The notes under the pieces were generated by a model. That model saw nothing but the letters and a program-made list of their open reading frames with translations. It was not told where the DNA came from and did not search any database. The position numbers and the translations under genes were made by a program. DNA of 64,000 nucleotides. Source: Psilocybe cubensis. Taxonomy: Eukaryota. Of this stretch, positions 1 to 64,000 are shown piece after piece. Positions within the stretch are counted from its first letter, which is position 1, and every line of letters starts with the position of its first letter. The stretch lies in the NCBI GenBank assembly GCA_017499595.2, contig CM039001.1:1798001-1862000 (forward strand), in the 5' to 3' direction.

Positions 1-1088
1 CTACCCTCTTCTGTCCTTGTTGACTAACTTGAATCGCAGCGGGTCTTCTTTGAGTCAGTCTCTGCAAGCCCTGATTCAAACTTACAACACTCGGAGCTGT
101 GTACAGGCCCCACAGCCGTGCCATTTGTATGAACGAGCCGTGTATTGTGACTCTCTGATATCTCCTAAGCAGAAGGAATTTGTATCGGCTACGTCTGATT
201 GCACTTATTGTCAATGCAGTCTGTGTTGTCACCCTCGTCTGATATCCACGTAAGTATTTACCACTTGTCATGATTTGGAATGTTCTTTTACATTTTACTT
301 GTTTCGCCTAGGGATATTTTGAGAGCTCCACGTGAAAAGCTCGAGGAATCATGCAATAATGTCATTTCTGGTCTGGTGAATTACGACTTGCATATTGTCG
401 CTGCGAGATATGCGCGATATCAAAGGAGTCTTGCCATTGACGATCCTGTTGCACAAAAAGCCGCCGAAATGATGGAAGACTCAAACTACGTCGTTGAGCT
501 AGAACTATGTCATAACAAAGATGGAAAGCCACAACGGCCCTTTGAGTGTCGACTCTGCGGTTATAGAGCTGAAAAGCAGACTGTGAAGAGGCACATGCTG
601 CGTATGCACTTGAAGTCGAAGTGAGTTTGGAAATGTTGTTGATTAACTTTCATGTCCCTGATAGCTGACTTGTTCTTAGATCATTCGCATGTCCTTTTGA
701 GCATTGTGAATATCCAAATAAAATGTGTGACAGGGCTTTCTCCGAGGTATGTAAAACTTGAAGCTTGAAGAGCAGCCGTAGGCCATCACCAGAGTAACAG
801 CCTTACTATGTAGCGGAGTGGACTCAAGACGCATATAAGTTCTATGCAGTATGTCGTTTACATTAATCTAAGCAACCTGGTTGACGGGATTATCACTTTT
901 CAAGCCTTAATGATAAACCTCATAAGTGTGCATTTTGCGAGGGTTGCTTCAACGATCCTGCCAAGAGGAACCGACATATCCAAAGAAAGCACCCTGAAGT
1001 AATACTCGAGAAACGTAGGAAATACGCTTTCGATCACCTTCGCCGAAAAGAATTTGGTCAACGTTCAAGGAAATCGAAAAGGAAATGA
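1..1088 (+). CDS. C2H2 zinc-finger protein, multi-exon, 5' end probably outside window
   Basis: FECRLCGYRAEKQTVKRHMLRMH in ORF 280-624; later exons give CPFEHC and HKCAFCEGCFNDPAKRNRHIQRKH; stop TGA at 1086-1088. Confidence 0.7.
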
Positions 1089-1840
1089 TCACATCGGCCT
1101 ACCATGAGACAAAGTTATAAAGAAAATTAAATCATGGTAATCGCTTCTTTTCCGTCGGTTGTTGTTGTTTGCAATCCAAGACGCTGTTTAAAATCCATCT
1201 TGAGCTTAGCTACCTTGTTTCTCAATCCTGGATCATTCATGTTTTTGGTAATGGTATTAGGACGGTTCTGTACCAAATATAGCCCCATAGTGTCTAGCAA
1301 GGCAAACATTGACTGTATCATTATCAGCTCATTTATCCAATCTTTTCGTCCTTGAGTATCAGCCTACAGCTTATTGAAAGCTATTAACCTCTTGTCTCGA
1401 TATTTTCTCCTGCGGCTGTGTCAGGACGGTTGCACTCACCAAAATCAGCTCAAGCTCGGAGCCTACTCCGTAATTGCCTGGAATACACTCAACTAAGTAA
1501 TAGTAATAGTCTTCCGGATATTACACAATGGGTTACTTTTAATACATTATCTCTGCCGCCCTCGTATCCATCCGTCCTTTTCATCTTCTGTATTAGCGTA
1601 GATTTTGTGCCACTCTCTACAGTATGGTTGGCCACTACAAGTGAATACATATCATTTTTTAAGGTAACTTATATGATCGTGAACATGTCACATCATATCG
1701 AAGTCTGTCTAGGAGAGACTAAGTTAACTTGTACTTCATTTTCACGGTCCATGTTCCTAATTGGGAGCTATGGCTGCCGAACTGGGACGTGCGAAATTTC
1801 CACAGACGGTAGCCTTGGACGGTTTCACATTTCAAACATC

Positions 1841-2641
1841 CATGCCCCCGAACCAGCCAGTACTAGGGAGTCTTGCTGTCCAAGGTCCCTCTTTATCCCC
1901 TCAAACCATACATGTATCATCTACAACATGCCACGACCTATCTCTTTTCAAAGGTGTGTCCCGTAAATTCATTATTGTCATGTATCATGATGAGAGCCTC
2001 TGATTGTGAAAACACGAACTTGATAGAAATTCTGAAAGAGTATAGACGCTTGGATGATACAATTGTAATGCGACTAAACCGAGCTAATGCTGCCATGCGA
2101 GACCAGGATCGAACTATTGGTCTCGCTGCAAACATTACCGTTCAAGACCAAGCTTGCGACAATATCTGGCGTGAACTGGTTGGTAAGTTTTTCCTTTGGA
2201 ATTCACCCTTGCCCTGAGACATTCATGCCTTACTAAAGCCAACTGGAAGCGACGAACTCAGCTAGTTGAATTCTGTGCTTCTGTTGTTGATAAATCCCTG
2301 ACTGAAAACCAATCGGCATTGGACGACGAAACCCAAGACCCAGCTACCAGACGAAGAATACAGGGAGTGGTTTTTGCGAATGAAGTGAAGGTACTTGCTG
2401 AACAACTGTGGCTTATGTGCCAATGATAAATTATCCACAGCGCAAACAAGTTCATAACGAATTGGTAGTAGAGTCAATCGTGCGCAAGCGCTCTGCAGAT
2501 GGTATGTGCCAAATTATTTGTGATTATTCCTGGTGATACTTTTCTAAGCGTTATATAGCATTCAAAACACGGTGTAAATATTTTGTGCCTCCTCAAACGG
2601 ATGCTGAAGCCCGCAGAATGTGGGAAGCCGCCCAAAAGTAG
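1841..2641 (+). CDS. MIX23: Mix23/Cid2 (caffeine-induced death protein 2) family mitochondrial protein
   Basis: Spliced MPPNQP...TCHDLSLFK/EILKEYRRLDDTIVMRLNRANA...CDNIWREL...NWKRRTQLVEFC...FKTRCKYF. Confidence 0.8.
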
Positions 2642-2906
2642 CTTGCACACTCTTTTCATGAGCCGCATTGTCATCCTGAAAGCATTCAATCAAAACAACC
2701 GGTGTACCATTTTTCGTGGGATATTCTTCTTGATATTCAAGTACATAGTCATAAGCGAGACAGATGCCATGTATACAGTATGCCAGTGGGAAGATAATGA
2801 ATGACGCAATTAAGCGTCGTTGTGACTTAAACAGCTTATCAAGCCTCCCTTGAAGCTGAAGTTTGACAAGTAACCTTACTCGTAACGCCCACGTTCAACT
2901 ATTGTC

Positions 2907-3751
2907 ATGAAGCCATTCGCCATTGTGACTGTCCTTCCTTTGGCTCTCGCTGTACATCTACCAAACTCTGGTTATGGCAGCCAGAGCCATTGGGATGTTG
3001 TTGATGTGAAAGTTCCAGTTCAATTAGGGGTTATGAGTCGCTGTCCCGACGCCTTGTTGTGCGAAAGCAGGTTCAACGACGTTCTTGAAAAAGTAGGAGA
3101 CAAAATGGATCTTTCTTTGGTTTATGTGGCAAGGTGAGTCATTATTGAATACAGAAGCCGATCTGTCGTGAACGAGCTTCGTGGAACAGTATTAATGATT
3201 CTGAACCTGATTTCGGCGTTTCATGTCTACATGGTCCTGAGGAGTGCGCAGGAAACGTTCAACAATTATGTGTAAACAAATATGCGCCTTTCTCGAACTG
3301 GTGGGAATTCGTAAAATGCCAAAATTTCCAAGGAAGATATAATATTGGAACACCAGAAGTTGCTTTAAAATGTGCCACTACAGCCGGAATCGATTGGCAA
3401 ATGAGTGGCGCTGGGGAATGCGCAGGTCTCGATGGAAGCGGAAAGGCACTTGAAGGAGTGGACTTGTTGCGCAAAAGTACTCTTCTTGGAAAAGAGCTGA
3501 AAATCACGTAGGCCTTGACAAAATTCATACCTTTCCCATAACTGAAGGTCGTCCGTAGGAAAAGCTGCACGGTACTTATCAGTGGTCGTGCTGTATGCGT
3601 ACATGACGGCACCTGGAAAGATTGCGAGGTCAGTGGTTCGCACCTATTACTTTTGTTCTTCAGGCTAAAGATTGCATGAATATAGAATGGCCACACAATC
3701 AGCGATTTCGTCCGGCAGATAGAAGATGAATATAAGAAATTGAACAAGTAA
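2907..3751 (+). CDS. Secreted GILT-like thiol reductase
   Basis: Signal peptide; VMSRCPDA, CLHGPEECAGNVQQLC, KSCTVLISGRAVCVHDGTWKDC motifs. Confidence 0.8.
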
Positions 3752-3889
3752 TAGCCATTCCTTTCTCTACGTGCATTAATTTGAGGTCTTGTGGTCGGGT
3801 ATCCCTTCAATTCATAAAATCGGAATTGAATTTATTGCATATTTCTTACGCGTCAAAGTTAAAAAACAGCAACGATGTAGGTGCATTTG

Positions 3890-4303
3890 TTATCCCCATG
3901 CTAATTCATAAAGAATCACGACGGTATTAATTACTATGAGAGGTACTGATATCGCTGGTTAGGAAGAACTTTTCCACAGAAAAAGTATCAAAACCCACTC
4001 CGCATTAATGTGCGCACAGCGCTGATGAGGTCAATCAATCTTGCTTTCATGCCAGCTTCCCCTTGAACTGTGCCATAAGCATTTGTGTGGTCGTATGTTT
4101 GTTGGAATCCAGTATTAACATCCCGTATTTGCCGTGAAGCTGATACCCAGCCAACTGTTTGAAGGGACACCTCAGTACACAATACACGTACACAGTGAAG
4201 GATATTTACTTCTAGCCAAAAATCGGTCTTCACTCAGTATAGCCATGGCATTGATCAAAAGCAATGCAACGTAAATCATGGTGCCAATGCCGAAGAGCGA
4301 CAT
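3890..4303 (-). CDS. YOS1: Yos1/IER3IP1 ER-Golgi transport membrane protein
   Basis: Spliced MSLFGIGTMIYVALLLINAMAILSEDRFLAR...KARLIDLISAVRTLMR/VPLIVINTVVILYELAWG*. Confidence 0.9.
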
Positions 4304-4507
4304 TTCGAAGACTTTAACGATTCAATGTCCTAAGTAATGGCCAGGCGCGTTTGAATAAAGTGAAAGCAGAGGTCAGGAATGCATTTAAAGTTCGCCGTGT
4401 GGTGACAGTGTGCCTTGTCGTGTCCCGTGCGCGTGATGCGTGACACCATTGCTTCATAGTTAAATCAATTCCTAGTTCTTATGTCCATTCAACTTGGCGG
4501 ACACCCG

Positions 4508-5516
4508 ATGCAGGTTTTCCAAAGCAGTGGTACGTGTATTTTGCTGCTTTATACATGTAAATAACAATTGAATGAAAATTCAGGCGCACGCCTGCTCAGG
4601 CGTTCGCTGTTAACAACCACCACTTCGTTCGCGCCTGCGTGTAGCAGAAGGTACAAAAAACTTGCCTCCGTATGTTAAAAGATTATTCTTTACTTCCTCT
4701 TCAATAGCGCAAGCTTCTTTCGCCCCCTAGAATGGGTGAAAGAGAAACTGGGACCCGGTGTCAAGGAGGCACAGACTACTGAACAAGTCCAAGTTGCGAA
4801 AGAATTGGCCAAGCAAGAAGGAACGGCCAACTTATTTGATGATATCGCCGAAGCAAAAATCAAACCGGTCTCTCGAGGGAAAGAAGGCGGTAGTGAAGAT
4901 GTCGTCCGAAAGTCCAAAGGTATCAGCAAACCGAAGCCCAATTTCGTGTGTGAATTCTTACTATTATTTCAGACACAAACTGATACACAATTTTCTTCGC
5001 ATTGTAGCACAAATACTCGACAGCTAACTTCAAAATATCGCATCGCAAATTAAATATGCTCGGGAAGCAGATATCAGGAAAACCAATAGATTATGCCATC
5101 CTGCAGATGCAGTTCAGCGAAAAGCGTGCCAGCACGCGCATCATGAACATGCTCGCTACTGCTAGAGACCATGCCACTCGATATAAGAAATTATCAGAGG
5201 GAAAGCTTGTTGTCGGTGAGTGAAATGATAATACCATTCGCTGTCTTTCTAAATCTTCACACATTTTATCTTCCCAGCCGAAGCATGGGTAACTAAAGGT
5301 CCTCGTCTTCCTGCTAGAATGGAAGCTAGAGGAAGAGGTCACTACGGCACTCGAACACACCCGAACTCAAAACTCAGTGTTGTTTTGAAGGAAGGCAAGA
5401 CGATAGAGCAGGAAAAGGCTGCTGCGAGGAAAAGGAAGCTGAAGAAAATTGTGTCTGCTGCTCTTGTCCGTGAAGATAAACCAATTCGGAACCCTTCGCC
5501 AACATGGGGCTGGTAA
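4508..5516 (+). CDS. MRPL22: Mitochondrial ribosomal protein uL22m
   Basis: [42 protein letters not shown]...ARGRGHYG motifs. Confidence 0.85.
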
Positions 5517-5700
5517 TGTAGATGTAATTTACTGTCATACACACTATAATGCTATTTGATCGAGCTCTATAAGAACTTGAATGAGCAAGAGCGATTGTCT
5601 ACTTTGGAAAGCCATTCGCTAAAAATAGTTGCACCGATTTGGACACGTCAGTATAATATATTCTGAACACGCACCTACTTTCCGTTAAACAACAACCACG

Positions 5701-7437
5701 ATGCCAAAATGCTGGCTCAGTCTTTCGCTCTTTCTCTTCGCGGCAAATACGTATGCGTCAAGTCAATCTTTTGAAAATACCGCCATAGTCCGCACAGTTG
5801 AACTAGGGGGGGCAGTCGTCCACGTCACAACAACGTATGCGATCAAGGCTCTCGAGGACGGCCAGAAATCTTATACGATTGCTCTCGGACGCGGCGAAAA
5901 GGAGATCACTAGCTTCTTAGAAGCAAAAGTGAAGGGTCAGCAGCAAGCGTTACAAGTGAAAGAACGCGTTTTAGACGTCAATGAGTGAGTGCGATCTAAA
6001 TGTCGCTTCCTGCGAACTTGGCTCACACACATATGTCTGTGAAGGGATTATCATCTTTTCGATATCGTACTTCCGAAATCCTTGACTACCAATAAAACTT
6101 TAAATCTTGTTCTGGAGACCGTTCAAACCCACGTTACAAGACCATGGCCAGCCACTGCTGGGCAAAACGAAGAACAGGCTCTCAATTATTCCACGAACCT
6201 ATTCGTGCTGAGCCCATACGCGACGTCCATCCAACGAACCAAGATAAAGTATGTCAAATCAATACACATATACCGGTGCAAATATTTATGATATACGTAT
6301 GTTAGGGCATTGACACCTCGAGTGAACTCGTTTACGATCCCTGACCGTGTCAAAGCCTTCTCAGACTCAACCCCAGCATCGAAATCAGGCGCGACCGTTG
6401 TCTATGGACCCTTTGAGGGCATTCCACCGAGCACACAATCTTCCTTCATTGCAGAATACCAGCAACCCGTCACCGTACACTACAATCACGAGCAACCCGT
6501 TCTGGAAGTTCTCAGGCTTGAACGTAGCGCTGAAATCAGTCACTGGGGAGCCAATCTTAACATCCAGGATAACATTGTTTTACATAACGCTGGACCCAAG
6601 TAAGCTCGTCGTTTTATACCGCCCTTAATTTGTACTGAATTTTTCCAAGATTGAAAGGCCATTTCTCACGTTTAGATCATCAGACGCAGGCCTTCTACAA
6701 GCGCCCTGCTCCTCATGTATTGCCTGCTTTGACCCTACATCTTCCTTCGGGTATCAGAAACGCGTACTACTACGATATCATTGGCAACGTGTCCACGTCG
6801 AAATTGAGAACTGCTCCTTCAGTTCCCAAGGAAAAGCAAGGGACTCAGTTCAGCGTGTTTGAGTTCAGACCTCGTTACCCTATCCTTGGTGGATGGAACT
6901 ATACATTTACTCTAGGATGGGACTCGCCCCTCGAAGATTCTACCAGCTATGATAAATCCACTGGTCGTTATATCGTCGAAATCCCCATCATGACTCCAAT
7001 CCTAGGCGCGGTAGTCAACGACGAAGAGCTTACTGTCATTTTGCCGGAAGGCGCAACGTGAGTTACCAGTGATGTTTTTTGAAAATATTCACCAAACTCA
7101 AACCAAACCAATAGAGATGTCCAATATGCGACACCCTTCCCCGCGGGATCGACTTCCGTCGGGACGCATACCACCTACCTCGACACAACTGGACGCCCGG
7201 CCTTGACATTCCAATACAAAAATTTGACAGTCAAACACGCCCAAACAATATTTGTAGGTCCATTGAGATGGTACTTCGACACGAGCTAATGTATGTTTCT
7301 AGGTATCGTACAAGGTCTCGCCGTTGGCACACCTCAAAAAGCCTATCGCTGTCGGAACGGCGTTCCTGGGCCTTTTCACTTTGGGGATGATCGCTCGAAG
7401 AGTGAACTTGACCCTTCACCAAAAGAAAAAGGTGTAA
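5701..7437 (+). CDS. OST1: Ribophorin I, oligosaccharyltransferase alpha subunit
   Basis: Signal peptide; EISHWGANLNIQD, LKGHFSRLDHQ, YYYDIIGNVSTS, RPRYPILGGWNYTF, TYLDTTGRP; C-terminal TM. Confidence 0.95.
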
Positions 7438-7492
7438 TAAAGAAATGCAATTTTAATATTATTTTTTGTTGTATTGCAAGTCGCCAGCACGT

Positions 7493-8187
7493 CTATTTCA
7501 TATTGTTATTACGCATGAAACCGTGAAGAGTCATCATCTGACAATTTGCCGGTGGTGGTTGACTGTTGAAAGACAAGGGATTAATCAAATTGACGTGAAG
7601 AAAGCCAATGATGAACTCACGGAATTATGGACATGAAGACGTTGAACTTCCCGCTATCCAAAAGGCATCGAAAGTAAAGGCCGTTGTTACTTTTTCCTCC
7701 TGGAAAGTCATAATAAAGACTGGTTGCTTTCCATCTCCATGCTCCCTGTGTAACTCCATCTCGTTTCTTGCCGAGAATTAGCTGCATTGGCAGCTCATGT
7801 GTACCAGTTGAATTGTGGACATTGACAGGATAAACGGTGGTCTCATTCACGAGTAAATACAATTGATTTTGATTGATGTAGAAATATGGAGGCTCGCGGT
7901 TGTTTGATATGACAGACAAGTTTCCCAATTCGCCTGAATTTGAGAAATGGGAAACGCGTTAGCAATCTCGCACGGCATGGTACAAGTGGCAATGTACCTG
8001 GTCTGTGAACAGAAAGGTGTCTGGCAATTGATCCTGAGGCTACCGGTCCCTTAGCCTCGATAAATGAGGCGCCTGGTATCAGAGAGCCCATTGAGCTTCG
8101 ACCGTTCATGCCTTCCCATGTCGGTACAGCAGAGACGAGATGGAGGGTGAACAGAAAGGCCAGAAGAGTGAAAGAAACATCTTTCAT
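7493..8187 (-). CDS. Small secreted hypothetical protein (3 exons)
   Basis: Signal peptide MKDVSFTLLAFLFTLHLVSA; exons joined by GT-AG introns; ends QPPPANCQMMTLHGFMRNNNMK*. Confidence 0.6.
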
Positions 8188-8806
8188 CGAAAACATGACG
8201 ATCTGAAGGGAGCGCGATGTAGTGAAGAAACAGCGAGTAGCAACGGCAGGGTTCTTATGTCTCGGAAAAGCATCGCAAAGACAAACGTGGAGTTTTGTTT
8301 GGATTGTCCGAACTTGAAGCGGATCGAGGTTTCCTTGGGGTCTTCACTAAGGAAGAAGCGCGGAGCTTACGGTGTCAGCCCAGTCAGTGGTAGAGCAGTC
8401 AGATTTCGGCTCTTTGAGTTGTCATGCAAATGCGAAAGGCGTTTACTGGACAGCGTATATATAGGTCTGACCTCAGTGCGAGGCCTGCATGAATTCAGAT
8501 GGCGGGCCATACGTCGATGGCAGCAATCATTGCAACATAGAATTAGATGGTGGATATAATCTAAGTTGGAAGCATATGTGCTATGAAGATGCTGTATTGC
8601 GAACAAGTGGTGGTGGTGAAGAAGAAAGACGGACTGGAAAGGCAGAGGCGGGTGATTAGAGTAAATTTAGACGAGAGTCTATTTCAATTTCTAAATCCAA
8701 TTTGACTTGATCTTATGACCAATTTGGGACTTTGAATTTTTCCGCTCGACCACTTACTTCCACGTTACCATTAGATCATAATTCATCGCTTCTCCAGTCA
8801 CCCAGC

Positions 8807-10850
8807 ATGCTCCGGAAAATCACTCGGGATGGTAGCAATATCGTTCTCGAGCGCGTCTTGTCGCCTGTGGGCTCACATACCCTGCACCACGCGTCTTTGA
8901 AAGCCTTCTCGACATGGTTGGACGCGCATCACTCACCACAAATCAACATACCAGAGACATGCTCCTTGGTACCACTGCAACGACAACCGAGCAGTCGAAG
9001 GTTTGCATCGACACGTCACTCACCACAACGCGGCTCCGGAAAAGAGGCTGATGTTTCGCAGTTGCCTCGCTTTCTCCGAAGACAACACCTCCAAAAAAGC
9101 TCAACACAAGAAATTGCTAAGTCCCACGTCAAGTCTGCTTCTGATATGCAACCACAAGCTACAGCATCATCGTCCAAATCAGCCGTTTTCCGCTCGCGAC
9201 ACTATGATCCCGAGCAAGAAAAGACACCAAAGTCTGAGCTTCGGCCTCTGGAACCTCATGTGTTGTCGGCAAGGTTAAAAAAACTTTGCGACTCAGGCAA
9301 GATTGACGACGCAGTATACATGCTCAAGAACGCCCCATTGGACGCTCAGAACACACAAGTGTGGAACACTTTGATATGGGAATGCTTAAAAGGAAAGAGA
9401 TTCCAGCTTGGCTATCAACTGTACATTGATGTGAGTGCTTTTGGTCCGTGTCTATGTATCGATACTCAAAACGCGAAAGATGAAAAGAAGAGGGTTTAGC
9501 CCCAGTACAAGAACCTTCCAAACCTTCTTCAGTGGTTTATCAAGGATAGAGCATTGGCATACGCATCCAAAACAGCTTACAAATGCTCGTTCATTGTACG
9601 AGGCCTTTAAGCGTCACATATCGTCGCTAAAAATACACGACCCTACCAACCCTGATCTGACAATTGAACCTCTTGGTGGATACATTCGCATTTTGGGAAA
9701 TGCTGGTCAATATCAAGAGATTTTCGACGTGTATTATTCAATGGACCAAAGCGGACCCTTGGCTCCCAGTCAGTACATTTACACATGCCTATTTCAAGCG
9801 ATAGCTGCTGCAAGAAATGACACTGCGGAGGGTAGTGCCAAGGTCGCCGCAGACGCTCGTATGCTCTGGACTCAATTGACCAGAGCTGCCAAAAAGGCAG
9901 GCTTCACCCCCGACTCTTACACTGCGGTCTCCGCCGTTAAAGCTTTGACTGGCGGTAATGACACAGACCATGATCTTGCATTCCGAATCATTGAAGAAAC
10001 CTTCGGTTTGGTGGCGGATCGCGCCATCTCCAAATCTGGCCTCTTCCCTCTTCAGGCTGAGCCCATGGGTGTCATTTTGAAGTTCTGCAATGAAACAACA
10101 AACTACACCAAGTGCCGCCAATTCTATCAGCAAGTCAAGAGAAGGCCGGAGGAAGCTGGTGGGGTGGCCATTCTAGATCGAATGCACATGGAGGAAGTTT
10201 TGAAAGCAGAAATAGCATTGCGAGAACCCGGACTGGGATATCATGCTGTCGAACTCCTTGAGTGGATGTTGCGTCAAGAAATCACAGGTGCGAACGGCCC
10301 CAAAATCCGACCAGGACATTCGACCTACAATCTTGTCATGCTGGCATGTTGGCGAAGCGCGGACTGGAATTCGGCTGCACGTACTTTCGACTTGATGAGT
10401 GGTTATCACTCGCATGACTTCAAGGACGGCGCCGTTTCTCAGAATCCGAGGTTCGACAAGCGCGGTCCTGGGAGAAACCTCCCAGCGACCGCAGAATTCA
10501 TGTCCTCCATGCTCAAAACTGCCCAAGCTACGAATAATCGCGCCGATATGCGTCAGGCTCTGCGTATTACCGACTACCTTGGTTTTGAACAACTTCTTCG
10601 CACAGGTGGGAATGAAAAGAATGAGACCATGAAATTGGCCAAGAATCGACAATTCTTTGGCAATAAATTTGCCAGTGCTGTGCTTGAGACAGTGAACATT
10701 GTTATGGAAGATAATGGAAAACACGCGAAACCTGAAGAGGCCAAGAAGTGGAGAGCATTAGCTACCGAAGCAAGAAAACAACTCGGTGTGCTAACTGACG
10801 TACCCTCCAAGACAATACGCTCCCGCGATGCTTCGATTACATTGACCTAG
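8807..10850 (+). CDS. Pentatricopeptide repeat (PPR) protein, probably mitochondrial
   Basis: QVWNTLIWECLKGKRFQLGYQLYID/MKRRGFSPSTRTFQTFFSG; STYNLVMLACWR; one intron near 9431-9479. Confidence 0.85.
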
Positions 10851-11090
10851 TATTTATTACTCAACTATCCTAGCAAGGATTCAGAGATTGAATTCTGCTG
10901 TATTTTCCGTATGATTTCATTAGCATGTGCCAAACAATGATATAATTAATTAGCGGTCAGTGTGCGCTTAATAGTCCATACCCACAGCTCGTATTAGAAG
11001 ATCCACTACTCGACTTTCAAACCCCACCAATGCAATGCATAGCAATACGTTAAAGATAGTCCGTATGTAAATAACAACAAATCAGCCAAA

Positions 11091-13346
11091 CTATGCTACA
11101 GATTTAGGCCTGTCGCCTGGGCTTCCCTTGCCACCTTCCCGGTCAAAGCTATGGAAGGCAGGAGAAGGAGGGACAAAGGTATCTTCAGTCAATGCCATTG
11201 ATACCGGCTGGTAACTATGGTTTGCCTGCGGGGATCCTGCAATATAAGTGTTTCTGGGGTTCATAGGCATAGAGCTCATTGTGGAATTTATCGACCCGGG
11301 TATAGGGCTCTGGCGACTTCGAGGTGTCCTAGCGGTCACAGCGGGTTGTCGTAATTTACGTTTGCGGCAAAACGAAATCATCCACACGACGCAACACACG
11401 ATGAGGATGAGGGCATTAAGAGCGACGATGCCGAGCATAGCAGGTATGTATTTGCCGATCAATTCGAGAGATTCAGAGATGTCGTTAGAGATTGCAAAAC
11501 TTGGTGCCACTGAAGCGCCGTCCAGTCCTACGAAGGTAATATTTGTCCTGGGAGTACCTCCGCGCTCTTTGTGGAATTCGATAGAGCTTTCGTCGGCGTC
11601 AACAATTGATAAAAACTTCATGTATGGGTCGCCCATATTGCCGGAAGCATCGAAATCGCCAAAGTCATAGACAGAATAGACGGATCGCAAAAAGTTATCG
11701 CCGACTAACCAGTCACTAAGCAAGGAGTCAATCAGAATCCGAAGAAAGAGCAAACAAAAAAAAAACGCACAAATCGTTGCCAATGTCAAATGATTGAGGA
11801 ATGAATGAACCGAGGCAAACAGTGGGGTCAACTGCGTTGGCAGGGTTGACGTCCAATGGATGTATTGGGAAAACTTGACCCCTGGGGTTCATGTATAAGT
11901 CATTACATTTACAGAGGCGCCGAAGGCATCACTTACCCAACTTGGAAAGCCATATTGATCTCTGCAGAACACGGTACTCTCCAGTAGCCAATAGCTGGAT
12001 CAAAAGCAGCACCGGCAACATTCCCATAGATTGCATCACATATTTCTTTTGGTGCATACCTGAGGACTATTGAGAGACAAACAAATAAGATAAAAAAAAG
12101 GAACACACGTATACGAAGAACCGCTATCCATTAGAACGACTGCTTTGTTACTTGGCGCTCCATTGACCTTGGTGCTGGGTACTGTGATAGTCTCGTTTAC
12201 GATGATAGCGTCAAGGAGTACATTCCAACGATACGGGTTATGTACAGGCCATGTTGAGATACGTTCGTTCCCAGACACAGAAGAATACAATGGATCAAGT
12301 TCACCTTGCAAATAACTTAGTCACTACTGTAGTAACCAAGGGGGAAGCAACTCACCTATTGAAAAGCTTCCTTCAACATCGTCTCCAGGCTGTGTGCTTC
12401 TTTGCAGCGCAAAAGCAATGAAGTTTGGTTCGGAAGGGTTGGCCTCAAAGAGATTGAAGAGAAGACTTCGACCTTGAGCAGAATTAGTGTTGTTAATCTT
12501 CATGTCGATGTTGGAGAGTCTAGTAAATCCAAGTCCTGCAATTCCTTGAGCTCCATAACCGAGAGCAGGGTTGTTAACTTGATCTGCGTCGACAAGGGCC
12601 TGCGAGGGCACTGATATGCTGTAAAGAATGTGATGATCAGAATACAAAGTAAGCGCAACATGCAAGCCTGCGTACCCCACAAATTCCACAGGGGCATAAG
12701 CAATGTTGCCGTTTGCCCATCCGATAGCATACTAGGCAAAATATAAAACCAAAAGATGATCATGAAGAACATTGATGAGTACTCACGGATAGGTTCAGGG
12801 AAATATCCTGCAGCAAGAATAATGATGAGCAGCAAGAGCGACCGCAGTAATCGGTGTGTACTGACCGTTTGTTTGAGGTTGGGTATAGGATGTGTAGGTC
12901 CTTTGATAAACAAATCCGAGGAACCTGTGTCCAGCTGCACAGGGTATTCTAAGGTGGGAAATACGGTGAATGTCAAGGGGACATTGTTGGACACTACGAG
13001 CACTGACCAACACCTCCGACAGTAATCTGCAAGGCACATTAGAGTTGGGTGGCAGGGCATTCTGATGTCTTGGGTTAAGCTTACATTGGCAATGTAGATC
13101 AGGTCATGAACAGAGCTAAGGCCGAATTAGCGCCGCTAGAAGGACTTGAAAGCGAAGAACACACTTGAGGTCAAACGAATTGCTCTCTGCCAGGTCGACG
13201 TTAATTTGAAGATCTGAAGGGGAGTTGGAGGGAGAGCGCGGCTGAAAGGATGAAGCATGTTTGATTTTCTTGACGGTGATTCTATGGGCCGATACGGATA
13301 AAAAGGCAGCAAAGAGAAGAAGAGAACGGGAGAGAGATAGCCTCAT
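11091..13346 (-). CDS. A1-family aspartic protease with C-terminal transmembrane segment
   Basis: Signal peptide; catalytic LDTGSSD and MDSGSSY; LVGDNFLRSVYSVYDFG; TM IPAMLGIVALNALILIVCCVVW. Confidence 0.9.
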
Positions 13347-13808
13347 GACTGGGGAAAAGGATAGGGAATGTTGTTGGTAAAGAACGTGCTCGAGAGAGGG
13401 GGAGAGGGAGGGGGACGAAGACGGAGACGAAGACTCGTCAGAACTGACTGTCGCAGTCAGGACTTAGCAGTGTCGGCTCCTTGTTTTCCTCCGAGAACAC
13501 CTTGTTTGTGTATTTTGATGTCGAGTCGCTGTACGTAAATTCTGCGGCGCTGGCCTTAATTTTGCATACAGACTCAAAGAGACTCTATTCGCATGTAAAT
13601 ACTTGATAGCTACGCTGCCACTAGTCGCTCTCAGGAGTCAGAACACAACCCACCAGGCATCCTGTTGTCAAGCAGGGTACTGCTCAAAGTTAAATACACC
13701 GCTCGGCAATCATTCGGCACCACTTCCCCACCTTTTCAATAGCCGGTCCGGAGCTTCCCCACTTGCAGTCCTTCTCGTTCAATTCCCAAGCTTGTACTCC
13801 AGTTCACC

Positions 13809-15956
13809 ATGGCTGCCTCGAGAAACACCATTCTGCGTCTCATCAATGCTTCCCAGTCCTCCGTCTGTCCCTGCCATGGCTGTCGTCCTGCAGTCACTCC
13901 AGCCAGCCAGCTCCAGTCCATCAATCAGCTGAGGAGCTTCGCCACCCCTGTCCAGGCCGTGGAGAAGGAGTACGCATTCGAGGTATCGTCTGCTAGACTC
14001 TTTGGCATGCGTGCATATACTCAATCTCTCCTCATAGGTCGCTGCATCTAATCTGCGCTTCGGTGACGGGGTTACTGCTGAAGTCGGCATGGATCTCAAG
14101 AACATGAACGCACGCAAGGTACATCCTTTATTCGCACTTGTTCTGCTTTACTCTCCGTCATTTGACGCGTTTCATACAAAGGTTGCAGTCTTCACAGACC
14201 CTAATGTAGCAAAGCTTAGGCCCATGCAAACGGTATGTTCCGATTTTCGTTTCTCCCCTCATCCATAACTAACATCCGTGCGTCAGGCTATCGCTGCTCT
14301 TGAAGCGCAATCGAACCTCCCTTTCGAGGTTTATGATAAAGTGGTTGCAGAGCCAACTGAAGACAGTTGGCGCAATGCCATTGACTGGGCCCGCCAGCAT
14401 GATTTCAGTCACTTCTTAGCGTAGGTTTGGCTGTTATACCGTCGTATCCCCCAATGAACCTCCGTATTAGTGTTGGAGGAGGGAGCGTAATCGACACTGC
14501 CAAGGCGGCCAATTTGTAAGAACTTACTGTTTTCTACTTTCCTTGCCGTAGCAGGCTGATAGGTAGTGCAGATTCTCCGTCTACAAGGACGCCGATTTAA
14601 TGGACTTTATCAATGCTCCTGTTGGGAAAGGACTTCCAATTGCAAAGTCGTTATTGCCACTCATCGCGGTTCCTACCACCGCGGGTACTGGTTCGGAGAC
14701 AACAGGCACCGCTATTCTCGATATCACTTCCCGGTCATTCAAGACTGGTATCGCCAACCGGGCAATGAAACCGGTTCTCGGTATTGTGGCAAGTCCCTTT
14801 AGCCTTCTGTTGATTAAATTAGACATTGAGAAATGCAATAGGATACACTCAACACTGAATCTTGTCCAACAGCTGTCCATATAAGTGCGGGCCTTGACGT
14901 CCTGTTCCATAGTATGGAAAGTTACACCGCAATTCCGTATGTGCTTGAACCCTTTTTGAGCACTCCTCAGTGCAATGAACTAACGCCAAATGCCCAGGTA
15001 TACTGAACGTACACCACGCCCCTCAAATCCCATCCTGCGTCCTGCATATCAAGGAAGTAACCCTGTCGCCGATATTTTCTCTCTCTGGGCACTTCAGACG
15101 ACAGTCAAATACCTACCCCGCATAGCGAAAAATAGAGACGATAGCGAGGCTCGCAAACAAATGTTGTGGGTTTCATTGCCTTTTCCTTTTTTTGCTGCCC
15201 ATTAACAAACCACTGGCAAGGCTTGCATCCTCCTTTGCTGGAATAGGCTTCGGTAATGCTGGAGTGCACCTATGCCATGGAATGAGCTATCCAGTATGTC
15301 AAATCAAAATACCATCTCGATTAGATCAATATAGTGTTTTGCGTAGATTTCAGGACTCAACAAAAAAGGGCCGAAGTATAAACACGCAGGATACATCACC
15401 GATCTTCCTATAATTCCTCATGGAATCAGGTAAAATCCCACAATACCGACGCTTCCAAAACAGAGACTCACTTCAACGTGTTTACAGTGTCGCTCTGACT
15501 GGACCTGCTGGTAAGAAGCTATCTTGAAGTTATGACCGTCTCCCATTCACCTTCACTCCCCCCCTACAAGTTTTCCAGTTCACTGCTCCTTCTTCGCCTG
15601 ACAGACACCGTCGCGCGCTCGCCATCTTTAATGGTACAACTGAATCAGACCCTTCCATTACAAAAATTGCCGACTCGGAGCTTGGCCCTCATCTGTATGA
15701 ATCCATTGCTCGTTTCTTGGATGGCCTCGGAGTCCCACGTGGATTAAAGGCAGTTGGGTTAGTCTTGAACCTTCTGTTGCTGCAGTATCTTCGCTGAATT
15801 TGACCTAGCTACAAAGCGAGTGACGTCGAAAAGTTGGTGCAAGGTACCTTACCTCAAAGACGAGTGCTCGATCTAGCACCTGGAATCGGTGATATTATCG
15901 GTTCCGACGGAAAAGAACATTTGACCAAGATCATGGAGAATTCGTTAGAATATTAA
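13809..15956 (+). CDS. Hydroxyacid-oxoacid transhydrogenase (Fe-ADH family, ADHFE1-like)
   Basis: CPCHGC N-terminus, [47 protein letters not shown]. Confidence 0.92.
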
Positions 15957-16029
15957 ACTTTCTTGATTTCTATTCAATGTCAATTGTTTGCGATCTATGC
16001 CAAACAAACCGTTTTGTATCATATCAGTG

Positions 16030-17275
16030 CTATGAATATGCTATCTTGTTTTTGGCTTTTCGGATGGCATTTTCTTTGACGAGGTCATCAAATTTAACTT
16101 GCGTCCCACCAAACATGTCAAGCGCACTGTAATCATCTTTAACTTTAAGTCGCATCAGACAATACTGCCACGCACCTTCCGTATGTCAGATCGACGCGTC
16201 CCTGCGATAGCCTGTCGACAAGAGCGAGGTCGGAGATATCTAATCGAAGTTAGATTTTTCTGGAGCCTTGTAATGCACTTCGAGATACCTTTGGCGCCCC
16301 CCGCGTATGTAGTTGGGATTGTTACCCATTCACCCAGCTCTGGACAGATAAGACAGGGTTGTTATTTATCCAAGGTGAAGCACTTCACTTTTCACCAAGT
16401 CTTCATCGATGCCTTGACATAGTCCTTCAACATCAGCGGCATGGATAAGGAATTCGCTACAATATTCGGACAACATGTCCAATGATTCTTTACGCAAGCA
16501 GTAAGTTATGGGCAAGATGAATGGAGAGGAAGGTGATACACCTTTCGACACGCTCATATCCGTTATATCTTGCCACTTGTTCATCGCGACAAGCCATTTA
16601 TCTCCTCGCCTTCGGCAGCTAATAGGTGGAGATAGGTCATTGAACTTTACGACGGACCAGTGATGAGATGAATTCCTGACCTGACATCGACTACCAGTCT
16701 TTCTTTTCCAACTTCCGACGACACAGCTTGTAACCGCTGAAGGGAAAATTTACCATCAGGGAATAGGTAGGAGGTAACTATTACCTTATTCCATTCTGTA
16801 AGATAAGCGTCCAGATTCGTAAAGAAACAGTTAATTCACTTTGCTAGCACCGGCGTCGATCCAGGATTTCGCATTTTTGTCATTTATCCCCCCTCCGATC
16901 TGTAGACCACCTGAGCGTCGTCAATTATCATAAGGCAGCGACAACGTTATTGGCCACTGAACCTGGCCATGTTGACAATGCATCTCTGGCGGCCTCATCG
17001 TTTCCAGGCCCTAGTTTGATAACGTGTCCACCCTGAAGATCGTGTTTCTTGTATAGATTCGCGAATTCCCCAGCACTTTGCCTGGTAGTAATTGTTGCAT
17101 GACGGTTGATCGGTCAATAGAATGGTGGTTTCTCAAAGATCGAGGAGCACCTTGCAATAAAATTTGTCCTTAGCGCATCAGGGGACTTGTCTGAAAGTGT
17201 TCCTCCAACGATTTGTTTGACTTGGCCATTATGAAGGTCAATACATGGTCTGAACAAACTACGAGGTGAAGTCAT
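16030..17275 (-). CDS. HIS6: ProFAR isomerase (histidine biosynthesis)
   Basis: [52 protein letters not shown]. Confidence 0.95.
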
Positions 17276-17604
17276 GGTCTGGGTCAACCGGAAAGATAAG
17301 ATCACCAGAAAAGTATCGAATATGAGATAAGATAAGATAATACAAGATCGTGGCGTGGGATCAACTTTACAGTTTATAAAATTAAGGTTCAGGACGCAGA
17401 TGTGGAAGTGGGAATTTGGTCACCGTACAGCACGACGCTCCTCAAGGTGAGTAATTTATGATTGTATGCTGTTTGAACCATCGCCACCTCAGGGACTGTT
17501 CGGACATGATGGAGGGGAGATAGTGAACTTGTTCGCCCTGCGGGACTCGGTGGTCGAGACGGAACATATGCTAAATTACATGTCAAATTACAGATCCCTC
17601 TAAA

Positions 17605-18143
17605 ATGGCAAAAGTCAAGGCCTACGAACTCCAATCCAAGTGCGTGGCGATATAGATGCTGGATGAAAACATATTGAACGACGCGATTTTTAGGTCCAAG
17701 AATGACTTGTCGAAGCAACTTCTTGAGCTGAAGAATGAGCTCCTCACTCTGCGAGTGCAGAAGATTGCCGGTGGATCAGCGTCAAAATTGACCAAAATGT
17801 GAATGCTTTGCTCTTGGGTTAGGAATGGAACACTAATATCTCTTAATCCTGTTCAGTTCTGCCGTCCGCAAGTCTATCGCTCGCGTCTTGACTGTCATGA
17901 ACCAGAAGGCCCGCCAAAACCTCCGGGAATATTACAAGGGCAAGAAATTCCTTCCTCTGGACCTGCGAACGAAGAAGACAAGGGCCATCAGGCGGCGGTT
18001 GACCAAGGTGCGTCCGTAGCATGTCTTTCTGTGACATTCGATCTTAACGGTGAACATGATAGCACGAGGCGTCGCTGAAGACCTTGAAGCAGGCCAAGAA
18101 GGACGCCAACTTCCCTATCAGGAAGTACGCTGTCAAGGCCTAA
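17605..18143 (+). CDS. RPL35: 60S ribosomal protein L35 (uL29), with an apparent 5'UTR intron (~17446-17593)
   Basis: Spliced [35 protein letters not shown]...[19 protein letters not shown]...RKYAVKA*. Confidence 0.95.
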
Positions 18144-18831
18144 GCATCGGAGGAGCTGAGGGGTGTTGGACGGCGTCAATTATGGGATATGCATATGCTG
18201 TAACTACGTTTGTCCGTCTATTTTTTTTCTCATTATGCGCAAGCACCATCTCGATGCCACATGACCGAAGAAACTGAGTGATGCGCGGCGAAGCGGATTA
18301 TGTAATCGCATACGGCGACTTTCTGGGCGAGACGGGACAGTGAAGGCAGTGAGACTTTGAAGACGGATATCGACCTCTCTGCGCCTGTAGCCCCATTTCG
18401 ACGCTGTGGACCTGTTTTGTAGTTCAAGTCTTTAATTTGCAAATTGCGATCTTTGACCAAGTGTGCGCCTGAGTAGCTACTGGGCTGGAAACCATCATAT
18501 TATTAGAGACCCTGATCAATTACTGGTTCTTCTGGCGTTTCGCACCCTCATCCTCCCACCACCACCACCAACCACCACAGCCCGCAGGCGTGCTCTTGTC
18601 TGGGACGACAGGTCGTATCTGCTTTTGAACTGAATAACTGGCACAACGCTGACAATATCTCTAATGGTGAGTTTCCATCTGTTGATGAGATGAGTCTGTC
18701 AATCAGTCAAGGGTGTTGTTGTAATGACAATCTGCACGTGGATGTACATACGTCTTTTCTGGGATATTCCCCACCCATGAGGTCAGAGGGATGTGCGGAT
18801 AGTACCAGCCTTCCTTTCTCTCCCTCTCACC

Positions 18832-21173
18832 ATGTCTCCAAGCCAGATCTTCAGGAGACAGTCCCAGTCTGACGACCTTGGTTCACAGCAGAAGGCTCCT
18901 CGTTCATCGCCCCCTTCTCCCAAGGCAGAGCTTAAGTCCCGGCCCCGCGAGCCACATCCCATTCCCAGTAACAATCCGGCTAGCCAATATACCCTTCTCG
19001 AGAAATTAGGCACCGGGAGCTTTGGGACTGTTTACAAGGCCATACACAACGATACCAAGCAGATTGTTGCAGTCAAACAGATTGGTATGACTCCCGATTG
19101 TCCTTTATCTTCAGGTAATCTCAATCTCATCTGCTTTGTGCAGACCTCGAAGATTCCGACGACGATATATCAGAAATCCAGCAGGAGATTGCGAGTCTTG
19201 CACAATGCGATTCGGAATACGTCACACGGTACTATGGATCCTTTGTCGTGAATTATAAGCTATGGATCATTATGGAGTACTTGGCTGGAGGGTCTTGTTT
19301 GGATCTGCTCAAACCAGGCGTTTTCTCGGAAGCTCATATTGCCGTGGTCTGTCGCGAGCTTCTTTTGGGCCTGGATTACCTCCATACCGAGGGAACTATA
19401 CATCGAGATATCAAGGCGGCAAACGTTCTTCTTTCTTCCTCTGGCAAAGTCAAGCTAGCTGATTTCGGCGTGGCTGCTCAACTTACCAATACTCTTCGCC
19501 ATACATTCGTGGGAACACCATTCTGGATGGCCCCCGAAGTAATCAGACAGGCAGGCTACGATGCCAAAGCAGACATGTGGAGTTTGGGGATTACCGCCAT
19601 CGAAATGGCGAAGGGGGAACCTCCTCTTGCCGAATACCATCCCATGCGTGTGTTATTTTTGATACCCAAGGCTAAACCCCCAGTTTTGGAGGGCCCGTTT
19701 TCTGCAACTTTCAAAGATTTTGTTGCCCAGTGTCTGACCAAGGATCCCAAACTAGTAAGTCACATTCGTATCTATGGCAATCTTTCCTTACGCCTGGACT
19801 TCAACTTCTAGCGTCCCAGCGCCAATGAATTGCTTCAGCATCGCTTTATCCGAACAGCCAAAAAAACTTCATATTTGACTGAACTTATCGAGCGTTATCA
19901 GGATTTCCGTGCACGTTCCCCAGCCAAAAATCAAGTCAATCACACTTCGTTCAGAGCCAACCCAACCTGGAATGCCAACGATACCATGAGGAGTGACTGG
20001 AATTTTGATACAGTCAAGACAATGTCGGCTCTTGGCACGTTTCGTGGTACAATTAATGACTTGTCCATGCCCCCAGGAATGGTGGCTGAAGATGACGATG
20101 AGTCTCTTTACGACGCCGATGGTCAAGAATCGATTGATACTGGTGCCGCAACTAAAGGCAGCGACCCTGTGATATCGAATTCTCTGGGTATGAACCCTGA
20201 CGCTGCACATTCGACAGTCATAATCAAGACCCCTCTGTCACAAGAAGTCCCTCAGACTGAAGAAGGGCCACCAGGTATAGCAAACTCTGCTCCTCAGTCT
20301 CGTTCTATCAATTGATGCAATCCTTAGGTGCACCCCCTGCATATACCGGTTCTGTACGGTCGACCCGTCGTGCTTCCTACGCAGCTCGTACTTCCCTTGA
20401 TGGTGCAGGGACTGTTTTAAGTGCCGCTGATTTGGGAACCGGAGTTGACACAATACGACCTGTCAAAAAGGTAGATGGCCTGGGATCCCTACGTTTGTCA
20501 TCAGAATTTGTTGGGAATATGCGGAAAGATGGAAGTAATTCTTCACCACGCTCTCCAACTATTCCTTCGCATAAGCGAAACGCAAGCGAGGTTGCTAATG
20601 CAGGTCGGTCTCTAATTGATGAGGTTGTTCTCCCTATCTTGAGCCAAGTAGGCAGCTTTCGTTAAAATAATTATGTGCTTATAACTAACTCTCTTTTGCA
20701 TAGAAAATCCACGATGACATGGATGCGAGAGAGATCGAATCTCTCAGCATGCTGCAAAGAGGATTTGCTGAACTTAAGGATGCCAACCCCGAGCTCGCAT
20801 ATAATGTTATTATCGACATTTTGCAGGGAATCAATGAGTACGCAGTGGTCATTTTTTTGTCGTCTCCGTGCTTATATTCGATGTCAGAAATTCTGCAATC
20901 AAGCAGCATGTGCAAACCTCACGGGGACTGTTCCCCCACAAACGAATTATTCGTAAGAGCGAGATGACAGCGAAGGGGCTTGTAGTGACGGAGGAAACAG
21001 AAGAAATTTCTGGTCTTCCCTCAACGTCAAGTCCCACTGCGTCTGTCTCTCAGTCAACATCAACGAGTATACTTCCAGATTCACCGTCAAGAAAGTCGCC
21101 TATTGCAGAACTGCTCTATATGCGTTGGCTCGAAGGCTTGAAACTCAAGTGGCCAAACATCCTTTCTTCCTAA
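18832..21173 (+). CDS. STE20/GCK-family (Sid1/MST-like) Ser/Thr kinase
   Basis: [49 protein letters not shown]-terminal [11 protein letters not shown]. Confidence 0.92.
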
Positions 21174-21861
21174 ATTATTGCCTTATCATATCTTATATTT
21201 CGACATTGTTTTCATCTTTTACCTACAAACCCCAACCTCCACCAAGATTCATCTAATGGCGTGTATATAGTAATTGATTGGTGACCAGTTCAGCTATCCT
21301 GCCTTCCACCTGCCCTTTCTCATAGTCATGAACCCACAAAACATGTTACATCTTATACCATTTGTGTTTTATACGTAACTAACGATTTTTATGACCCCCC
21401 CAAAGCAATGATCATTCTTATTAGCTTTCTTGGTTTTTTATCGTTTTGCAAAGACATTGGCATGGCACAATATGCAGCTGGCAGTGTTATTGGTTAGTTT
21501 CCGGTCAAAGAAATGTCGACTAAGAATATTGAGGGCAAAAACACAATGTTCCAGTATTTTCAATGGATTTGAATGAGTGGTTTCCTGAGCGATAATCGTG
21601 GGTGGGCTTGTTCAACTTCATTTCGAAATCTACAAAACAGGTCCGTAACGACATGAGCGACAATTACTATCTCTAATATAATCTTGAATGGGCATTAAAA
21701 AATAAAAATACTACGTGTTTAAATTTGCGTACAATTGAAGCGTCCGAATTAAGTCCAAGGTAGCCAATATAACGGGAATTTAATGCTCGAGGTACGGTGA
21801 TAATGGGCTTTAGCAAAGAGGTGGGTGGAGTAGTATGCATAATAGAGTCCATGCAAGACCT

Positions 21862-23517
21862 TCATAAACTGAACCCTAAAGCCCCGATTGCGCAGAATGT
21901 CCAAAGATAGATGTACACGGGGAGATACAGAGGGAAAGTTCTGAGGGCAGTTGAACTCTTCGTGACATCAGCAGTGTTGGCAGATATGGCGGAAGGACTG
22001 GGTGTGATGGCACTACTTGTTACCAAGTCCGTAGCTGAGGGAGATGGGGTAAGCTCCGTAGAGGTGTAAGGTTCTACATCCAAAACAATTCCATCAGGAT
22101 GCAGGTTATGAGCTCCCGAACTTGAAGAATCTTGATAGGGGCGCCCGTCTTCTAATGCCTTGGCAAGAGAGGAAAACCGCCATCCATTCGCTCCAATTTC
22201 TGGGAAAGATTTGATGAACGCATAAACCATCATGTCAGTCAATTCGTGCGAAAGGACCATGAGACCGGGGCTTTTGGGGGCTGGGGCAAAGATAATGACA
22301 ATGGAGACATGATGAGCAACAAGTTACAGCGAGATGAAATGGACATACCAGCTAAGAATTGCGACATGGAAGAGCCTATCTCTTGCGGTGTTGCGATCCA
22401 GTCGTCGGTGCTAAAGTGCGGCAATTAACCGTTAATAATTTTAAGATTAAAGGTGAAATTCGACTTACTCGTAATTCCAGATTACGGTACGCAGGCCAAA
22501 CACCTGTGAAGATGATAAGAGAGACCTCTTTAAAAAGAGTGTTGAACGTTATACCTCTCTGGCAATGGCGGTCACCCTCCTATCGGAGTCACCATAAGGA
22601 GGCCTCCAAAACTTCGCAAGCCTACCTCCTGTCGAGTTGTATATCAGTTGCATAGTCCAGCCAAGCTACGAAGAGAGATTAAAAGATAGGTCAAGGTTAC
22701 ATGGAGGAGAAGGGGACGCACTTGTCCCAAAATTTGGTAATTATCGAGAGTGGTCATATAAGGGTGTGTCCAAGTGTGAATTGCAAGATCATGGCCTGCG
22801 TCGATCATGGCCTGGAGCTGAGTAGGCTGATAGAGCATCTTGATACCAATCATGAAATGCGTCGTCGTTTGGTTCACTGAACTCAAAAAATCAACAAGAA
22901 GTGGTGTCGACTATATTAAATAAAAAGTCTGAATATTTAATTATTTTTGGAAGAAAATGCATATGAGACTAACGGGTGTTGGGCCATCATCGAAAGAACT
23001 CCCAAAAACGCCATTAGGAGAGTCCCAAAAGTCACCAGGGATTCGGCATTTATATGTCGACGAGCATATCTCTGGGCTAGATGGATTTATGCCATAAGGA
23101 TAAACAGGGCTGGAACCCTGGTAGTTGGTCGTTTGAGGAATATCCGGAATCTTCCCAGCCGCAATAGCTTCTTCGAGAGCGCGAACCCATTCTACTGGAA
23201 GTAAAGCTGGGTCTGGTGGGCCAGGTGGATATCCAGATGCCCAGGCTGATATGATTCAATGTAAAAGTGAGCAATAGGCTTAAAATCACGCAGAGAAACA
23301 TACCTGGAGTGCCTATGCTAGGAAATTCAATGTCTTCTCCAGGTGCCCGTTTGAATAACGCGTGAACAGGATGATCATCATCATGAAACCAGTCATTTGA
23401 AAGAGAGTTGAACGGTAGATGGATATTGTTCATTTCTCCATCCGCGCTACGGGTTGGAACTGCTGCAACATAGTATATTATGAAGGGTAAAAGGTAGAAT
23501 GCATTGAGGTTGAACAT
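21862..23517 (-). CDS. Chitin deacetylase (CE4), secreted, probably GPI-anchored
   Basis: Signal peptide; [30 protein letters not shown]; Ser/Thr-rich tail and hydrophobic C-terminus. Confidence 0.92.
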
Positions 23518-24431
23518 ATTGATCCGTTGACGGAGCGGCGAAGCCCGTTTGGAGTTGAGAGTTAAGACCAACTCTCAAGCAGAAAATGAGGATGCGAGCA
23601 CAGGAGGTTATAGGGTAGGTTGGAGGCAGGACAAATGGGTGATTATAACCACCAAGTGGTGTAATTTATATCTAATCCGCATGAAGCGAAATCTGGGTGA
23701 TCGTATAGAGCGCCAGTGCACTTAAGTAGAACGTTCTCAGTAGGTAGTTGGCACCGCAAAGCATTCAGTCGTCGACAATCGTTCACTGCCGAAAGTCGTG
23801 TTCGAGACTCCGCAGTTGCATGCGGCAGAAACCACAAGAACTTGTTGAAGTTCGAAGTAGGTATTATCAGATGTTTCCCATTCGGCATCGAGACCAGTTA
23901 CGCAAGATAACCTTTGGTGAGTTTAAAGGGCAACGCGAATACGAGCTAGTTGGGGTATGATGTTTCGAGTAGATGAGCCTGTAGTACCAAGTGATGTTCC
24001 TCACAAGTTCCTCATAACCAACTGCTGGCTTGCCTAATCCGGAGGTTACCGTCGGAGATCTAACGAAACAACTCGGCAAAACTCGGCATCAGAGAACAAG
24101 GAGACTTCGACTACTTCAGTAAACCTTTGTTTGGATATGTATTTTAATAAGCAGAGGGGCCTGTGGTCCAACAGCGCAAATGACTGTCTGTGGGCCTATG
24201 CGGCTTACTGAACGCACTGCCTATATGAGTGTTGAGAAAACTTGACTCAGAAACTTTGCAATACATATTGTACAGTGGACATCTTATAATCTGTATAAAA
24301 CAGAAAGGTCGCTATCGTTGACCCCAATTGTTCTGTAACTATAGACGTAAAATACGCGTTTCAGATGAAAGTAAGTAGGTCGTGGAACGATGTGTAGTCT
24401 TAGTCTTAAGACAGGTTCATAAAGATCATCC

Positions 24432-26568
24432 TCAACTAGCAGGCGGTGAAGGTGCTGATGACCCTGCTCGTTTTAAAGACAATATACCACCCTTTAGTGA
24501 GGCATGCTTTCGAACCATGGCCGAAAATTCGTCTTTTTTCTCCCTGTCGGTAAGGTAAGGCGTGAAATGATGAATGCAATCCCTAGTAGTTGCATTTGTA
24601 GTGCTCTTTAACCACGCAAGGAGCATTGATTCAAGCTCTGCCGGGGAAACAGTGATTGGAGAAACAGCGGGTGCGGGCTTGCGCTTTTTTGGTTTACTAG
24701 GCACTCCGCCATTTACTGGATTGTTGGTGGCAGGTTTCTCTGGCGATTCATCGGCTTTTCGTTTCATTCCCGTCTTTTGGTCATTGGACATATCAGCAAC
24801 AGGGCTCGTTGCCCTGCTGCCTCCAAGTGGTGATTGACCTCCAAGAGGGCTATTTCCCCTACTAATATTCGCCTTCGGTTTCGGTACTTTGGGACTTGTC
24901 GCACGCTTGGCAACCACAGAGTGTCCACCATGTCCTGGAGAAACAGTAGGAGAAGCTGCCCGAGAACCCGGCGCAGGTGTACCGCCATTAACCACAGGGC
25001 GAGCAGTTGGCTTCGGTGTCTGTGACCTCGATTCCAACTGTTGTTGTTGTTGTTGTTCTTGTATGGCTGCGGTGGCTGTTCCGACGACCTCCTCCTCTTC
25101 TTCTTCCTCTTCTTCGCCCTAGATATCGGTCAGCAAGATGTAAAGATCTGCAGTTATATGGGGACAACTAACGGAGAAGTAAGGGTTCTGCTCATCTTCT
25201 GAGTCATAGGCATCATTGCCTTCCTGTTTTCTTATTAACTTCTGCATGGCTTTCTGTTGTTTAGTCGGGCCAGTTTCTTCGTCGTCATCGGATTCGTCCA
25301 CGCCTGCCTCGCGTGTTTTATTTGCGTTCTTATATTCCTTCTTGAGCCGTTCCTACAAATATGATTGATGAATGTTTCCAGAGAAATGAGATAAGAAATA
25401 GTAGACTAACCTCTAATTCTTTAGCCTCTTCATCGTCTTCGTCGACTTCCATCTTTTCATCGTCATCAGCAAAGTCCTCCTCAAAAACTTGCTCATCTAA
25501 ATCTCCATCTTCGCCTAGTTCCCTTTTTCTGCGTCTTTGACTACCGTCACCGTCTTCACCGTCATCGAAGAGATGATCCATTCCACTATCCACCACCTTG
25601 AGCTTGCGACCTCCTGGACCTAAACTCTGGCTGCCTGACCCTCCTCCACCCCCGCTTTCAGCTTTGAACATTGCAGCTGTAGCGGTAGATACAGCTTTAC
25701 CCTTGCGCGAAGCTAGCCATTGTTGAGGATCGCGTTTCTGATTTTGATTGTACTGCTCGGAAAAAGTAAATCAATGAGATGGAATTTGAAAATGACCTCG
25801 TATTACCAATGATTCCACATTTACGAGGTCGGTAGGCAAATCGTGTTTGAGGCGTTTTTGGAATTTGTACCATCGGTGAGTTGGAACAAACTTGAAGTTC
25901 TGATTTGCCGCTGGCATAAAGAGTGCGTGTGTCTCTGCTTTAGTGGCGTCGTCCATTTGACCTGTCCACACCTCGTTCTGGGTGGGAGAAGAATCCTCCA
26001 ATACCCATGGATATCTTTCCTCCCTCCTCAGCTGACGGACTTCATCTGGGACAAAGAACACCTGTCGAGTCTTCCTTTGAAATCGTTTCTTGGCTCCTCC
26101 AGCTTTGCCCTTGTCTTTTGATCCACCGGCAGCACCTGAGGGATGGATAGGGCGCCCTTCAGCATCCACCATAACCATCTTTCCATCTACTCCAATGACA
26201 GGCTTTCCGTCCGCACCAAGCATAGGTCCCACTGCCTCAGGAGGAGCATTCGCGCTACCTTCGTCCCGCCGCAAGTCTTTTCTATTCAACTTGACGGGTG
26301 GAGTCCATTTGTGAATGTCCACGGGGCGACGAGAATCAAATTTCATGATATCATATCTCCATCCATTGAGAGCTGAGGACAACAGTTTAAATTCCATAAA
26401 TGGCGCCTCGGGAAGTTTGAGGCCCTCATCTTCATCGTCCTCAACTTTGGGCACAGGTTTTGCCTTGTTTAAATTTGAGGGTCCTGGCTTTGGAGAAGCT
26501 ACTTGTGTTTCCTTCCTTGGTGTTTTCTTTGGATGAAAGAGCAAAGCCATGGATGCCTTCGGTGCCAT
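24432..26568 (-). CDS. TFG1: TFIIF large subunit (Tfg1/RAP74)
   Basis: PPVKLNRKD, KKRFQRKTRQVF, RREERYPWVLED, FKFVPTHRWYKFQKR, acidic EEDFADDDE region. Confidence 0.85.
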
Positions 26569-26982
26569 CTTTGGAATTGGAACGTGTAATGTCGTTATAA
26601 CGATAAGAAGAGAACAATTTATACAAAACGCTAAGGGTTGGGTGATATCAAAGGTTAGATATCATGCAGTAGAATGAGAAAGTTGCCACTGGTCAATGAA
26701 GAGGGATATACGAAGTAGCGATGAAGAGAAAGTGAAGAGCAACTGAGCCGCCACGGTTTCGTTGCAAGGGCCACTGGTGACTGTATATTACGTAATTGAC
26801 AAACCATCCTTGTCGGTCCGAGTGACTTCAAAGCGAAGTCAAGTTCGGGCTTCTTGTGCATTTTGACTCATCTCCATTGGCATTCGAGGTTGTCGATGTA
26901 CTGGAAACCTTGATCTCTCCGTTCCTTGTTGCAAATCAATATACTGCAACTTATTCCATGCTGCATCTGCCTCGATATTAGC

Positions 26983-28849
26983 ATGTTCAAGTCTGGTAAC
27001 GGACATCTACCTATCGCATGTGGAATCAAGACGATACGTCGGGTCATTCATCATCAGCCTTCCGCCCTGTTATTTTATCAGAATAGACAACTCGAGCTCT
27101 ATGCAGCGAAGGAGGCGAAAAGGTTGACCTTGCGCCAGCTTGTGCGTAGCAATACATTATAAATTACTCACACAGAAAAAAATATCAATGTGTCTTCAAT
27201 CAGGTCTATTTTGGTCGGCACATGAACGAAGAGCGACTAATAACGGTATGTTCTTATCCAGTATTTTGCTTGCGGCAAATTTCATATCTCATTACAGAGT
27301 GCCAACTATGTCAGGACCGAGCTTCCTATTCGAATTGCCCACAGGTTACGGGATCTCCAGGCTTTACCTTACGTTGTCGTGACTCAGGAAGGTGTAGCCA
27401 AAGTTTACGAGGTCCGTTGTGATTAAATAACCAAGTTTTATCCATGTTAATATAAATTCAGCTGTATTGGTCCGCTTTTGAGAAGTATATCTGTTGCATA
27501 CTTTTGAAGTGGCTTCGTCTAATTTTATTGTTTCAAATAGGCTTCGAAATTACCCCCCAGTCACATCTCTTGAAGAGAATGATCAATTTTGCAAATTTGT
27601 GGGGACTCTTTTAAATGAGCAGTGAGTTTTATGCCGATTCAGCATAAACGATGAAGCTGACAAAACTCAGTGCTCCTGTTATCCCAAATCTTTCACTCGG
27701 ACTTTCACTCGCCTCCCCTCATCTACCACCTGATGAACTTGATTCTTTCATGCGCCGAATGCTTATATCCCGTATTTCACGTCGTGTCTTGGCTGAACAT
27801 CATATAGCCCTCTCTGATACATTCTCCGGTCGCGGCCGCGAAACGAATGGAGAACCTCACGTCGGAATTATTTTCACGGGGCTGAATGTAAAGCGCAGTG
27901 TTGAAAGATGTGCTAGACTCCTTAAAGAAAGTCCACTCTGGTCCATGAGCTCTTCCGGCCCAAGAGATTCTTCTCAACTACCGGAGGTGAAGATTGATGG
28001 ACACTCTTCAACGACATTTGCCTATATTCGTGAACACCTTGAGTATGTTCTACTTCAAAATTACCAAGTCTATGCCTAATCGAATCCTAGATATATTGTC
28101 TTCGAATTGTTGAAAAATGTATGTACATATATATCTATTAATTACCTATAACTCACAATCTTTCAGTCCATGCTGGCAACTTATTCTAAACATCAGAACG
28201 AATCTTCGATTCCGCCTATACACGTTACGATAGCCGCTGGCGAGCATGACGTTGGTATTCGAATAAGTGACCAAGGTACGAATATAACTTTCTGTTTCTA
28301 TCCGGTTTGCAATGAGTTTTTCGTAGGTGGAGGACTTGCATTTCGTGACCAGCTGTCGAAGGCTTCCGACTTGTTTTCCTTTTCACATGTAAGAAACTCA
28401 ACAAGGCTAGAAGACTCTCGGATAGGTGCACTACGTACGGCCAGTGAAAATGGTTTGCGGGCCACTGTCGACGAGCAAGTTGGGAATTGGCATAAGGCAC
28501 ATGCAAAGGACCCTACGGCTTCTGATACGATTTCCCATGAACTTTTACAGCCTCGAATAGGGATAGGTTTGCCTATGAGCAACATATATGCAACGTATGT
28601 GGAACTTCTTCAATGTCATACTTCCATTCATTTCGGCTTAGGTATTTTGGGGGTACCTTGGATCTAGTCTCTTTAGATGGATGGGGTGACTTCACAAGTG
28701 CACAAAGCATACACAACATACTGACATACATTCATTGTCAGGTACCGATGTCTATCTACGGCTGCCTAAACTAGTATGTATATGCTCACCTAGAAATTGC
28801 ATTGTCTGACAAGGGGATAGGGGACAAATTTAGAAGGAATTGAAGTCTG
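26983..28849 (+). CDS. Mitochondrial alpha-ketoacid dehydrogenase kinase (PDK/BCKDK family)
   Basis: YAAKEAKRLTLRQL, SANYVRTELPIRIAHRLRDLQALP, SRISRRVLAEHHIAL, FELLKN, IRISDQG, GIGLPMS, GTDVYLRLP. Confidence 0.9.
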
Positions 28850-29366
28850 ACTTCAATTGGTAACAATTATATTTACACCTTGCTCGTTGTTTTTTATATC
28901 CAAACTGAACGCACTATGTGTGTACTCGATGATCGATGACAGAATAAAGTGTATCGCTGTTCAGCATGTCCAGTATAGTTTGTGTAAGGTCAATACTGGT
29001 CAATAGCAAGCTGAGTAAACAACTGCCGAACAAAAGACAAATTTAAACCCACATTCATCGGAGTGTTAGCAATCACGGATCCAATTGGTGTAGACTAGTC
29101 AGTCCAAGCGAAATCGATAGTTTGCAGATGCCTCGATTTATCTGGAGAATGAGTATACCAAATTCACAGAGGAAGTGACTGAATAGTGATTTTGTTTGTT
29201 GGTAGTTGTAAAAAGAGCTGGCATGAGCAGTGTCGGTGGGGCGGTGACCTTGAGAAGGCACTGTCAATCTTGCCATTTCCGGATTTGACGTACATGGCCG
29301 CAAAGGATGGAATTCCGAGAATGTATTCATCTCTTTTCTTACCACTGACTTGCCTGCCTGAAAGGC

Positions 29367-30616
29367 ATGGATTCTGACTATGTCCCCCCACCTCCAGCCT
29401 ATTCCGAACAAGAGTTCGATCGGAAAATTTCACAAGCAACAACCTTATCTCTAGCCACGCCAGTTCCCAACGTCGACGCAGATGGATGGCAGCGATACGA
29501 TCCTTATGTGTTCCAAAACACCCCGACGTTGACTTCAGGTGCAACAACTTCGAATACTCTGAATGGTTCAGCTTCATTTTCGCCTTCCAGAAACACTGTC
29601 TCTCTATTTAACGACAAATCGAGCTCCCAAAGTGACCAATCTTCTGTCCGGTGTCTTCCTTCTGTTGTGCCGTTACGCATTGAGAAGAAAACACAGTCAC
29701 AATACAGCTCAAATGTTAATAGAACCTTCTTAGATTCTTCGCCCCATTCCTGTCATCCTCCCAGCAAGTCGATTGCTTCTTCTACCAGCAAAGATCCTTT
29801 CCCTCCCAATGTGCTTTGTGAGGAAATACCTGCCCAGAAATTTACCAATGTACCTGCCCACCCAACACATTCATCATCATATGAGCGAACCTCTTATACG
29901 TCATCTGTCGTTTGTGGCCACCCGCAGGCACATTCCGTGAACGACGAGGATGCCTTTGATCCTTATCGCGAATTTCAGATTCCCCAACCACACCCACCTG
30001 CACGGCAATCCTTACCCTCCATACCAAGACCACATAGCGCAGTTCCTCACCCATCTAGTCACACACGGAGTCGTTCAGAAGCAGTTAATTCACCCTCTAC
30101 CCCACGTGTGCAATTTGATCCTTTGGTTGCGTATGGAAAGGCCAATTTGACACCAATAACAGCTATACAAGCAATACACAGCAGCTTACCATCTCCAATC
30201 AGATCAGATGTACAGTATGATGCTTATTCATTCTACAAGTAAGTAGCAACCATCGTTATCCTGACGTCTGCTGACCCCTTCTTAGCTCTTCTGTTTCCTC
30301 GAAAATGGCTCCAATACGTCCTTCTCAGGCAGATATACAGTACCATGAGTAGGTCTTAAATTATAACGGCCCAGATATTCTAAGCAAGCATCTTCATTTA
30401 CAGATCATCATATGAACAAGCAAATCGCCAAGTACCAAATGCTCATCAGTTTCACCAATCTCAACCACCTTCCTGGCAATCACCATCAAGGCCTACTTCC
30501 CGCTATCACAATGTACCCAGTACACCTCGTTCTGTTGCTTCTTCAAACTCGATTCGGTTTTCTCAGTACTCGACTGGCTCCTCGCGCGACAGTGTCCTCA
30601 GCACTCAAAGTGACCC
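29367..30616 (+). CDS. Hypothetical Pro/Ser-rich protein
   Basis: 291-aa first exon (PPPAYSEQEFDRKIS...FYK) followed by GT-AG introns; 3' end approximate. Confidence 0.55.
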
Positions 30617-31045
30617 ATACCACCTTCAGTGATCTGGTTCATACATTTCTCATTTTCTACTTCTCAGTACCCACTACCCAGGCCTCGTTTCCTTCCATGA
30701 AGAAAGGATAAACTGTATCTAATACATGTAACATTGAATTGTACCATTACCGATTTACTATGCTTTATGCCTGCGATGTATCGAATAATATTGTATATGT
30801 ATCAATCTCTGTGTGCAAGATCAAATAAATAACCTGGCAATAGTCCTCATCTGTGACTCAGGAGAGCCTTTTGGGGATGCCTCCAAATGGGATGGGACGC
30901 ATGTGCTTTGATCCCGATCACGAACACCGTTTGGATTGTCACCTTGGGGCACCTGGTGCAAATCCTTGATCCATTCTTACTCTGCGACCATTACCATATG
31001 ATCAAACCATAGACTAACAAATTATAACTGCAGTATTAAACCATT

Positions 31046-33032
<1,987 letters not shown>

Positions 33033-33162
33033 GCTTGGTCTGGAGAATTAAGTTGATTGGAAGAAGGGATGTGGATGACAGGTTATAAATTTCCTCCTGG
33101 TGTGGACTTCGTATACCTTGGACAGTAGACCATGTACATTCGGCCAGGCGTAGCAGTCACAT

Positions 33163-34122
33163 TGATATATCACATAGCTATGGCTACAAGTCATTCGTGA
33201 TATATTAACACTTCTAGCTACAAATCCGGGCTATGTGATATATCATATATTTTACACGGCTCTCCCAGCACTTTGGTGATATATCATCCTTTCCTTCATC
33301 CGGCATTATCGGCATCCCCCATCCTTTCCTGCAGGTTATTTGGCCTGATCGCGCCATTTGTTTCATTGGCTTGGCTCCCCCGCCATCAGTTCCATAATAG
33401 GTGCTTGCCGACAGCAGCGCGCGCCCCAGGCCCGCCCCGTGTATGATATATCACTTTCTGTTCATACCAGTGCAGATACACAATCCTGCTTCAATAAAAT
33501 TAGAAATGAGTCATTCAAATCAGCTATCTTTATTGTTACTGCTCGTGGTTAATCTGGTGAATTGCTCTAGGTGCAATCTACGCGGGTACGTAGTCTCTCG
33601 TAGACAGACCTGAACTTTGGAAAGGCCATGCTTACGAGTTAATCACGTGGTCAGACGCGTTTGCTCGCGTTTGTTGTTTGGTTTACACCAAGTTACACTT
33701 GTCTTCTGACATTGTAGTGCTATGCTACCAATAACCAACCCAGAACAATTAGTAAGTTATTTTTTGTGAGCGTTTTTCAATTCCTCTTACTGTCTAATAC
33801 ATATAGAGAATCAGCTTTCTATAGTCTGAGGTCTTTACATAAGTAAGCAGGTAAGTACTCGACTACTGTTTTTACACTCTTTCTATTCACTCAAAGTCGA
33901 CTCAAAGCGTACCATGGAGACGCGTCTCCAGATTCAGTCCCGCCACAGTACTGGCCATTTTTGGCCTGCTTACCACCAACCGGGTACGTTGATGATGTAT
34001 CACTCAACGTTGCGCGCTTCTGATATATCACTTCCTTATGATATATCACCGTTCCGGATGATATATCACTCATCTCACAACTCTATAACCCACGAATCAT
34101 ATGTATTAAAGGTGATATATCA
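33163..34122. repeat. Left subterminal array of TGATATATCA palindromes
   Basis: Copies at ~33163, 33198 (variant), 33236, 33277, 33444, 34021, 34039, 34059, 34113. Confidence 0.85.
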
Positions 34123-34187
34123 TTTACTCTGCTTGGTTGTACTGACATTCCTTTTTAACATCTATTTTACAAGGCATCGCGCACTAT

Positions 34188-36460
34188 TCAGCGGCGCTGT
34201 TTCTTAACCTGTCTAACGGGTGCGCTACCATCAGCTAGAACTACTGCCTTTCTGGCACGCTTTGAAGTGGTTTCACACTCAGGTCCGGTTGTAGGTGTAG
34301 GAAGAGGCGCAGACGCAGGCGGAGGTGGAAAAACTGTCAGAGGGTATTGACCGCTGTGATTGGCAAGTGCTTTACTACGTTTCTTTCTCTTTTGCTCATT
34401 CTCTCGAACCTGGCGTGCCCATGCAGAAGGAACAGCTATGATGACTGGGGTCTCTGCATGATCATGAGTAGTGGAGGTGCAATCATGAGCGGTCGAGGTG
34501 GCGTCTTGCTGTAAGCTTTCTTCCACAGGATTTTGTGATTCCTTGCCTGTATTGCTCACTGACGCCGACTTTTTTGATATACGGCTACCTTTCCCCTTTG
34601 TTTGTTGCTTTTTTTTAGCCTTGGTTGTAGCTGCCGGCCTTGTCCTATCAACAGGAGCCTTCAACGGATTCGGTGCAGGACAAGAAAATGGAATATGGAT
34701 TGCCATTGACTCAGCATGCTGGGGTATCGATGTTGGAACTGGGGCCGTCGACGTTGGAACTGGGGCCGCCAACATTGGAACTGGGGCCGCCAACGTTGGA
34801 ACTGGGGCCGCCAATGTTGGAACTGGGGCCATTGAGGTTGGAATTAGAGCCGTCGATGTTGGAAATGTGGCCGTCGACGTTGGAACTGGGGCTGTTGACA
34901 TTGGAACTGGGGCCGCCAACGTTGGAACTGGGGCCATTGACGTTGGAACTGGGGCTGTCACAGTGGGTTGTTCGATAGCAGGTTGTTCGGCAGTGTGAGT
35001 TGCCATTGGCTCAGCACGATGGGGTATTGATGTTGGGGCAATAGCAGGTGTACGCAGCACAGGATGGATGGGCATTGGCGGAGCTGGGACAGTATTCGAT
35101 TCAACAGCAACAGGTGGTACATTGTTACCACGCAGAACCGGGTCAATGACACTGTCCGATATTACTGAAGGATTGTTCAGGGGCGCATTCAACATAGGAG
35201 GCTCCGGTGCTGGAGAAATCCGATACAAATCGGGGACGCTATTGGGACCAGAAAGCCCTGTTTCAATGCCATCGGAAATGGGATCGCTGGTTATGGCCTG
35301 CTCGTTAGGATATAATGACACTGCCGCTCGATCTTGTGGTGCTATATCATTTCGAAAATCAGTAAGTTATGCAGTCACTTGGGTTAAATTTGTTACTAAC
35401 AGTACTTAGTGTGCAGCCAGCGTCCAAACAGAGGCACAATATTATCGTGCCATTCAGAGTAAGCCTCTTGAAATGTGTGTCCAGCTTCATTTTTGCCTAT
35501 ACAAATGCTGTATTGACTCAGTCAGAAAATTCTGGTTCACGTTTCAGACACAACATTACACTTACGTAGCAACTGCACATTTTCCTCCCTCAATTGGACG
35601 AGGTCCTCCCACCATAAAGACACCCGACCATCCTGTAAGTTCATAAAGATCCTGCCCAACCTCCATCAAGACCGTCTTTATCTGATCGATTGCTCTAAAA
35701 GATATTGTATATTAGTGCAAAGATATAAAAATGAGGTAATCACATACTCTTGTAGTTGCGCGGGTGTCTGCGACTTGTAGGAGAGGGTTTTATGTTCCAA
35801 TGTACGCTGGTTCATTTCCTCTTCCTCTTCCTCTAATGCGCGTTCTATCTCTTGCTGAACCTCTTCCGTTTCATTGGCCCATGCCTCTCGTCGAACTTCT
35901 CGGCGAATTTTAAGATTGAGAGCACGTACATTATCAGGGCTAATGGTGTCGTCTTTCTCTATTGCCAACCGTTCCCTCACCAGGTTTGTTACTTTTTCTC
36001 CATAAATAATGTCATACATTTCCTCTGCATGGTGACGACGATGCTTCTTGGAACTTTTGCTGAACTTCTCCCGCACAGTCCCTTTCAAAACTGGCTTGGC
36101 CGTAACCTTGGACTTTGAGGACTCATTTCGAAACCAGTTGATAATATACTAGAAGACAGATAATGGTAAGTTTGCTATTTCGCAATTTTGTTGCCAAACT
36201 GCACATACTGATTTTCTCTTTTTGATAGCCTCACCAAGTTGTTCATCATATGCCAGATTGTCTAGGTTCTTGGTACCGGCATCGACACTCAATTTCTCTG
36301 CTAAGAGACTGTCGCTTTCCGGAAACTTGATAAAGTAAGCCCCATGAACTTTGGTCCAGAACTCGCTAAACTGTTTATTGGTTGTGCATTGGAGGTATTC
36401 GGGCATCCATGACATTAAAAAAGTGAATTGCTCTTCAGATGTCTTTCGACGAGGTGCCAT
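34188..36460 (-). CDS. KDZ cargo protein with a WFRN-containing N-terminus and a Pro/Thr/Ala repeat C-terminus
   Basis: Exons MAPRRKTSEEQFTFL...YFIKFP...KKRKS/YIINWFRNE...; TGWSGVFMVGGPRP; long last exon 34188-35321. Confidence 0.65.
34725..34960. repeat. 21-bp coding minisatellite (APVPTxx heptad), about 11 copies
   Basis: Repeated GTTGGAACTGGGGCCG(C/T)C(A/G)AC-like units. Confidence 0.9.
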
Positions 36461-36829
36461 TATGGATTTGGATAATAGAAAACAGGGATATGTTATGAGG
36501 TACAACCTTTACACTTTTTTATGTCTGAGTAACGGAACACTACTTTCAGATGGATCTCGATCTTTTGTGGAGCCCTTTGCTGGGTATCTGTGCATGTTGT
36601 AGGCCAGATCTTTTTCTGACATGCAGATCTTCACTTGAACATGCTACTTGGAAGGCACGCCCCAACACTTAAGGATAGAGTCCGGTGATTTAATTTTAAG
36701 TATGAATGCGCCACTTTTTGGTACGTCCAGATAGCCATTCCAGGCCATTCCTGCATAAAAGCTTTGACGTTGGAAATGCACAACAACGTCCTTTGTTCAA
36801 ACTCCCCCCATTAATTACCCTCAAGAACT

Positions 36830-37466
36830 ATGACTAGCTTTGGTACCAACGTCGACCATGCACTTTTAGCTGCCCTAATTGCTTCTATTGATCGCTTATC
36901 CCTTGCGATTGGAAGTAAGCTTTTCATACGCCTGTAGTGGGATTAACGTGATTGACACTGACCTGGTTTCCCTCGTTGTAGATCATACAGCTCTACGCAC
37001 TGTTGTTGATCCTGCTGTTGTTTCTGAATCTGCTGTCCCTTCCGACAAGGAGCAGAATATTCATTTGCCCGATATTCTAGCTATGGCACTACCCGACGTC
37101 TTGTCAAACGTGAGCCTTACTGTTCTTTGCCTGTTTTTGCTATCTTACAAATATTCCGTTCTTCTAGAATACGGGACGCCATCCTGACGTCGTCAAAGCT
37201 GACTTGGCCAAATTCACTGGACCTGTTGATGGACCTTGGTATGCAGTTACTTGTGGCAGAGTACCCGGTATCTACCAACACAGGTGCGCTTGTTGCTAAT
37301 TTTCTGCACGCCCTTTTTTTAATTATATTTTACCAGTGTGGAAGCCAATTACCATACTGACGGAGTTCCTGGCAGTGCGAAGAAAAAGTATGACTCTCAG
37401 GCTCAGGCATTAGAGGCATACAGGTGTGCATATGCCTTAGGTGCAGTCCGCCGTCGTGATATGTAG
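36830..37466 (+). CDS. Small cargo protein with RNase H1 N-terminal (Cauli_VI-like, hybrid-binding) domain and no catalytic domain
   Basis: Spliced C-terminus GPWYAVTCGRVPGIYQH...VEANYHTDGVPGSAKKKYDSQAQALEAY matches the wYaV..Gr.pGiy...G....kkf....eA pattern. Confidence 0.75.
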
Positions 37467-37566
37467 CTGCCTATTACTTGTCGTACAATATGCAAATTAG
37501 ATACAGAAGTGCACGGACTTGTCTCAATATAATTTGCATTGCAAAATATTCCAACTCATATTAATT

Positions 37567-38377
37567 TTACCAATATCTACGATCGCGTTTAATCCTGAGT
37601 AGACGAGCCTCAGCCTGAGAGCGCTCAAAAATTTCGTCCCGTCTAGCCTTGCACTGATCACAATGACAACACTCCCATTCTCCAGTACAGCCGTCACTGT
37701 CTTCATCCTCACTGGCATCTTCGTGTTCACTGTCAGAGATTATGGGGAAAATCTGTGACTCTTCGGCATGCTTCCTTTGACGCTGACTAGAATCAAAGTC
37801 AGTGGATGCATATCATGTACCACGGTGATTCTAACCGTAACTGAGCCAAGGTCAATCCGTCATACAGTCTTGGAGGAGAGGATTGTCGACGAACAGAAGA
37901 CCCTTGTTGACGGGGACTAGAAGATATTTGTTGATGGTGTGAAACTTCTACACTTATATCAATCAAAGCGGTAAATTTTTGAAAATAATAAAATGTATTC
38001 ACCTTCAGATGTAGAACTCTTTCTAGCAGTCAATGGTGTCCTTGTTGCAGGCGTGCTTGTTGCAGAGGAGCTTGCGGTGGTTTGAATATTAGACACAGAG
38101 TTTTGGGTGGGCAGATGCTTGCCGCTTTTTCTATTAAAAACAAAGTTAAATATTCCTTTATGAGTAGAAAAGTAAAAATACCGTGCAGCACGCAATTTCT
38201 GCATTCGAAGCCTGGCACTCTCTTGAAGCGCAGAACGGTTTCTGCATAACAAGGTTTGGTGGAAAGTAGACGGTAAGTGGCCATGCATCGCTACTGATAT
38301 TATGATACTGACTTTGCATAATATTTGCTGCTTGCCACTCTGTGGGATTCTTTCTTTTCTTCCGGTGATTGAACCAT
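37567..38377 (-). CDS. Small cargo protein: basic helix N-terminus, acidic tract, Cys cluster
   Basis: MVQSPEEKKESHRVASSKYYAK/NRSALQESARLRMQKLRAAR/...EDASEDEDSDGCTGEWECCHCDQCKARR...YW*. Confidence 0.55.
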
Positions 38378-38457
38378 GAGAGTAGGAATTAAGAACCTGG
38401 ACATAACTATGAATGTGGAGTTGAAACCACGGACCGGACAATATGATCGCCGATATT

Positions 38458-38928
38458 CATTATTCTGTTCGCGATCATTATTCTGTTCGCGATATGTTCG
38501 CGATTTGTTTGTGATATTCAATTTTTAAGTTGCAAATACACGAGAAGTAATGCTTATTTCAGCTGTAAAAGTACCTACCAAGCATGTCAAAAGCCCATAG
38601 TTCTGATTTTTATATTAATTTGAGTGGCATCGTCAGCTGAACTATAGATTTGAGGGAGCGACACCGATTGCCATTAAACATAACGTACTTCTTATGCACC
38701 ACTGTGTCCATGTCCCAATGTTCTCACTGTTGCATCCCACTTAAGGTCTGGATACCCCGAGTAATGTAGTTCTAAATGAAGGTATTGCAATGTAGATTTG
38801 TTAGTCAAGCTTCAAATTCCGTAAACCATTGAGATATGGCATGAAACTTGGGAACAAACATCAGAAATCGCGAACATATCGCGAACAAATCACTATCGCG
38901 AACTAATAATACTCACGAACTAATAATG
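38458..38928. repeat. Pair of inverted ATCGCGAAC arrays around a ~330-bp spacer
   Basis: 38458-38520 (TGTTCGCGAT x3) is the reverse complement of ~38853-38928, sharing AAATCGCGAACATATCGCGAACA. Confidence 0.75.
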
Positions 38929-39259
38929 CAATGCAACCTCTGTAAACTGTCCAATTCTCAATCTCAACACGCCAATCACACCTTGCATAGCCCAGAGTAC
39001 ACTAACAAGTAATTGACACAAAAAAAAATCTGTATTTGGCGTACTAGTACTTATAATATGTAACAAACATATAATGTACTAGAAACACGCGTACTAGACC
39101 CTTGCAATATATAAAGGGCACACGCACCTTGCTAGCAGAGCATGCGGTTAACCTGCATGAACACAGGCAGAGACTGAATAGCGGATGGTAAGTTGAAGAT
39201 ATTAAAGTATCTGGAGCACACAATTAGCTACGGTGCAGTAGAAAAACTAAAGCATCAAC

Positions 39260-39790
39260 TTACTCGAGTCCCCATCATTCCAGCTCCTGACGAACAATCG
39301 GCTCGACACACTCTTTCTCATGGAAGGTGTTACACAGCTTGGAGCCATACGAGAGCAGGCCCGAGTCCCAGAACGTTGTCTGCCACTGCACAGGTGGCGT
39401 CGTGGGGTGTGCAATGCGTACTGGTGCACCGCCGTCAACTACAAAGGACGCCTGGCTCAGCTGCCCGTTGCCCGTCAGGATTGTGCATATAAATGCAATG
39501 CGCGTGCCTGTGCGGAGGAAGATAGTATTAGTATGTGGTTGAGTTTCGGTGGTGGACTCTTGTGTAGTGTAGGGAAAAGCGCACCTGTGAACCGCATGCG
39601 CGCGCTGGAGTCGATAGTCAACGTTGAGTGCATAGTTCCGTGCCATGGCACCCTTTACACCAAGGCCAGCCTCCTTCGAACTTGCTGTTCAATCCGAGCA
39701 GCCTGTGGTGAGCAAAGAGAGCAACCCATGCGTCAGCAAATGCATTACACATTCGGTACGCTCTAACGAATCTACTCACTTCTGCATGCC
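39260..39790 (-). pseudogene. Captured fragment of a beta-sandwich (carbohydrate-binding-like) protein gene with introns
   Basis: Spliced PWHGTMHSTLTIDSSARMRFT/GTRIAFICTILTGNGQLSQASFVVDGG...FWDSGLLSYGS, then loss of similarity; GTGAGT and GTGCGC...CAG introns retained. Confidence 0.55.
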
Positions 39791-40354
39791 AAAACCTCAC
39801 CCTCCTACTCTGCATTGTCATTAGTGGCACACCAAACGACTCGGATGGGGAGGGAGGGCATGAGTCAGTCAGTCATTCAAACAGCATACACCGCACCCTG
39901 TTGCTTACCATTCTTTTTCCCATCCTACTAGCTTCGTGAAACCCCCCGCTATCATCAGCAAAAGTGACCAGACGCCCAAATGCCTTTGAGGCCTTATAGG
40001 GCAGGTCAATCCTTGATGTGACGTAATTATGTTGCGCAAACATTTGAATAATATTTGGTGGTGTCGAAAACATTTGGAGGGCATTCAAATGCTCCACAAA
40101 CATTTGACATCCCAAAAATGCAGTATAAATTATTTCAGGTTCTTGCAGTGAACACCCAATCATTGGTTTACCATAGAACTTTCAGAGAATGCTTGAGAAA
40201 AATTAAAATGGAGAACAAAACATTGATTTTAAATTGACGTCCACAGCAATGATTGAAGGTCTTTCAAATGCACGCAAAACAAATGAATGGATTCAAATGC
40301 ACTCAAAATGATTTATGCATCAGAAAACCTATTCAACGTACAGATAAGGTAAGG

Positions 40355-43300
40355 TTAAAACTCTGCAAAACCCACGGCTTCTGTATCATCCATATCCCAG
40401 GGCTCCTCCCCATCTTCTCCCACAAAACCTTCATCGTTCTCCTCATCTTGATCTTCTTTCTCTGACTCGTCACTGTTTTCAGACTCTGAAGCGTTCATGG
40501 CAGCCTCTTGCTCAGCTGTAACGGGTAAATCAACTTCTTCTTCGTCATCTAAAGGTTCTTCATCACTGAGGTTGAAGTAGGAACCAAAATACCACGGTCG
40601 CATGCTTCGCGTGTACTCGTTGGTGCCCTTGTGGCCAATACCGTAGCCTAGATAGCGTACAAACATGTCACGATCCACGAAACTTATCATACATTAGCAA
40701 TATGTATCAAATAGAATAAATAAAACAACACAGCGTACCGGTTAACATAATAGAAATTCCAGTCGTGGTCTGGATAGTTGTCATCTTCCCAGTAGGCTTG
40801 CCGAGCAATGGAGGGGGGAAGAAGGGAGTCAGTCATCCCCAAATTAAATGCCGGAATAATATGTGAGGCCCTGAGTATATCGGAGGGGTTGAGGAAGCCA
40901 AACGCATCCGGGGAATCCGAATCAATGAACTTGAGTCGGTCTAATCGGCGTGCAGTCCACCCCGCACGAAAGGCATAGTCGACTTCAAACCATCTTACCC
41001 ACAGAAATTCAAAACGTTGTGTTTTACCTCCGTTATGCTGTATGTCAGCGTCGAAGATACCAAGAACTCGAGCATACGAATAAGGGTGGGCCATAGAGCG
41101 ACCTGAGTCCCCGTCCCGAGAGAGAGTCATGATATTACAATGGTTCCGAGGATTGATAGAATCTTGCTCGCGTCGTACGTCGTAAGTTGTATAGTTGACT
41201 CGCAGGACTTTGTGCAAGTAAATTCGGTCGCTAAGGATGTTCACCTGTGCGCGCTCTTGGTCTGAATATGTACGGACTTGTCCTGTATTCGAATGGCCAA
41301 GTATTCGAGATAATATATGATCTTCGAGGTTAGAAACAAAGTCCTAATGTTTGAGCGAGTATTATTAGCACAGGTTGCAGTAAAGAATGGAGAGAAAATT
41401 ACCTCCGTAACTGCTGGGTCATCACAGTATTCGTTCATAAACTGAAACAAATACAGTTTATGGCGCTTGCTGGTCGATATTTGATGGTGCTCGGACGGTG
41501 AGATAGGAGGGAGACTCTCAGATTCCGAAGCTGAGACGATGTGTGGGGGTTTGATATACGATTTCTTAACACGCGAAGCCCTCGGACGCTTCTTGGACGG
41601 CTGTGCAGTGGCCTGCTTATCCTTTGAAGTTGAATTGGCCTTTTCGCTAGCCTCACTTTCTTCCAGTCTTGAAACCCGTGCAGCAATAGAGCGGAGCAAC
41701 TGCTCACGACGCTCATGACGAGAAATTTGGCGCTCAAACTGAGACCCCTTGTTGCTGCGTACAAAAAACCGTTTGACGCGACGGTGTTCCAATTCGCCCT
41801 GAGAGTAGTTAATATAATGTTGTAGTAACAAAAAATGACATACCCGTTGAGTAGAATAACCCTCTGTTGGGCCAAACATCCAGATAGTCTTGACATAATC
41901 TCCGAGAGCGTGAAGCTTATACGTGAAGAGGTTCAGCATTTTGGAAACCTTCGCATTCAGAGACCCAGGAGCGGTGGGCTTGCCCTTCTTTGCATTATTG
42001 GCGGCACGACGGGCGCGGGCAGCGGTCTCCTTTGGTAGTTCCTTGGTTGCGTACAGCGGACAGATCTTAGAGACAAAAGATCTGAGCTCCTTGCCTAGTT
42101 GACGAGTGGCGACACCAAGTCCTGTAAGCGTGGAGTTGGTATGCATGCGAAGCTTGGCGAGCGCGTGCCATTCACAGAATGTGAAGAGAATGTCTTGAAT
42201 AAATTTATCCTGCGCCGGAGGAAGGAGGCCTTCAAAGACTGGCATGGAGCACTAGATAGAGCATATTAGTGTTCCGTAACGTGGAACGATGGCAAATCAT
42301 TTATACGTACCTGAAGTAAGTCTTCAAAATCTCGGGCTGCAAGCTTGGTCATGTCCGATGCATTGCGGTGGAAACGGCGTATTGTGCTTCGGCCAAACGT
42401 AGACACTTTGCGATATCTATTGGCAGGTGAATGCACGAAATTTAAATGATAATATATAGTACTTACCTCCAGTTGAGACGCTGAACACAGTTGCCACCAG
42501 CGGCCAGAAGAATACGCATCATATGCGTGAAGAAAGACTTCCAAACACCAAGTTCGAACTCGTGTAGGAAGTCAGGTACAAACATGGTATGAAAATTGAA
42601 TCCAAATTTTGAAAGACGTGTTGAGAATGCATTCTACACAAAGGTTAATCGTTGTAAGAAGGGGTAAAATGGATCAACGTACCCGTGTTGGGACGGCCGA
42701 CGTATCCTGAAGGATATCTTCGACACGTGTGCTTTTGACCCCCTTTCCATGTTTGAAGATCCACTTTCGACTATTCTCAACCCTGTCGCGCCGTTGCTGA
42801 TCGTCTTTGCGAATGTGCGAGCGCCGCTGTTGATCAACATGAGTTCCAAGTCCACTTACCCAGCGCTTCTGAATAAAGCACCGAGGACAGACACATTTTG
42901 CGAGGTAGCGGATGGTGGCAAGAAGGACTCTGAAGGTATGACTTGGTACGGCATAGACCAGAGTAAACAAAACAGACTTACTTCTCAGGATAGTCGGCGG
43001 AGTATGTAAAAAACCGGGGAAACACACGACGTATGACACCATCGGCACATTTAATAATGATGCCATGTTCGTAGGCTTCCATGAATTCCTCGTCGAGAAG
43101 AATGAGCCATACGGCATGCATCAGCTCCCGCTTTAGGTGGGTGATTGTTGCTGCCGTTGCTGTCAGACCGTTGTAAGCTTTCATATAGATGTCTTGTAGG
43201 GTTTTGGGCAGCTAGTCACATATATAGTTAAACGAACAGAAAACAGAATGAGAACAATGAACATACCGATGGTAAATACGCAATGTGGTGCGCTGAGAAG

Positions 43301-44694
43301 CTATTGGGATTCGCACGTACGTACTTTGATTGATTGCCAAATAGCAGGTATAACGGCCAGAGTGATGCGTTGCCAAAGTTAGCAAGCTGGGTCGAGTCTG
43401 ACCACAGCATCAACGCAACAATAGCAATTTCGTGGGTATCGCTAAGTTGCGCTTCCTGATTCTGCTGTTTACAAAGATCGACATATTCATCGTAAAATGC
43501 GTCGGAGTTGTAGATCTCCGTAATGACGCGCTCTGGTGGACTCGAGGGCGATGGCTTCCAGAAAAGATGATGCGGTGTGAAATGCCATGATTCCGCGCTT
43601 TCATCCTGAAGGGCGGCCTTGATCGTGCCTACCAAACTCCGATAATAGACATTTGGTACCTCAAGGACTGGTGCTGCATCCTCGGAAGGGTGTAGCGACT
43701 GCTCGCAAGGAAGAGGTATTTTGACAGTTGCATTGATCCAGCCTGCTTCCTGTCTGAACGTTGATTGTGAACTTTCGGGTGCGGAAGTCGCATTGTCCAT
43801 GCGAGCGAGTTCCCGTTTCGCACTAAAGTTCTCCAAATCTTTGACACAGAAATCCTCGGCAAGCAGAACCTCCCGGACCAAGCGATCAAGCTCACCCACG
43901 GATTTCAGGGTAGTATTGCCATAGAACCAATGCATAAGGCGAAAAACCGTAGCATTCAAGAAAGGCGCAAAGCGGTTGGACACAGAAGCTTTGTCTAGGG
44001 ATATTCCCATAACCTTGGCAATCCGAGAACTTGATTCCTTTGGGATAGAGGTCGCCAAGCCAGGTGCATTGCAAAGATTGTCGAGTTCCTCGAAGTCATC
44101 AACCTCCTGTCTGGGAAAAGTTGGATATTCCCGGTACAAACCAAACTCGTTGGGCAGAGTGCGTGTTACGGTGGGTTCAAAAGAAGGAGCCGGCTCCGGA
44201 GTTAGTTCGTGTGGAGAAACAGGCTTTGGAGCAGATCGTCGGACTCGAGGAATGGGGGGAGGCATATGAGGTATACGGGTCGACGAGTTGGGTAAAAAGT
44301 CAACATGTTTTTTGGGATATTTACGTACACGTCCCAAACGCGTAGGAGGAGGGACAAACCCCTCAGGAAATGGGTCAGGGGGATCAGATCTTGGAGGCAA
44401 AATAACACCGTCGTCGATATTCTCGTAGGTCATAGAAACATCCTCCCATTCGGCATCCTGAAAGTATTCATTTGTCAGTATAATGTGTGTCGAAGCGGTG
44501 GACCATACCTTATTGAGTTCATGATTAACGGTGGTGTCAATCTTGACACGCTTCGCACTTCCAGTATCCCGGTCAACATCAAGCGGCTTGCAGACATTTT
44601 CAAGGTCTGCTTGCACAGCAGCACAGGTGATGCGGTGAATTCGAACTGCGTGCTTTGTTTTGAATGTCTTCTCGCAAGCATCGCAAATGACCAT
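40355..44694 (-). CDS. Plavaka transposase, multi-exon, N-terminal C2HC zinc finger
   Basis: ALMLWSDSTQLANFGNASLWPLYLLFGNQSKY, CADGVIRRVFPRFFTYSADYPEK, CVCPRC, DFLHEFELG, YKLHALGDY, NYTTYDVRREQD, FLWVRWF, FVDRDMFVRYLG. Confidence 0.92.
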
Positions 44695-44914
44695 GATGAT
44701 AAGAAACAACAAAATAGAATGCCGCATTGCAGCATGCAATGCGCATGGAGACAAAAAAGAGGTCAAGAAGGTAATATTGACCAGAAAACACGCGTCGCGA
44801 CGCATCAGAAAAGATCACGTGTCCGTTCTCAACGGGCTTTTTCGGAAAACCTGAAACCTTTTGCCCTGTCCCATCACCATCTCCCTACTCTGCAACCACC
44901 TACCTCGGGATTCC

Positions 44915-47061
44915 ATGGCTCCAGCCTCACAGATTCACACTGCAGACGCACAACCCCCACATTCCACTCAGCATGCAAAATCTCGAGAATCAATCAGCAG
45001 CAGTGACGGCAGCAATGAAGACAGCAGCGGCTCGGATACTGACCAAGACCATAAAGAAGAGGTGGTTATCAAAAAGCGCAAGAAGGCTTTGAAGGTTACG
45101 TTTCGTAAAAGGGCCTCTCGCAAAAAATTAAAGTCTTCGTGCGTATTGTGTTTTTTCAAGTTTAAGTTTACTACTGAATGCGCATTGCTGTCACCTAGCG
45201 CGGTACTCGAGCCCTTTATGCACCATTCGGCATGGCACATTCGCAATGGTGCTATCTACACCAACTGGGAACACGTTATTCTCACCGGCTTGAAGGCCGA
45301 GCAGGGGAAATTTGGCTCTCTTACACAGCAGGAGTAAGTAACTTTATTATTTACCCGATTTGGTCTCTTTTGTTTAAACTTTTTACTACTTTAGGTTTGC
45401 GGAGAAGCACAAAAAAGCACTTTCGGCTTACGACGATCTGCGAGCGGCTATTCCCACCTTTGACGATGATATAAAGGTCATCGCAAGGGACCCCGCTTAC
45501 CTAGACAGACTGTGCAAAACGGTATGAGTACCTATTTCTCATACACGTACATCTAATGTCCTATTCAGATGGTTACTGCCGCCGGAACCGCTCGTTCTAA
45601 CGACATCTCAAGCCTCAAGAAGGATGCACTTACCTATGCAGCACTGTGCCTGCCTGATGGTCGCCTGGATCCTCCCATTAACCCAAACGACTCCAAGAAG
45701 ACGACCCGAGGCTTCAAGCACCCGCAACTTGGTGCGCTTTTAGTTCCCGCCGCCTGCTTTGAACAGTATCAAAATGATCCCGAGTAAGTCACCCGTATTT
45801 ATATGCGTGTCATACTGATTTTGTTTTTGAGGTATCGTCGCAATCTCTCTCTCAACAAGGTTGTTATCAAGGCAAAGGCAATGCCACACCTGGTGTATCC
45901 GTATGGTAAGTACGACCCCGAGCATGTATTGGAAGGGATGTTCATGGCTCCGGCCTTGGTCGCGGTGCGTATTTTGTGTTGCTGTCTTCAGTACTACTTA
46001 CGCATGTTATCAGGTTTTTCAACATATATTTATGTCGCCATCCTCGGCGCTGAAGACACCTGGCATTACACGGACCGGACATGGGAAGGCTCGCAAGCAT
46101 CACATGAAGTCAGTTACGATACCGAGCATTGCATATGCATGCACACATGTACGTGTTTTTTTCCACATGTTGTATATACTAACCATGTCATCAGTATCGG
46201 TACGCTATTTCGGGATGTATGGACTGGCGTCAGAACGATAGGCATTTCAACTACGAAGAGTTCTACATGGAGGTTGTAAAAATGCTGGAGTGGGCTCGAG
46301 AAAATGATCCCGAGTGGTGGAAAGACTTTGTTACATGGTGGAACGCGTGCGTAGTTTCTTTTTTACAATTAAATTATATAACTCAAACAGTTCATCCTAG
46401 GCAAGTTTTCCCTGTCGAAGACGACTCCGTTACCGAGAGCAGTTCATCTGACGAAGAGATGACTACGTCTACCTTCAAGAAAATGAAGGCACAGGTGAAG
46501 GCCAGCCGTGCAGCGAGGGATATTCCTGCCAACTCTGCACCACCACCACCACCACCATCTCAATATCAGCGCGAGATGTTGTCGCCATCGCCGCCCTTGT
46601 CGTTAAGGCCTGTTCAGTCTCCGGCACCGGGTTCATCTATTCCACCAAGTGTAGGTATTCCTGGCCGGCAGCACCATGCTCAATACCTTGCCGGCCCAGT
46701 GGACGCCAACATTGACCCCCGTTTACAGATCCCAGGTCCTCATGTTGCTAGCAACCACCCACCTCTCGGTGGACCTTCTCGATATCCTGCAGGTGTTCCT
46801 CTGTTTTACAACTCATCGCACCCTATTGCTAGTGCCTCCACTCCGGCTCCGGCTCTGTCTCGTGGTCATCCAACCCCGCGCGCACTCTCTTCCAGTGTCT
46901 ACACTCAACAGTTCAATAATTCTCCGGAATGGCAGCTGGAGAATACCTACGACGAGTCATACTTTGCCGACCACACAAGGAAGAAGAACCATATTGGTCA
47001 TCGTCATCCCAGTGTAGGTCCCCAGATGAATCCGGTCTTCCCTGACATAACAAACTGGTAA
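44915..47061 (+). CDS. DUF6698-like accessory protein, divergent from the Plavaka transposase
   Basis: RGFKHPQLGALLVP, YDPEHVLEGMF, IFMSPSS, VTIPSIAY, FNYEEFY, WWKDFVTWWN...VF; Pro-rich tail. Confidence 0.7.
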
Positions 47062-47701
47062 GCTCACCTAATCATTCTGCAAGTTATCATTACTGATAAG
47101 GCTTTAGATTCAACTGCTACTATTATTCTCTTGGTGCTCTGGCCTCTCTCGCTACTGTCAACTTCTCGTTCTTGCTCGGCTCTCCTCTCACTCATGTTGC
47201 ATTTTGGACTTCTCGGCGACAGCTCTGGCTTCCATTCGACGGCGAAAATCATGTAATTATAGTCTGCTTGCATTCTGTTTGCTCGGTTACCTGTACTTGT
47301 AGCCTCCCTGTCTGTATTGTTATTTTTTAAATTGCAATTTCGCTTTCCATTGTTTATTACTGTGTGTGATGGCCTGAAGTAGCCGCTAGGAATAAGGGTA
47401 CCCAAGAAATGTGCATTGAGTGAATCCCAAATGATTTTGGGTCTCCTAAATGTTAGATAAATGATATTGGGACCCTCAAATGTTATCCAAATGTTTCATG
47501 TACTCTTAAATGTTGCGGAATGATTTGGCTATATTTAGTACTACCTAAAACATTTGCTTTGAATAAAGAATTCGAAGCCTTTCAGTCTTCGGAGTCTCTC
47601 GTTACGAACCGCACAATGCCTTTCGGGCATTGGGGCCTTTGGACGCCTCCAAATGCCTTGTCAAGGCATTTGGGGATCCGGACACTTTTGCTGATGATCG
47701 C

Positions 47702-48273
47702 CCTCGTGTCACAACACGATCCCAACTTGACGAGTTGCGTTGTCGTACACGACGCGCCTTGTTGGGAATGCCCTGACGAGGTGTGTCAGCATCGTTATCT
47801 ACACCCCACCTTGCTCGGATACCCATATTCGATACAACACGCCCCACTCTGACACTATGCCAGTTTCGGATGCCATATTGACGCAGATTCTGGCCCAGTT
47901 GGAGGCAATGCAAGTCTCCCAGCAGACTATGCAGGCAAAAGTACGTTACCTGACTTCATTGCTCCACGATGTTGTTAATAAAGTCTCAATTTCAGCTCGA
48001 TGCACCCTCTTCTCCTCTGGAACCTAAATCCATGAAGGGCCTCCCAAATCTCGCTACACCAAGCACCCCGCCTAGGGAAGGTGCATCAACTTCGACGCAG
48101 ACGGACGATGCCAAGGAGAGCGCAGTATCAGTGCAGGCGCAATCCACAAGGGCCGCCCTTTCCAGCGCACCTCCCTCACTTAGACCTGGCGCAGCGAGCC
48201 TTACAGACAAAGAGCGGGAGAAGCTCCTCGTGTCACAACACGATCCCAACTTGACGAGTTGCGTTGTCGTACA
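47702..48273 (+). repeat. Perfect 48-bp direct repeat (47702-47749 and 48226-48273)
   Basis: CCTCGTGTCACAACACGATCCCAACTTGACGAGTTGCGTTGTCGTACA twice. Confidence 0.95.
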
Positions 48274-48310
48274 AATGACTATTGCGGGCGGGGCTGCAGA
48301 AGCAGGGTGA
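47857..48310 (+). pseudogene. Captured 5' gene fragment resembling the N-terminus of fungal Urg1/GTP cyclohydrolase II-like proteins, fused in frame to repeat sequence
   Basis: MPVSDAILTQILAQLEAMQVSQQTMQAK / intron 47941-47995 / LDAPSS...LTDKEREKLL, then reads through the 48-bp repeat to a stop at 48310; family call from memory. Confidence 0.5.
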
Positions 48311-48364
48311 CGAACTGTGAGCACTTGTAAGTTACCTATGCAGCTGACATTACATTCTTACTCA

Positions 48365-49486
48365 CCTTTTGTCTTTTCAGCGTGTCTGTATCGGCATGCG
48401 ACTGGGATAGGGAGTTGCGCAGCGTTTTCTTCAGGATGTCCATGTCGCGAAGAAGCAACGAATCATGTTGAACCTCAGTAAGTGAGGAAATAACCGGCCG
48501 GTTATTGCCCCATAATTTTATGACATCATTCCGGGGTACAATTTGAGTGCCCCGCTGCACCTTTGCGTCATCTTACTGATTATTAGCCAGCGCGAGCGAC
48601 ACTTTGTTATTGTGGAAAAATTGCTATAACAGTTGAATTAAGACAAAAATAAATTCTAATTTACTGAGAAGATTACTGTGTGTCAGAATTAGGAGCGTCT
48701 AGCATATATTGAGCAAATAAAACATCTATCTTTTTGGAATGCTGGAGGCGACGCCTACGATAAACGCTTTGGTAAACAGCAGGATTTGAGAGGCGCCGTT
48801 TATATGCCTCCATTGCGTTTTCTAACCAGATTGTCAATAACATAAAATAAATGTTTACAAGATCACGTACCGGAGGTAGTAATACCTTTGGGATATGCAA
48901 ATGTGAGCAAATTTACACACGCAACTTTGATTTCTCTTATTTCGACTGATATGACACAAACATGTGAGCCTCAGGTGTGCAGAATAAAAATAAAATAACA
49001 AACTTAAGTAGCCACATTGAGCTTCGTAATCAGGGTCATGTCCACAACCAATAAGCGGACTCTCAGCATAACGTCCAGACGAGACAGTGAAGTAGCGAGC
49101 TGGAATGTTATGAAAACACTTCAGAGTCGGAAACTGGTGTGTTGCGGAATACTCGGCAAGATGTTCTGGATGTAAAAGATATCTTTCGTGCTCAATAACA
49201 GGACTGCATAATATTCAAGTTTGTTACTGTCATACTCAGACAAATAAATTCAGATGATATACGCACTATGCAATTTCAACAAGATGTCCACCTTCTGCAT
49301 CAGGCTCATATGTTGTAAGATTAGTGGCGCTAATCTGAGCCCTTCGGAGGCGTCTCCAGGTGCGACGTTCAGAGTGGGGAGACAGAGACATAGGTGGGAA
49401 TTGTTTTCGGTCCAGTCTGGAATGCTGTATATAATTGGGTGCCCGCTCTGTACCGGCAATGTAGACTGACTTGAATTTGATTCCAT
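48365..49486 (-). CDS. Cargo protein with a GRF-like Cys/His zinc-binding motif; a 3' intron is interrupted by the nested insertion
   Basis: LKCFHNIPARYFTVSSGRYAESPLIGCGHDPDYEAQCGY exon at ~49010-49200; other exons in ORFs 49250-49486, 48673-48900, 48336-48560. Confidence 0.55.
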
Positions 49487-49536
49487 GCATAGAAAACATG
49501 CTAGAACAGTGTCAAAATTGTATATAATCTGTTACA

Positions 49537-50570
49537 ATGGCATTTGGTAATCTAGTACCCACAAATTATGAATTTACGTTCAAGCACAAGTACGTTCCAT
49601 TGTTTCTATTAATAGATCTTTACTTATTGACTACAGAAAAAGCAGCGGCTGGACGTATTGGCATATTCATGGATTATTCTATTCAGAAACCCCAGAAACC
49701 CCTAGAAACCCCTAGAAACCCCAGGGGTTTCTGAATAGTCCTCGAAGCAACATTCTAAACCCCTGCTTGAACATTTATGGGAGGTTTAAGGTCCGACCTA
49801 GCTTTGCTGGTCTGCCGTGTCGTGCCGTCGTTGTTGCCTTTGAATCAATAGTTGATCGTCTTCATGTAAATACATTCAATTGTTCAATTCCGGTACGCTA
49901 ACGCCTCTAATGCAACCCATAGTGCCAATAAAACTCAACAAACCCATTCAGGAACCTTCGAGTCGTTTAATGGTTATTTATTCGAAGGGATATCATATTT
50001 GATGTTTATGAACACCGAGGTAGGGCATCCAGAGCACTATAAGATACAGGAAGTAGAGAGTATAGCAGTGGTGTTAGGTACAAGGAAATACATTATACAT
50101 AGGTTTCTAGGCTTTTAAGTTGTTCACTTACTGCTTTTTTCATTTTCGAGCGAAGTTGCGCCTACGCACCCGAGTGGCCACTTGAAATGGCCCGCATGAG
50201 AATACAAGCTCCTACTTAATCCGCCGTAGCGGCATTCTGAACATTCATCACACCTTCATCACAACATTCATAACGATTTTATGAATTTTGAGGGTTTCTA
50301 TGGGGTTTCTAGGGTTTCTGGGGTTTCTGAATAGAATAATCCCATATTCATACTGCCATTCCCTAATGATGGAGTTCTATATCTAACATATGAGCAAATA
50401 CAGTAAGTACTTTCAAAGATATTTGTTTGTACTATTCTAATTTAAACAGAGAAATTGCTTTGGTGTGTGTCCAAGAGCAAATTCGGTCAGGGCAGCTTAG
50501 CATGCATGAGATTCTATATACGGAGCTACTGCCTGGTCATGAGGGCGATTCGGCGGGAAGTAAACATTGA
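49537..50570 (+). pseudogene. Small cargo ORF disrupted by the MITE
   Basis: Removing the MITE and one TSD joins ...EKAAAGRIGIF to ILPFPNDGVLYLTYEQI, then an intron, then EIALVCVQEQ...GSKH*. Confidence 0.45.
49671..50342. mobile_element. Non-autonomous Mutator-like (MULE) MITE, 672 bp
   Basis: 9-bp TSD CATATTCAT (49662-49670, 50343-50351); ~50-bp TIRs GGATTATTCTATTCAGAAACCCCAGAAACCC...; no coding capacity seen. Confidence 0.88.
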
Positions 50571-50678
50571 TAATTGAGTGATTAGTGGACAAAGTTGGTA
50601 ATATTAATGTGGCAAGTTGAAGTAGCTAGCAACCTAACTTGCCCTTTCCCCCTCAATGCCCAATAAGCCTCTCTAGCT

Positions 50679-53600
50679 ATGCTTCGATCTACACGTCCTA
50701 AGTCCAAACGTGAACGGGCGCGGGAGAGAAACCATAACTCAGACTTTACTGTCATTAGCAACAGCTCTATATCAACACCAGAACCGCTGTCAGCATCTTC
50801 TAACATTGAAGTCTTGCATCGTCATGAAACTGTCAACGCTTCCTCTGATCATCGCGCTTCTGCAACATTCAAAAATAGATATTTTGGAATATTCCAGTCA
50901 CTTACTGATGAGGCAACTTGGCGCCGTTTGGGTACTCGGTCCCGATTAACTGAACCCCTCATTGACGTTGATATTCTTGATTACCATGACTTTGATCTGG
51001 CTGACTTGGGATTTGAGCCATTGGACCCACTTTGGAGTGACAATATTGACGAGGACTCCCCTGATGATGGCGTAGCACGCAAAAAACCCAGAATCTCACA
51101 AACGGCATGTTTTGATTGGCAGAATTAATTTAGTAATCAAATATTGACCGTTGATTTTTTTAGGATAATCCATTGAAGAACTGGGTTGAACAAGACAGAG
51201 ATCGTGACCTACAAGAAATCCTTCGCCTTGATGGACGAGGCGACTATTCAAATCACTCGAGCTGTTATCAATGCAAAATTAATGATGCCTTGTATCAGTG
51301 TCTTGACTGTGATCGGATTGAGATGTTTTGTAATGCTTGCATTGTGGGAAATCATTTAGCCAATCCTCTTCATCGTATCAAGGTATGTGGTTTCTAATAT
51401 TTACATGAAATTACTGATTTTTTTACTACTGTAGAAGTGGAATCAGCAATATTTTGAACCGACAACACTGAAGTCTTTAGGACTTCGAGTCCAATTGGGT
51501 CACATGATAGGTCAAAAATGTGTCAATCCACGTGCTTCTCCAGGGAATGGTTTCACGGTTGTTGACTCGAATGGCATTCATGATATTTCTCTTGACTTCT
51601 GTGACTGCGAGACAGCTCAATCTCATGCCATCCAGATTCTCCGAAAACGATGGTTTCCATCTACCGGCACATATCCGAAAACCGCAGCGACAATGCGAGT
51701 TTTGAAGCAATTCCATTTACTTGCTTTTGAATCTAAACTTTCGTCATACGAGTTCTACAATAGCCTTGTACGAAACACTGATAATACAGGACTAGGAACT
51801 GATAAGGTAAGAATTATATCTAATCTTCTAGTGATATGAAATATCTAATTGTACACATGAATGATTAGGATTGCTACGATGAATTTACCCGAATGTATCG
51901 GAAATGGACCAACTTGACAATGGCCAAACGTGCTGGTCGAGGCCATGACAGCCGTGGCGTCAATGCAACGCAGCCTGGCGAATGTGCCCTTCTTTGTCCT
52001 GCTTGCCCTCAGCCTGGAAAAAATCTTCCTTTGGGATGGGAAAATGAGCCGCCAGAAAAGAGGTAAGTACCATTGCCCGTTTAATGAGCCTATATTGACA
52101 TTGAAGCAGTTGGATCTATGGACTATTCCTTGCTATTGACGCCAACTTCCGCCTTACTCGCCGTCATGTTTCATCAGAAGATCGGGATCCAGGCCTTGGG
52201 AATGGCTGGGCATTCTTTGTTCAGAATATACCATACCAGGAACACCTAAAAAGGTTTTGGGACTATAAGCAGCCGGTAAGCATTGAAACCGTACCTTCAA
52301 TCTATCTTGCAGTAATTTATGGTATTCTAGAAAAGCACGTGTGTAAATCATGAAGCTTGCAACAATTCCGAAAAAGAGGTTCAAGGAAAATCAGTAACTG
52401 GAGGGGGTACCGTTGATTGTGCGCGTCATAATTTCAAGCGACCCTGTGGATTTGGTGATCTTCAAAAAGGTGAAAGGTAAGTTCAATCCTAATTTATTCA
52501 ACGACTCGGACTACATTGATTAACCCATTTTAAGATATCTAAATATGGACTACATGTTTTTTTCGAGTATCATGCGAACAGCTGTCAAGCGCATTTTTGT
52601 TTCTTATGACATTGCATGCCAGTGGTACAAAAATATCTGGCAACGAATGGGGACCATGCTTCCGGCACCAATGCACATCTCGTCATCTGTTGACAATATT
52701 CAGTTTCTTGTTCCCAAATTCCATATTGCGGCACACATTCAGGAATGTATTCTCAAGTTTTCCTTCAATACAACCAAATATGTCGGCCGGACGGATGGAG
52801 AAGCCCCAGAACGTGGATGGTCGGCTACGAATGCCCTCGCAACAAGCACGCGAGAAATGGGACCGGGCTTTCGACGCGATACTCTGGATGACCACTTTAA
52901 TGACTGGAATTGGAAAAAGATTACGGGCCTTGGTAAGTGATAGCGTCATCAGCAATTTTTTTTATCTAATCTATTGTAACAAATCAGGAGCGTCTCTTCT
53001 CAAAAAGATCAAGAAGGCTGTTCCTCAAGCAGCGGAACATATGTCCCAGCGTCGGCAGTTTGAAAGTGTGCTACCAACAGACGATATCAAAAAGTGGACG
53101 CAGGAAGTTGAGCTATGGGAATTGTCAAAGTCATCGCCAAATCCATATCAAGCCCTAGTAAAAAGTATGCGCAACACGAAGTTTGATAGCGATATTTGAA
53201 ACTAATCTTATTCTCAATTTTTAGGTATGACCGAAGCAGAAGTTCGCCTTCTTTTGGCACAAAAGGCTGCCGCTACCCAGGACGAGGATGTTGTCCATTC
53301 AAATGTGCACCCGAGCATACTAATATCTCAAGGACTACAGTTGGAGGAACAGCAGTGCGTTGCCGATTATGTCCCTCCTATTGTTACTGTGTTTTCTAAT
53401 GCCTGAAATATTAGACGAAAACTTGCTAGAGAAGTCAATGCACTCGGTCAGCACGCAACACCAAGTCAAATACGGGTCATTCAGGAATCCTCCAATAAGC
53501 TTCGGCGAAGAATAACAGCATGGACCGAGGTACAATCTCTCTACATGCCACATGCTGCGGTACTCAGGCAAAAAGATGCTTCGGCAATGCTTCTACCTGG

Positions 53601-54522
53601 CGGTTCTCCCTCAGTCAAGACAGAAAACCTCCCATTATACCTTCCATCTTCATTCGGAAGCAACATGCCATGCGATCCGTCCCTCCGAATCTTTGAATGG
53701 CAGCTTCGACAAGGACAAGCCTTTGATGCCCTCCACGAAATCCGACAAAATCTTCGAGTTGCCAGCCACTATATCAAACATAAGAAACGCTTTTCTCGTG
53801 GAGTCGCTCAGAATACTCGTTCAAATACAACCATCAAAACATTTCAGGAGAAGGCAGATCACGCCGGTGAGAAGTATCGTGTTGCAAGAGCTGCTATGGT
53901 GCATCTCAGTGCACATGTTGGCGATCTTGCACATCCTGGGTGGCAGAGCGAGTTGAAGCCGCTTAGAGAAGAAGACATGCGGAATATTTCTGAGGGTCAG
54001 AAAGGCGAGACGGATGGAAGAAGAACGATATCTTGGATATGGCTAACAGAGGGCGTGTCTGCTATTGAAGAAAAAGACAAACGTATGCACGAAGGTGAGA
54101 ACCGTTTTTGTAGCTGAAGCAATACAATGATCTGATTATCACAACTCTGCACACTCTTAGCCCTTCGTATTGAGTGGTGTCACAACCGTGCTCGTGCGAT
54201 GCGATGGAGTGAAGAAATTGTGCTTCTTCAAGAAGAAATGAGACGGACATTGGCCTTTTTTGAATGGCAGGCTAACTGGTGGACTAACTGTGGAGGCTCG
54301 CTAGAGCATGTTCAAGACAAAGTCACGAAAGAAGGGTTAGTTGCTTATCGCCAACGTCAGGCAGCTTTGCGGCTTACATTACGTGACCGATTTGCTGAGA
54401 ACTGGAAAGATGTCAGTTCATGGGTGGCTTGGGGTGAGGCCAAAAGTCAGTTGGAAGAACTGGATGATCTTGACAACGAGATAGCAGTAGTAGATAGTAT
54501 AGATAATACGAATCTGCATTGA
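50679..54522 (+). CDS. CxC2-KDZ transposase, multi-exon
   Basis: CxC2-like FCDC...WFPST...PKTAAT...FYNSLVRNTDNTG; CPACPQPGKNLP; core LAIDANFRL, GDLQKGERYLNMDY, VSYDIACQW, VPKFHIAAH, GRTDGEAPERGWS; C-terminal LRIEWCHNRARAMRWSEE. Confidence 0.93.
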
Positions 54523-54711
54523 ATTCACACAGGGCATGAACGTACACAATATGAATGGCGGCATTATTCCTCGCTCCATCCCGCCTTTTCCCAAAACAAG
54601 CATTCCCGAAACTGGGCCAAGCAAATTCTATATAGCACTGAACAAACAACAGGACGGACTTGATATCTGAGTCTTAAAGAATGATTGCATGTAAGCGCAA
54701 CTACAGGTGGG

Positions 54712-54791
54712 TGATATATCACGACTAGGTCTCTAACTAGAGTACCACATATATCACGAATTTCCTATGATGAGAGATAAATGATATATCA
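54712..54791. repeat. Right subterminal TGATATATCA palindromes
   Basis: Copies at 54712, ~54748 (variant) and 54782 mirror the left-end spacing. Confidence 0.85.
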
Positions 54792-54941
54792 ACGTATCAG
54801 CTAGTGGTGATTCGGCGGTTTCATAACACCAATTGGAAGAATGACACCATATATAGAATCTATCTATTTCGGGTTGCGGCCCGTCATAACCAACTTTTTT
54901 ACATTTTCTTGGCAAGGTTTGGCCTCCCACACCTAAACCAC

Positions 54942-57362
54942 ATGTCGGCCTCTACTGCTTTCGCGGGGCTTTGGTCTTCTCTTCCTACTCCGTTAACTGA
55001 ATGGGTGTAAGCTCATGAGTATAAATAAATCTGTGGTACATATGAGTTCTAATCAACCTATTCAGTTTAGATGTCATACAATCAATGGGTCACACCCAAA
55101 TGACTCCAGTTCAGGCGTCTACTATCCCGTTATTCATGAAACATAAAGATGTCGTCGTGGAAGCTGTGACTGGATCTGGGAAGACGTTAGCATTTGTGAT
55201 ACCCATTATCGAACGCCTGATACGACGAGAGACGAAGCTCAGACAGGAAGAAATTGGCGCGTTGATCATTAGTCCAACAAGGTACGACGGTATGACAGAC
55301 GATACCATATAGACTTGATTAACCTGTAATCAGGGAGCTCGCTACTCAGATACACTCTATATTCCAATTGTTTCTTTCCTCTCAACCAGAAGATACCCCT
55401 ACATTACCCCCTCCTTTGTTACTCGTTTCGTCAGATCAGTCTTCCCCCGCTCAAGATGTTCAACGATTTATCTCCACTGGTGCTGATATTGTAATCGGGA
55501 CACCTGGAAGAATTGAAGAATTTTTATTGGGCAAGGGTCGGAATACAGTAAATGTAAAGGGATTGGAAGTCCTGGTGTTAGATGAAGCAGACAGGTTCGT
55601 AATCTCATCTAACTTGTTTTTCGAATCGAAAATAATGATTAAGAACACAAGGCTGTTGGATCTAGGGTTCCAGGCCGTACTTAGCCGTATTATTACATAT
55701 CTTCCCAAGCAGCGACGAACAGGGTTGTTCAGTGCAACAATGACTGATGCAGATGCTCTATCAGAGCTCGTCCGAGTAGGTTTGCGAAACCCGGCACGAA
55801 TTACTGTCAAAGTGCAATCAAAGAAGTCGAAAGTGGGTATGGATGGAACAAGTAAAATAATAGAGGAAAGGAGAACACCAGCAAAGTATGTCTTTTCTCC
55901 CTTTAGGTCCATTTCGTTATTGATGTCGTCCCGTAGCCTAAAGAATTACTACGTTACCTGTCGCCCATCTGAAAAGATAATCCAGCTGACTCGGATTATT
56001 TCAAATGAAGTCGCTAAGAATTCATCACACTTTATCGTATATTTTGCGACATGTGCATGCGTGGATTACTTCTATAAAGTTTGTCTCACTTTGAGATCTG
56101 TGAGCATGGTGAATTTTAACAAACTTTTTCACGTAGATACTTCCATTTTTGACTGAATCGAGGGCAACATTTTACTCCTTACATGGCAATCTTACGCCTT
56201 CAGCGCGTACGCGTACATTGTCAGCCTTTGCTTCCGCTCCCGCAACGGTTGGGAATCCATCTATCCTCCTTGCCACAGACGTGGCAGCTCGTGGCCTTGA
56301 TCTGCCTTCAGTGGACGTAGTTATTCAATTTGACCCACCGACAGACACCAAAACTTTTTCACACAGATGTGGACGTACCGCTCGTGCAGGTCGAGGAGGA
56401 CGTGCATGGATACTGCTTTCAGGTAGGGAGGTGGACTTTGTGGGTACGTTGTCCACAATAAATGCCTTTGTTTGGCACCCTAACATTCAGGTGCTAGATT
56501 TCCTCAACATCCGCAAGATTCCACTAGAGAAGAGACCATATCTTACTGCTGAAGCTGAGACACAACCACCACCAATTCAAGACGATGATGAAAAGTCCGA
56601 TGACCCTGAGGTCGAAGCCTTTGTCGATAAAACAAGACGCATTCTTCTAACTGACAGAGCTCTTCATGATCAAGTACGTGGGTATCACTGATGGATATTT
56701 CTTGTGACGCCGATCGTTCCATAGTCTATAAAGGCTTTTGTTTCATTTATTCGTGCCTACTCCAAACACGAAGCCTCTTATATATTTCGCGTCAAAGACC
56801 TTGATTTGATCGGAGTGGCAAAGTGTTTTGGCCTCTTACGCTTGCCTAAAATGCCTGAGCTGAAAGCTGTTGCGAAAGACTTGTGGAAGGATGCGGATGT
56901 ATCAGTAAGTTCAATCGTAATTTTTTTCTTCTCTTCTAATATATTCCTTTAAAGTGGGACTGTTACGCTTATGCTAACCAAGCACAAGAGACGAAACGAC
57001 AAAGAGAACTCGCAGATGCAGCCACGGCTAAAGAAACCGGAGAAAAAGAACATCGCCACTCTGACTATATACGTCAAAAAAAGAAGAATGCTGCATGGAG
57101 TATGAAAGCCAGCAAGGAAGAAGAGCGGGAGAAACGAAGAGACAAGCGAAAAGCGAAGAAAAAATGGGAACGAGCAAGAGAGGTTGCACCTGTGATGTCA
57201 ATCGAAGGACACACAGCCGGAAAACGGCCGCATGAGGATATACAGGTTGGAGACGAAGCCGATGATTGGGCAGAGCTCGCCCGAGAAGAAAAAATGGCAA
57301 AGCGATTGCGTCAAGGGACGATTTCTCAAAAAGATTTCGACGCGGAATTTGCAGACCTATAG
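54942..57362 (+). CDS. SPB4: DEAD-box rRNA helicase Spb4/DDX55
   Basis: [81 protein letters not shown]. Confidence 0.93.
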
Positions 57363-58332
57363 AAAAAATCAGGACACGATACTTCGTCTTCCGCCGTGTA
57401 AGCCAGAAAATTTTGTAGTCCACAAATGGAAAAAGTACAGCTAAGAAGAAAAAGATAGTTGGCAGTGGGCACAACCTGCCTGAGGTGAGGTGATCGTCAC
57501 AACGCAACGCATTCAGCGTTATAGCACATCATAGACCGTAACCTTTGCGCGAAAACGCTTGTCGCCTGAATCATATCTAACTGTGACCCGAAGACAACTG
57601 TTTTGGTTATTTTTAAATTCTTCACGTCTTTTCGGCCAACATGGATCAAACAAATTAGAATCCTGTTAGGTTGAACCGTTGCTTACCAACTTTTTATACA
57701 TAGTTGACTTCATGACATGAAGTCGGTTTTGGTGACCCCAATTCACCAAAACCGGGATGCCTTGAATTCATCTATTGATCTATCTCTAATCCAGATGACA
57801 TGGTCCATCATCCTACCAAATACCGTCAACGCTGACAAAGAGGGTCGAATGGGCTACCTACAGGCGCACGACGTTGATTTACCCACAAGTTCCCAAAACC
57901 CCACTGGTCTTTGTCCCAGGCTGCGCCGCTCTAAGAGGCTTAGGGGTTCTCGGTTGCACCTTGAGAGACAAGCATGATGCAATCTTAAAACTGCGTCCTA
58001 ATGGTGCTTCTGATGATCTTGTCTGTTTTGTATTCCGCCATGTGCTCTCTAACTAAAAATACGCTCTCGCATGATCATCTGGGTCATCAACTCTTCTCTG
58101 GTCTCCATCTTGTACAGCCCGTAGCTGTTCAAATCAATCAACAATGGATGGATCCAAAAATATCCTTCCAATGGCTAAAATTATGCGGTTCAGTGACTTC
58201 TTGCCCTGCTTCTTGTGGATAATTCTTATCGATAGGAGAATCTTTGAGTGGTTCAATCTGAAGTATTTTTGTCTGCCTTACATGGTGGTCATTTAACCCC
58301 AACTGAACCAACTGCGGGAACTATTGTCAGAG

Positions 58333-58340
58333 TATAAAAG
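58333..58340 (+). promoter_or_regulatory. Probable TATA box of the CipC-like gene
   Basis: TATAAAAG about 85 bp upstream of ATG 58418. Confidence 0.5.
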
Positions 58341-58417
58341 GGTGAAGTGTTATTATCTGATCCTGCACTCTCCTGCAACTGTACCACTGACTTCACTCAT
58401 TACATACACTGATTATT

Positions 58418-59019
58418 ATGGGTTGGTTCGACAACGATTCTGATCAAGCTAATGCATATGACGAGGTATGTCTGAACCATCTGGATGCATATTCAGTTCT
58501 CAGTCGCACTTCCCAGGTTGAAAGGGCACCTCACAAAGCACAACTGTCCCATGAACTGATTGCCGCCGCTGCTTCCTATGAGGTGTGTATAGATAATTAA
58601 ACAACCATTAATTACAGATTTAATACAATTTCCTTAGGCTGCCAAAGCATACGAGAAACATGTTGAGGAAAACGGCAAACCCGAATCGCACGCGAAGGCC
58701 AAAGAGCTCCTGTAAGTTCCCTTTGATATCACACAGCTCATCGTTTATCATTGCCCAACAGCGCTGCCTTCTCCGGAGCTTTCATTGATCGCGTAGTGGA
58801 AACCAAAGGAGTGAGCATATTCACTGCCATCCGTTGAATACAGTAGCATCATAACTCACTCATTTCTTGTTAGCTTGACTTCGTCGACAAAGAGAGAGCA
58901 AAACACCACGGTAAGTCTTTGTTAACCAGAACCATATTATTGCTTAGTAGTCACAAAAACCTTCCTACACATTAGCTAAAGAGCAGCTTCACGAAGCCTC
59001 GCAAGGCGACTACTACTGA
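58418..59019 (+). CDS. CipC-like (DUF3759) small protein, many short exons
   Basis: Spliced MGWFDNDSDQANAYDE/VERAPHKAQLSHELIAAAASYE/AAKAYEKHVEENGKPESHAKAKEL/...FIDRVVETKG/LDFVDKERAKHH. Confidence 0.9.
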
Positions 59020-59486
59020 TTGAAATTACCGAGTTGGAACATAACTTCAAAGTGAATTTTAACAAAGAATTTGGCTGTTTTTATCGGTTTAGATATTATG
59101 TCAATCGTTGGATGTCTGTTTCTCTACCCAGAATACCATTATCAACCCAGTAAAATAATAAGTCACCGTTTGAAGCTGCCACAATCGTGGCCACAGTCAA
59201 GCTCATACTGGAACAAACAAGACAAGACACAAATAATTCTGTTGTGTTGTATTTATGTATTTTAATTTGCACGTCATCAGGTTTAAACCTACCTACAACG
59301 TATATCCTCTAATAGCCCACCAAAGAAGGCGGAAAGATTTACAGCTACTATTTATCCCTTCCGTGAATGCAGCTATATTCTTGTGAAACCTAAGGTGCCA
59401 GTGCCCGAACGCAGTTTTACCTGTAATTTGGTCGACTTTCTCTCCGTTTTTAACTTTGTGGTCGGAGGTAATACGCATTGGCCACA

Positions 59487-61420
59487 ATGGAAGTGAAGGA
59501 CTTTCGCCATAACAAACGTTCACTGGATCGTAATGATAACGACAGGATCAACAAGGGGTTGTCCTACATAACAGCGATCTCCGCTTTAGGCTTCGTGGTT
59601 GGGCTTCTGTTCTTCATCAAGTGGGCCTACGTTTCTCATCGTCGGAAGAGTCAACGCGATGCTTTGCAATCTATTTGGCGCGACGATTTCTCTGTTTCTT
59701 CTCTACCTCTTTGGAGTCGAAAACGCACCCTCAAATCAAAAAAGTATGTGAGGTCTGCACTTCTGGTAGGGCTATTTGGATCCCCTGCTTGGGAGACGAG
59801 GTATTCCGCAACTACCAATAAAGTGTCTAGGAGTAGGCCGCAAATTGGCTGGCCAGACTCATTCCCTGCTAAAGAATCCAGCCAATATAAAGCTCTCTCT
59901 GTTAAGTCCGTTCGAAATGCATTTGTGAACACTACAGACACAAATCGCGGCACTGGAGATGTTCATCATCTACGGGCAGATAATCACAAGCCAGATGCCT
60001 TCTCTGCGACCCCAGAGTTGCCTTTACCTTTGCCGGTCATGGAATTGCATTCTGGAATGAAACGCTCGAGGCACTCTGAGAACATGAACAGTCCACGGAT
60101 TATGTGCTGGAAGAATGCAATCTTATCAAAGAAGCACACTAGTTATCCATCTGGTCTTTGGATTGAAAAATTATCAAGTGGTCCTATCGGCAATCCTCAA
60201 ACTCCAAGCGCAGAAAGCTCCTTCACGGCATCGTTCAATGTGCTTGGTTGCTCTAAGGATACTGTGTCTGAAAACACAGACCCCCAAACTAGTGACATAC
60301 CTCGGTGCTTAGTTTCAATTGAATCAGAGGTCGCCTTGCCAAATCCTCAACATACAAATTCCTCCGAACCAAAGTTGGACCATGAAGATACATGTTATCT
60401 CTCCAAAAATGCTATTCTCAACACTGGCAAGAAAGGCCTAAATGTTCATTTGTCGGGCGGCTTGATGGATCTAGAACGCCAGATACCTCTACCTTGTACA
60501 AGTTATCAAGGCGATTTACAACCCATGTCGTTTTGGGTGCCCAATTTATCACCGTTTACACTCACCAACGATACATCGAATGCGTTAAACGGCAGTGAAT
60601 ACCATAGCGATAAACGACAGTCTTCCAAGCAGGCGAGAAGTGTATTACCAGTCAAGGAGAGGTTGCCAAGTCGTAGCCCCAAAATAGGCCCTTCTCCTCT
60701 ACGCAGGATGTTCCTTCCTGCAGACGATACTGAAGTTAATGAAACTGACAACACAAGCGCAATTCCTACCTCCATTTCAGACAATAATAGGCGCACTCAA
60801 TTTCCATGGGCGCATACATCTCCAGAAGCATTGATCCCATTTTCTACCAATCCTATTAGTTTGAATGTTGATGGGGCAAAGCAGCCGAGGAATATGGGTA
60901 GTACTGGTCTAGGCATTTCATCTACTGTCTCCAAAATAAGTTACAACAAGCCACCAGTGCAACGCTTAGCCTTTGTAAAGGAACCTCGTACAGACTCGGA
61001 CACAGATTTGCTTTACTTTCTGGAGGAGTTGGTTCAAGAAACCAGCGAATGGGAGCCCGACATGTTTCTTGACGACAACTTCAAGGTCATGATAGACAGC
61101 TCCAAATCCTTTGGTCTGTGCGCCCCGACAAGGGTTCAAAGGAGCAAATCTACCCCGTCAAGGAAACATCGCATGTCGTATGTTTGCTTGGAAGATATTC
61201 CGGAAGTTGATAGTATGGGCTGGTTTCGTTATACTTCGCGTGATTTTATTATTTATTAAGGCTACCATTATAGTCACCGAAAATTCTCATTCGCCAAATG
61301 CGGACGAAGACCATCGCTCGTATTGGTCTGATGAAGAGGCTGCTGACAGGTAAGAGAAGACATATTTACTTAAATTCTTCATTTTAAACGTTTTTAAGGG
61401 ACGTAGGGATTGCCTGTTAA
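59487..61420 (+). CDS. Hypothetical single-pass membrane protein with long disordered tail
   Basis: 593-aa ORF; TM ITAISALGFVVGLLFFIKWAY; LLVGLFGSPAWET and LEELVQETSEWEPDMFLDDNFK blocks; 3' end approximate. Confidence 0.65.
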
Positions 61421-61737
61421 TTGACTCACATTCTAGTTCCACTACCAAAGACGAGTCATTCAGTTTGGCTTTGGTTCAACCATCCCCCAACCGAATCCAT
61501 TTCATTTTAAACCTTACTCGTATCGTTGCGACACCTTACTCAAGTTGTATGCAGCCGAAGTGACATATGTAGCCCGACGCCATAATGGATACCCTTGATT
61601 AGACGTTTGTCAGTAGTAACCCAAATTTGTATTATTACATCTTGTAAGTATTATACATTACTGTACAATGCAATTTTGCACATTGTAACAAACTATCCGA
61701 TAATGTACAGAAACTTCCTATTTACAGTGAGGTGCCT

Positions 61738-63993
61738 TCATTTTGCTCTATCATACCATCTTCTTAAGTTAGTTTGGCCTGACTGTTCGACTAGTTTGGA
61801 AATAACGCCTCTATCCAAGGCGCAACGATATTTCATGAATTGCTTTGCTGTGTTGGCAGAGGGACCAGATATATAAATGAAGGTTTTTGCAGAGATTAGA
61901 CCTTCGAAAGCCTATAACCCAGCAAATTAGAAAATAGAATCGAATGGAAAGATGGAACACCAACACTCATTGCGATATCACGGGTGCATGTCATCATTCC
62001 TATGCTGCCTCCGTTTATCTGTGCAGGTGCTGACTGAGATGCACGTACTTGATCACGGAAGATCTCAAACATCATCTCAAAGGTGAATGTGCTTTGTCCG
62101 TTTGTATTGAGATGAACGCTTGCAATAAGAAGACATATTGCAGGGTAAGATAGATCTGATTTCAGAATTAGTTCATGTCGGCAATAATGAAAATACGGGG
62201 ACATACTATCCGCATGAAGGCTGGAAGGGCGAGAGCGCTGCGAATGGGCTGATTGGGAAATATGTTTGAGGGTGAGGTAAGGTTGTGCCAGGGTTAACAA
62301 TGAAACAGATTGCATCTAATGCACGACGCACACAGAGTCAACATTTTTTACGCGAAGCTCGGCACATTAAACGTACCAGGATACGAGCGATGACCTTTAG
62401 CTCCCTGGTGACACTATATGTTTCTTTCAAGATACCCAGAACTTCGTTGTTCGCAAGAAAATTTTCCACATGGGCATCCCACAGTTGATTCCACTCAGTT
62501 TGCCCCAATGAAGTATTGTCCGGAGCAGAGGACTGAAGACTAACCCGTACGTACGAGAGGCAGACATCAAAACCGCTAGATGGCGCTGTACGTATCGTTC
62601 TGCCTGAGAAACGGCTCTTGACACGCTTTTCGAGCAGTTGGATAGTGTCCAGGCGGGAAGTAACTCCGATAACCGCAATGCCTCTACTTTCCGCGCTTGC
62701 ACGACAATTTTGAACGGTATCCAGAAGGCAGTAGAGCAAGGATTGCCGGGGATGGGAGGCAAAAAGATCAAAAGCGTCCAAGATAACGACTACCGGCTGC
62801 TTCAAAGTCAAGAGAGCAGGAATAAGGGAGTGCAGGTGTGAAGCAGGGGGTAACGACGTAGTAGAAAATGCAGATTCCTCGTTTGGCTGGTCATGAGTGA
62901 TGAGAAAGGGATTATCATCGTCTTGATTAGTGTCTGTAGCGGGGTTTGTTGGGTCGTTTACAATATCTGAAAACAAGGCCGATCCTGTTTGTTGTAGAAG
63001 TTGTATGGCAATTTCGCGTATTGCATGCCGGTCCGTACTTTGAACCCACCCAGAGAGGCGGATAATAATAGGTTTACTCGGAAGATTTTGAAGACAGTCT
63101 TCTAGGATCTGGTTCCACAAATAAGACACTAGTGGTAACACAATGTAGAAAATTGAATAACTCACAGCGGACTTTCCGCTTCCCCTGGGTCCAAGCAGAA
63201 GACAGCTATTACCTTCTGCCCTCATCACCGTCCCTTCAATTAGTTCGGCTAGTTGACTGGCCGCAACAACATTCACAGAAACTTCCAATTCAGGCGCGTC
63301 GACCTTGAAGATTGGACGTTGGAGCATCTTCATTATGCTGCGCTTCTGAGTGTAGAAGAAAGGATGTAGGTGTACTGGGAGAGCAGTCGAAGCCTCTGTG
63401 AGTGGTACTTTTTGTAAAGCAGCAGAGTTCGGAGGTATAGAGATATTTTGCGCAAGAGATGAGCGTCCATCGAGATATGTTGGTGTCGGGGTCAAAGACG
63501 ATCGAGGTCTTGTCATAGACACATTGTCGTCGATACTTTCTACCTCAGAGAACAACGGAGATCCTTCAACTGTTTTGAAAAGCTCTTCTACCTTAGAGCC
63601 GTCGATTGTTGATACCGTTTCGGGAGGTTCAGAGTAATTGGCCCGACTAAGCTCTTTTGTATGGACAACCTCTACGGAGTCAGGCGCTTCCAGATATGTG
63701 TCCACAATTGTAGTAGAGCGGGTTCGCCTAGCACGTTTGTTTTTGGGTATATTTGGGACAGTATCAGTTTCGATAATTGTAGCGGCCGTTCGACGTCTTG
63801 TCATTCGTTTGGGAGGGGCTTTTGCTTCGGGTTCCTCGACCATTGTTTCTAATTCACCGGCCACAGTCGTAGTCCTCCGTCTAGACTTCTTCACCGTTGG
63901 CGTTTCAGTGGAATCTGCGATTTCTTTCAGAATGGTCGAGTTAGAGGTCGTCCGCTTAGCGGTCCTTTTCGAAGGCGCTTTAGCATCTGGCAT
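61738..63993 (-). CDS. ORC4: Origin recognition complex subunit 4 (5' end may extend beyond window)
   Basis: EGNSCLLLGPRGSGKS, HPRQSLLYCLLD, LLEKRVKSRFSGR; ends RRWYDRAK*. Confidence 0.9.
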
Positions 63994-64000
63994 GACGATG

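What the first reader, a model, noticed from the sequence alone, without database searches (positions are those of the whole stretch)
33138..54816. A complete ~21.7-kb multi-gene KDZ transposon with readable ends and a 7-bp TSD
Seen: ATTCGGC flanks both sides. The ends are CA...TG, with TAGC 6 nt and TGATATATCA 18 nt from each end, and further ATTCGTGATATAT and GTGATATATCA blocks at near-mirrored spacing, while the sequence between blocks has diverged. A CxC2-KDZ transposase with D/D/E motifs lies at the right end. Known: KDZ transposons are abundant in Agaricomycetes and occur with accessory genes. Inference: this is one mobile unit of about 12 kb after subtracting nested inserts, carrying a transposase and about five cargo genes, with termini defined by spaced motif blocks rather than a continuous TIR.
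Basis: partly seen in the sequence, partly recalled or inferred. Interest (0 to 1): 0.88.

Follow-up and report, generated by a model that had tools for sequence, protein, structure and literature searches.

The report
Complete Kyakuja-type KDZ transposon, strain-polymorphic
This is a real, intact DNA transposon of a recently described mushroom family (Kyakuja/KDZ) that sits between two housekeeping genes in this strain but not in other strains, so it is a good but not surprising example of a known kind.

Summary
A 21,665-bp insert (33145-54809) lies between an AGC-kinase gene and an SPB4 helicase gene. It starts CA and ends TG, and the same 7 bases (ATTCGGC) flank both sides. Its first about 100 bases on each side align in register as spaced blocks. 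All 10 exact TGATATATCA sites in the 64-kb window lie in its two terminal regions. At the right end is an intact 11-exon CxC2-KDZ transposase gene. Assemblies of other strains show the insert is mobile. Three lack it at this site: their right-flank contigs match from exactly 54810 and then run on elsewhere. Reads of a fourth strain do not cover the element's own sequence. Two of the three strains hold a 99.8%-identical copy at single-copy depth. That copy lacks a nested PlavakaB element (39953-47696) and a nested MITE (49671-50342), so the basic element is 13,238 bp. The 7-bp duplication, CA..TG ends and absence of long inverted repeats match what Kojima (2025) published for Kyakuja. This is therefore a new member of a known kind. 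"About five cargo genes" is not shown: I confirmed one 680-aa gene without known domains, and two gene-like stretches belong to the nested Plavaka. No TET/JBP gene is present.

The parts
33138..33144 (.). Left copy of the 7-bp target-site duplication, ATTCGGC
   Evidence: Read directly; identical to 54810-54816.
33145..54809 (.). Whole insert: a Kyakuja-type KDZ transposon of 21,665 bp including its nested inserts, or 13,238 bp without them
   Evidence: CA..TG ends, the duplication and the in-register terminal blocks. Absent at this site in X6, X9 and X11; its own sequence is not covered by X12 reads; present as a single copy elsewhere in X9 and X11.
33145..33247 (+). Left terminal region: CA, TAGC (7-10), TTGATATATCA (18-28), ATTCGTGATATAT (49-61), TCTAG, GTGATATATCA (91-101)
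   Evidence: 63 of 102 columns identical to the right end and 70 of 103 to the metagenome end L004; about 30% identity beyond that.
33163..34122 (.). Left subterminal array of the 10-bp palindrome TGATATATCA: 8 exact sites plus 2 one-mismatch sites. It includes an inverted, end-like cluster at 33993-34122.
34191..36460 (-). Cargo gene of 5 exons and 680 aa, with no known domain. Its C-terminal half holds a 7-aa repeat encoded by a 21-nt tandem repeat at 34685-34997.
   Evidence: Database protein P0121 threads onto the window for 679 of 680 residues. No Pfam family. Atlas look-alikes are Basidiomycota hypothetical proteins, which is a lead only.
38484..38887 (.). Small element bounded by 23-nt perfect inverted repeats. 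It is part of the transposon in all copies seen.
   Evidence: Inverted repeat I5. X9 and X11 contigs run through it without gaps, and X12 reads show foldback joints there.
39953..47696 (-). Nested PlavakaB transposon of 7,744 bp, with CATCA..TGATG ends and a 2-bp duplication AT at 39951-52 and 47697-98. It carries a Plavaka transposase (minus strand) and a DUF6698 gene (plus strand).
   Evidence: Pfam hits and the ends read directly. The joint 39950->47697 in X9 and X11 shows a copy without it. Loose ends at 39953 and 47696 lead into many different flanks in X12. The ends and duplication match published PlavakaB.
47702..48273 (.). Two perfect 48-bp direct repeats (47702-47749 and 48226-48273) around a 476-bp segment. 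The part 47801-48225 has a copy elsewhere in a strain that lacks the transposon.
   Evidence: Direct repeat D4. X6 record 12 and the X11 loose end at 48225.
49671..50342 (.). Nested 672-bp MITE with 51-nt inverted repeats and a 9-bp duplication CATATTCAT at 49662-70 and 50343-51
   Evidence: Inverted repeat I1 and the sequence itself. The joint 49661->50343 (681 skipped, 9 ambiguous) in X9 and X11 shows a copy without it.
50679..54522 (+). CxC2-KDZ transposase gene: 11 exons, 1067 aa, intact
   Evidence: Pfam CxC2 and KDZ. P0001 threads for 1067 of 1067 residues. All columns conserved at 95% or more for D, E, C or H among 107 homologues are kept.
54709..54809 (-). Right terminal region, carrying the same blocks as the left end in inverted orientation
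54810..54816 (.). Right copy of the 7-bp duplication. Right-flank contigs of strains without the insert begin to match exactly here.
   Evidence: X6, X9 and X11 contigs of 49, 62 and 30 kb match 54810-55900 with 0 differences.

Best explanation
The interval 33145-54809 is one cut-and-paste DNA transposon of the KDZ superfamily, and by its structure it belongs to the Kyakuja lineage. Its own DDE-type transposase, with an N-terminal CxC2 zinc-cysteine domain, is encoded next to the right end. I infer that the transposase recognises the roughly 100-bp terminal regions, most likely through the repeated 10-bp palindrome TGATATATCA and the TAGC and ATTCG blocks. I also infer that it cuts at the CA and TG ends and inserts into a 7-bp staggered cut, whose repair duplicates ATTCGGC. 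The element entered the short spacer between an AGC-kinase gene and an SPB4 helicase gene. Afterwards it was itself hit by a PlavakaB transposon and a MITE. What is shown: the ends, the duplication, the intact transposase gene, absence of the insert at this site in other strains, and a near-identical copy without the nested inserts elsewhere in two strains. What is inferred: which motifs the protein binds, the cutting chemistry, and that the element can still move.
For: (1) Ends and duplication. (2) All 10 exact TGATATATCA sites of the window lie in the two terminal regions, against 0.06 expected. (3) The transposase carries CxC2 and KDZ domains. Its complete 1067-aa product is encoded by 11 exons with no break. 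It keeps D403, D511, E575 and E578 and every other column conserved at 95% or more among 107 homologues. (4) The flanks are host genes: Pkinase and Pkinase_C up to 32981, and DEAD, Helicase_C and CTT_SPB4 from 55323. (5) Polymorphism: of the words of window:31645-33644, run X6 holds 0.76, which matches the 1,500 flank bases out of 2,000. X9 and X10 hold 0.97, X11 holds 0.93, and X1-X5 hold 1.00. (6) On window:35901-55900, X6 contigs and X12 raw reads give essentially no depth on the element's own parts (35901-39235 and 50575-53909). In X6, X9 and X11 the only contig on the right flank matches from exactly 54810 to 55900 with 0 differences. Each of these contigs continues for more than 16 kb on the other side without matching the element. 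(7) X9 and X11 still hold the element at the same depth as the flank (23.5 against 22.3; 88.3 against 86.4). They differ by 1-2 letters in 4,050 and 5-7 in 4,363. Joints 39950->47697 and 49661->50343 remove the two nested inserts. (8) A metagenome contig (L004) carries a homologous end that starts at the same CA and has the same blocks in register, with 70 of 103 columns identical to the left end. (9) Kojima 2025 (PMC12730594, section 3.2.1 read) states that Kyakuja elements make 7-bp duplications, end 5'-CA..TG-3' and have no inverted repeats. Zisupton and Dileera make 8-bp duplications.
Against: The letters that follow 54810 in the insert-free contigs were not printed, because the list was cut. 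The left junction lay outside the 20-kb stretch I could lay. So a single ATTCGGC at the empty site is inferred, not read. The place where X9 and X11 hold their copy, and its flanking 7 bases, were not seen, so no second duplication supports the 7-bp rule here. Kyakuja membership rests on structure only; I built no tree with labelled Kyakuja, Dileera and Zisupton transposases. The left side has an extra inverted cluster of sites at 33993-34122 that looks like a degenerate end, and I cannot explain it. Binding of the transposase to the motifs is untested.
Confidence: 0.9

Rival explanations
1. The element is a KDZ transposon of the Dileera or Zisupton lineage, or of an unnamed lineage, rather than Kyakuja. 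The 7-bp duplication would then be a family peculiarity.
For: I made no labelled phylogeny. The CxC2 stretch also matches CxC1 weakly (E 6e-07), and the Cryptococcus Dileera-clade elements carry CxC1.
Against: The papers read give Zisupton and Dileera 8-bp duplications. The Cryptococcus elements have 139-241-bp inverted repeats. Here the duplication is 7 bp and there is no long inverted repeat. No SWIM or CxC4 domain is on record for the protein.
Confidence: 0.08
2. The 21.7 kb is not one unit. Under this reading a short non-autonomous relative (33145 to about 34140) and a separate element happen to lie side by side, and the matching 7-mers are a coincidence.
For: The cluster at 33993-34122 resembles an inverted end: AAGCAG at the right distance from a TGATATATCA, followed by more sites.
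Against: That cluster lacks the terminal CA, has different spacing, and is followed by ACTGACA rather than ATTCGGC. No left-end-like sequence follows 34140. The flanking 7-mers match 7 of 7. Other strains lack everything up to 54809 at this site.
Confidence: 0.04
3. The ends belong to another superfamily, for example hAT7 (which also makes 7-bp duplications) or a CACTA-like element, and the KDZ gene is only a passenger.
For: Kojima 2025 describes hAT7 families with 7-bp duplications, and CA..TG ends are common in the CMCT clade.
Against: Six-frame Pfam scans of all DNA outside the KDZ gene and the nested Plavaka found no family. ORF scans found only KDZ, CxC, Plavaka and DUF6698. The Plavaka has its own ends with a 2-bp duplication and is absent from the copy in X9 and X11. 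The hAT7 families were reported from rusts.
Confidence: 0.02

Closest known systems
Kyakuja-1_LB and Kyakuja-2_LB, and other Kyakuja families of Agaricomycotina (Kojima 2025, PMC12730594; sections 3.1.1 and 3.2.1, figure legends and passages read; supplements not seen)
   Same: 7-bp target-site duplication, 5'-CA..TG-3' ends, no long terminal inverted repeats, an Agaricomycete host, and a KDZ-type transposase.
   Different: The published families were found through their TET/JBP gene. This element has none. Here the ends show about 100 bp of in-register conserved blocks and a repeated 10-bp palindrome. The text I could read does not mention such features, though Figure 1 and the supplementary sequences may show them. 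Clade membership of the transposase was not tested.
Cryptococcus KDZ1, KDZ2 and KDZ3 (Huang et al. 2024, PMC11588098; preprint 10.1101/2025.05.19.654958; passages read)
   Same: Large KDZ transposons (9-11 kb) with a CxC-KDZ transposase plus extra ORFs without known domains. Their mobility is shown by insertions that differ between strains.
   Different: They have 8-bp (4-8 bp) duplications, long inverted repeats of 139-241 bp, a CxC1 domain, Dileera-clade placement and a yeast host. Their movement was caught experimentally, whereas here it is inferred from strain comparison.
Zisupton (cited in Kojima 2025; KDZx1 in PMC11588098)
   Same: The same KDZ transposase superfamily.
   Different: 8-bp duplications and CxC4 plus SWIM domains. 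Neither is found here.
En/Spm (CACTA) subterminal repeat regions (recalled, not from a call)
   Same: It works similarly: short ends plus arrays of a short transposase-binding motif in both orientations, and unequal arrays on the two sides.
   Different: A different transposase superfamily and a 3-bp duplication. This is an analogy only.

Membership tests
KDZ transposon superfamily | Transposase with the KDZ catalytic domain (PF18758) | tested here: met
   E 1.2e-42, 146.5 bits against a cut-off of 26.6. The conserved acidic columns are kept.
KDZ transposon superfamily | N-terminal CxCn zinc-cysteine domain | tested here: met
   CxC2 PF18803, E 4.4e-44, covering positions 1-107 of the 107-position profile.
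KDZ transposon superfamily | Defined ends with a target-site duplication | tested here: met
Kyakuja lineage | 7-bp target-site duplication | tested here: met
   ATTCGGC on both sides. Homology in insert-free strains starts at 54810. This rests on one insertion only.
Kyakuja lineage | 5'-CA..TG-3' ends without long inverted repeats | tested here: met
   The insert starts CAGG and ends GGTG. Only 40 of 60 terminal bases are identical, arranged in blocks.
Kyakuja lineage | Transposase groups with Kyakuja reference proteins in a tree | not tested
   The reference proteins are in supplements or in a paper not held.
Kyakuja lineage | TET/JBP dioxygenase cargo (frequent but not defining) | tested here: not met
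   No TET_JBP or any other family in the six-frame scans or in the ORF scans.
Zisupton / Dileera | 8-bp duplication; long inverted repeats (Cryptococcus Dileera); CxC4 plus SWIM (Zisupton) | tested here: not met
   The duplication is 7 bp, there is no long inverted repeat, and the only domains are CxC2, CxC1 and KDZ.
hAT7 | hAT transposase with a 7-bp duplication | tested here: not met
   No hAT domain anywhere in the insert.
PlavakaB (the nested insert only) | Plavaka transposase, 5'-CATCA..TGATG-3' ends, 2-3-bp duplication | tested here: met
   PF18759, E 3.8e-13. The ends and the AT duplication were read directly. Multi-copy loose ends lie at 39953 and 47696.

The most novel reading that the evidence does not exclude
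This may be a currently mobile, autonomous, TET-less Kyakuja element. It sits at different places in closely related strains with about 99.8% identity, and its recognition code can be read directly. That code is a roughly 100-bp end made of conserved blocks, plus an asymmetric array of the palindrome TGATATATCA (about 10 sites on the left, 3 on the right), bound by the CxC2 domain. If so, it would be the first Kyakuja element whose transposition and DNA-binding sites could be tested at the bench.
Probability: 0.45. Interest if true: 0.5.

Novelty: new member of a known kind. Interest (0 to 1): 0.4.

Why it matters
Kyakuja elements were given ends and a duplication length only in late 2025, and only for copies that carry a TET/JBP gene. 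This locus offers four things. It is a clean, complete copy without that gene. Its transposase gene is intact. It shows natural presence/absence and position differences between strains. It also has a candidate binding motif that is conserved in an unrelated environmental contig. Together these make a practical starting point for testing how KDZ transposases recognise ends that lack long inverted repeats. It also flags a 13-22-kb structural polymorphism next to two housekeeping genes in this mushroom. None of this overturns current knowledge.

Tried and rejected
No whole genome is held for this window, so the ends could not be searched genome-wide. Earlier notes of this scan held nothing, either by sequence or by place. 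The first read-laying request was one base too long, so I shortened it by one base. Only one stretch of 20 kb or less could be laid. The metagenome scan with a degenerate end pattern returned 15 loci; 14 look like chance matches (no CA, a single site) and only L004 is a relative. Iyer et al. 2014 is not held, so which CxC type goes with which KDZ clade remains recalled and is not used as evidence. A search for CxC2 or Kyakuja listed only the KDZ papers already read. Searches for papers holding Psilocybe with KDZ, and Kyakuja with subterminal, found none. I considered reading 33145-34140 as a separate MITE and rejected it. A homology search for the cargo gene found only its own database entry. 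Atlas look-alikes are unnamed Basidiomycota clusters and are a lead only. X9 and X11 contigs both stop at 54705, 104 nt short of the end. This may mean the last 100 nt are shared with another sequence in those genomes, but I could not check it.
Full report
WHAT IS THERE. The window reads ...CCATGTAC ATTCGGC | CAGGCGTAGCAGTCACATTGATATATCA... at 33138-33172 and ...TGATATATCAACGTATCAGCTAGTGGTG | ATTCGGC GGTTTCAT... at 54782-54824. The insert therefore runs from 33145 to 54809, which is 21,665 bp. It starts CA, ends TG, and is flanked by the same 7 bases on both sides.

Laid against each other without gaps, the left end and the reverse complement of the right end share 20/30, 40/60 and 60/120 bases. 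None of 200,000 random pairs from the window reached these values for n=30, 60 or 120. The matches fall in blocks at the same distance from each end:
- CA at positions 1-2;
- TAGC at 7-10;
- TTGATATATCA at 18-28;
- ATTCGTGATATAT at 49-61;
- TCTAG near 70;
- GTGATATATCA near 90-100, with a 4-nt offset between the two sides.

Identity is 63 of 102 columns over the first 100 bases and falls to about a third beyond that. The 10-bp palindrome TGATATATCA occurs 10 times in the 64-kb window, and all 10 are in this insert's terminal regions: 8 between 33163 and 34122, and 2 at 54712 and 54782. The expected number is 0.06. The 7-mer ATTCGGC is not rare in itself (12 matches against 7.05 expected). What counts is that it abuts both ends as defined by the alignment.

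SURROUNDINGS. To the left, a plus-strand gene with Pkinase and Pkinase_C domains ends near 32981. To the right, a plus-strand DEAD, Helicase_C and CTT_SPB4 helicase gene starts by 55323. Without the insert, the spacer between these two genes would be a few hundred bases.

CONTENT.
(a) A transposase gene lies at 50679-54522 on the plus strand. Its ORF pieces hit CxC2 (E 4e-44) and KDZ (E 1e-42). The database protein P0001 (1067 aa) is named by its source as a hypothetical protein of Psilocybe cubensis and has CxC2, CxC1 and KDZ on record. It threads onto the window letter for letter, 1067 of 1067 residues in 11 exons. In an alignment of 107 homologues of 800-1250 aa, chosen from the 120 listed, it keeps every D, E, C or H column conserved at 95% or more. 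These include D403 (AIDANF), D511 (SYDIAC) and E575/E578 (TDGEAPERGW). That these are the catalytic D/D/E is my reading, not a tool result.
(b) One cargo gene lies at 36460-34191 on the minus strand. It has 5 exons and 680 aa (P0121, 679 of 680 residues threaded). It has no Pfam family. Its C-terminal half is a 7-aa repeat encoded by a 21-nt tandem repeat. Its only look-alikes are unnamed Basidiomycota clusters (a lead only).
(c) A nested PlavakaB transposon lies at 39953-47696. It has a Plavaka transposase (E 3.8e-13) on the minus strand, a DUF6698 gene on the plus strand, CATCA..TGATG ends and a 2-bp duplication AT. This matches the published description of PlavakaB.
(d) A nested 672-bp MITE lies at 49671-50342, with 51-nt inverted repeats and a 9-bp duplication CATATTCAT.
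(e) Six-frame Pfam scans of everything else (33145-39951 and 47697-50690, with stops read as X) found no family, so there is no TET/JBP gene.

EVIDENCE FROM OTHER STRAINS. A search for public runs holding window:31645-33644 (1,500 flank bases plus 500 element bases) listed 13 runs:
- five runs hold all words and are flagged as possible sources (X1-X5);
- X6 holds 0.76, which is what the flank alone would give;
- X9 and X10 hold 0.97, and X11 holds 0.93;
- two runs hold small shares (0.11 and 0.08);
- two runs are raw reads that stand in no index.

I laid X6, X9, X11 (contigs) and X12 (raw reads) on window:35901-55900 at 90% likeness, and 4 of 4 runs were laid.

X6 has depth 0 on the element's own parts: 35901-39902, 48574-49240, and 50575-54576 apart from 1.19 in one bin. 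X12 has essentially none there (0-4). Both cover the Plavaka, the MITE and the right flank.

In X6, X9 and X11 the right flank is covered by one contig each, of 49,246, 62,451 and 30,125 bases. Each matches 54810-55900 with 0 differences and begins to match at exactly 54810. Each then continues for more than 16 kb on the far side without matching the element. The summed depth of the flank bin equals that single contig's depth, so no second allele is hidden. The site is therefore unoccupied by this element in those three strains, and ATTCGGC belongs to their flank.

X9 and X11 nevertheless hold the element at the same depth as the flank (23.5 against 22.3; 88.3 against 86.4). They show 1-2 differences over 35901-39950, 1 over 48244-49670, and 5-7 over 50343-54705. 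They must therefore carry it somewhere else. Their copy lacks the Plavaka (joint 39950->47697, 7,746 skipped, 3 ambiguous letters) and the MITE (joint 49661->50343, 681 skipped, 9 ambiguous letters). The element without later inserts is thus 21,665 - 7,746 - 681 = 13,238 bp.

The Plavaka ends are confirmed independently. X12 has 265 and 268 reads with loose ends at 39953 and 47696 leading into different sequences (agreement 0.37 and 0.39). X11 holds Plavaka copies with 0 differences to this one, at about 2.5 times single-copy depth.

A RELATIVE ELSEWHERE. One scan of metagenome contigs with TAGCNGNNACNTTGATATATCA gave 15 loci, and fourteen look like chance matches. One, L004, reads ...CAGTCATT | CAGGCCTAGCTGTGACTTTGATATATCA... 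It shares the CA start, the TCTAG block and a second TGATATATCAC in register, with 70 of 103 columns identical to the left end. Its flank encodes an 821-aa ORF; its Ulp1-like and DDE motifs are my reading of the translation, not a tool result. Homology starts at the same CA, which supports the end position. The blocks are conserved while the spacers are not, which suggests the blocks are functional.

COMPARISON WITH WHAT IS KNOWN. [quoted passage not shown] The same paper gives Zisupton and Dileera 8-bp duplications. The Cryptococcus KDZ1-3 elements have 8-bp or 4-8-bp duplications, 139-241-bp inverted repeats and CxC1 domains, and carry extra ORFs without known domains (passages read). The Marasmius oreades genome paper says the inverted-repeat motifs of KDZ and Plavaka elements are in its supplementary Figure S3, which I could not see.

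The present element meets the structural hallmarks of Kyakuja. I did not test its place in a transposase tree, because Iyer 2014 is not held. No held paper combines Psilocybe with KDZ, or Kyakuja with subterminal.

HOW IT MOST LIKELY WORKS. The steps shown are an autonomous element with an intact DDE-type transposase gene, defined ends, a 7-bp duplication, and different positions in closely related strains. The steps inferred are as follows. The transposase binds the terminal blocks and the TGATATATCA array, perhaps through its CxC2 domain. It cuts at CA and TG. It then integrates into a 7-bp staggered break. The left side has many more sites than the right: 8 exact plus 2 near-exact over 1 kb, against 3 within 100 bp. 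This includes an inverted, end-like cluster at 33993-34122 that has no CA and a different spacing. I cannot say whether that cluster is a relic of an old end or part of the working subterminal region.

WHAT REMAINS OPEN. The letters beyond 54810 in the insert-free contigs were not printed. The other location in X9 and X11 and its duplication were not seen. The number of real cargo genes is unknown; only one was confirmed.

VERDICT. This is a new, well-preserved and probably recently active member of a known kind, not a new kind.

Noticed in passing
window 39953-47696: A nested PlavakaB transposon of 7,744 bp, with CATCA..TGATG ends and a 2-bp duplication AT. It carries a Plavaka transposase and a DUF6698 gene. 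Other strains hold copies with 0 differences at several times single-copy depth. One strain (X12) also has a 6,225-bp internal-deletion form (joint 41013->47239). The family therefore looks recently active.
   Followed up: yes
window 49671-50342: A 672-bp MITE with 51-nt inverted repeats (GGATTATTCTATTCAGAAACCCC...) and a 9-bp duplication CATATTCAT. It is multi-copy in all four runs laid and absent from the transposon copy in X9 and X11. A 9-bp duplication suggests a Mutator-like origin (recalled, not tested).
   Followed up: partly
window 47702-48273: Two perfect 48-bp direct repeats bracket 476 bp. The part 47801-48225 has a roughly 97% copy elsewhere in a strain that lacks the transposon, and it starts with what reads like a first exon (MPVSDAILTQ...). 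It may be a captured fragment or a local duplication.
   Followed up: partly
window 47519-47678: A 160-bp piece inside the Plavaka's right subterminal region has about ten times single-copy depth in all runs. Its loose ends agree with each other (0.95 at 47519), so it is shared with a more abundant repeat family.
   Followed up: no
window 33993-34122: An inverted cluster of five TGATATATCA-type sites lies 850-980 bp inside the left end. It carries AAGCAG at the end-like distance but has no terminal CA. It may be a relic end or part of the subterminal region.
   Followed up: partly
window 38484-38887: A small element bounded by 23-nt perfect inverted repeats rich in TCGCGAAC units. Reads of another strain show foldback-type joints there.
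   Followed up: no
window 34685-34997: A 21-nt tandem repeat of about 15 units encodes a 7-aa proline/alanine/threonine-rich repeat in the cargo protein.
   Followed up: no
L004 1-3654: A metagenome contig holds a homologous transposon end (3519-3654) next to an 821-aa ORF; its Ulp1-protease-like and DDE motifs are my reading of the translation, not a tool result. This suggests another fungal mobile element beside it.
   Followed up: partly

Follow-up and report, generated by a model that had tools for sequence, protein, structure and literature searches.

Layout of the locus

The 64-kb stretch of Psilocybe cubensis DNA analysed here (the window) contains three layers nested one within another, in the order, from outer to inner, of a Kyakuja-type KDZ transposon, a mosaic of gene fragments, and a PlavakaB element. 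The host element extends over 21,665 bp on the plus strand (33145-54809), ends in CA..TG, and is flanked by a 7-bp duplication, ATTCGGC, at 33138-33144 and 54810-54816. The Pfam domains CxC2 (4.4e-44) and KDZ (PF18758, 1.2e-42) lie at 51435-52937, and the subterminal motif TGATATATCA occurs in 10 copies, 8 of them towards the left end and 2 towards the right one. A KDZ transposase, CA..TG termini, and a 7-bp duplication are the defining features of Kyakuja in the excerpts of PMC12730594 and all are found at 33145-54809; on its predicted domains, its termini, and its duplication, the element is assigned to the Kyakuja type. The same excerpts describe TIRs as absent from two Kyakuja families, whereas the present copy has a partial TIR that matches at 20 of 30 positions.

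The innermost element occupies 7,744 bp on the minus strand (39953-47696), has CATCA..TGATG termini whose TIRs match at 18 of the first 20 positions, and is flanked by a 2-bp duplication, AT, at 39951-39952 and 47697-47698. It carries a predicted transposase gene on the minus strand (~44814-40355; Pfam Plavaka, PF18759, 3.8e-13) and a DUF6698 gene on the plus strand (~44855-47061; Pfam, 6.2e-10). The definition of PlavakaB in the excerpts of PMC12730594 comprises a Plavaka transposase, CATCA..TGATG termini, and a 2- or 3-bp duplication, each of which is present, and we assign 39953-47696, by its Pfam domain, termini, and AT duplication, as a complete PlavakaB.

Between these two elements lies a block of 9,101 bp (39219-48319), of which 1,355 bp remain once the Plavaka and one AT are subtracted. 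An earlier note on this DNA had described about 1.36 kb of transposase-free sequence into which a Plavaka element was inserted, and both the size and the nesting hold. None of the four ORFs in the outer parts (proteins 8-11 of the 24 scanned) matches a Pfam family and no transposase was found among them; the sole transposase within the block is that of the nested PlavakaB, which has termini of its own. The impression, first gained by eye, that the mosaic is richer in GC than its flanks is borne out by calculation, with values of 0.527 and 0.544 in the two outer parts compared with 0.392 and 0.426 for the 500 bp on either side and 0.452 for the window as a whole.

Gene fragments and the 48-bp repeat

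Two parts of the mosaic have a parent gene, one encoding a transmembrane protein and the other URG1-like, and these cover all but approximately 560 bp. Since that remainder has no assigned parent, any division of the mosaic into "backbone" and captured sequence is a guess. The left piece (39335-39645, minus strand) is an internal fragment of a gene for a transmembrane beta-sandwich protein and corresponds to residues 30-107 of JR316_0002502, a 508-aa membrane protein of P. cubensis (E 8e-25, 88% identity). In tblastn it aligns at 39645-39583 (18/21) and 39511-39335 (53/59), that is, with 86-90% identity, and it retains a 77-nt GT..AG intron at 39508-39584. Homology to JR316_0002502 stops sharply at both ends, and none was found beyond residues 30-107. 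On the minus strand, the adjacent 305 bp (39646-39950) show GT..AG units that resemble introns.

The right piece (47750-48229, plus strand) is a 5' fragment of a URG1-like GTP-cyclohydrolase-II gene and comprises 107 bp upstream of the ATG, exon 1 (47857-47940), a retained 55-nt GT..AG intron (47941-47995), and part of exon 2. Its identity with a 545-aa URG1-like protein of P. cubensis is approximately 95% over residues 1-111 (E 1.1e-30); in tblastn, exon 1 matches throughout (28/28) and exon 2 differs by 4 substitutions and one 5-residue gap. The piece is bracketed by two plus-strand copies of a 48-bp direct repeat, R48, which are 100% identical and spaced by 524. The first copy (47702-47749) begins 3 bp past the AT duplication of the Plavaka, and the second (48226-48273) overlaps the final 4 nt of the URG1 piece, CCTC. 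Folding of R48 gives two small hairpins (z -2.05). The last 46 bp (48274-48319) form the right terminus of the mosaic and end in TGTG.

Both parents, sought at the protein level against reference Psilocybe proteins, lie on separate contigs in P. cubensis (3.62 and 4.33 Mb), and they are on separate contigs in P. cyanescens as well. The earlier note had proposed at least two unrelated, intron-containing gene fragments and had suggested a search for their donors; the protein-level comparison traces one to the URG1-like gene (95%) and the other to JR316_0002502 (88%), with introns of 55 and 77 nt. A Pack-TIR is expected to hold an interior from host genes located elsewhere, captured at the DNA level, and to have no transposase of its own. 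Here the interior has two parents on different contigs, two GT..AG introns and the 107 bp of upstream sequence are kept, and the four outer ORFs are without a Pfam family. To judge from these alignments, the fragments are intron-bearing, DNA-level copies of two unlinked Psilocybe genes.

Outer ends and the flanking ORF

The outer ends of the mosaic read CACA..TGTG, and 12 of 18 positions agree when the opening 18 nt are compared with the reverse complement of the closing 18, a TIR that is weak in absolute terms. A putative target-site duplication, AGCA, is located at 39215-39218 and 48320-48323, with the direct repeat extending to GAGCAC on both sides (39214-39219 and 48319-48324). These weak ends and their flanking AGCA, already pointed out in the earlier note, are reproduced, and they are the TIRs and target-site duplication expected of a Pack-TIR. 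A shared direct 6-mer is by itself uninformative, being present in 2,666 of the 2,965 control window pairs. Within the plausible boundary windows, 39219/48319 is the only position pair that combines a duplication of at least 4 bp with an inverted match of at least 12/18, a combination reached by 49 of 1,482 controls. Adding CA..TG termini reduces this to none of 2,965 controls drawn from the window; both the thresholds and the CA..TG requirement were chosen after the data were seen. The parse is thus rarer than chance, and the ends are non-random.

Compared with the reverse-complemented right terminus of the Kyakuja, the first 11 nt of the left terminus agree at 9 positions, a level that only 13 of 1,715 CAC-starting 11-mers reach, these two themselves counted. 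Yet the duplication measures 4 bp rather than 7 bp and the motif TGATATATCA was not found anywhere in the outer element, and the Kyakuja at 33145-54809 is not obviously its mobiliser. The PlavakaB at 39953-47696 is not the mobiliser, and its termini do not match those of the outer element. A 4-bp duplication is at odds with Kyakuja (7 bp), PlavakaB (2-3 bp), and classical CACTA (3 bp); the CMCT clade typically has CA..TG termini and 2-5 bp duplications according to the excerpts of PMC12730594. CACTA/EnSpm was considered and rejected for the outer element: the CAC start fits, but the ends are symmetric only with a duplication of 4 or 6 bp, not 3. Helitrons start with TC, end in CTRR with a hairpin, have no TIRs, and leave no duplication on insertion. 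They were rejected as well, as the junctions have neither a TC start nor a CTRR end on either strand, and no significant hairpin was found in the terminal 46 nt (z 0.06 and -0.18). The superfamily of the outer element is not assignable, as the first reading had it.

The left terminal 116 bp (39219-39334) can be viewed in another way. On the minus strand, they consist of a GC-richer, exon-like part of 71 nt, followed by GTAAGT and 45 nt of AT-rich sequence. A second well-formed minus-strand unit of 53 nt, GTAAGT..CTAAT..CAG, runs from 39263 down to 39211 and crosses the claimed left junction, and the left GC change point is 39263, not 39219. The beginning of an intron, with GTAAGT at 39263, is an equally good reading of the left-most 45 nt. 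Given this reading and the GC change point, the terminal 116 bp may not be a transposon terminus but a third captured fragment or part of the host. Host bases may also have been lost at the outer junctions.

Excision of 39219-48319 with one AGCA does yield a 50-nt GT..AG string on the minus strand, which had been put forward as a restored intron of a cargo gene and as independent support for the boundaries. The string itself is reproduced, but it has no discriminating power, because the right flank alone supplies 46 of the 50 nt, among them the donor and a branch-like site (the left flank gives CCAG only), and the reading frame is near its end either way. Past the restored splice, two codons are left (I, L, stop); without splicing, the frame reaches a stop after 9 more codons. 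Other GT..AG reconstructions are possible. The cargo gene is not supported either: the host ORF segment of 67 codons (48372-48572, minus strand), which extends as far as the GTGAGT of the supposed intron, has no Pfam family and no credible relative, an exhaustive HMMER search having returned only three weak matches, to repeat proteins.

Within the 64-kb window, each terminal or unassigned piece occurs only once. A metagenome scan that used a 30-nt stretch of R48, rather than the element ends, as query gave 0 matches, and a scan with the host exon gave nothing; no empty site was seen.

Origin of the mosaic and known systems

On balance, we lean towards the 1,355-bp mosaic being a Pack-type non-autonomous element, whose mobility we infer. 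This reading rests on a single copy and is a good lead, not a discovery. Such an element would be a transduplicating cut-and-paste transposon with CA..TG-type termini, a 4-bp target-site duplication, and no transposase, its interior assembled from host-gene pieces copied as DNA, either here or before its arrival. It would have landed within an old Kyakuja, where it hit the 3' end of an orphan ORF, a part that is not conserved, and an autonomous PlavakaB would have inserted into the element later, producing the 2-bp AT duplication. Template switching is in keeping with the perfect R48 copies on either side of the URG1 piece, and the piece was probably acquired in this way during repair or replication synthesis. 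Having traversed the 48-bp stretch, the polymerase would have exited the element to copy 476 nt from the URG1 locus before returning at the CCTC microhomology, 48 nt upstream of the exit, so that R48 was copied again. The excerpts of PMC8277862 give template switching guided by microhomology as the published model of how Pack-TIRs form. The bracket and the 4-nt microhomology at one junction would represent the clean scar of a single capture event, and this scar could help to choose between template-switching and "two neighbouring elements" models.

It is possible, if doubtful, that the mosaic is instead one-off templated filler DNA from double-strand-break repair in the Kyakuja, which would itself be the "Pack" vehicle, with the CACA..TGTG ends and AGCA coincidental and the Plavaka arriving afterwards. 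Short pieces of unlinked loci with sharp breakpoints and microhomology are consistent with such an origin, the re-copying of 48 bp is likewise typical of repair synthesis, and single-copy Pack-TIRs of animals are mostly ascribed to transposition-independent gap filling in the excerpts of PMC8277862. The lack of a second copy, in the window and in the R48 scan, points in the same direction, as do the short flanking repeat, which the 6-mer controls lead one to expect by chance, and boundaries without an independent fix, given the GC change point at 39263 and the other GT..AG reconstructions. However, the duplication of at least 4 bp, the 12/18 inverted match, and CA..TG occur jointly in none of the 2,965 controls, and the left end is similar to a KDZ terminus at 9 of 11 positions. 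Published fillers are moreover mostly local, with 59.8% from the same chromosome (PMC8277862, excerpts), whereas the parents here are on different contigs.

We regard it as improbable that the 9.1 kb represent a Plavaka moved or copied together with ~0.7 kb of contiguous flank from the shared promoter of a head-to-head gene pair, via cryptic outer ends or ectopic repair. Both fragments do point away from the Plavaka (the left on the minus strand and the right on the plus, with its ATG 160 bp off), the first R48 copy is merely 3 bp from it, and a left fragment only 86-90% identical to JR316_0002502 may come from an unseen paralogue. Yet codons 1-29 of the parent are missing from this fragment, whose homology stops abruptly at residue 30, so the piece that would face the shared promoter is not the 5' end of a gene. 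In addition, the parents are unlinked in two species, a simple contiguous copy leaves the 48-bp duplication around the URG1 piece unexplained, and the PlavakaB is bounded exactly by its own termini and AT duplication. Chimeric assembly of reads from the URG1 locus, the membrane-protein gene, and transposon copies is conceivable in a nest of repeats, where a perfect 48-bp repeat could mean collapse or mis-join, but such an artefact is very improbable: all junctions lie in unique sequence, with only R48 and the Plavaka TIR recurring, the duplications at both Plavaka and Kyakuja are clean, and the fragments carry substitutions and a 15-nt in-frame gap relative to the reference parents, the pattern expected of an old copy.

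Plants, animals, and ascomycete fungi all provide earlier examples of gene capture by transposons. As described in the excerpts of PMC6379663, plant Pack-CACTA elements (Arabidopsis Pack-CACTA1a and others) resemble the mosaic in being non-autonomous, with CAC-starting ends, a short duplication, a multi-gene fragment interior partly of obscure origin, and no encoded transposase. Their conserved 26-bp termini are shared with autonomous CACTA1, the duplication is 3 bp long, and they exist in several copies and have been observed to move, whereas the mosaic has a 12/18 inverted match, a 4-bp symmetric parse, one copy seen, and no identified partner. Animal Pack-TIRs, in the excerpts of PMC8277862, are similarly defined by structure, as sequence of the host enclosed by TIR transposon ends, and share with the mosaic breakpoint microhomology and a proposed template-switch origin; a single-copy status is compatible with in-situ gap filling. 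Their vehicles belong to a recognised transposon family and have mostly nearby fillers, in contrast to the different contigs of the parents here.

Among fungi, transduplication by hAT and Tc1/Mariner elements of Pyrenophora tritici-repentis was published in 2013 (PMC3538342, excerpts), and these too carry host-derived coding sequence between transposon ends. They contain whole ORFs (histone H3-like), occur in 10-46 near-identical copies, and belong to known superfamilies, whereas the mosaic has a basidiomycete host, truncated intron-bearing fragments, and a single copy. The earlier note had called the element a fungal equivalent of plant Pack elements; the Pack-type anatomy stands, but the novelty was overstated because of this ascomycete report. 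Helitrons of Pleurotus ostreatus and other fungi have likewise captured host gene pieces in an agaric (PMC4289320, excerpts), but no Helitron feature is seen at 39219 or 48319 on either strand.

The triple nesting of Kyakuja, mosaic, and PlavakaB provides an order of activity for three transposon lineages. If further copies of the mosaic exist, TIR transposons of mushrooms would shuffle exon-intron pieces of host genes, a process known chiefly from plants and animals; the fungal cases on record are hAT/Mariner elements of ascomycetes and Helitrons. It is conceivable, although we think it unlikely, that the mosaic is a member of a still-mobile Psilocybe family of Pack-type elements, with a KDZ- or CMCT-type transposase acting in trans, 4-bp duplications, template-switch capture, and R48 as its scar. 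If true, Agaricomycetes would gain their first described TIR family that shuffles genes, together with an autonomous partner not described so far.

The transposon nest around the insertion

The window is basidiomycete DNA, and the 9,101-bp block at 39219-48319, an outer mosaic element with a PlavakaB nested in it, sits within a transposon nest. The evidence comes from these 64 kb, protein databases and the literature. The interval 33145-54809 (21,665 bp) was read as a complete Kyakuja-type KDZ transposon because its CA..TG termini and its exact 7-bp duplication (ATTCGGC at 33138-33144 and 54810-54816) match the Kyakuja hallmarks given in excerpts of PMC12730594. Its ends form a partial terminal inverted repeat (TIR; 20/30 of the first nucleotides), the subterminal motif TGATATATCA occurs ten times (eight on the left and two on the right), and the encoded transposase carries KDZ (1.2e-42) and CxC2 (4.4e-44) domains in Pfam. 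At least three insertions are nested within this transposon. A 392-codon Kyakuja ORF on the minus strand (34191-35366), for which Pfam returned no family, contains a 21-bp unit repeated 11 times head-to-tail at 34685-34997.

Two smaller structures lie near the block. A MITE-like foldback element at 49671-50342 (672 bp), located between a short host ORF and the KDZ transposase gene, has 51-nt inverted ends of GAAACCCC-type repeats, and the exact 9-bp duplication CATATTCAT on both of its sides suggests a Mutator-type non-autonomous element. The inverted-repeat structure at 38457-38910 is possibly another miniature element; it has perfect 23-nt arms (38484-38506 and 38865-38887), is rich in TCGCGAACA-type repeats, and includes an 18-bp tandem duplication at 38457-38492.

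A comparison of 39000-48600 with the window recovered two repeats only, one being the Plavaka inverted repeat and the other a direct repeat of 48 bp without mismatches. Application of the PlavakaB criteria in excerpts of PMC12730594 (CATCA..TGATG ends and a 2-3 bp duplication) places this transposon at 39953-47696 (7,744 bp) with AT on either side. In Pfam it encodes a Plavaka transposase on the minus strand (3.8e-13) and a DUF6698 gene on the plus strand (6.2e-10). Without PlavakaB, the outer element measures 1,355 bp.

Gene pieces carried by the outer element

The left fragment (minus strand) had two matches among 74 candidates in a search restricted to longer proteins, the setting under which alone its parent was detected; against proteins of near length, none of 13 candidates was significant. 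The best match (E 8e-25, 88%) is a membrane protein of P. cubensis, 508 aa long, and the second is its P. cyanescens orthologue (76%). By tblastn, residues 30-50 map to 39645-39583 and residues 49-107 to 39511-39335, and a 77-nt GT..AG intron is kept. Residues 1-29 and 108-160 were not found by a deliberately permissive tblastn, so the fragment is an internal piece with sharp breakpoints. The ESM Atlas returned sub-threshold Ig-like beta-sandwich leads only (best 0.88).

The right fragment (plus strand) likewise had two matches, among 494 candidates, in a protein search restricted to longer proteins. The best (E 1.1e-30, 95% identity) is 'Uracil-regulated protein 1' (URG1) of P. cubensis, a 545-aa protein with GTP-cyclohydrolase-II domains, followed by the P. 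cyanescens orthologue (61%); the ESM Atlas gave nothing useful (best 0.75). In tblastn, residues 1-28 at 47857-47940 are identical (28/28) and residues 29-111 at 47996-48229 show four substitutions and one 5-residue gap, with a 55-nt GT..AG intron kept between residues 28 and 29. The whole piece, 476 bp, includes 107 bp of upstream sequence. At two of the four residues where it differs from the P. cubensis protein, the fragment sides with the P. cyanescens orthologue; it is therefore possible that the parent gene of the sequenced genome is not identical to the reference protein and that the copy is more recent than its 5% divergence suggests.

The parent genes are located on 3.62- and 4.33-Mb contigs in P. 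cubensis, with accession numbers approximately 4,700 apart, and in P. cyanescens the two parents are also on separate contigs. As the two fragments match distinct proteins encoded on different contigs, the earlier note's view that the mosaic joins two or more unrelated gene fragments with introns is borne out at the protein level. The GC richness that it had judged by eye was also measurable, the outer parts having values of 0.527 and 0.544 versus 0.392 and 0.426 in the flanks. Approximately 560 bp of the outer element, comprising 39219-39334, 39646-39950, 48274-48319, and the 48-bp repeat, is unassigned. Five unassigned or terminal pieces compared with the window gave self matches and 10-15-nt chance matches only, with no second copy in the 64 kb. 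The 8-mer TGACGAAC, seen post hoc, occurs twice in 64 kb, at 39288-39295 and 48308-48315; both copies lie within the outer element and are directly oriented, the first 70 nt from its left end and the second 5 nt from its right end. The hexamer TGACGA, also seen post hoc, was observed five times in the outer element against 0.74 expected.

The URG1 piece is bracketed by the perfect 48-bp direct repeat (47702-47749 and 48226-48273), and the last four nucleotides of URG1 homology, CCTC (to 48229), are also the start of the second copy. The most economical interpretation is one template-switch detour, in which polymerisation would have departed from the element after the 48 bp, copied 476 nt of the URG1 locus, and re-entered 48 nt upstream at the 4-nt microhomology. 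Alternatively, copying may have gone a little beyond one full turn round a small circle from the URG1 locus, in which case the genome would need to have the 48 bp upstream of URG1. An origin from two neighbouring truncated copies, the model for Pack elements in excerpts of PMC6379663, is less likely here, as both truncations would end exactly at the same 48 bp. The hairpin potential of the repeat is mild (z -2.05; 9/200 shuffles were equally good), and a metagenome scan with a 30-nt stretch of it gave no matches.

Probable ends of the outer element and the putative restored intron

The left junction (...GGAGCA|CACAATT...) and the right one (...ACTGTG|AGCACTT...) read as the earlier note gave them. 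The flanking repeat AGCA can be extended to GAGCAC. Not being fixed by an empty site, the boundaries may fall anywhere within 39211-39335 and 48273-48371. A short repeat alone is expected, as a direct 6-mer was common to 2,666 of 2,965 control pairs. When a duplication of >=4 bp was combined with an inverted match of >=12/18, 39219/48319 was the sole pair in the boundary stretches; these two conditions were found in 49 of 1,482 control pairs (3.3%) and, with CA..TG termini added, in 0 of 2,965, and the true significance lies between these two figures because the thresholds were picked once the data had been seen. Over its first 11 nt, the left end agrees at 9/11 positions with the Kyakuja right end in reverse complement (CAC.A.TAGCT), a level reached by 13 of the 1,715 CAC-starting 11-mers in the window, those two sequences included. 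GC change points, at 39263 for the left side and at 48603 or 48313 for the right, are compatible with the proposed boundaries to about 45 bp without pinning them. The ends are probably real and of the CA..TG kind common to the CMCT and KDZ lineages.

None of the families considered fits the outer element fully. Kyakuja makes a 7-bp duplication and its subterminal motif is absent from the outer element; the termini of PlavakaB differ; PlavakaA has TGT..ACA termini and a 2-bp duplication, according to excerpts of PMC12730594; CACTA makes a 3-bp duplication; and Helitron features are absent.

Cutting 39219-48319 and one AGCA reproduced the 50-nt GT..AG string on the minus strand that had been proposed as a restored intron and as independent support for the boundaries. 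The string stands, but it gives the boundaries no support, since the left flank contributes only 4 of its 50 nt. The restored splice leaves the frame open for two codons, and the unspliced frame reaches a stop 9 codons later. A rival 53-nt intron-like unit (GTAAGT..CTAAT..CAG; 39211-39263, minus) spans the proposed left junction and ends at the same CAG. Because of this unit and of the GC change point at 39263, which coincides with its GTAAGT, the terminal segment 39219-39334 could represent another captured exon-intron piece, the third, or might even belong to the host. CpG observed/expected ratios of 0.79-0.95 throughout do not separate this segment and 48274-48319 into host versus insert. 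The host ORF (48372-48572, minus, 67 codons) has no Pfam family. Exhaustive HMMER with its exon gave three matches at E <= 0.001 (best 9.2e-06), each covering just a short part of a WisP-, apolipoprotein- or WD40-repeat protein and for that reason treated as chance. When its protein was scanned against metagenomes, 562 stretches fitted a pattern and none of them was confirmed. Thus, 'cargo gene' and 'intron' are putative labels for this ORF and the restored string.

Origin of the mosaic and its relation to known gene capture

On balance, we favor a Pack-type non-autonomous element that carried gene fragments and into which PlavakaB was inserted later, because the ends are rarer than chance and the interior consists of host gene pieces. 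A rather doubtful alternative is that templated filler at a break within Kyakuja produced the mosaic as a single event, which would make the ends of the mosaic coincidental; most single-copy animal Pack-TIRs are held to arise in this manner in excerpts of PMC8277862. It is improbable that Plavaka was carried with contiguous old flanks, that is, a head-to-head gene pair: the left fragment is without residues 1-29 and the parents are unlinked, and on these grounds a gene pair moved with Plavaka was rejected as the main reading. An assembly artefact is very improbable given the clean, unique junctions and the divergence of the fragments from their parents.

Excerpts of the literature describe gene capture by TIR elements in plants, as Pack-MULE and Pack-CACTA (PMC6379663), in animals (PMC8277862), and in an ascomycete, reported in 2013 as the first fungal case (PMC3538342); in Pleurotus, capture by Helitrons is described (PMC4289320). 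No Pack-type TIR element from Agaricomycetes appeared in the literature search listings. The single outer element described here is a worthwhile lead. If real, it would represent a known kind of element in a new host group.
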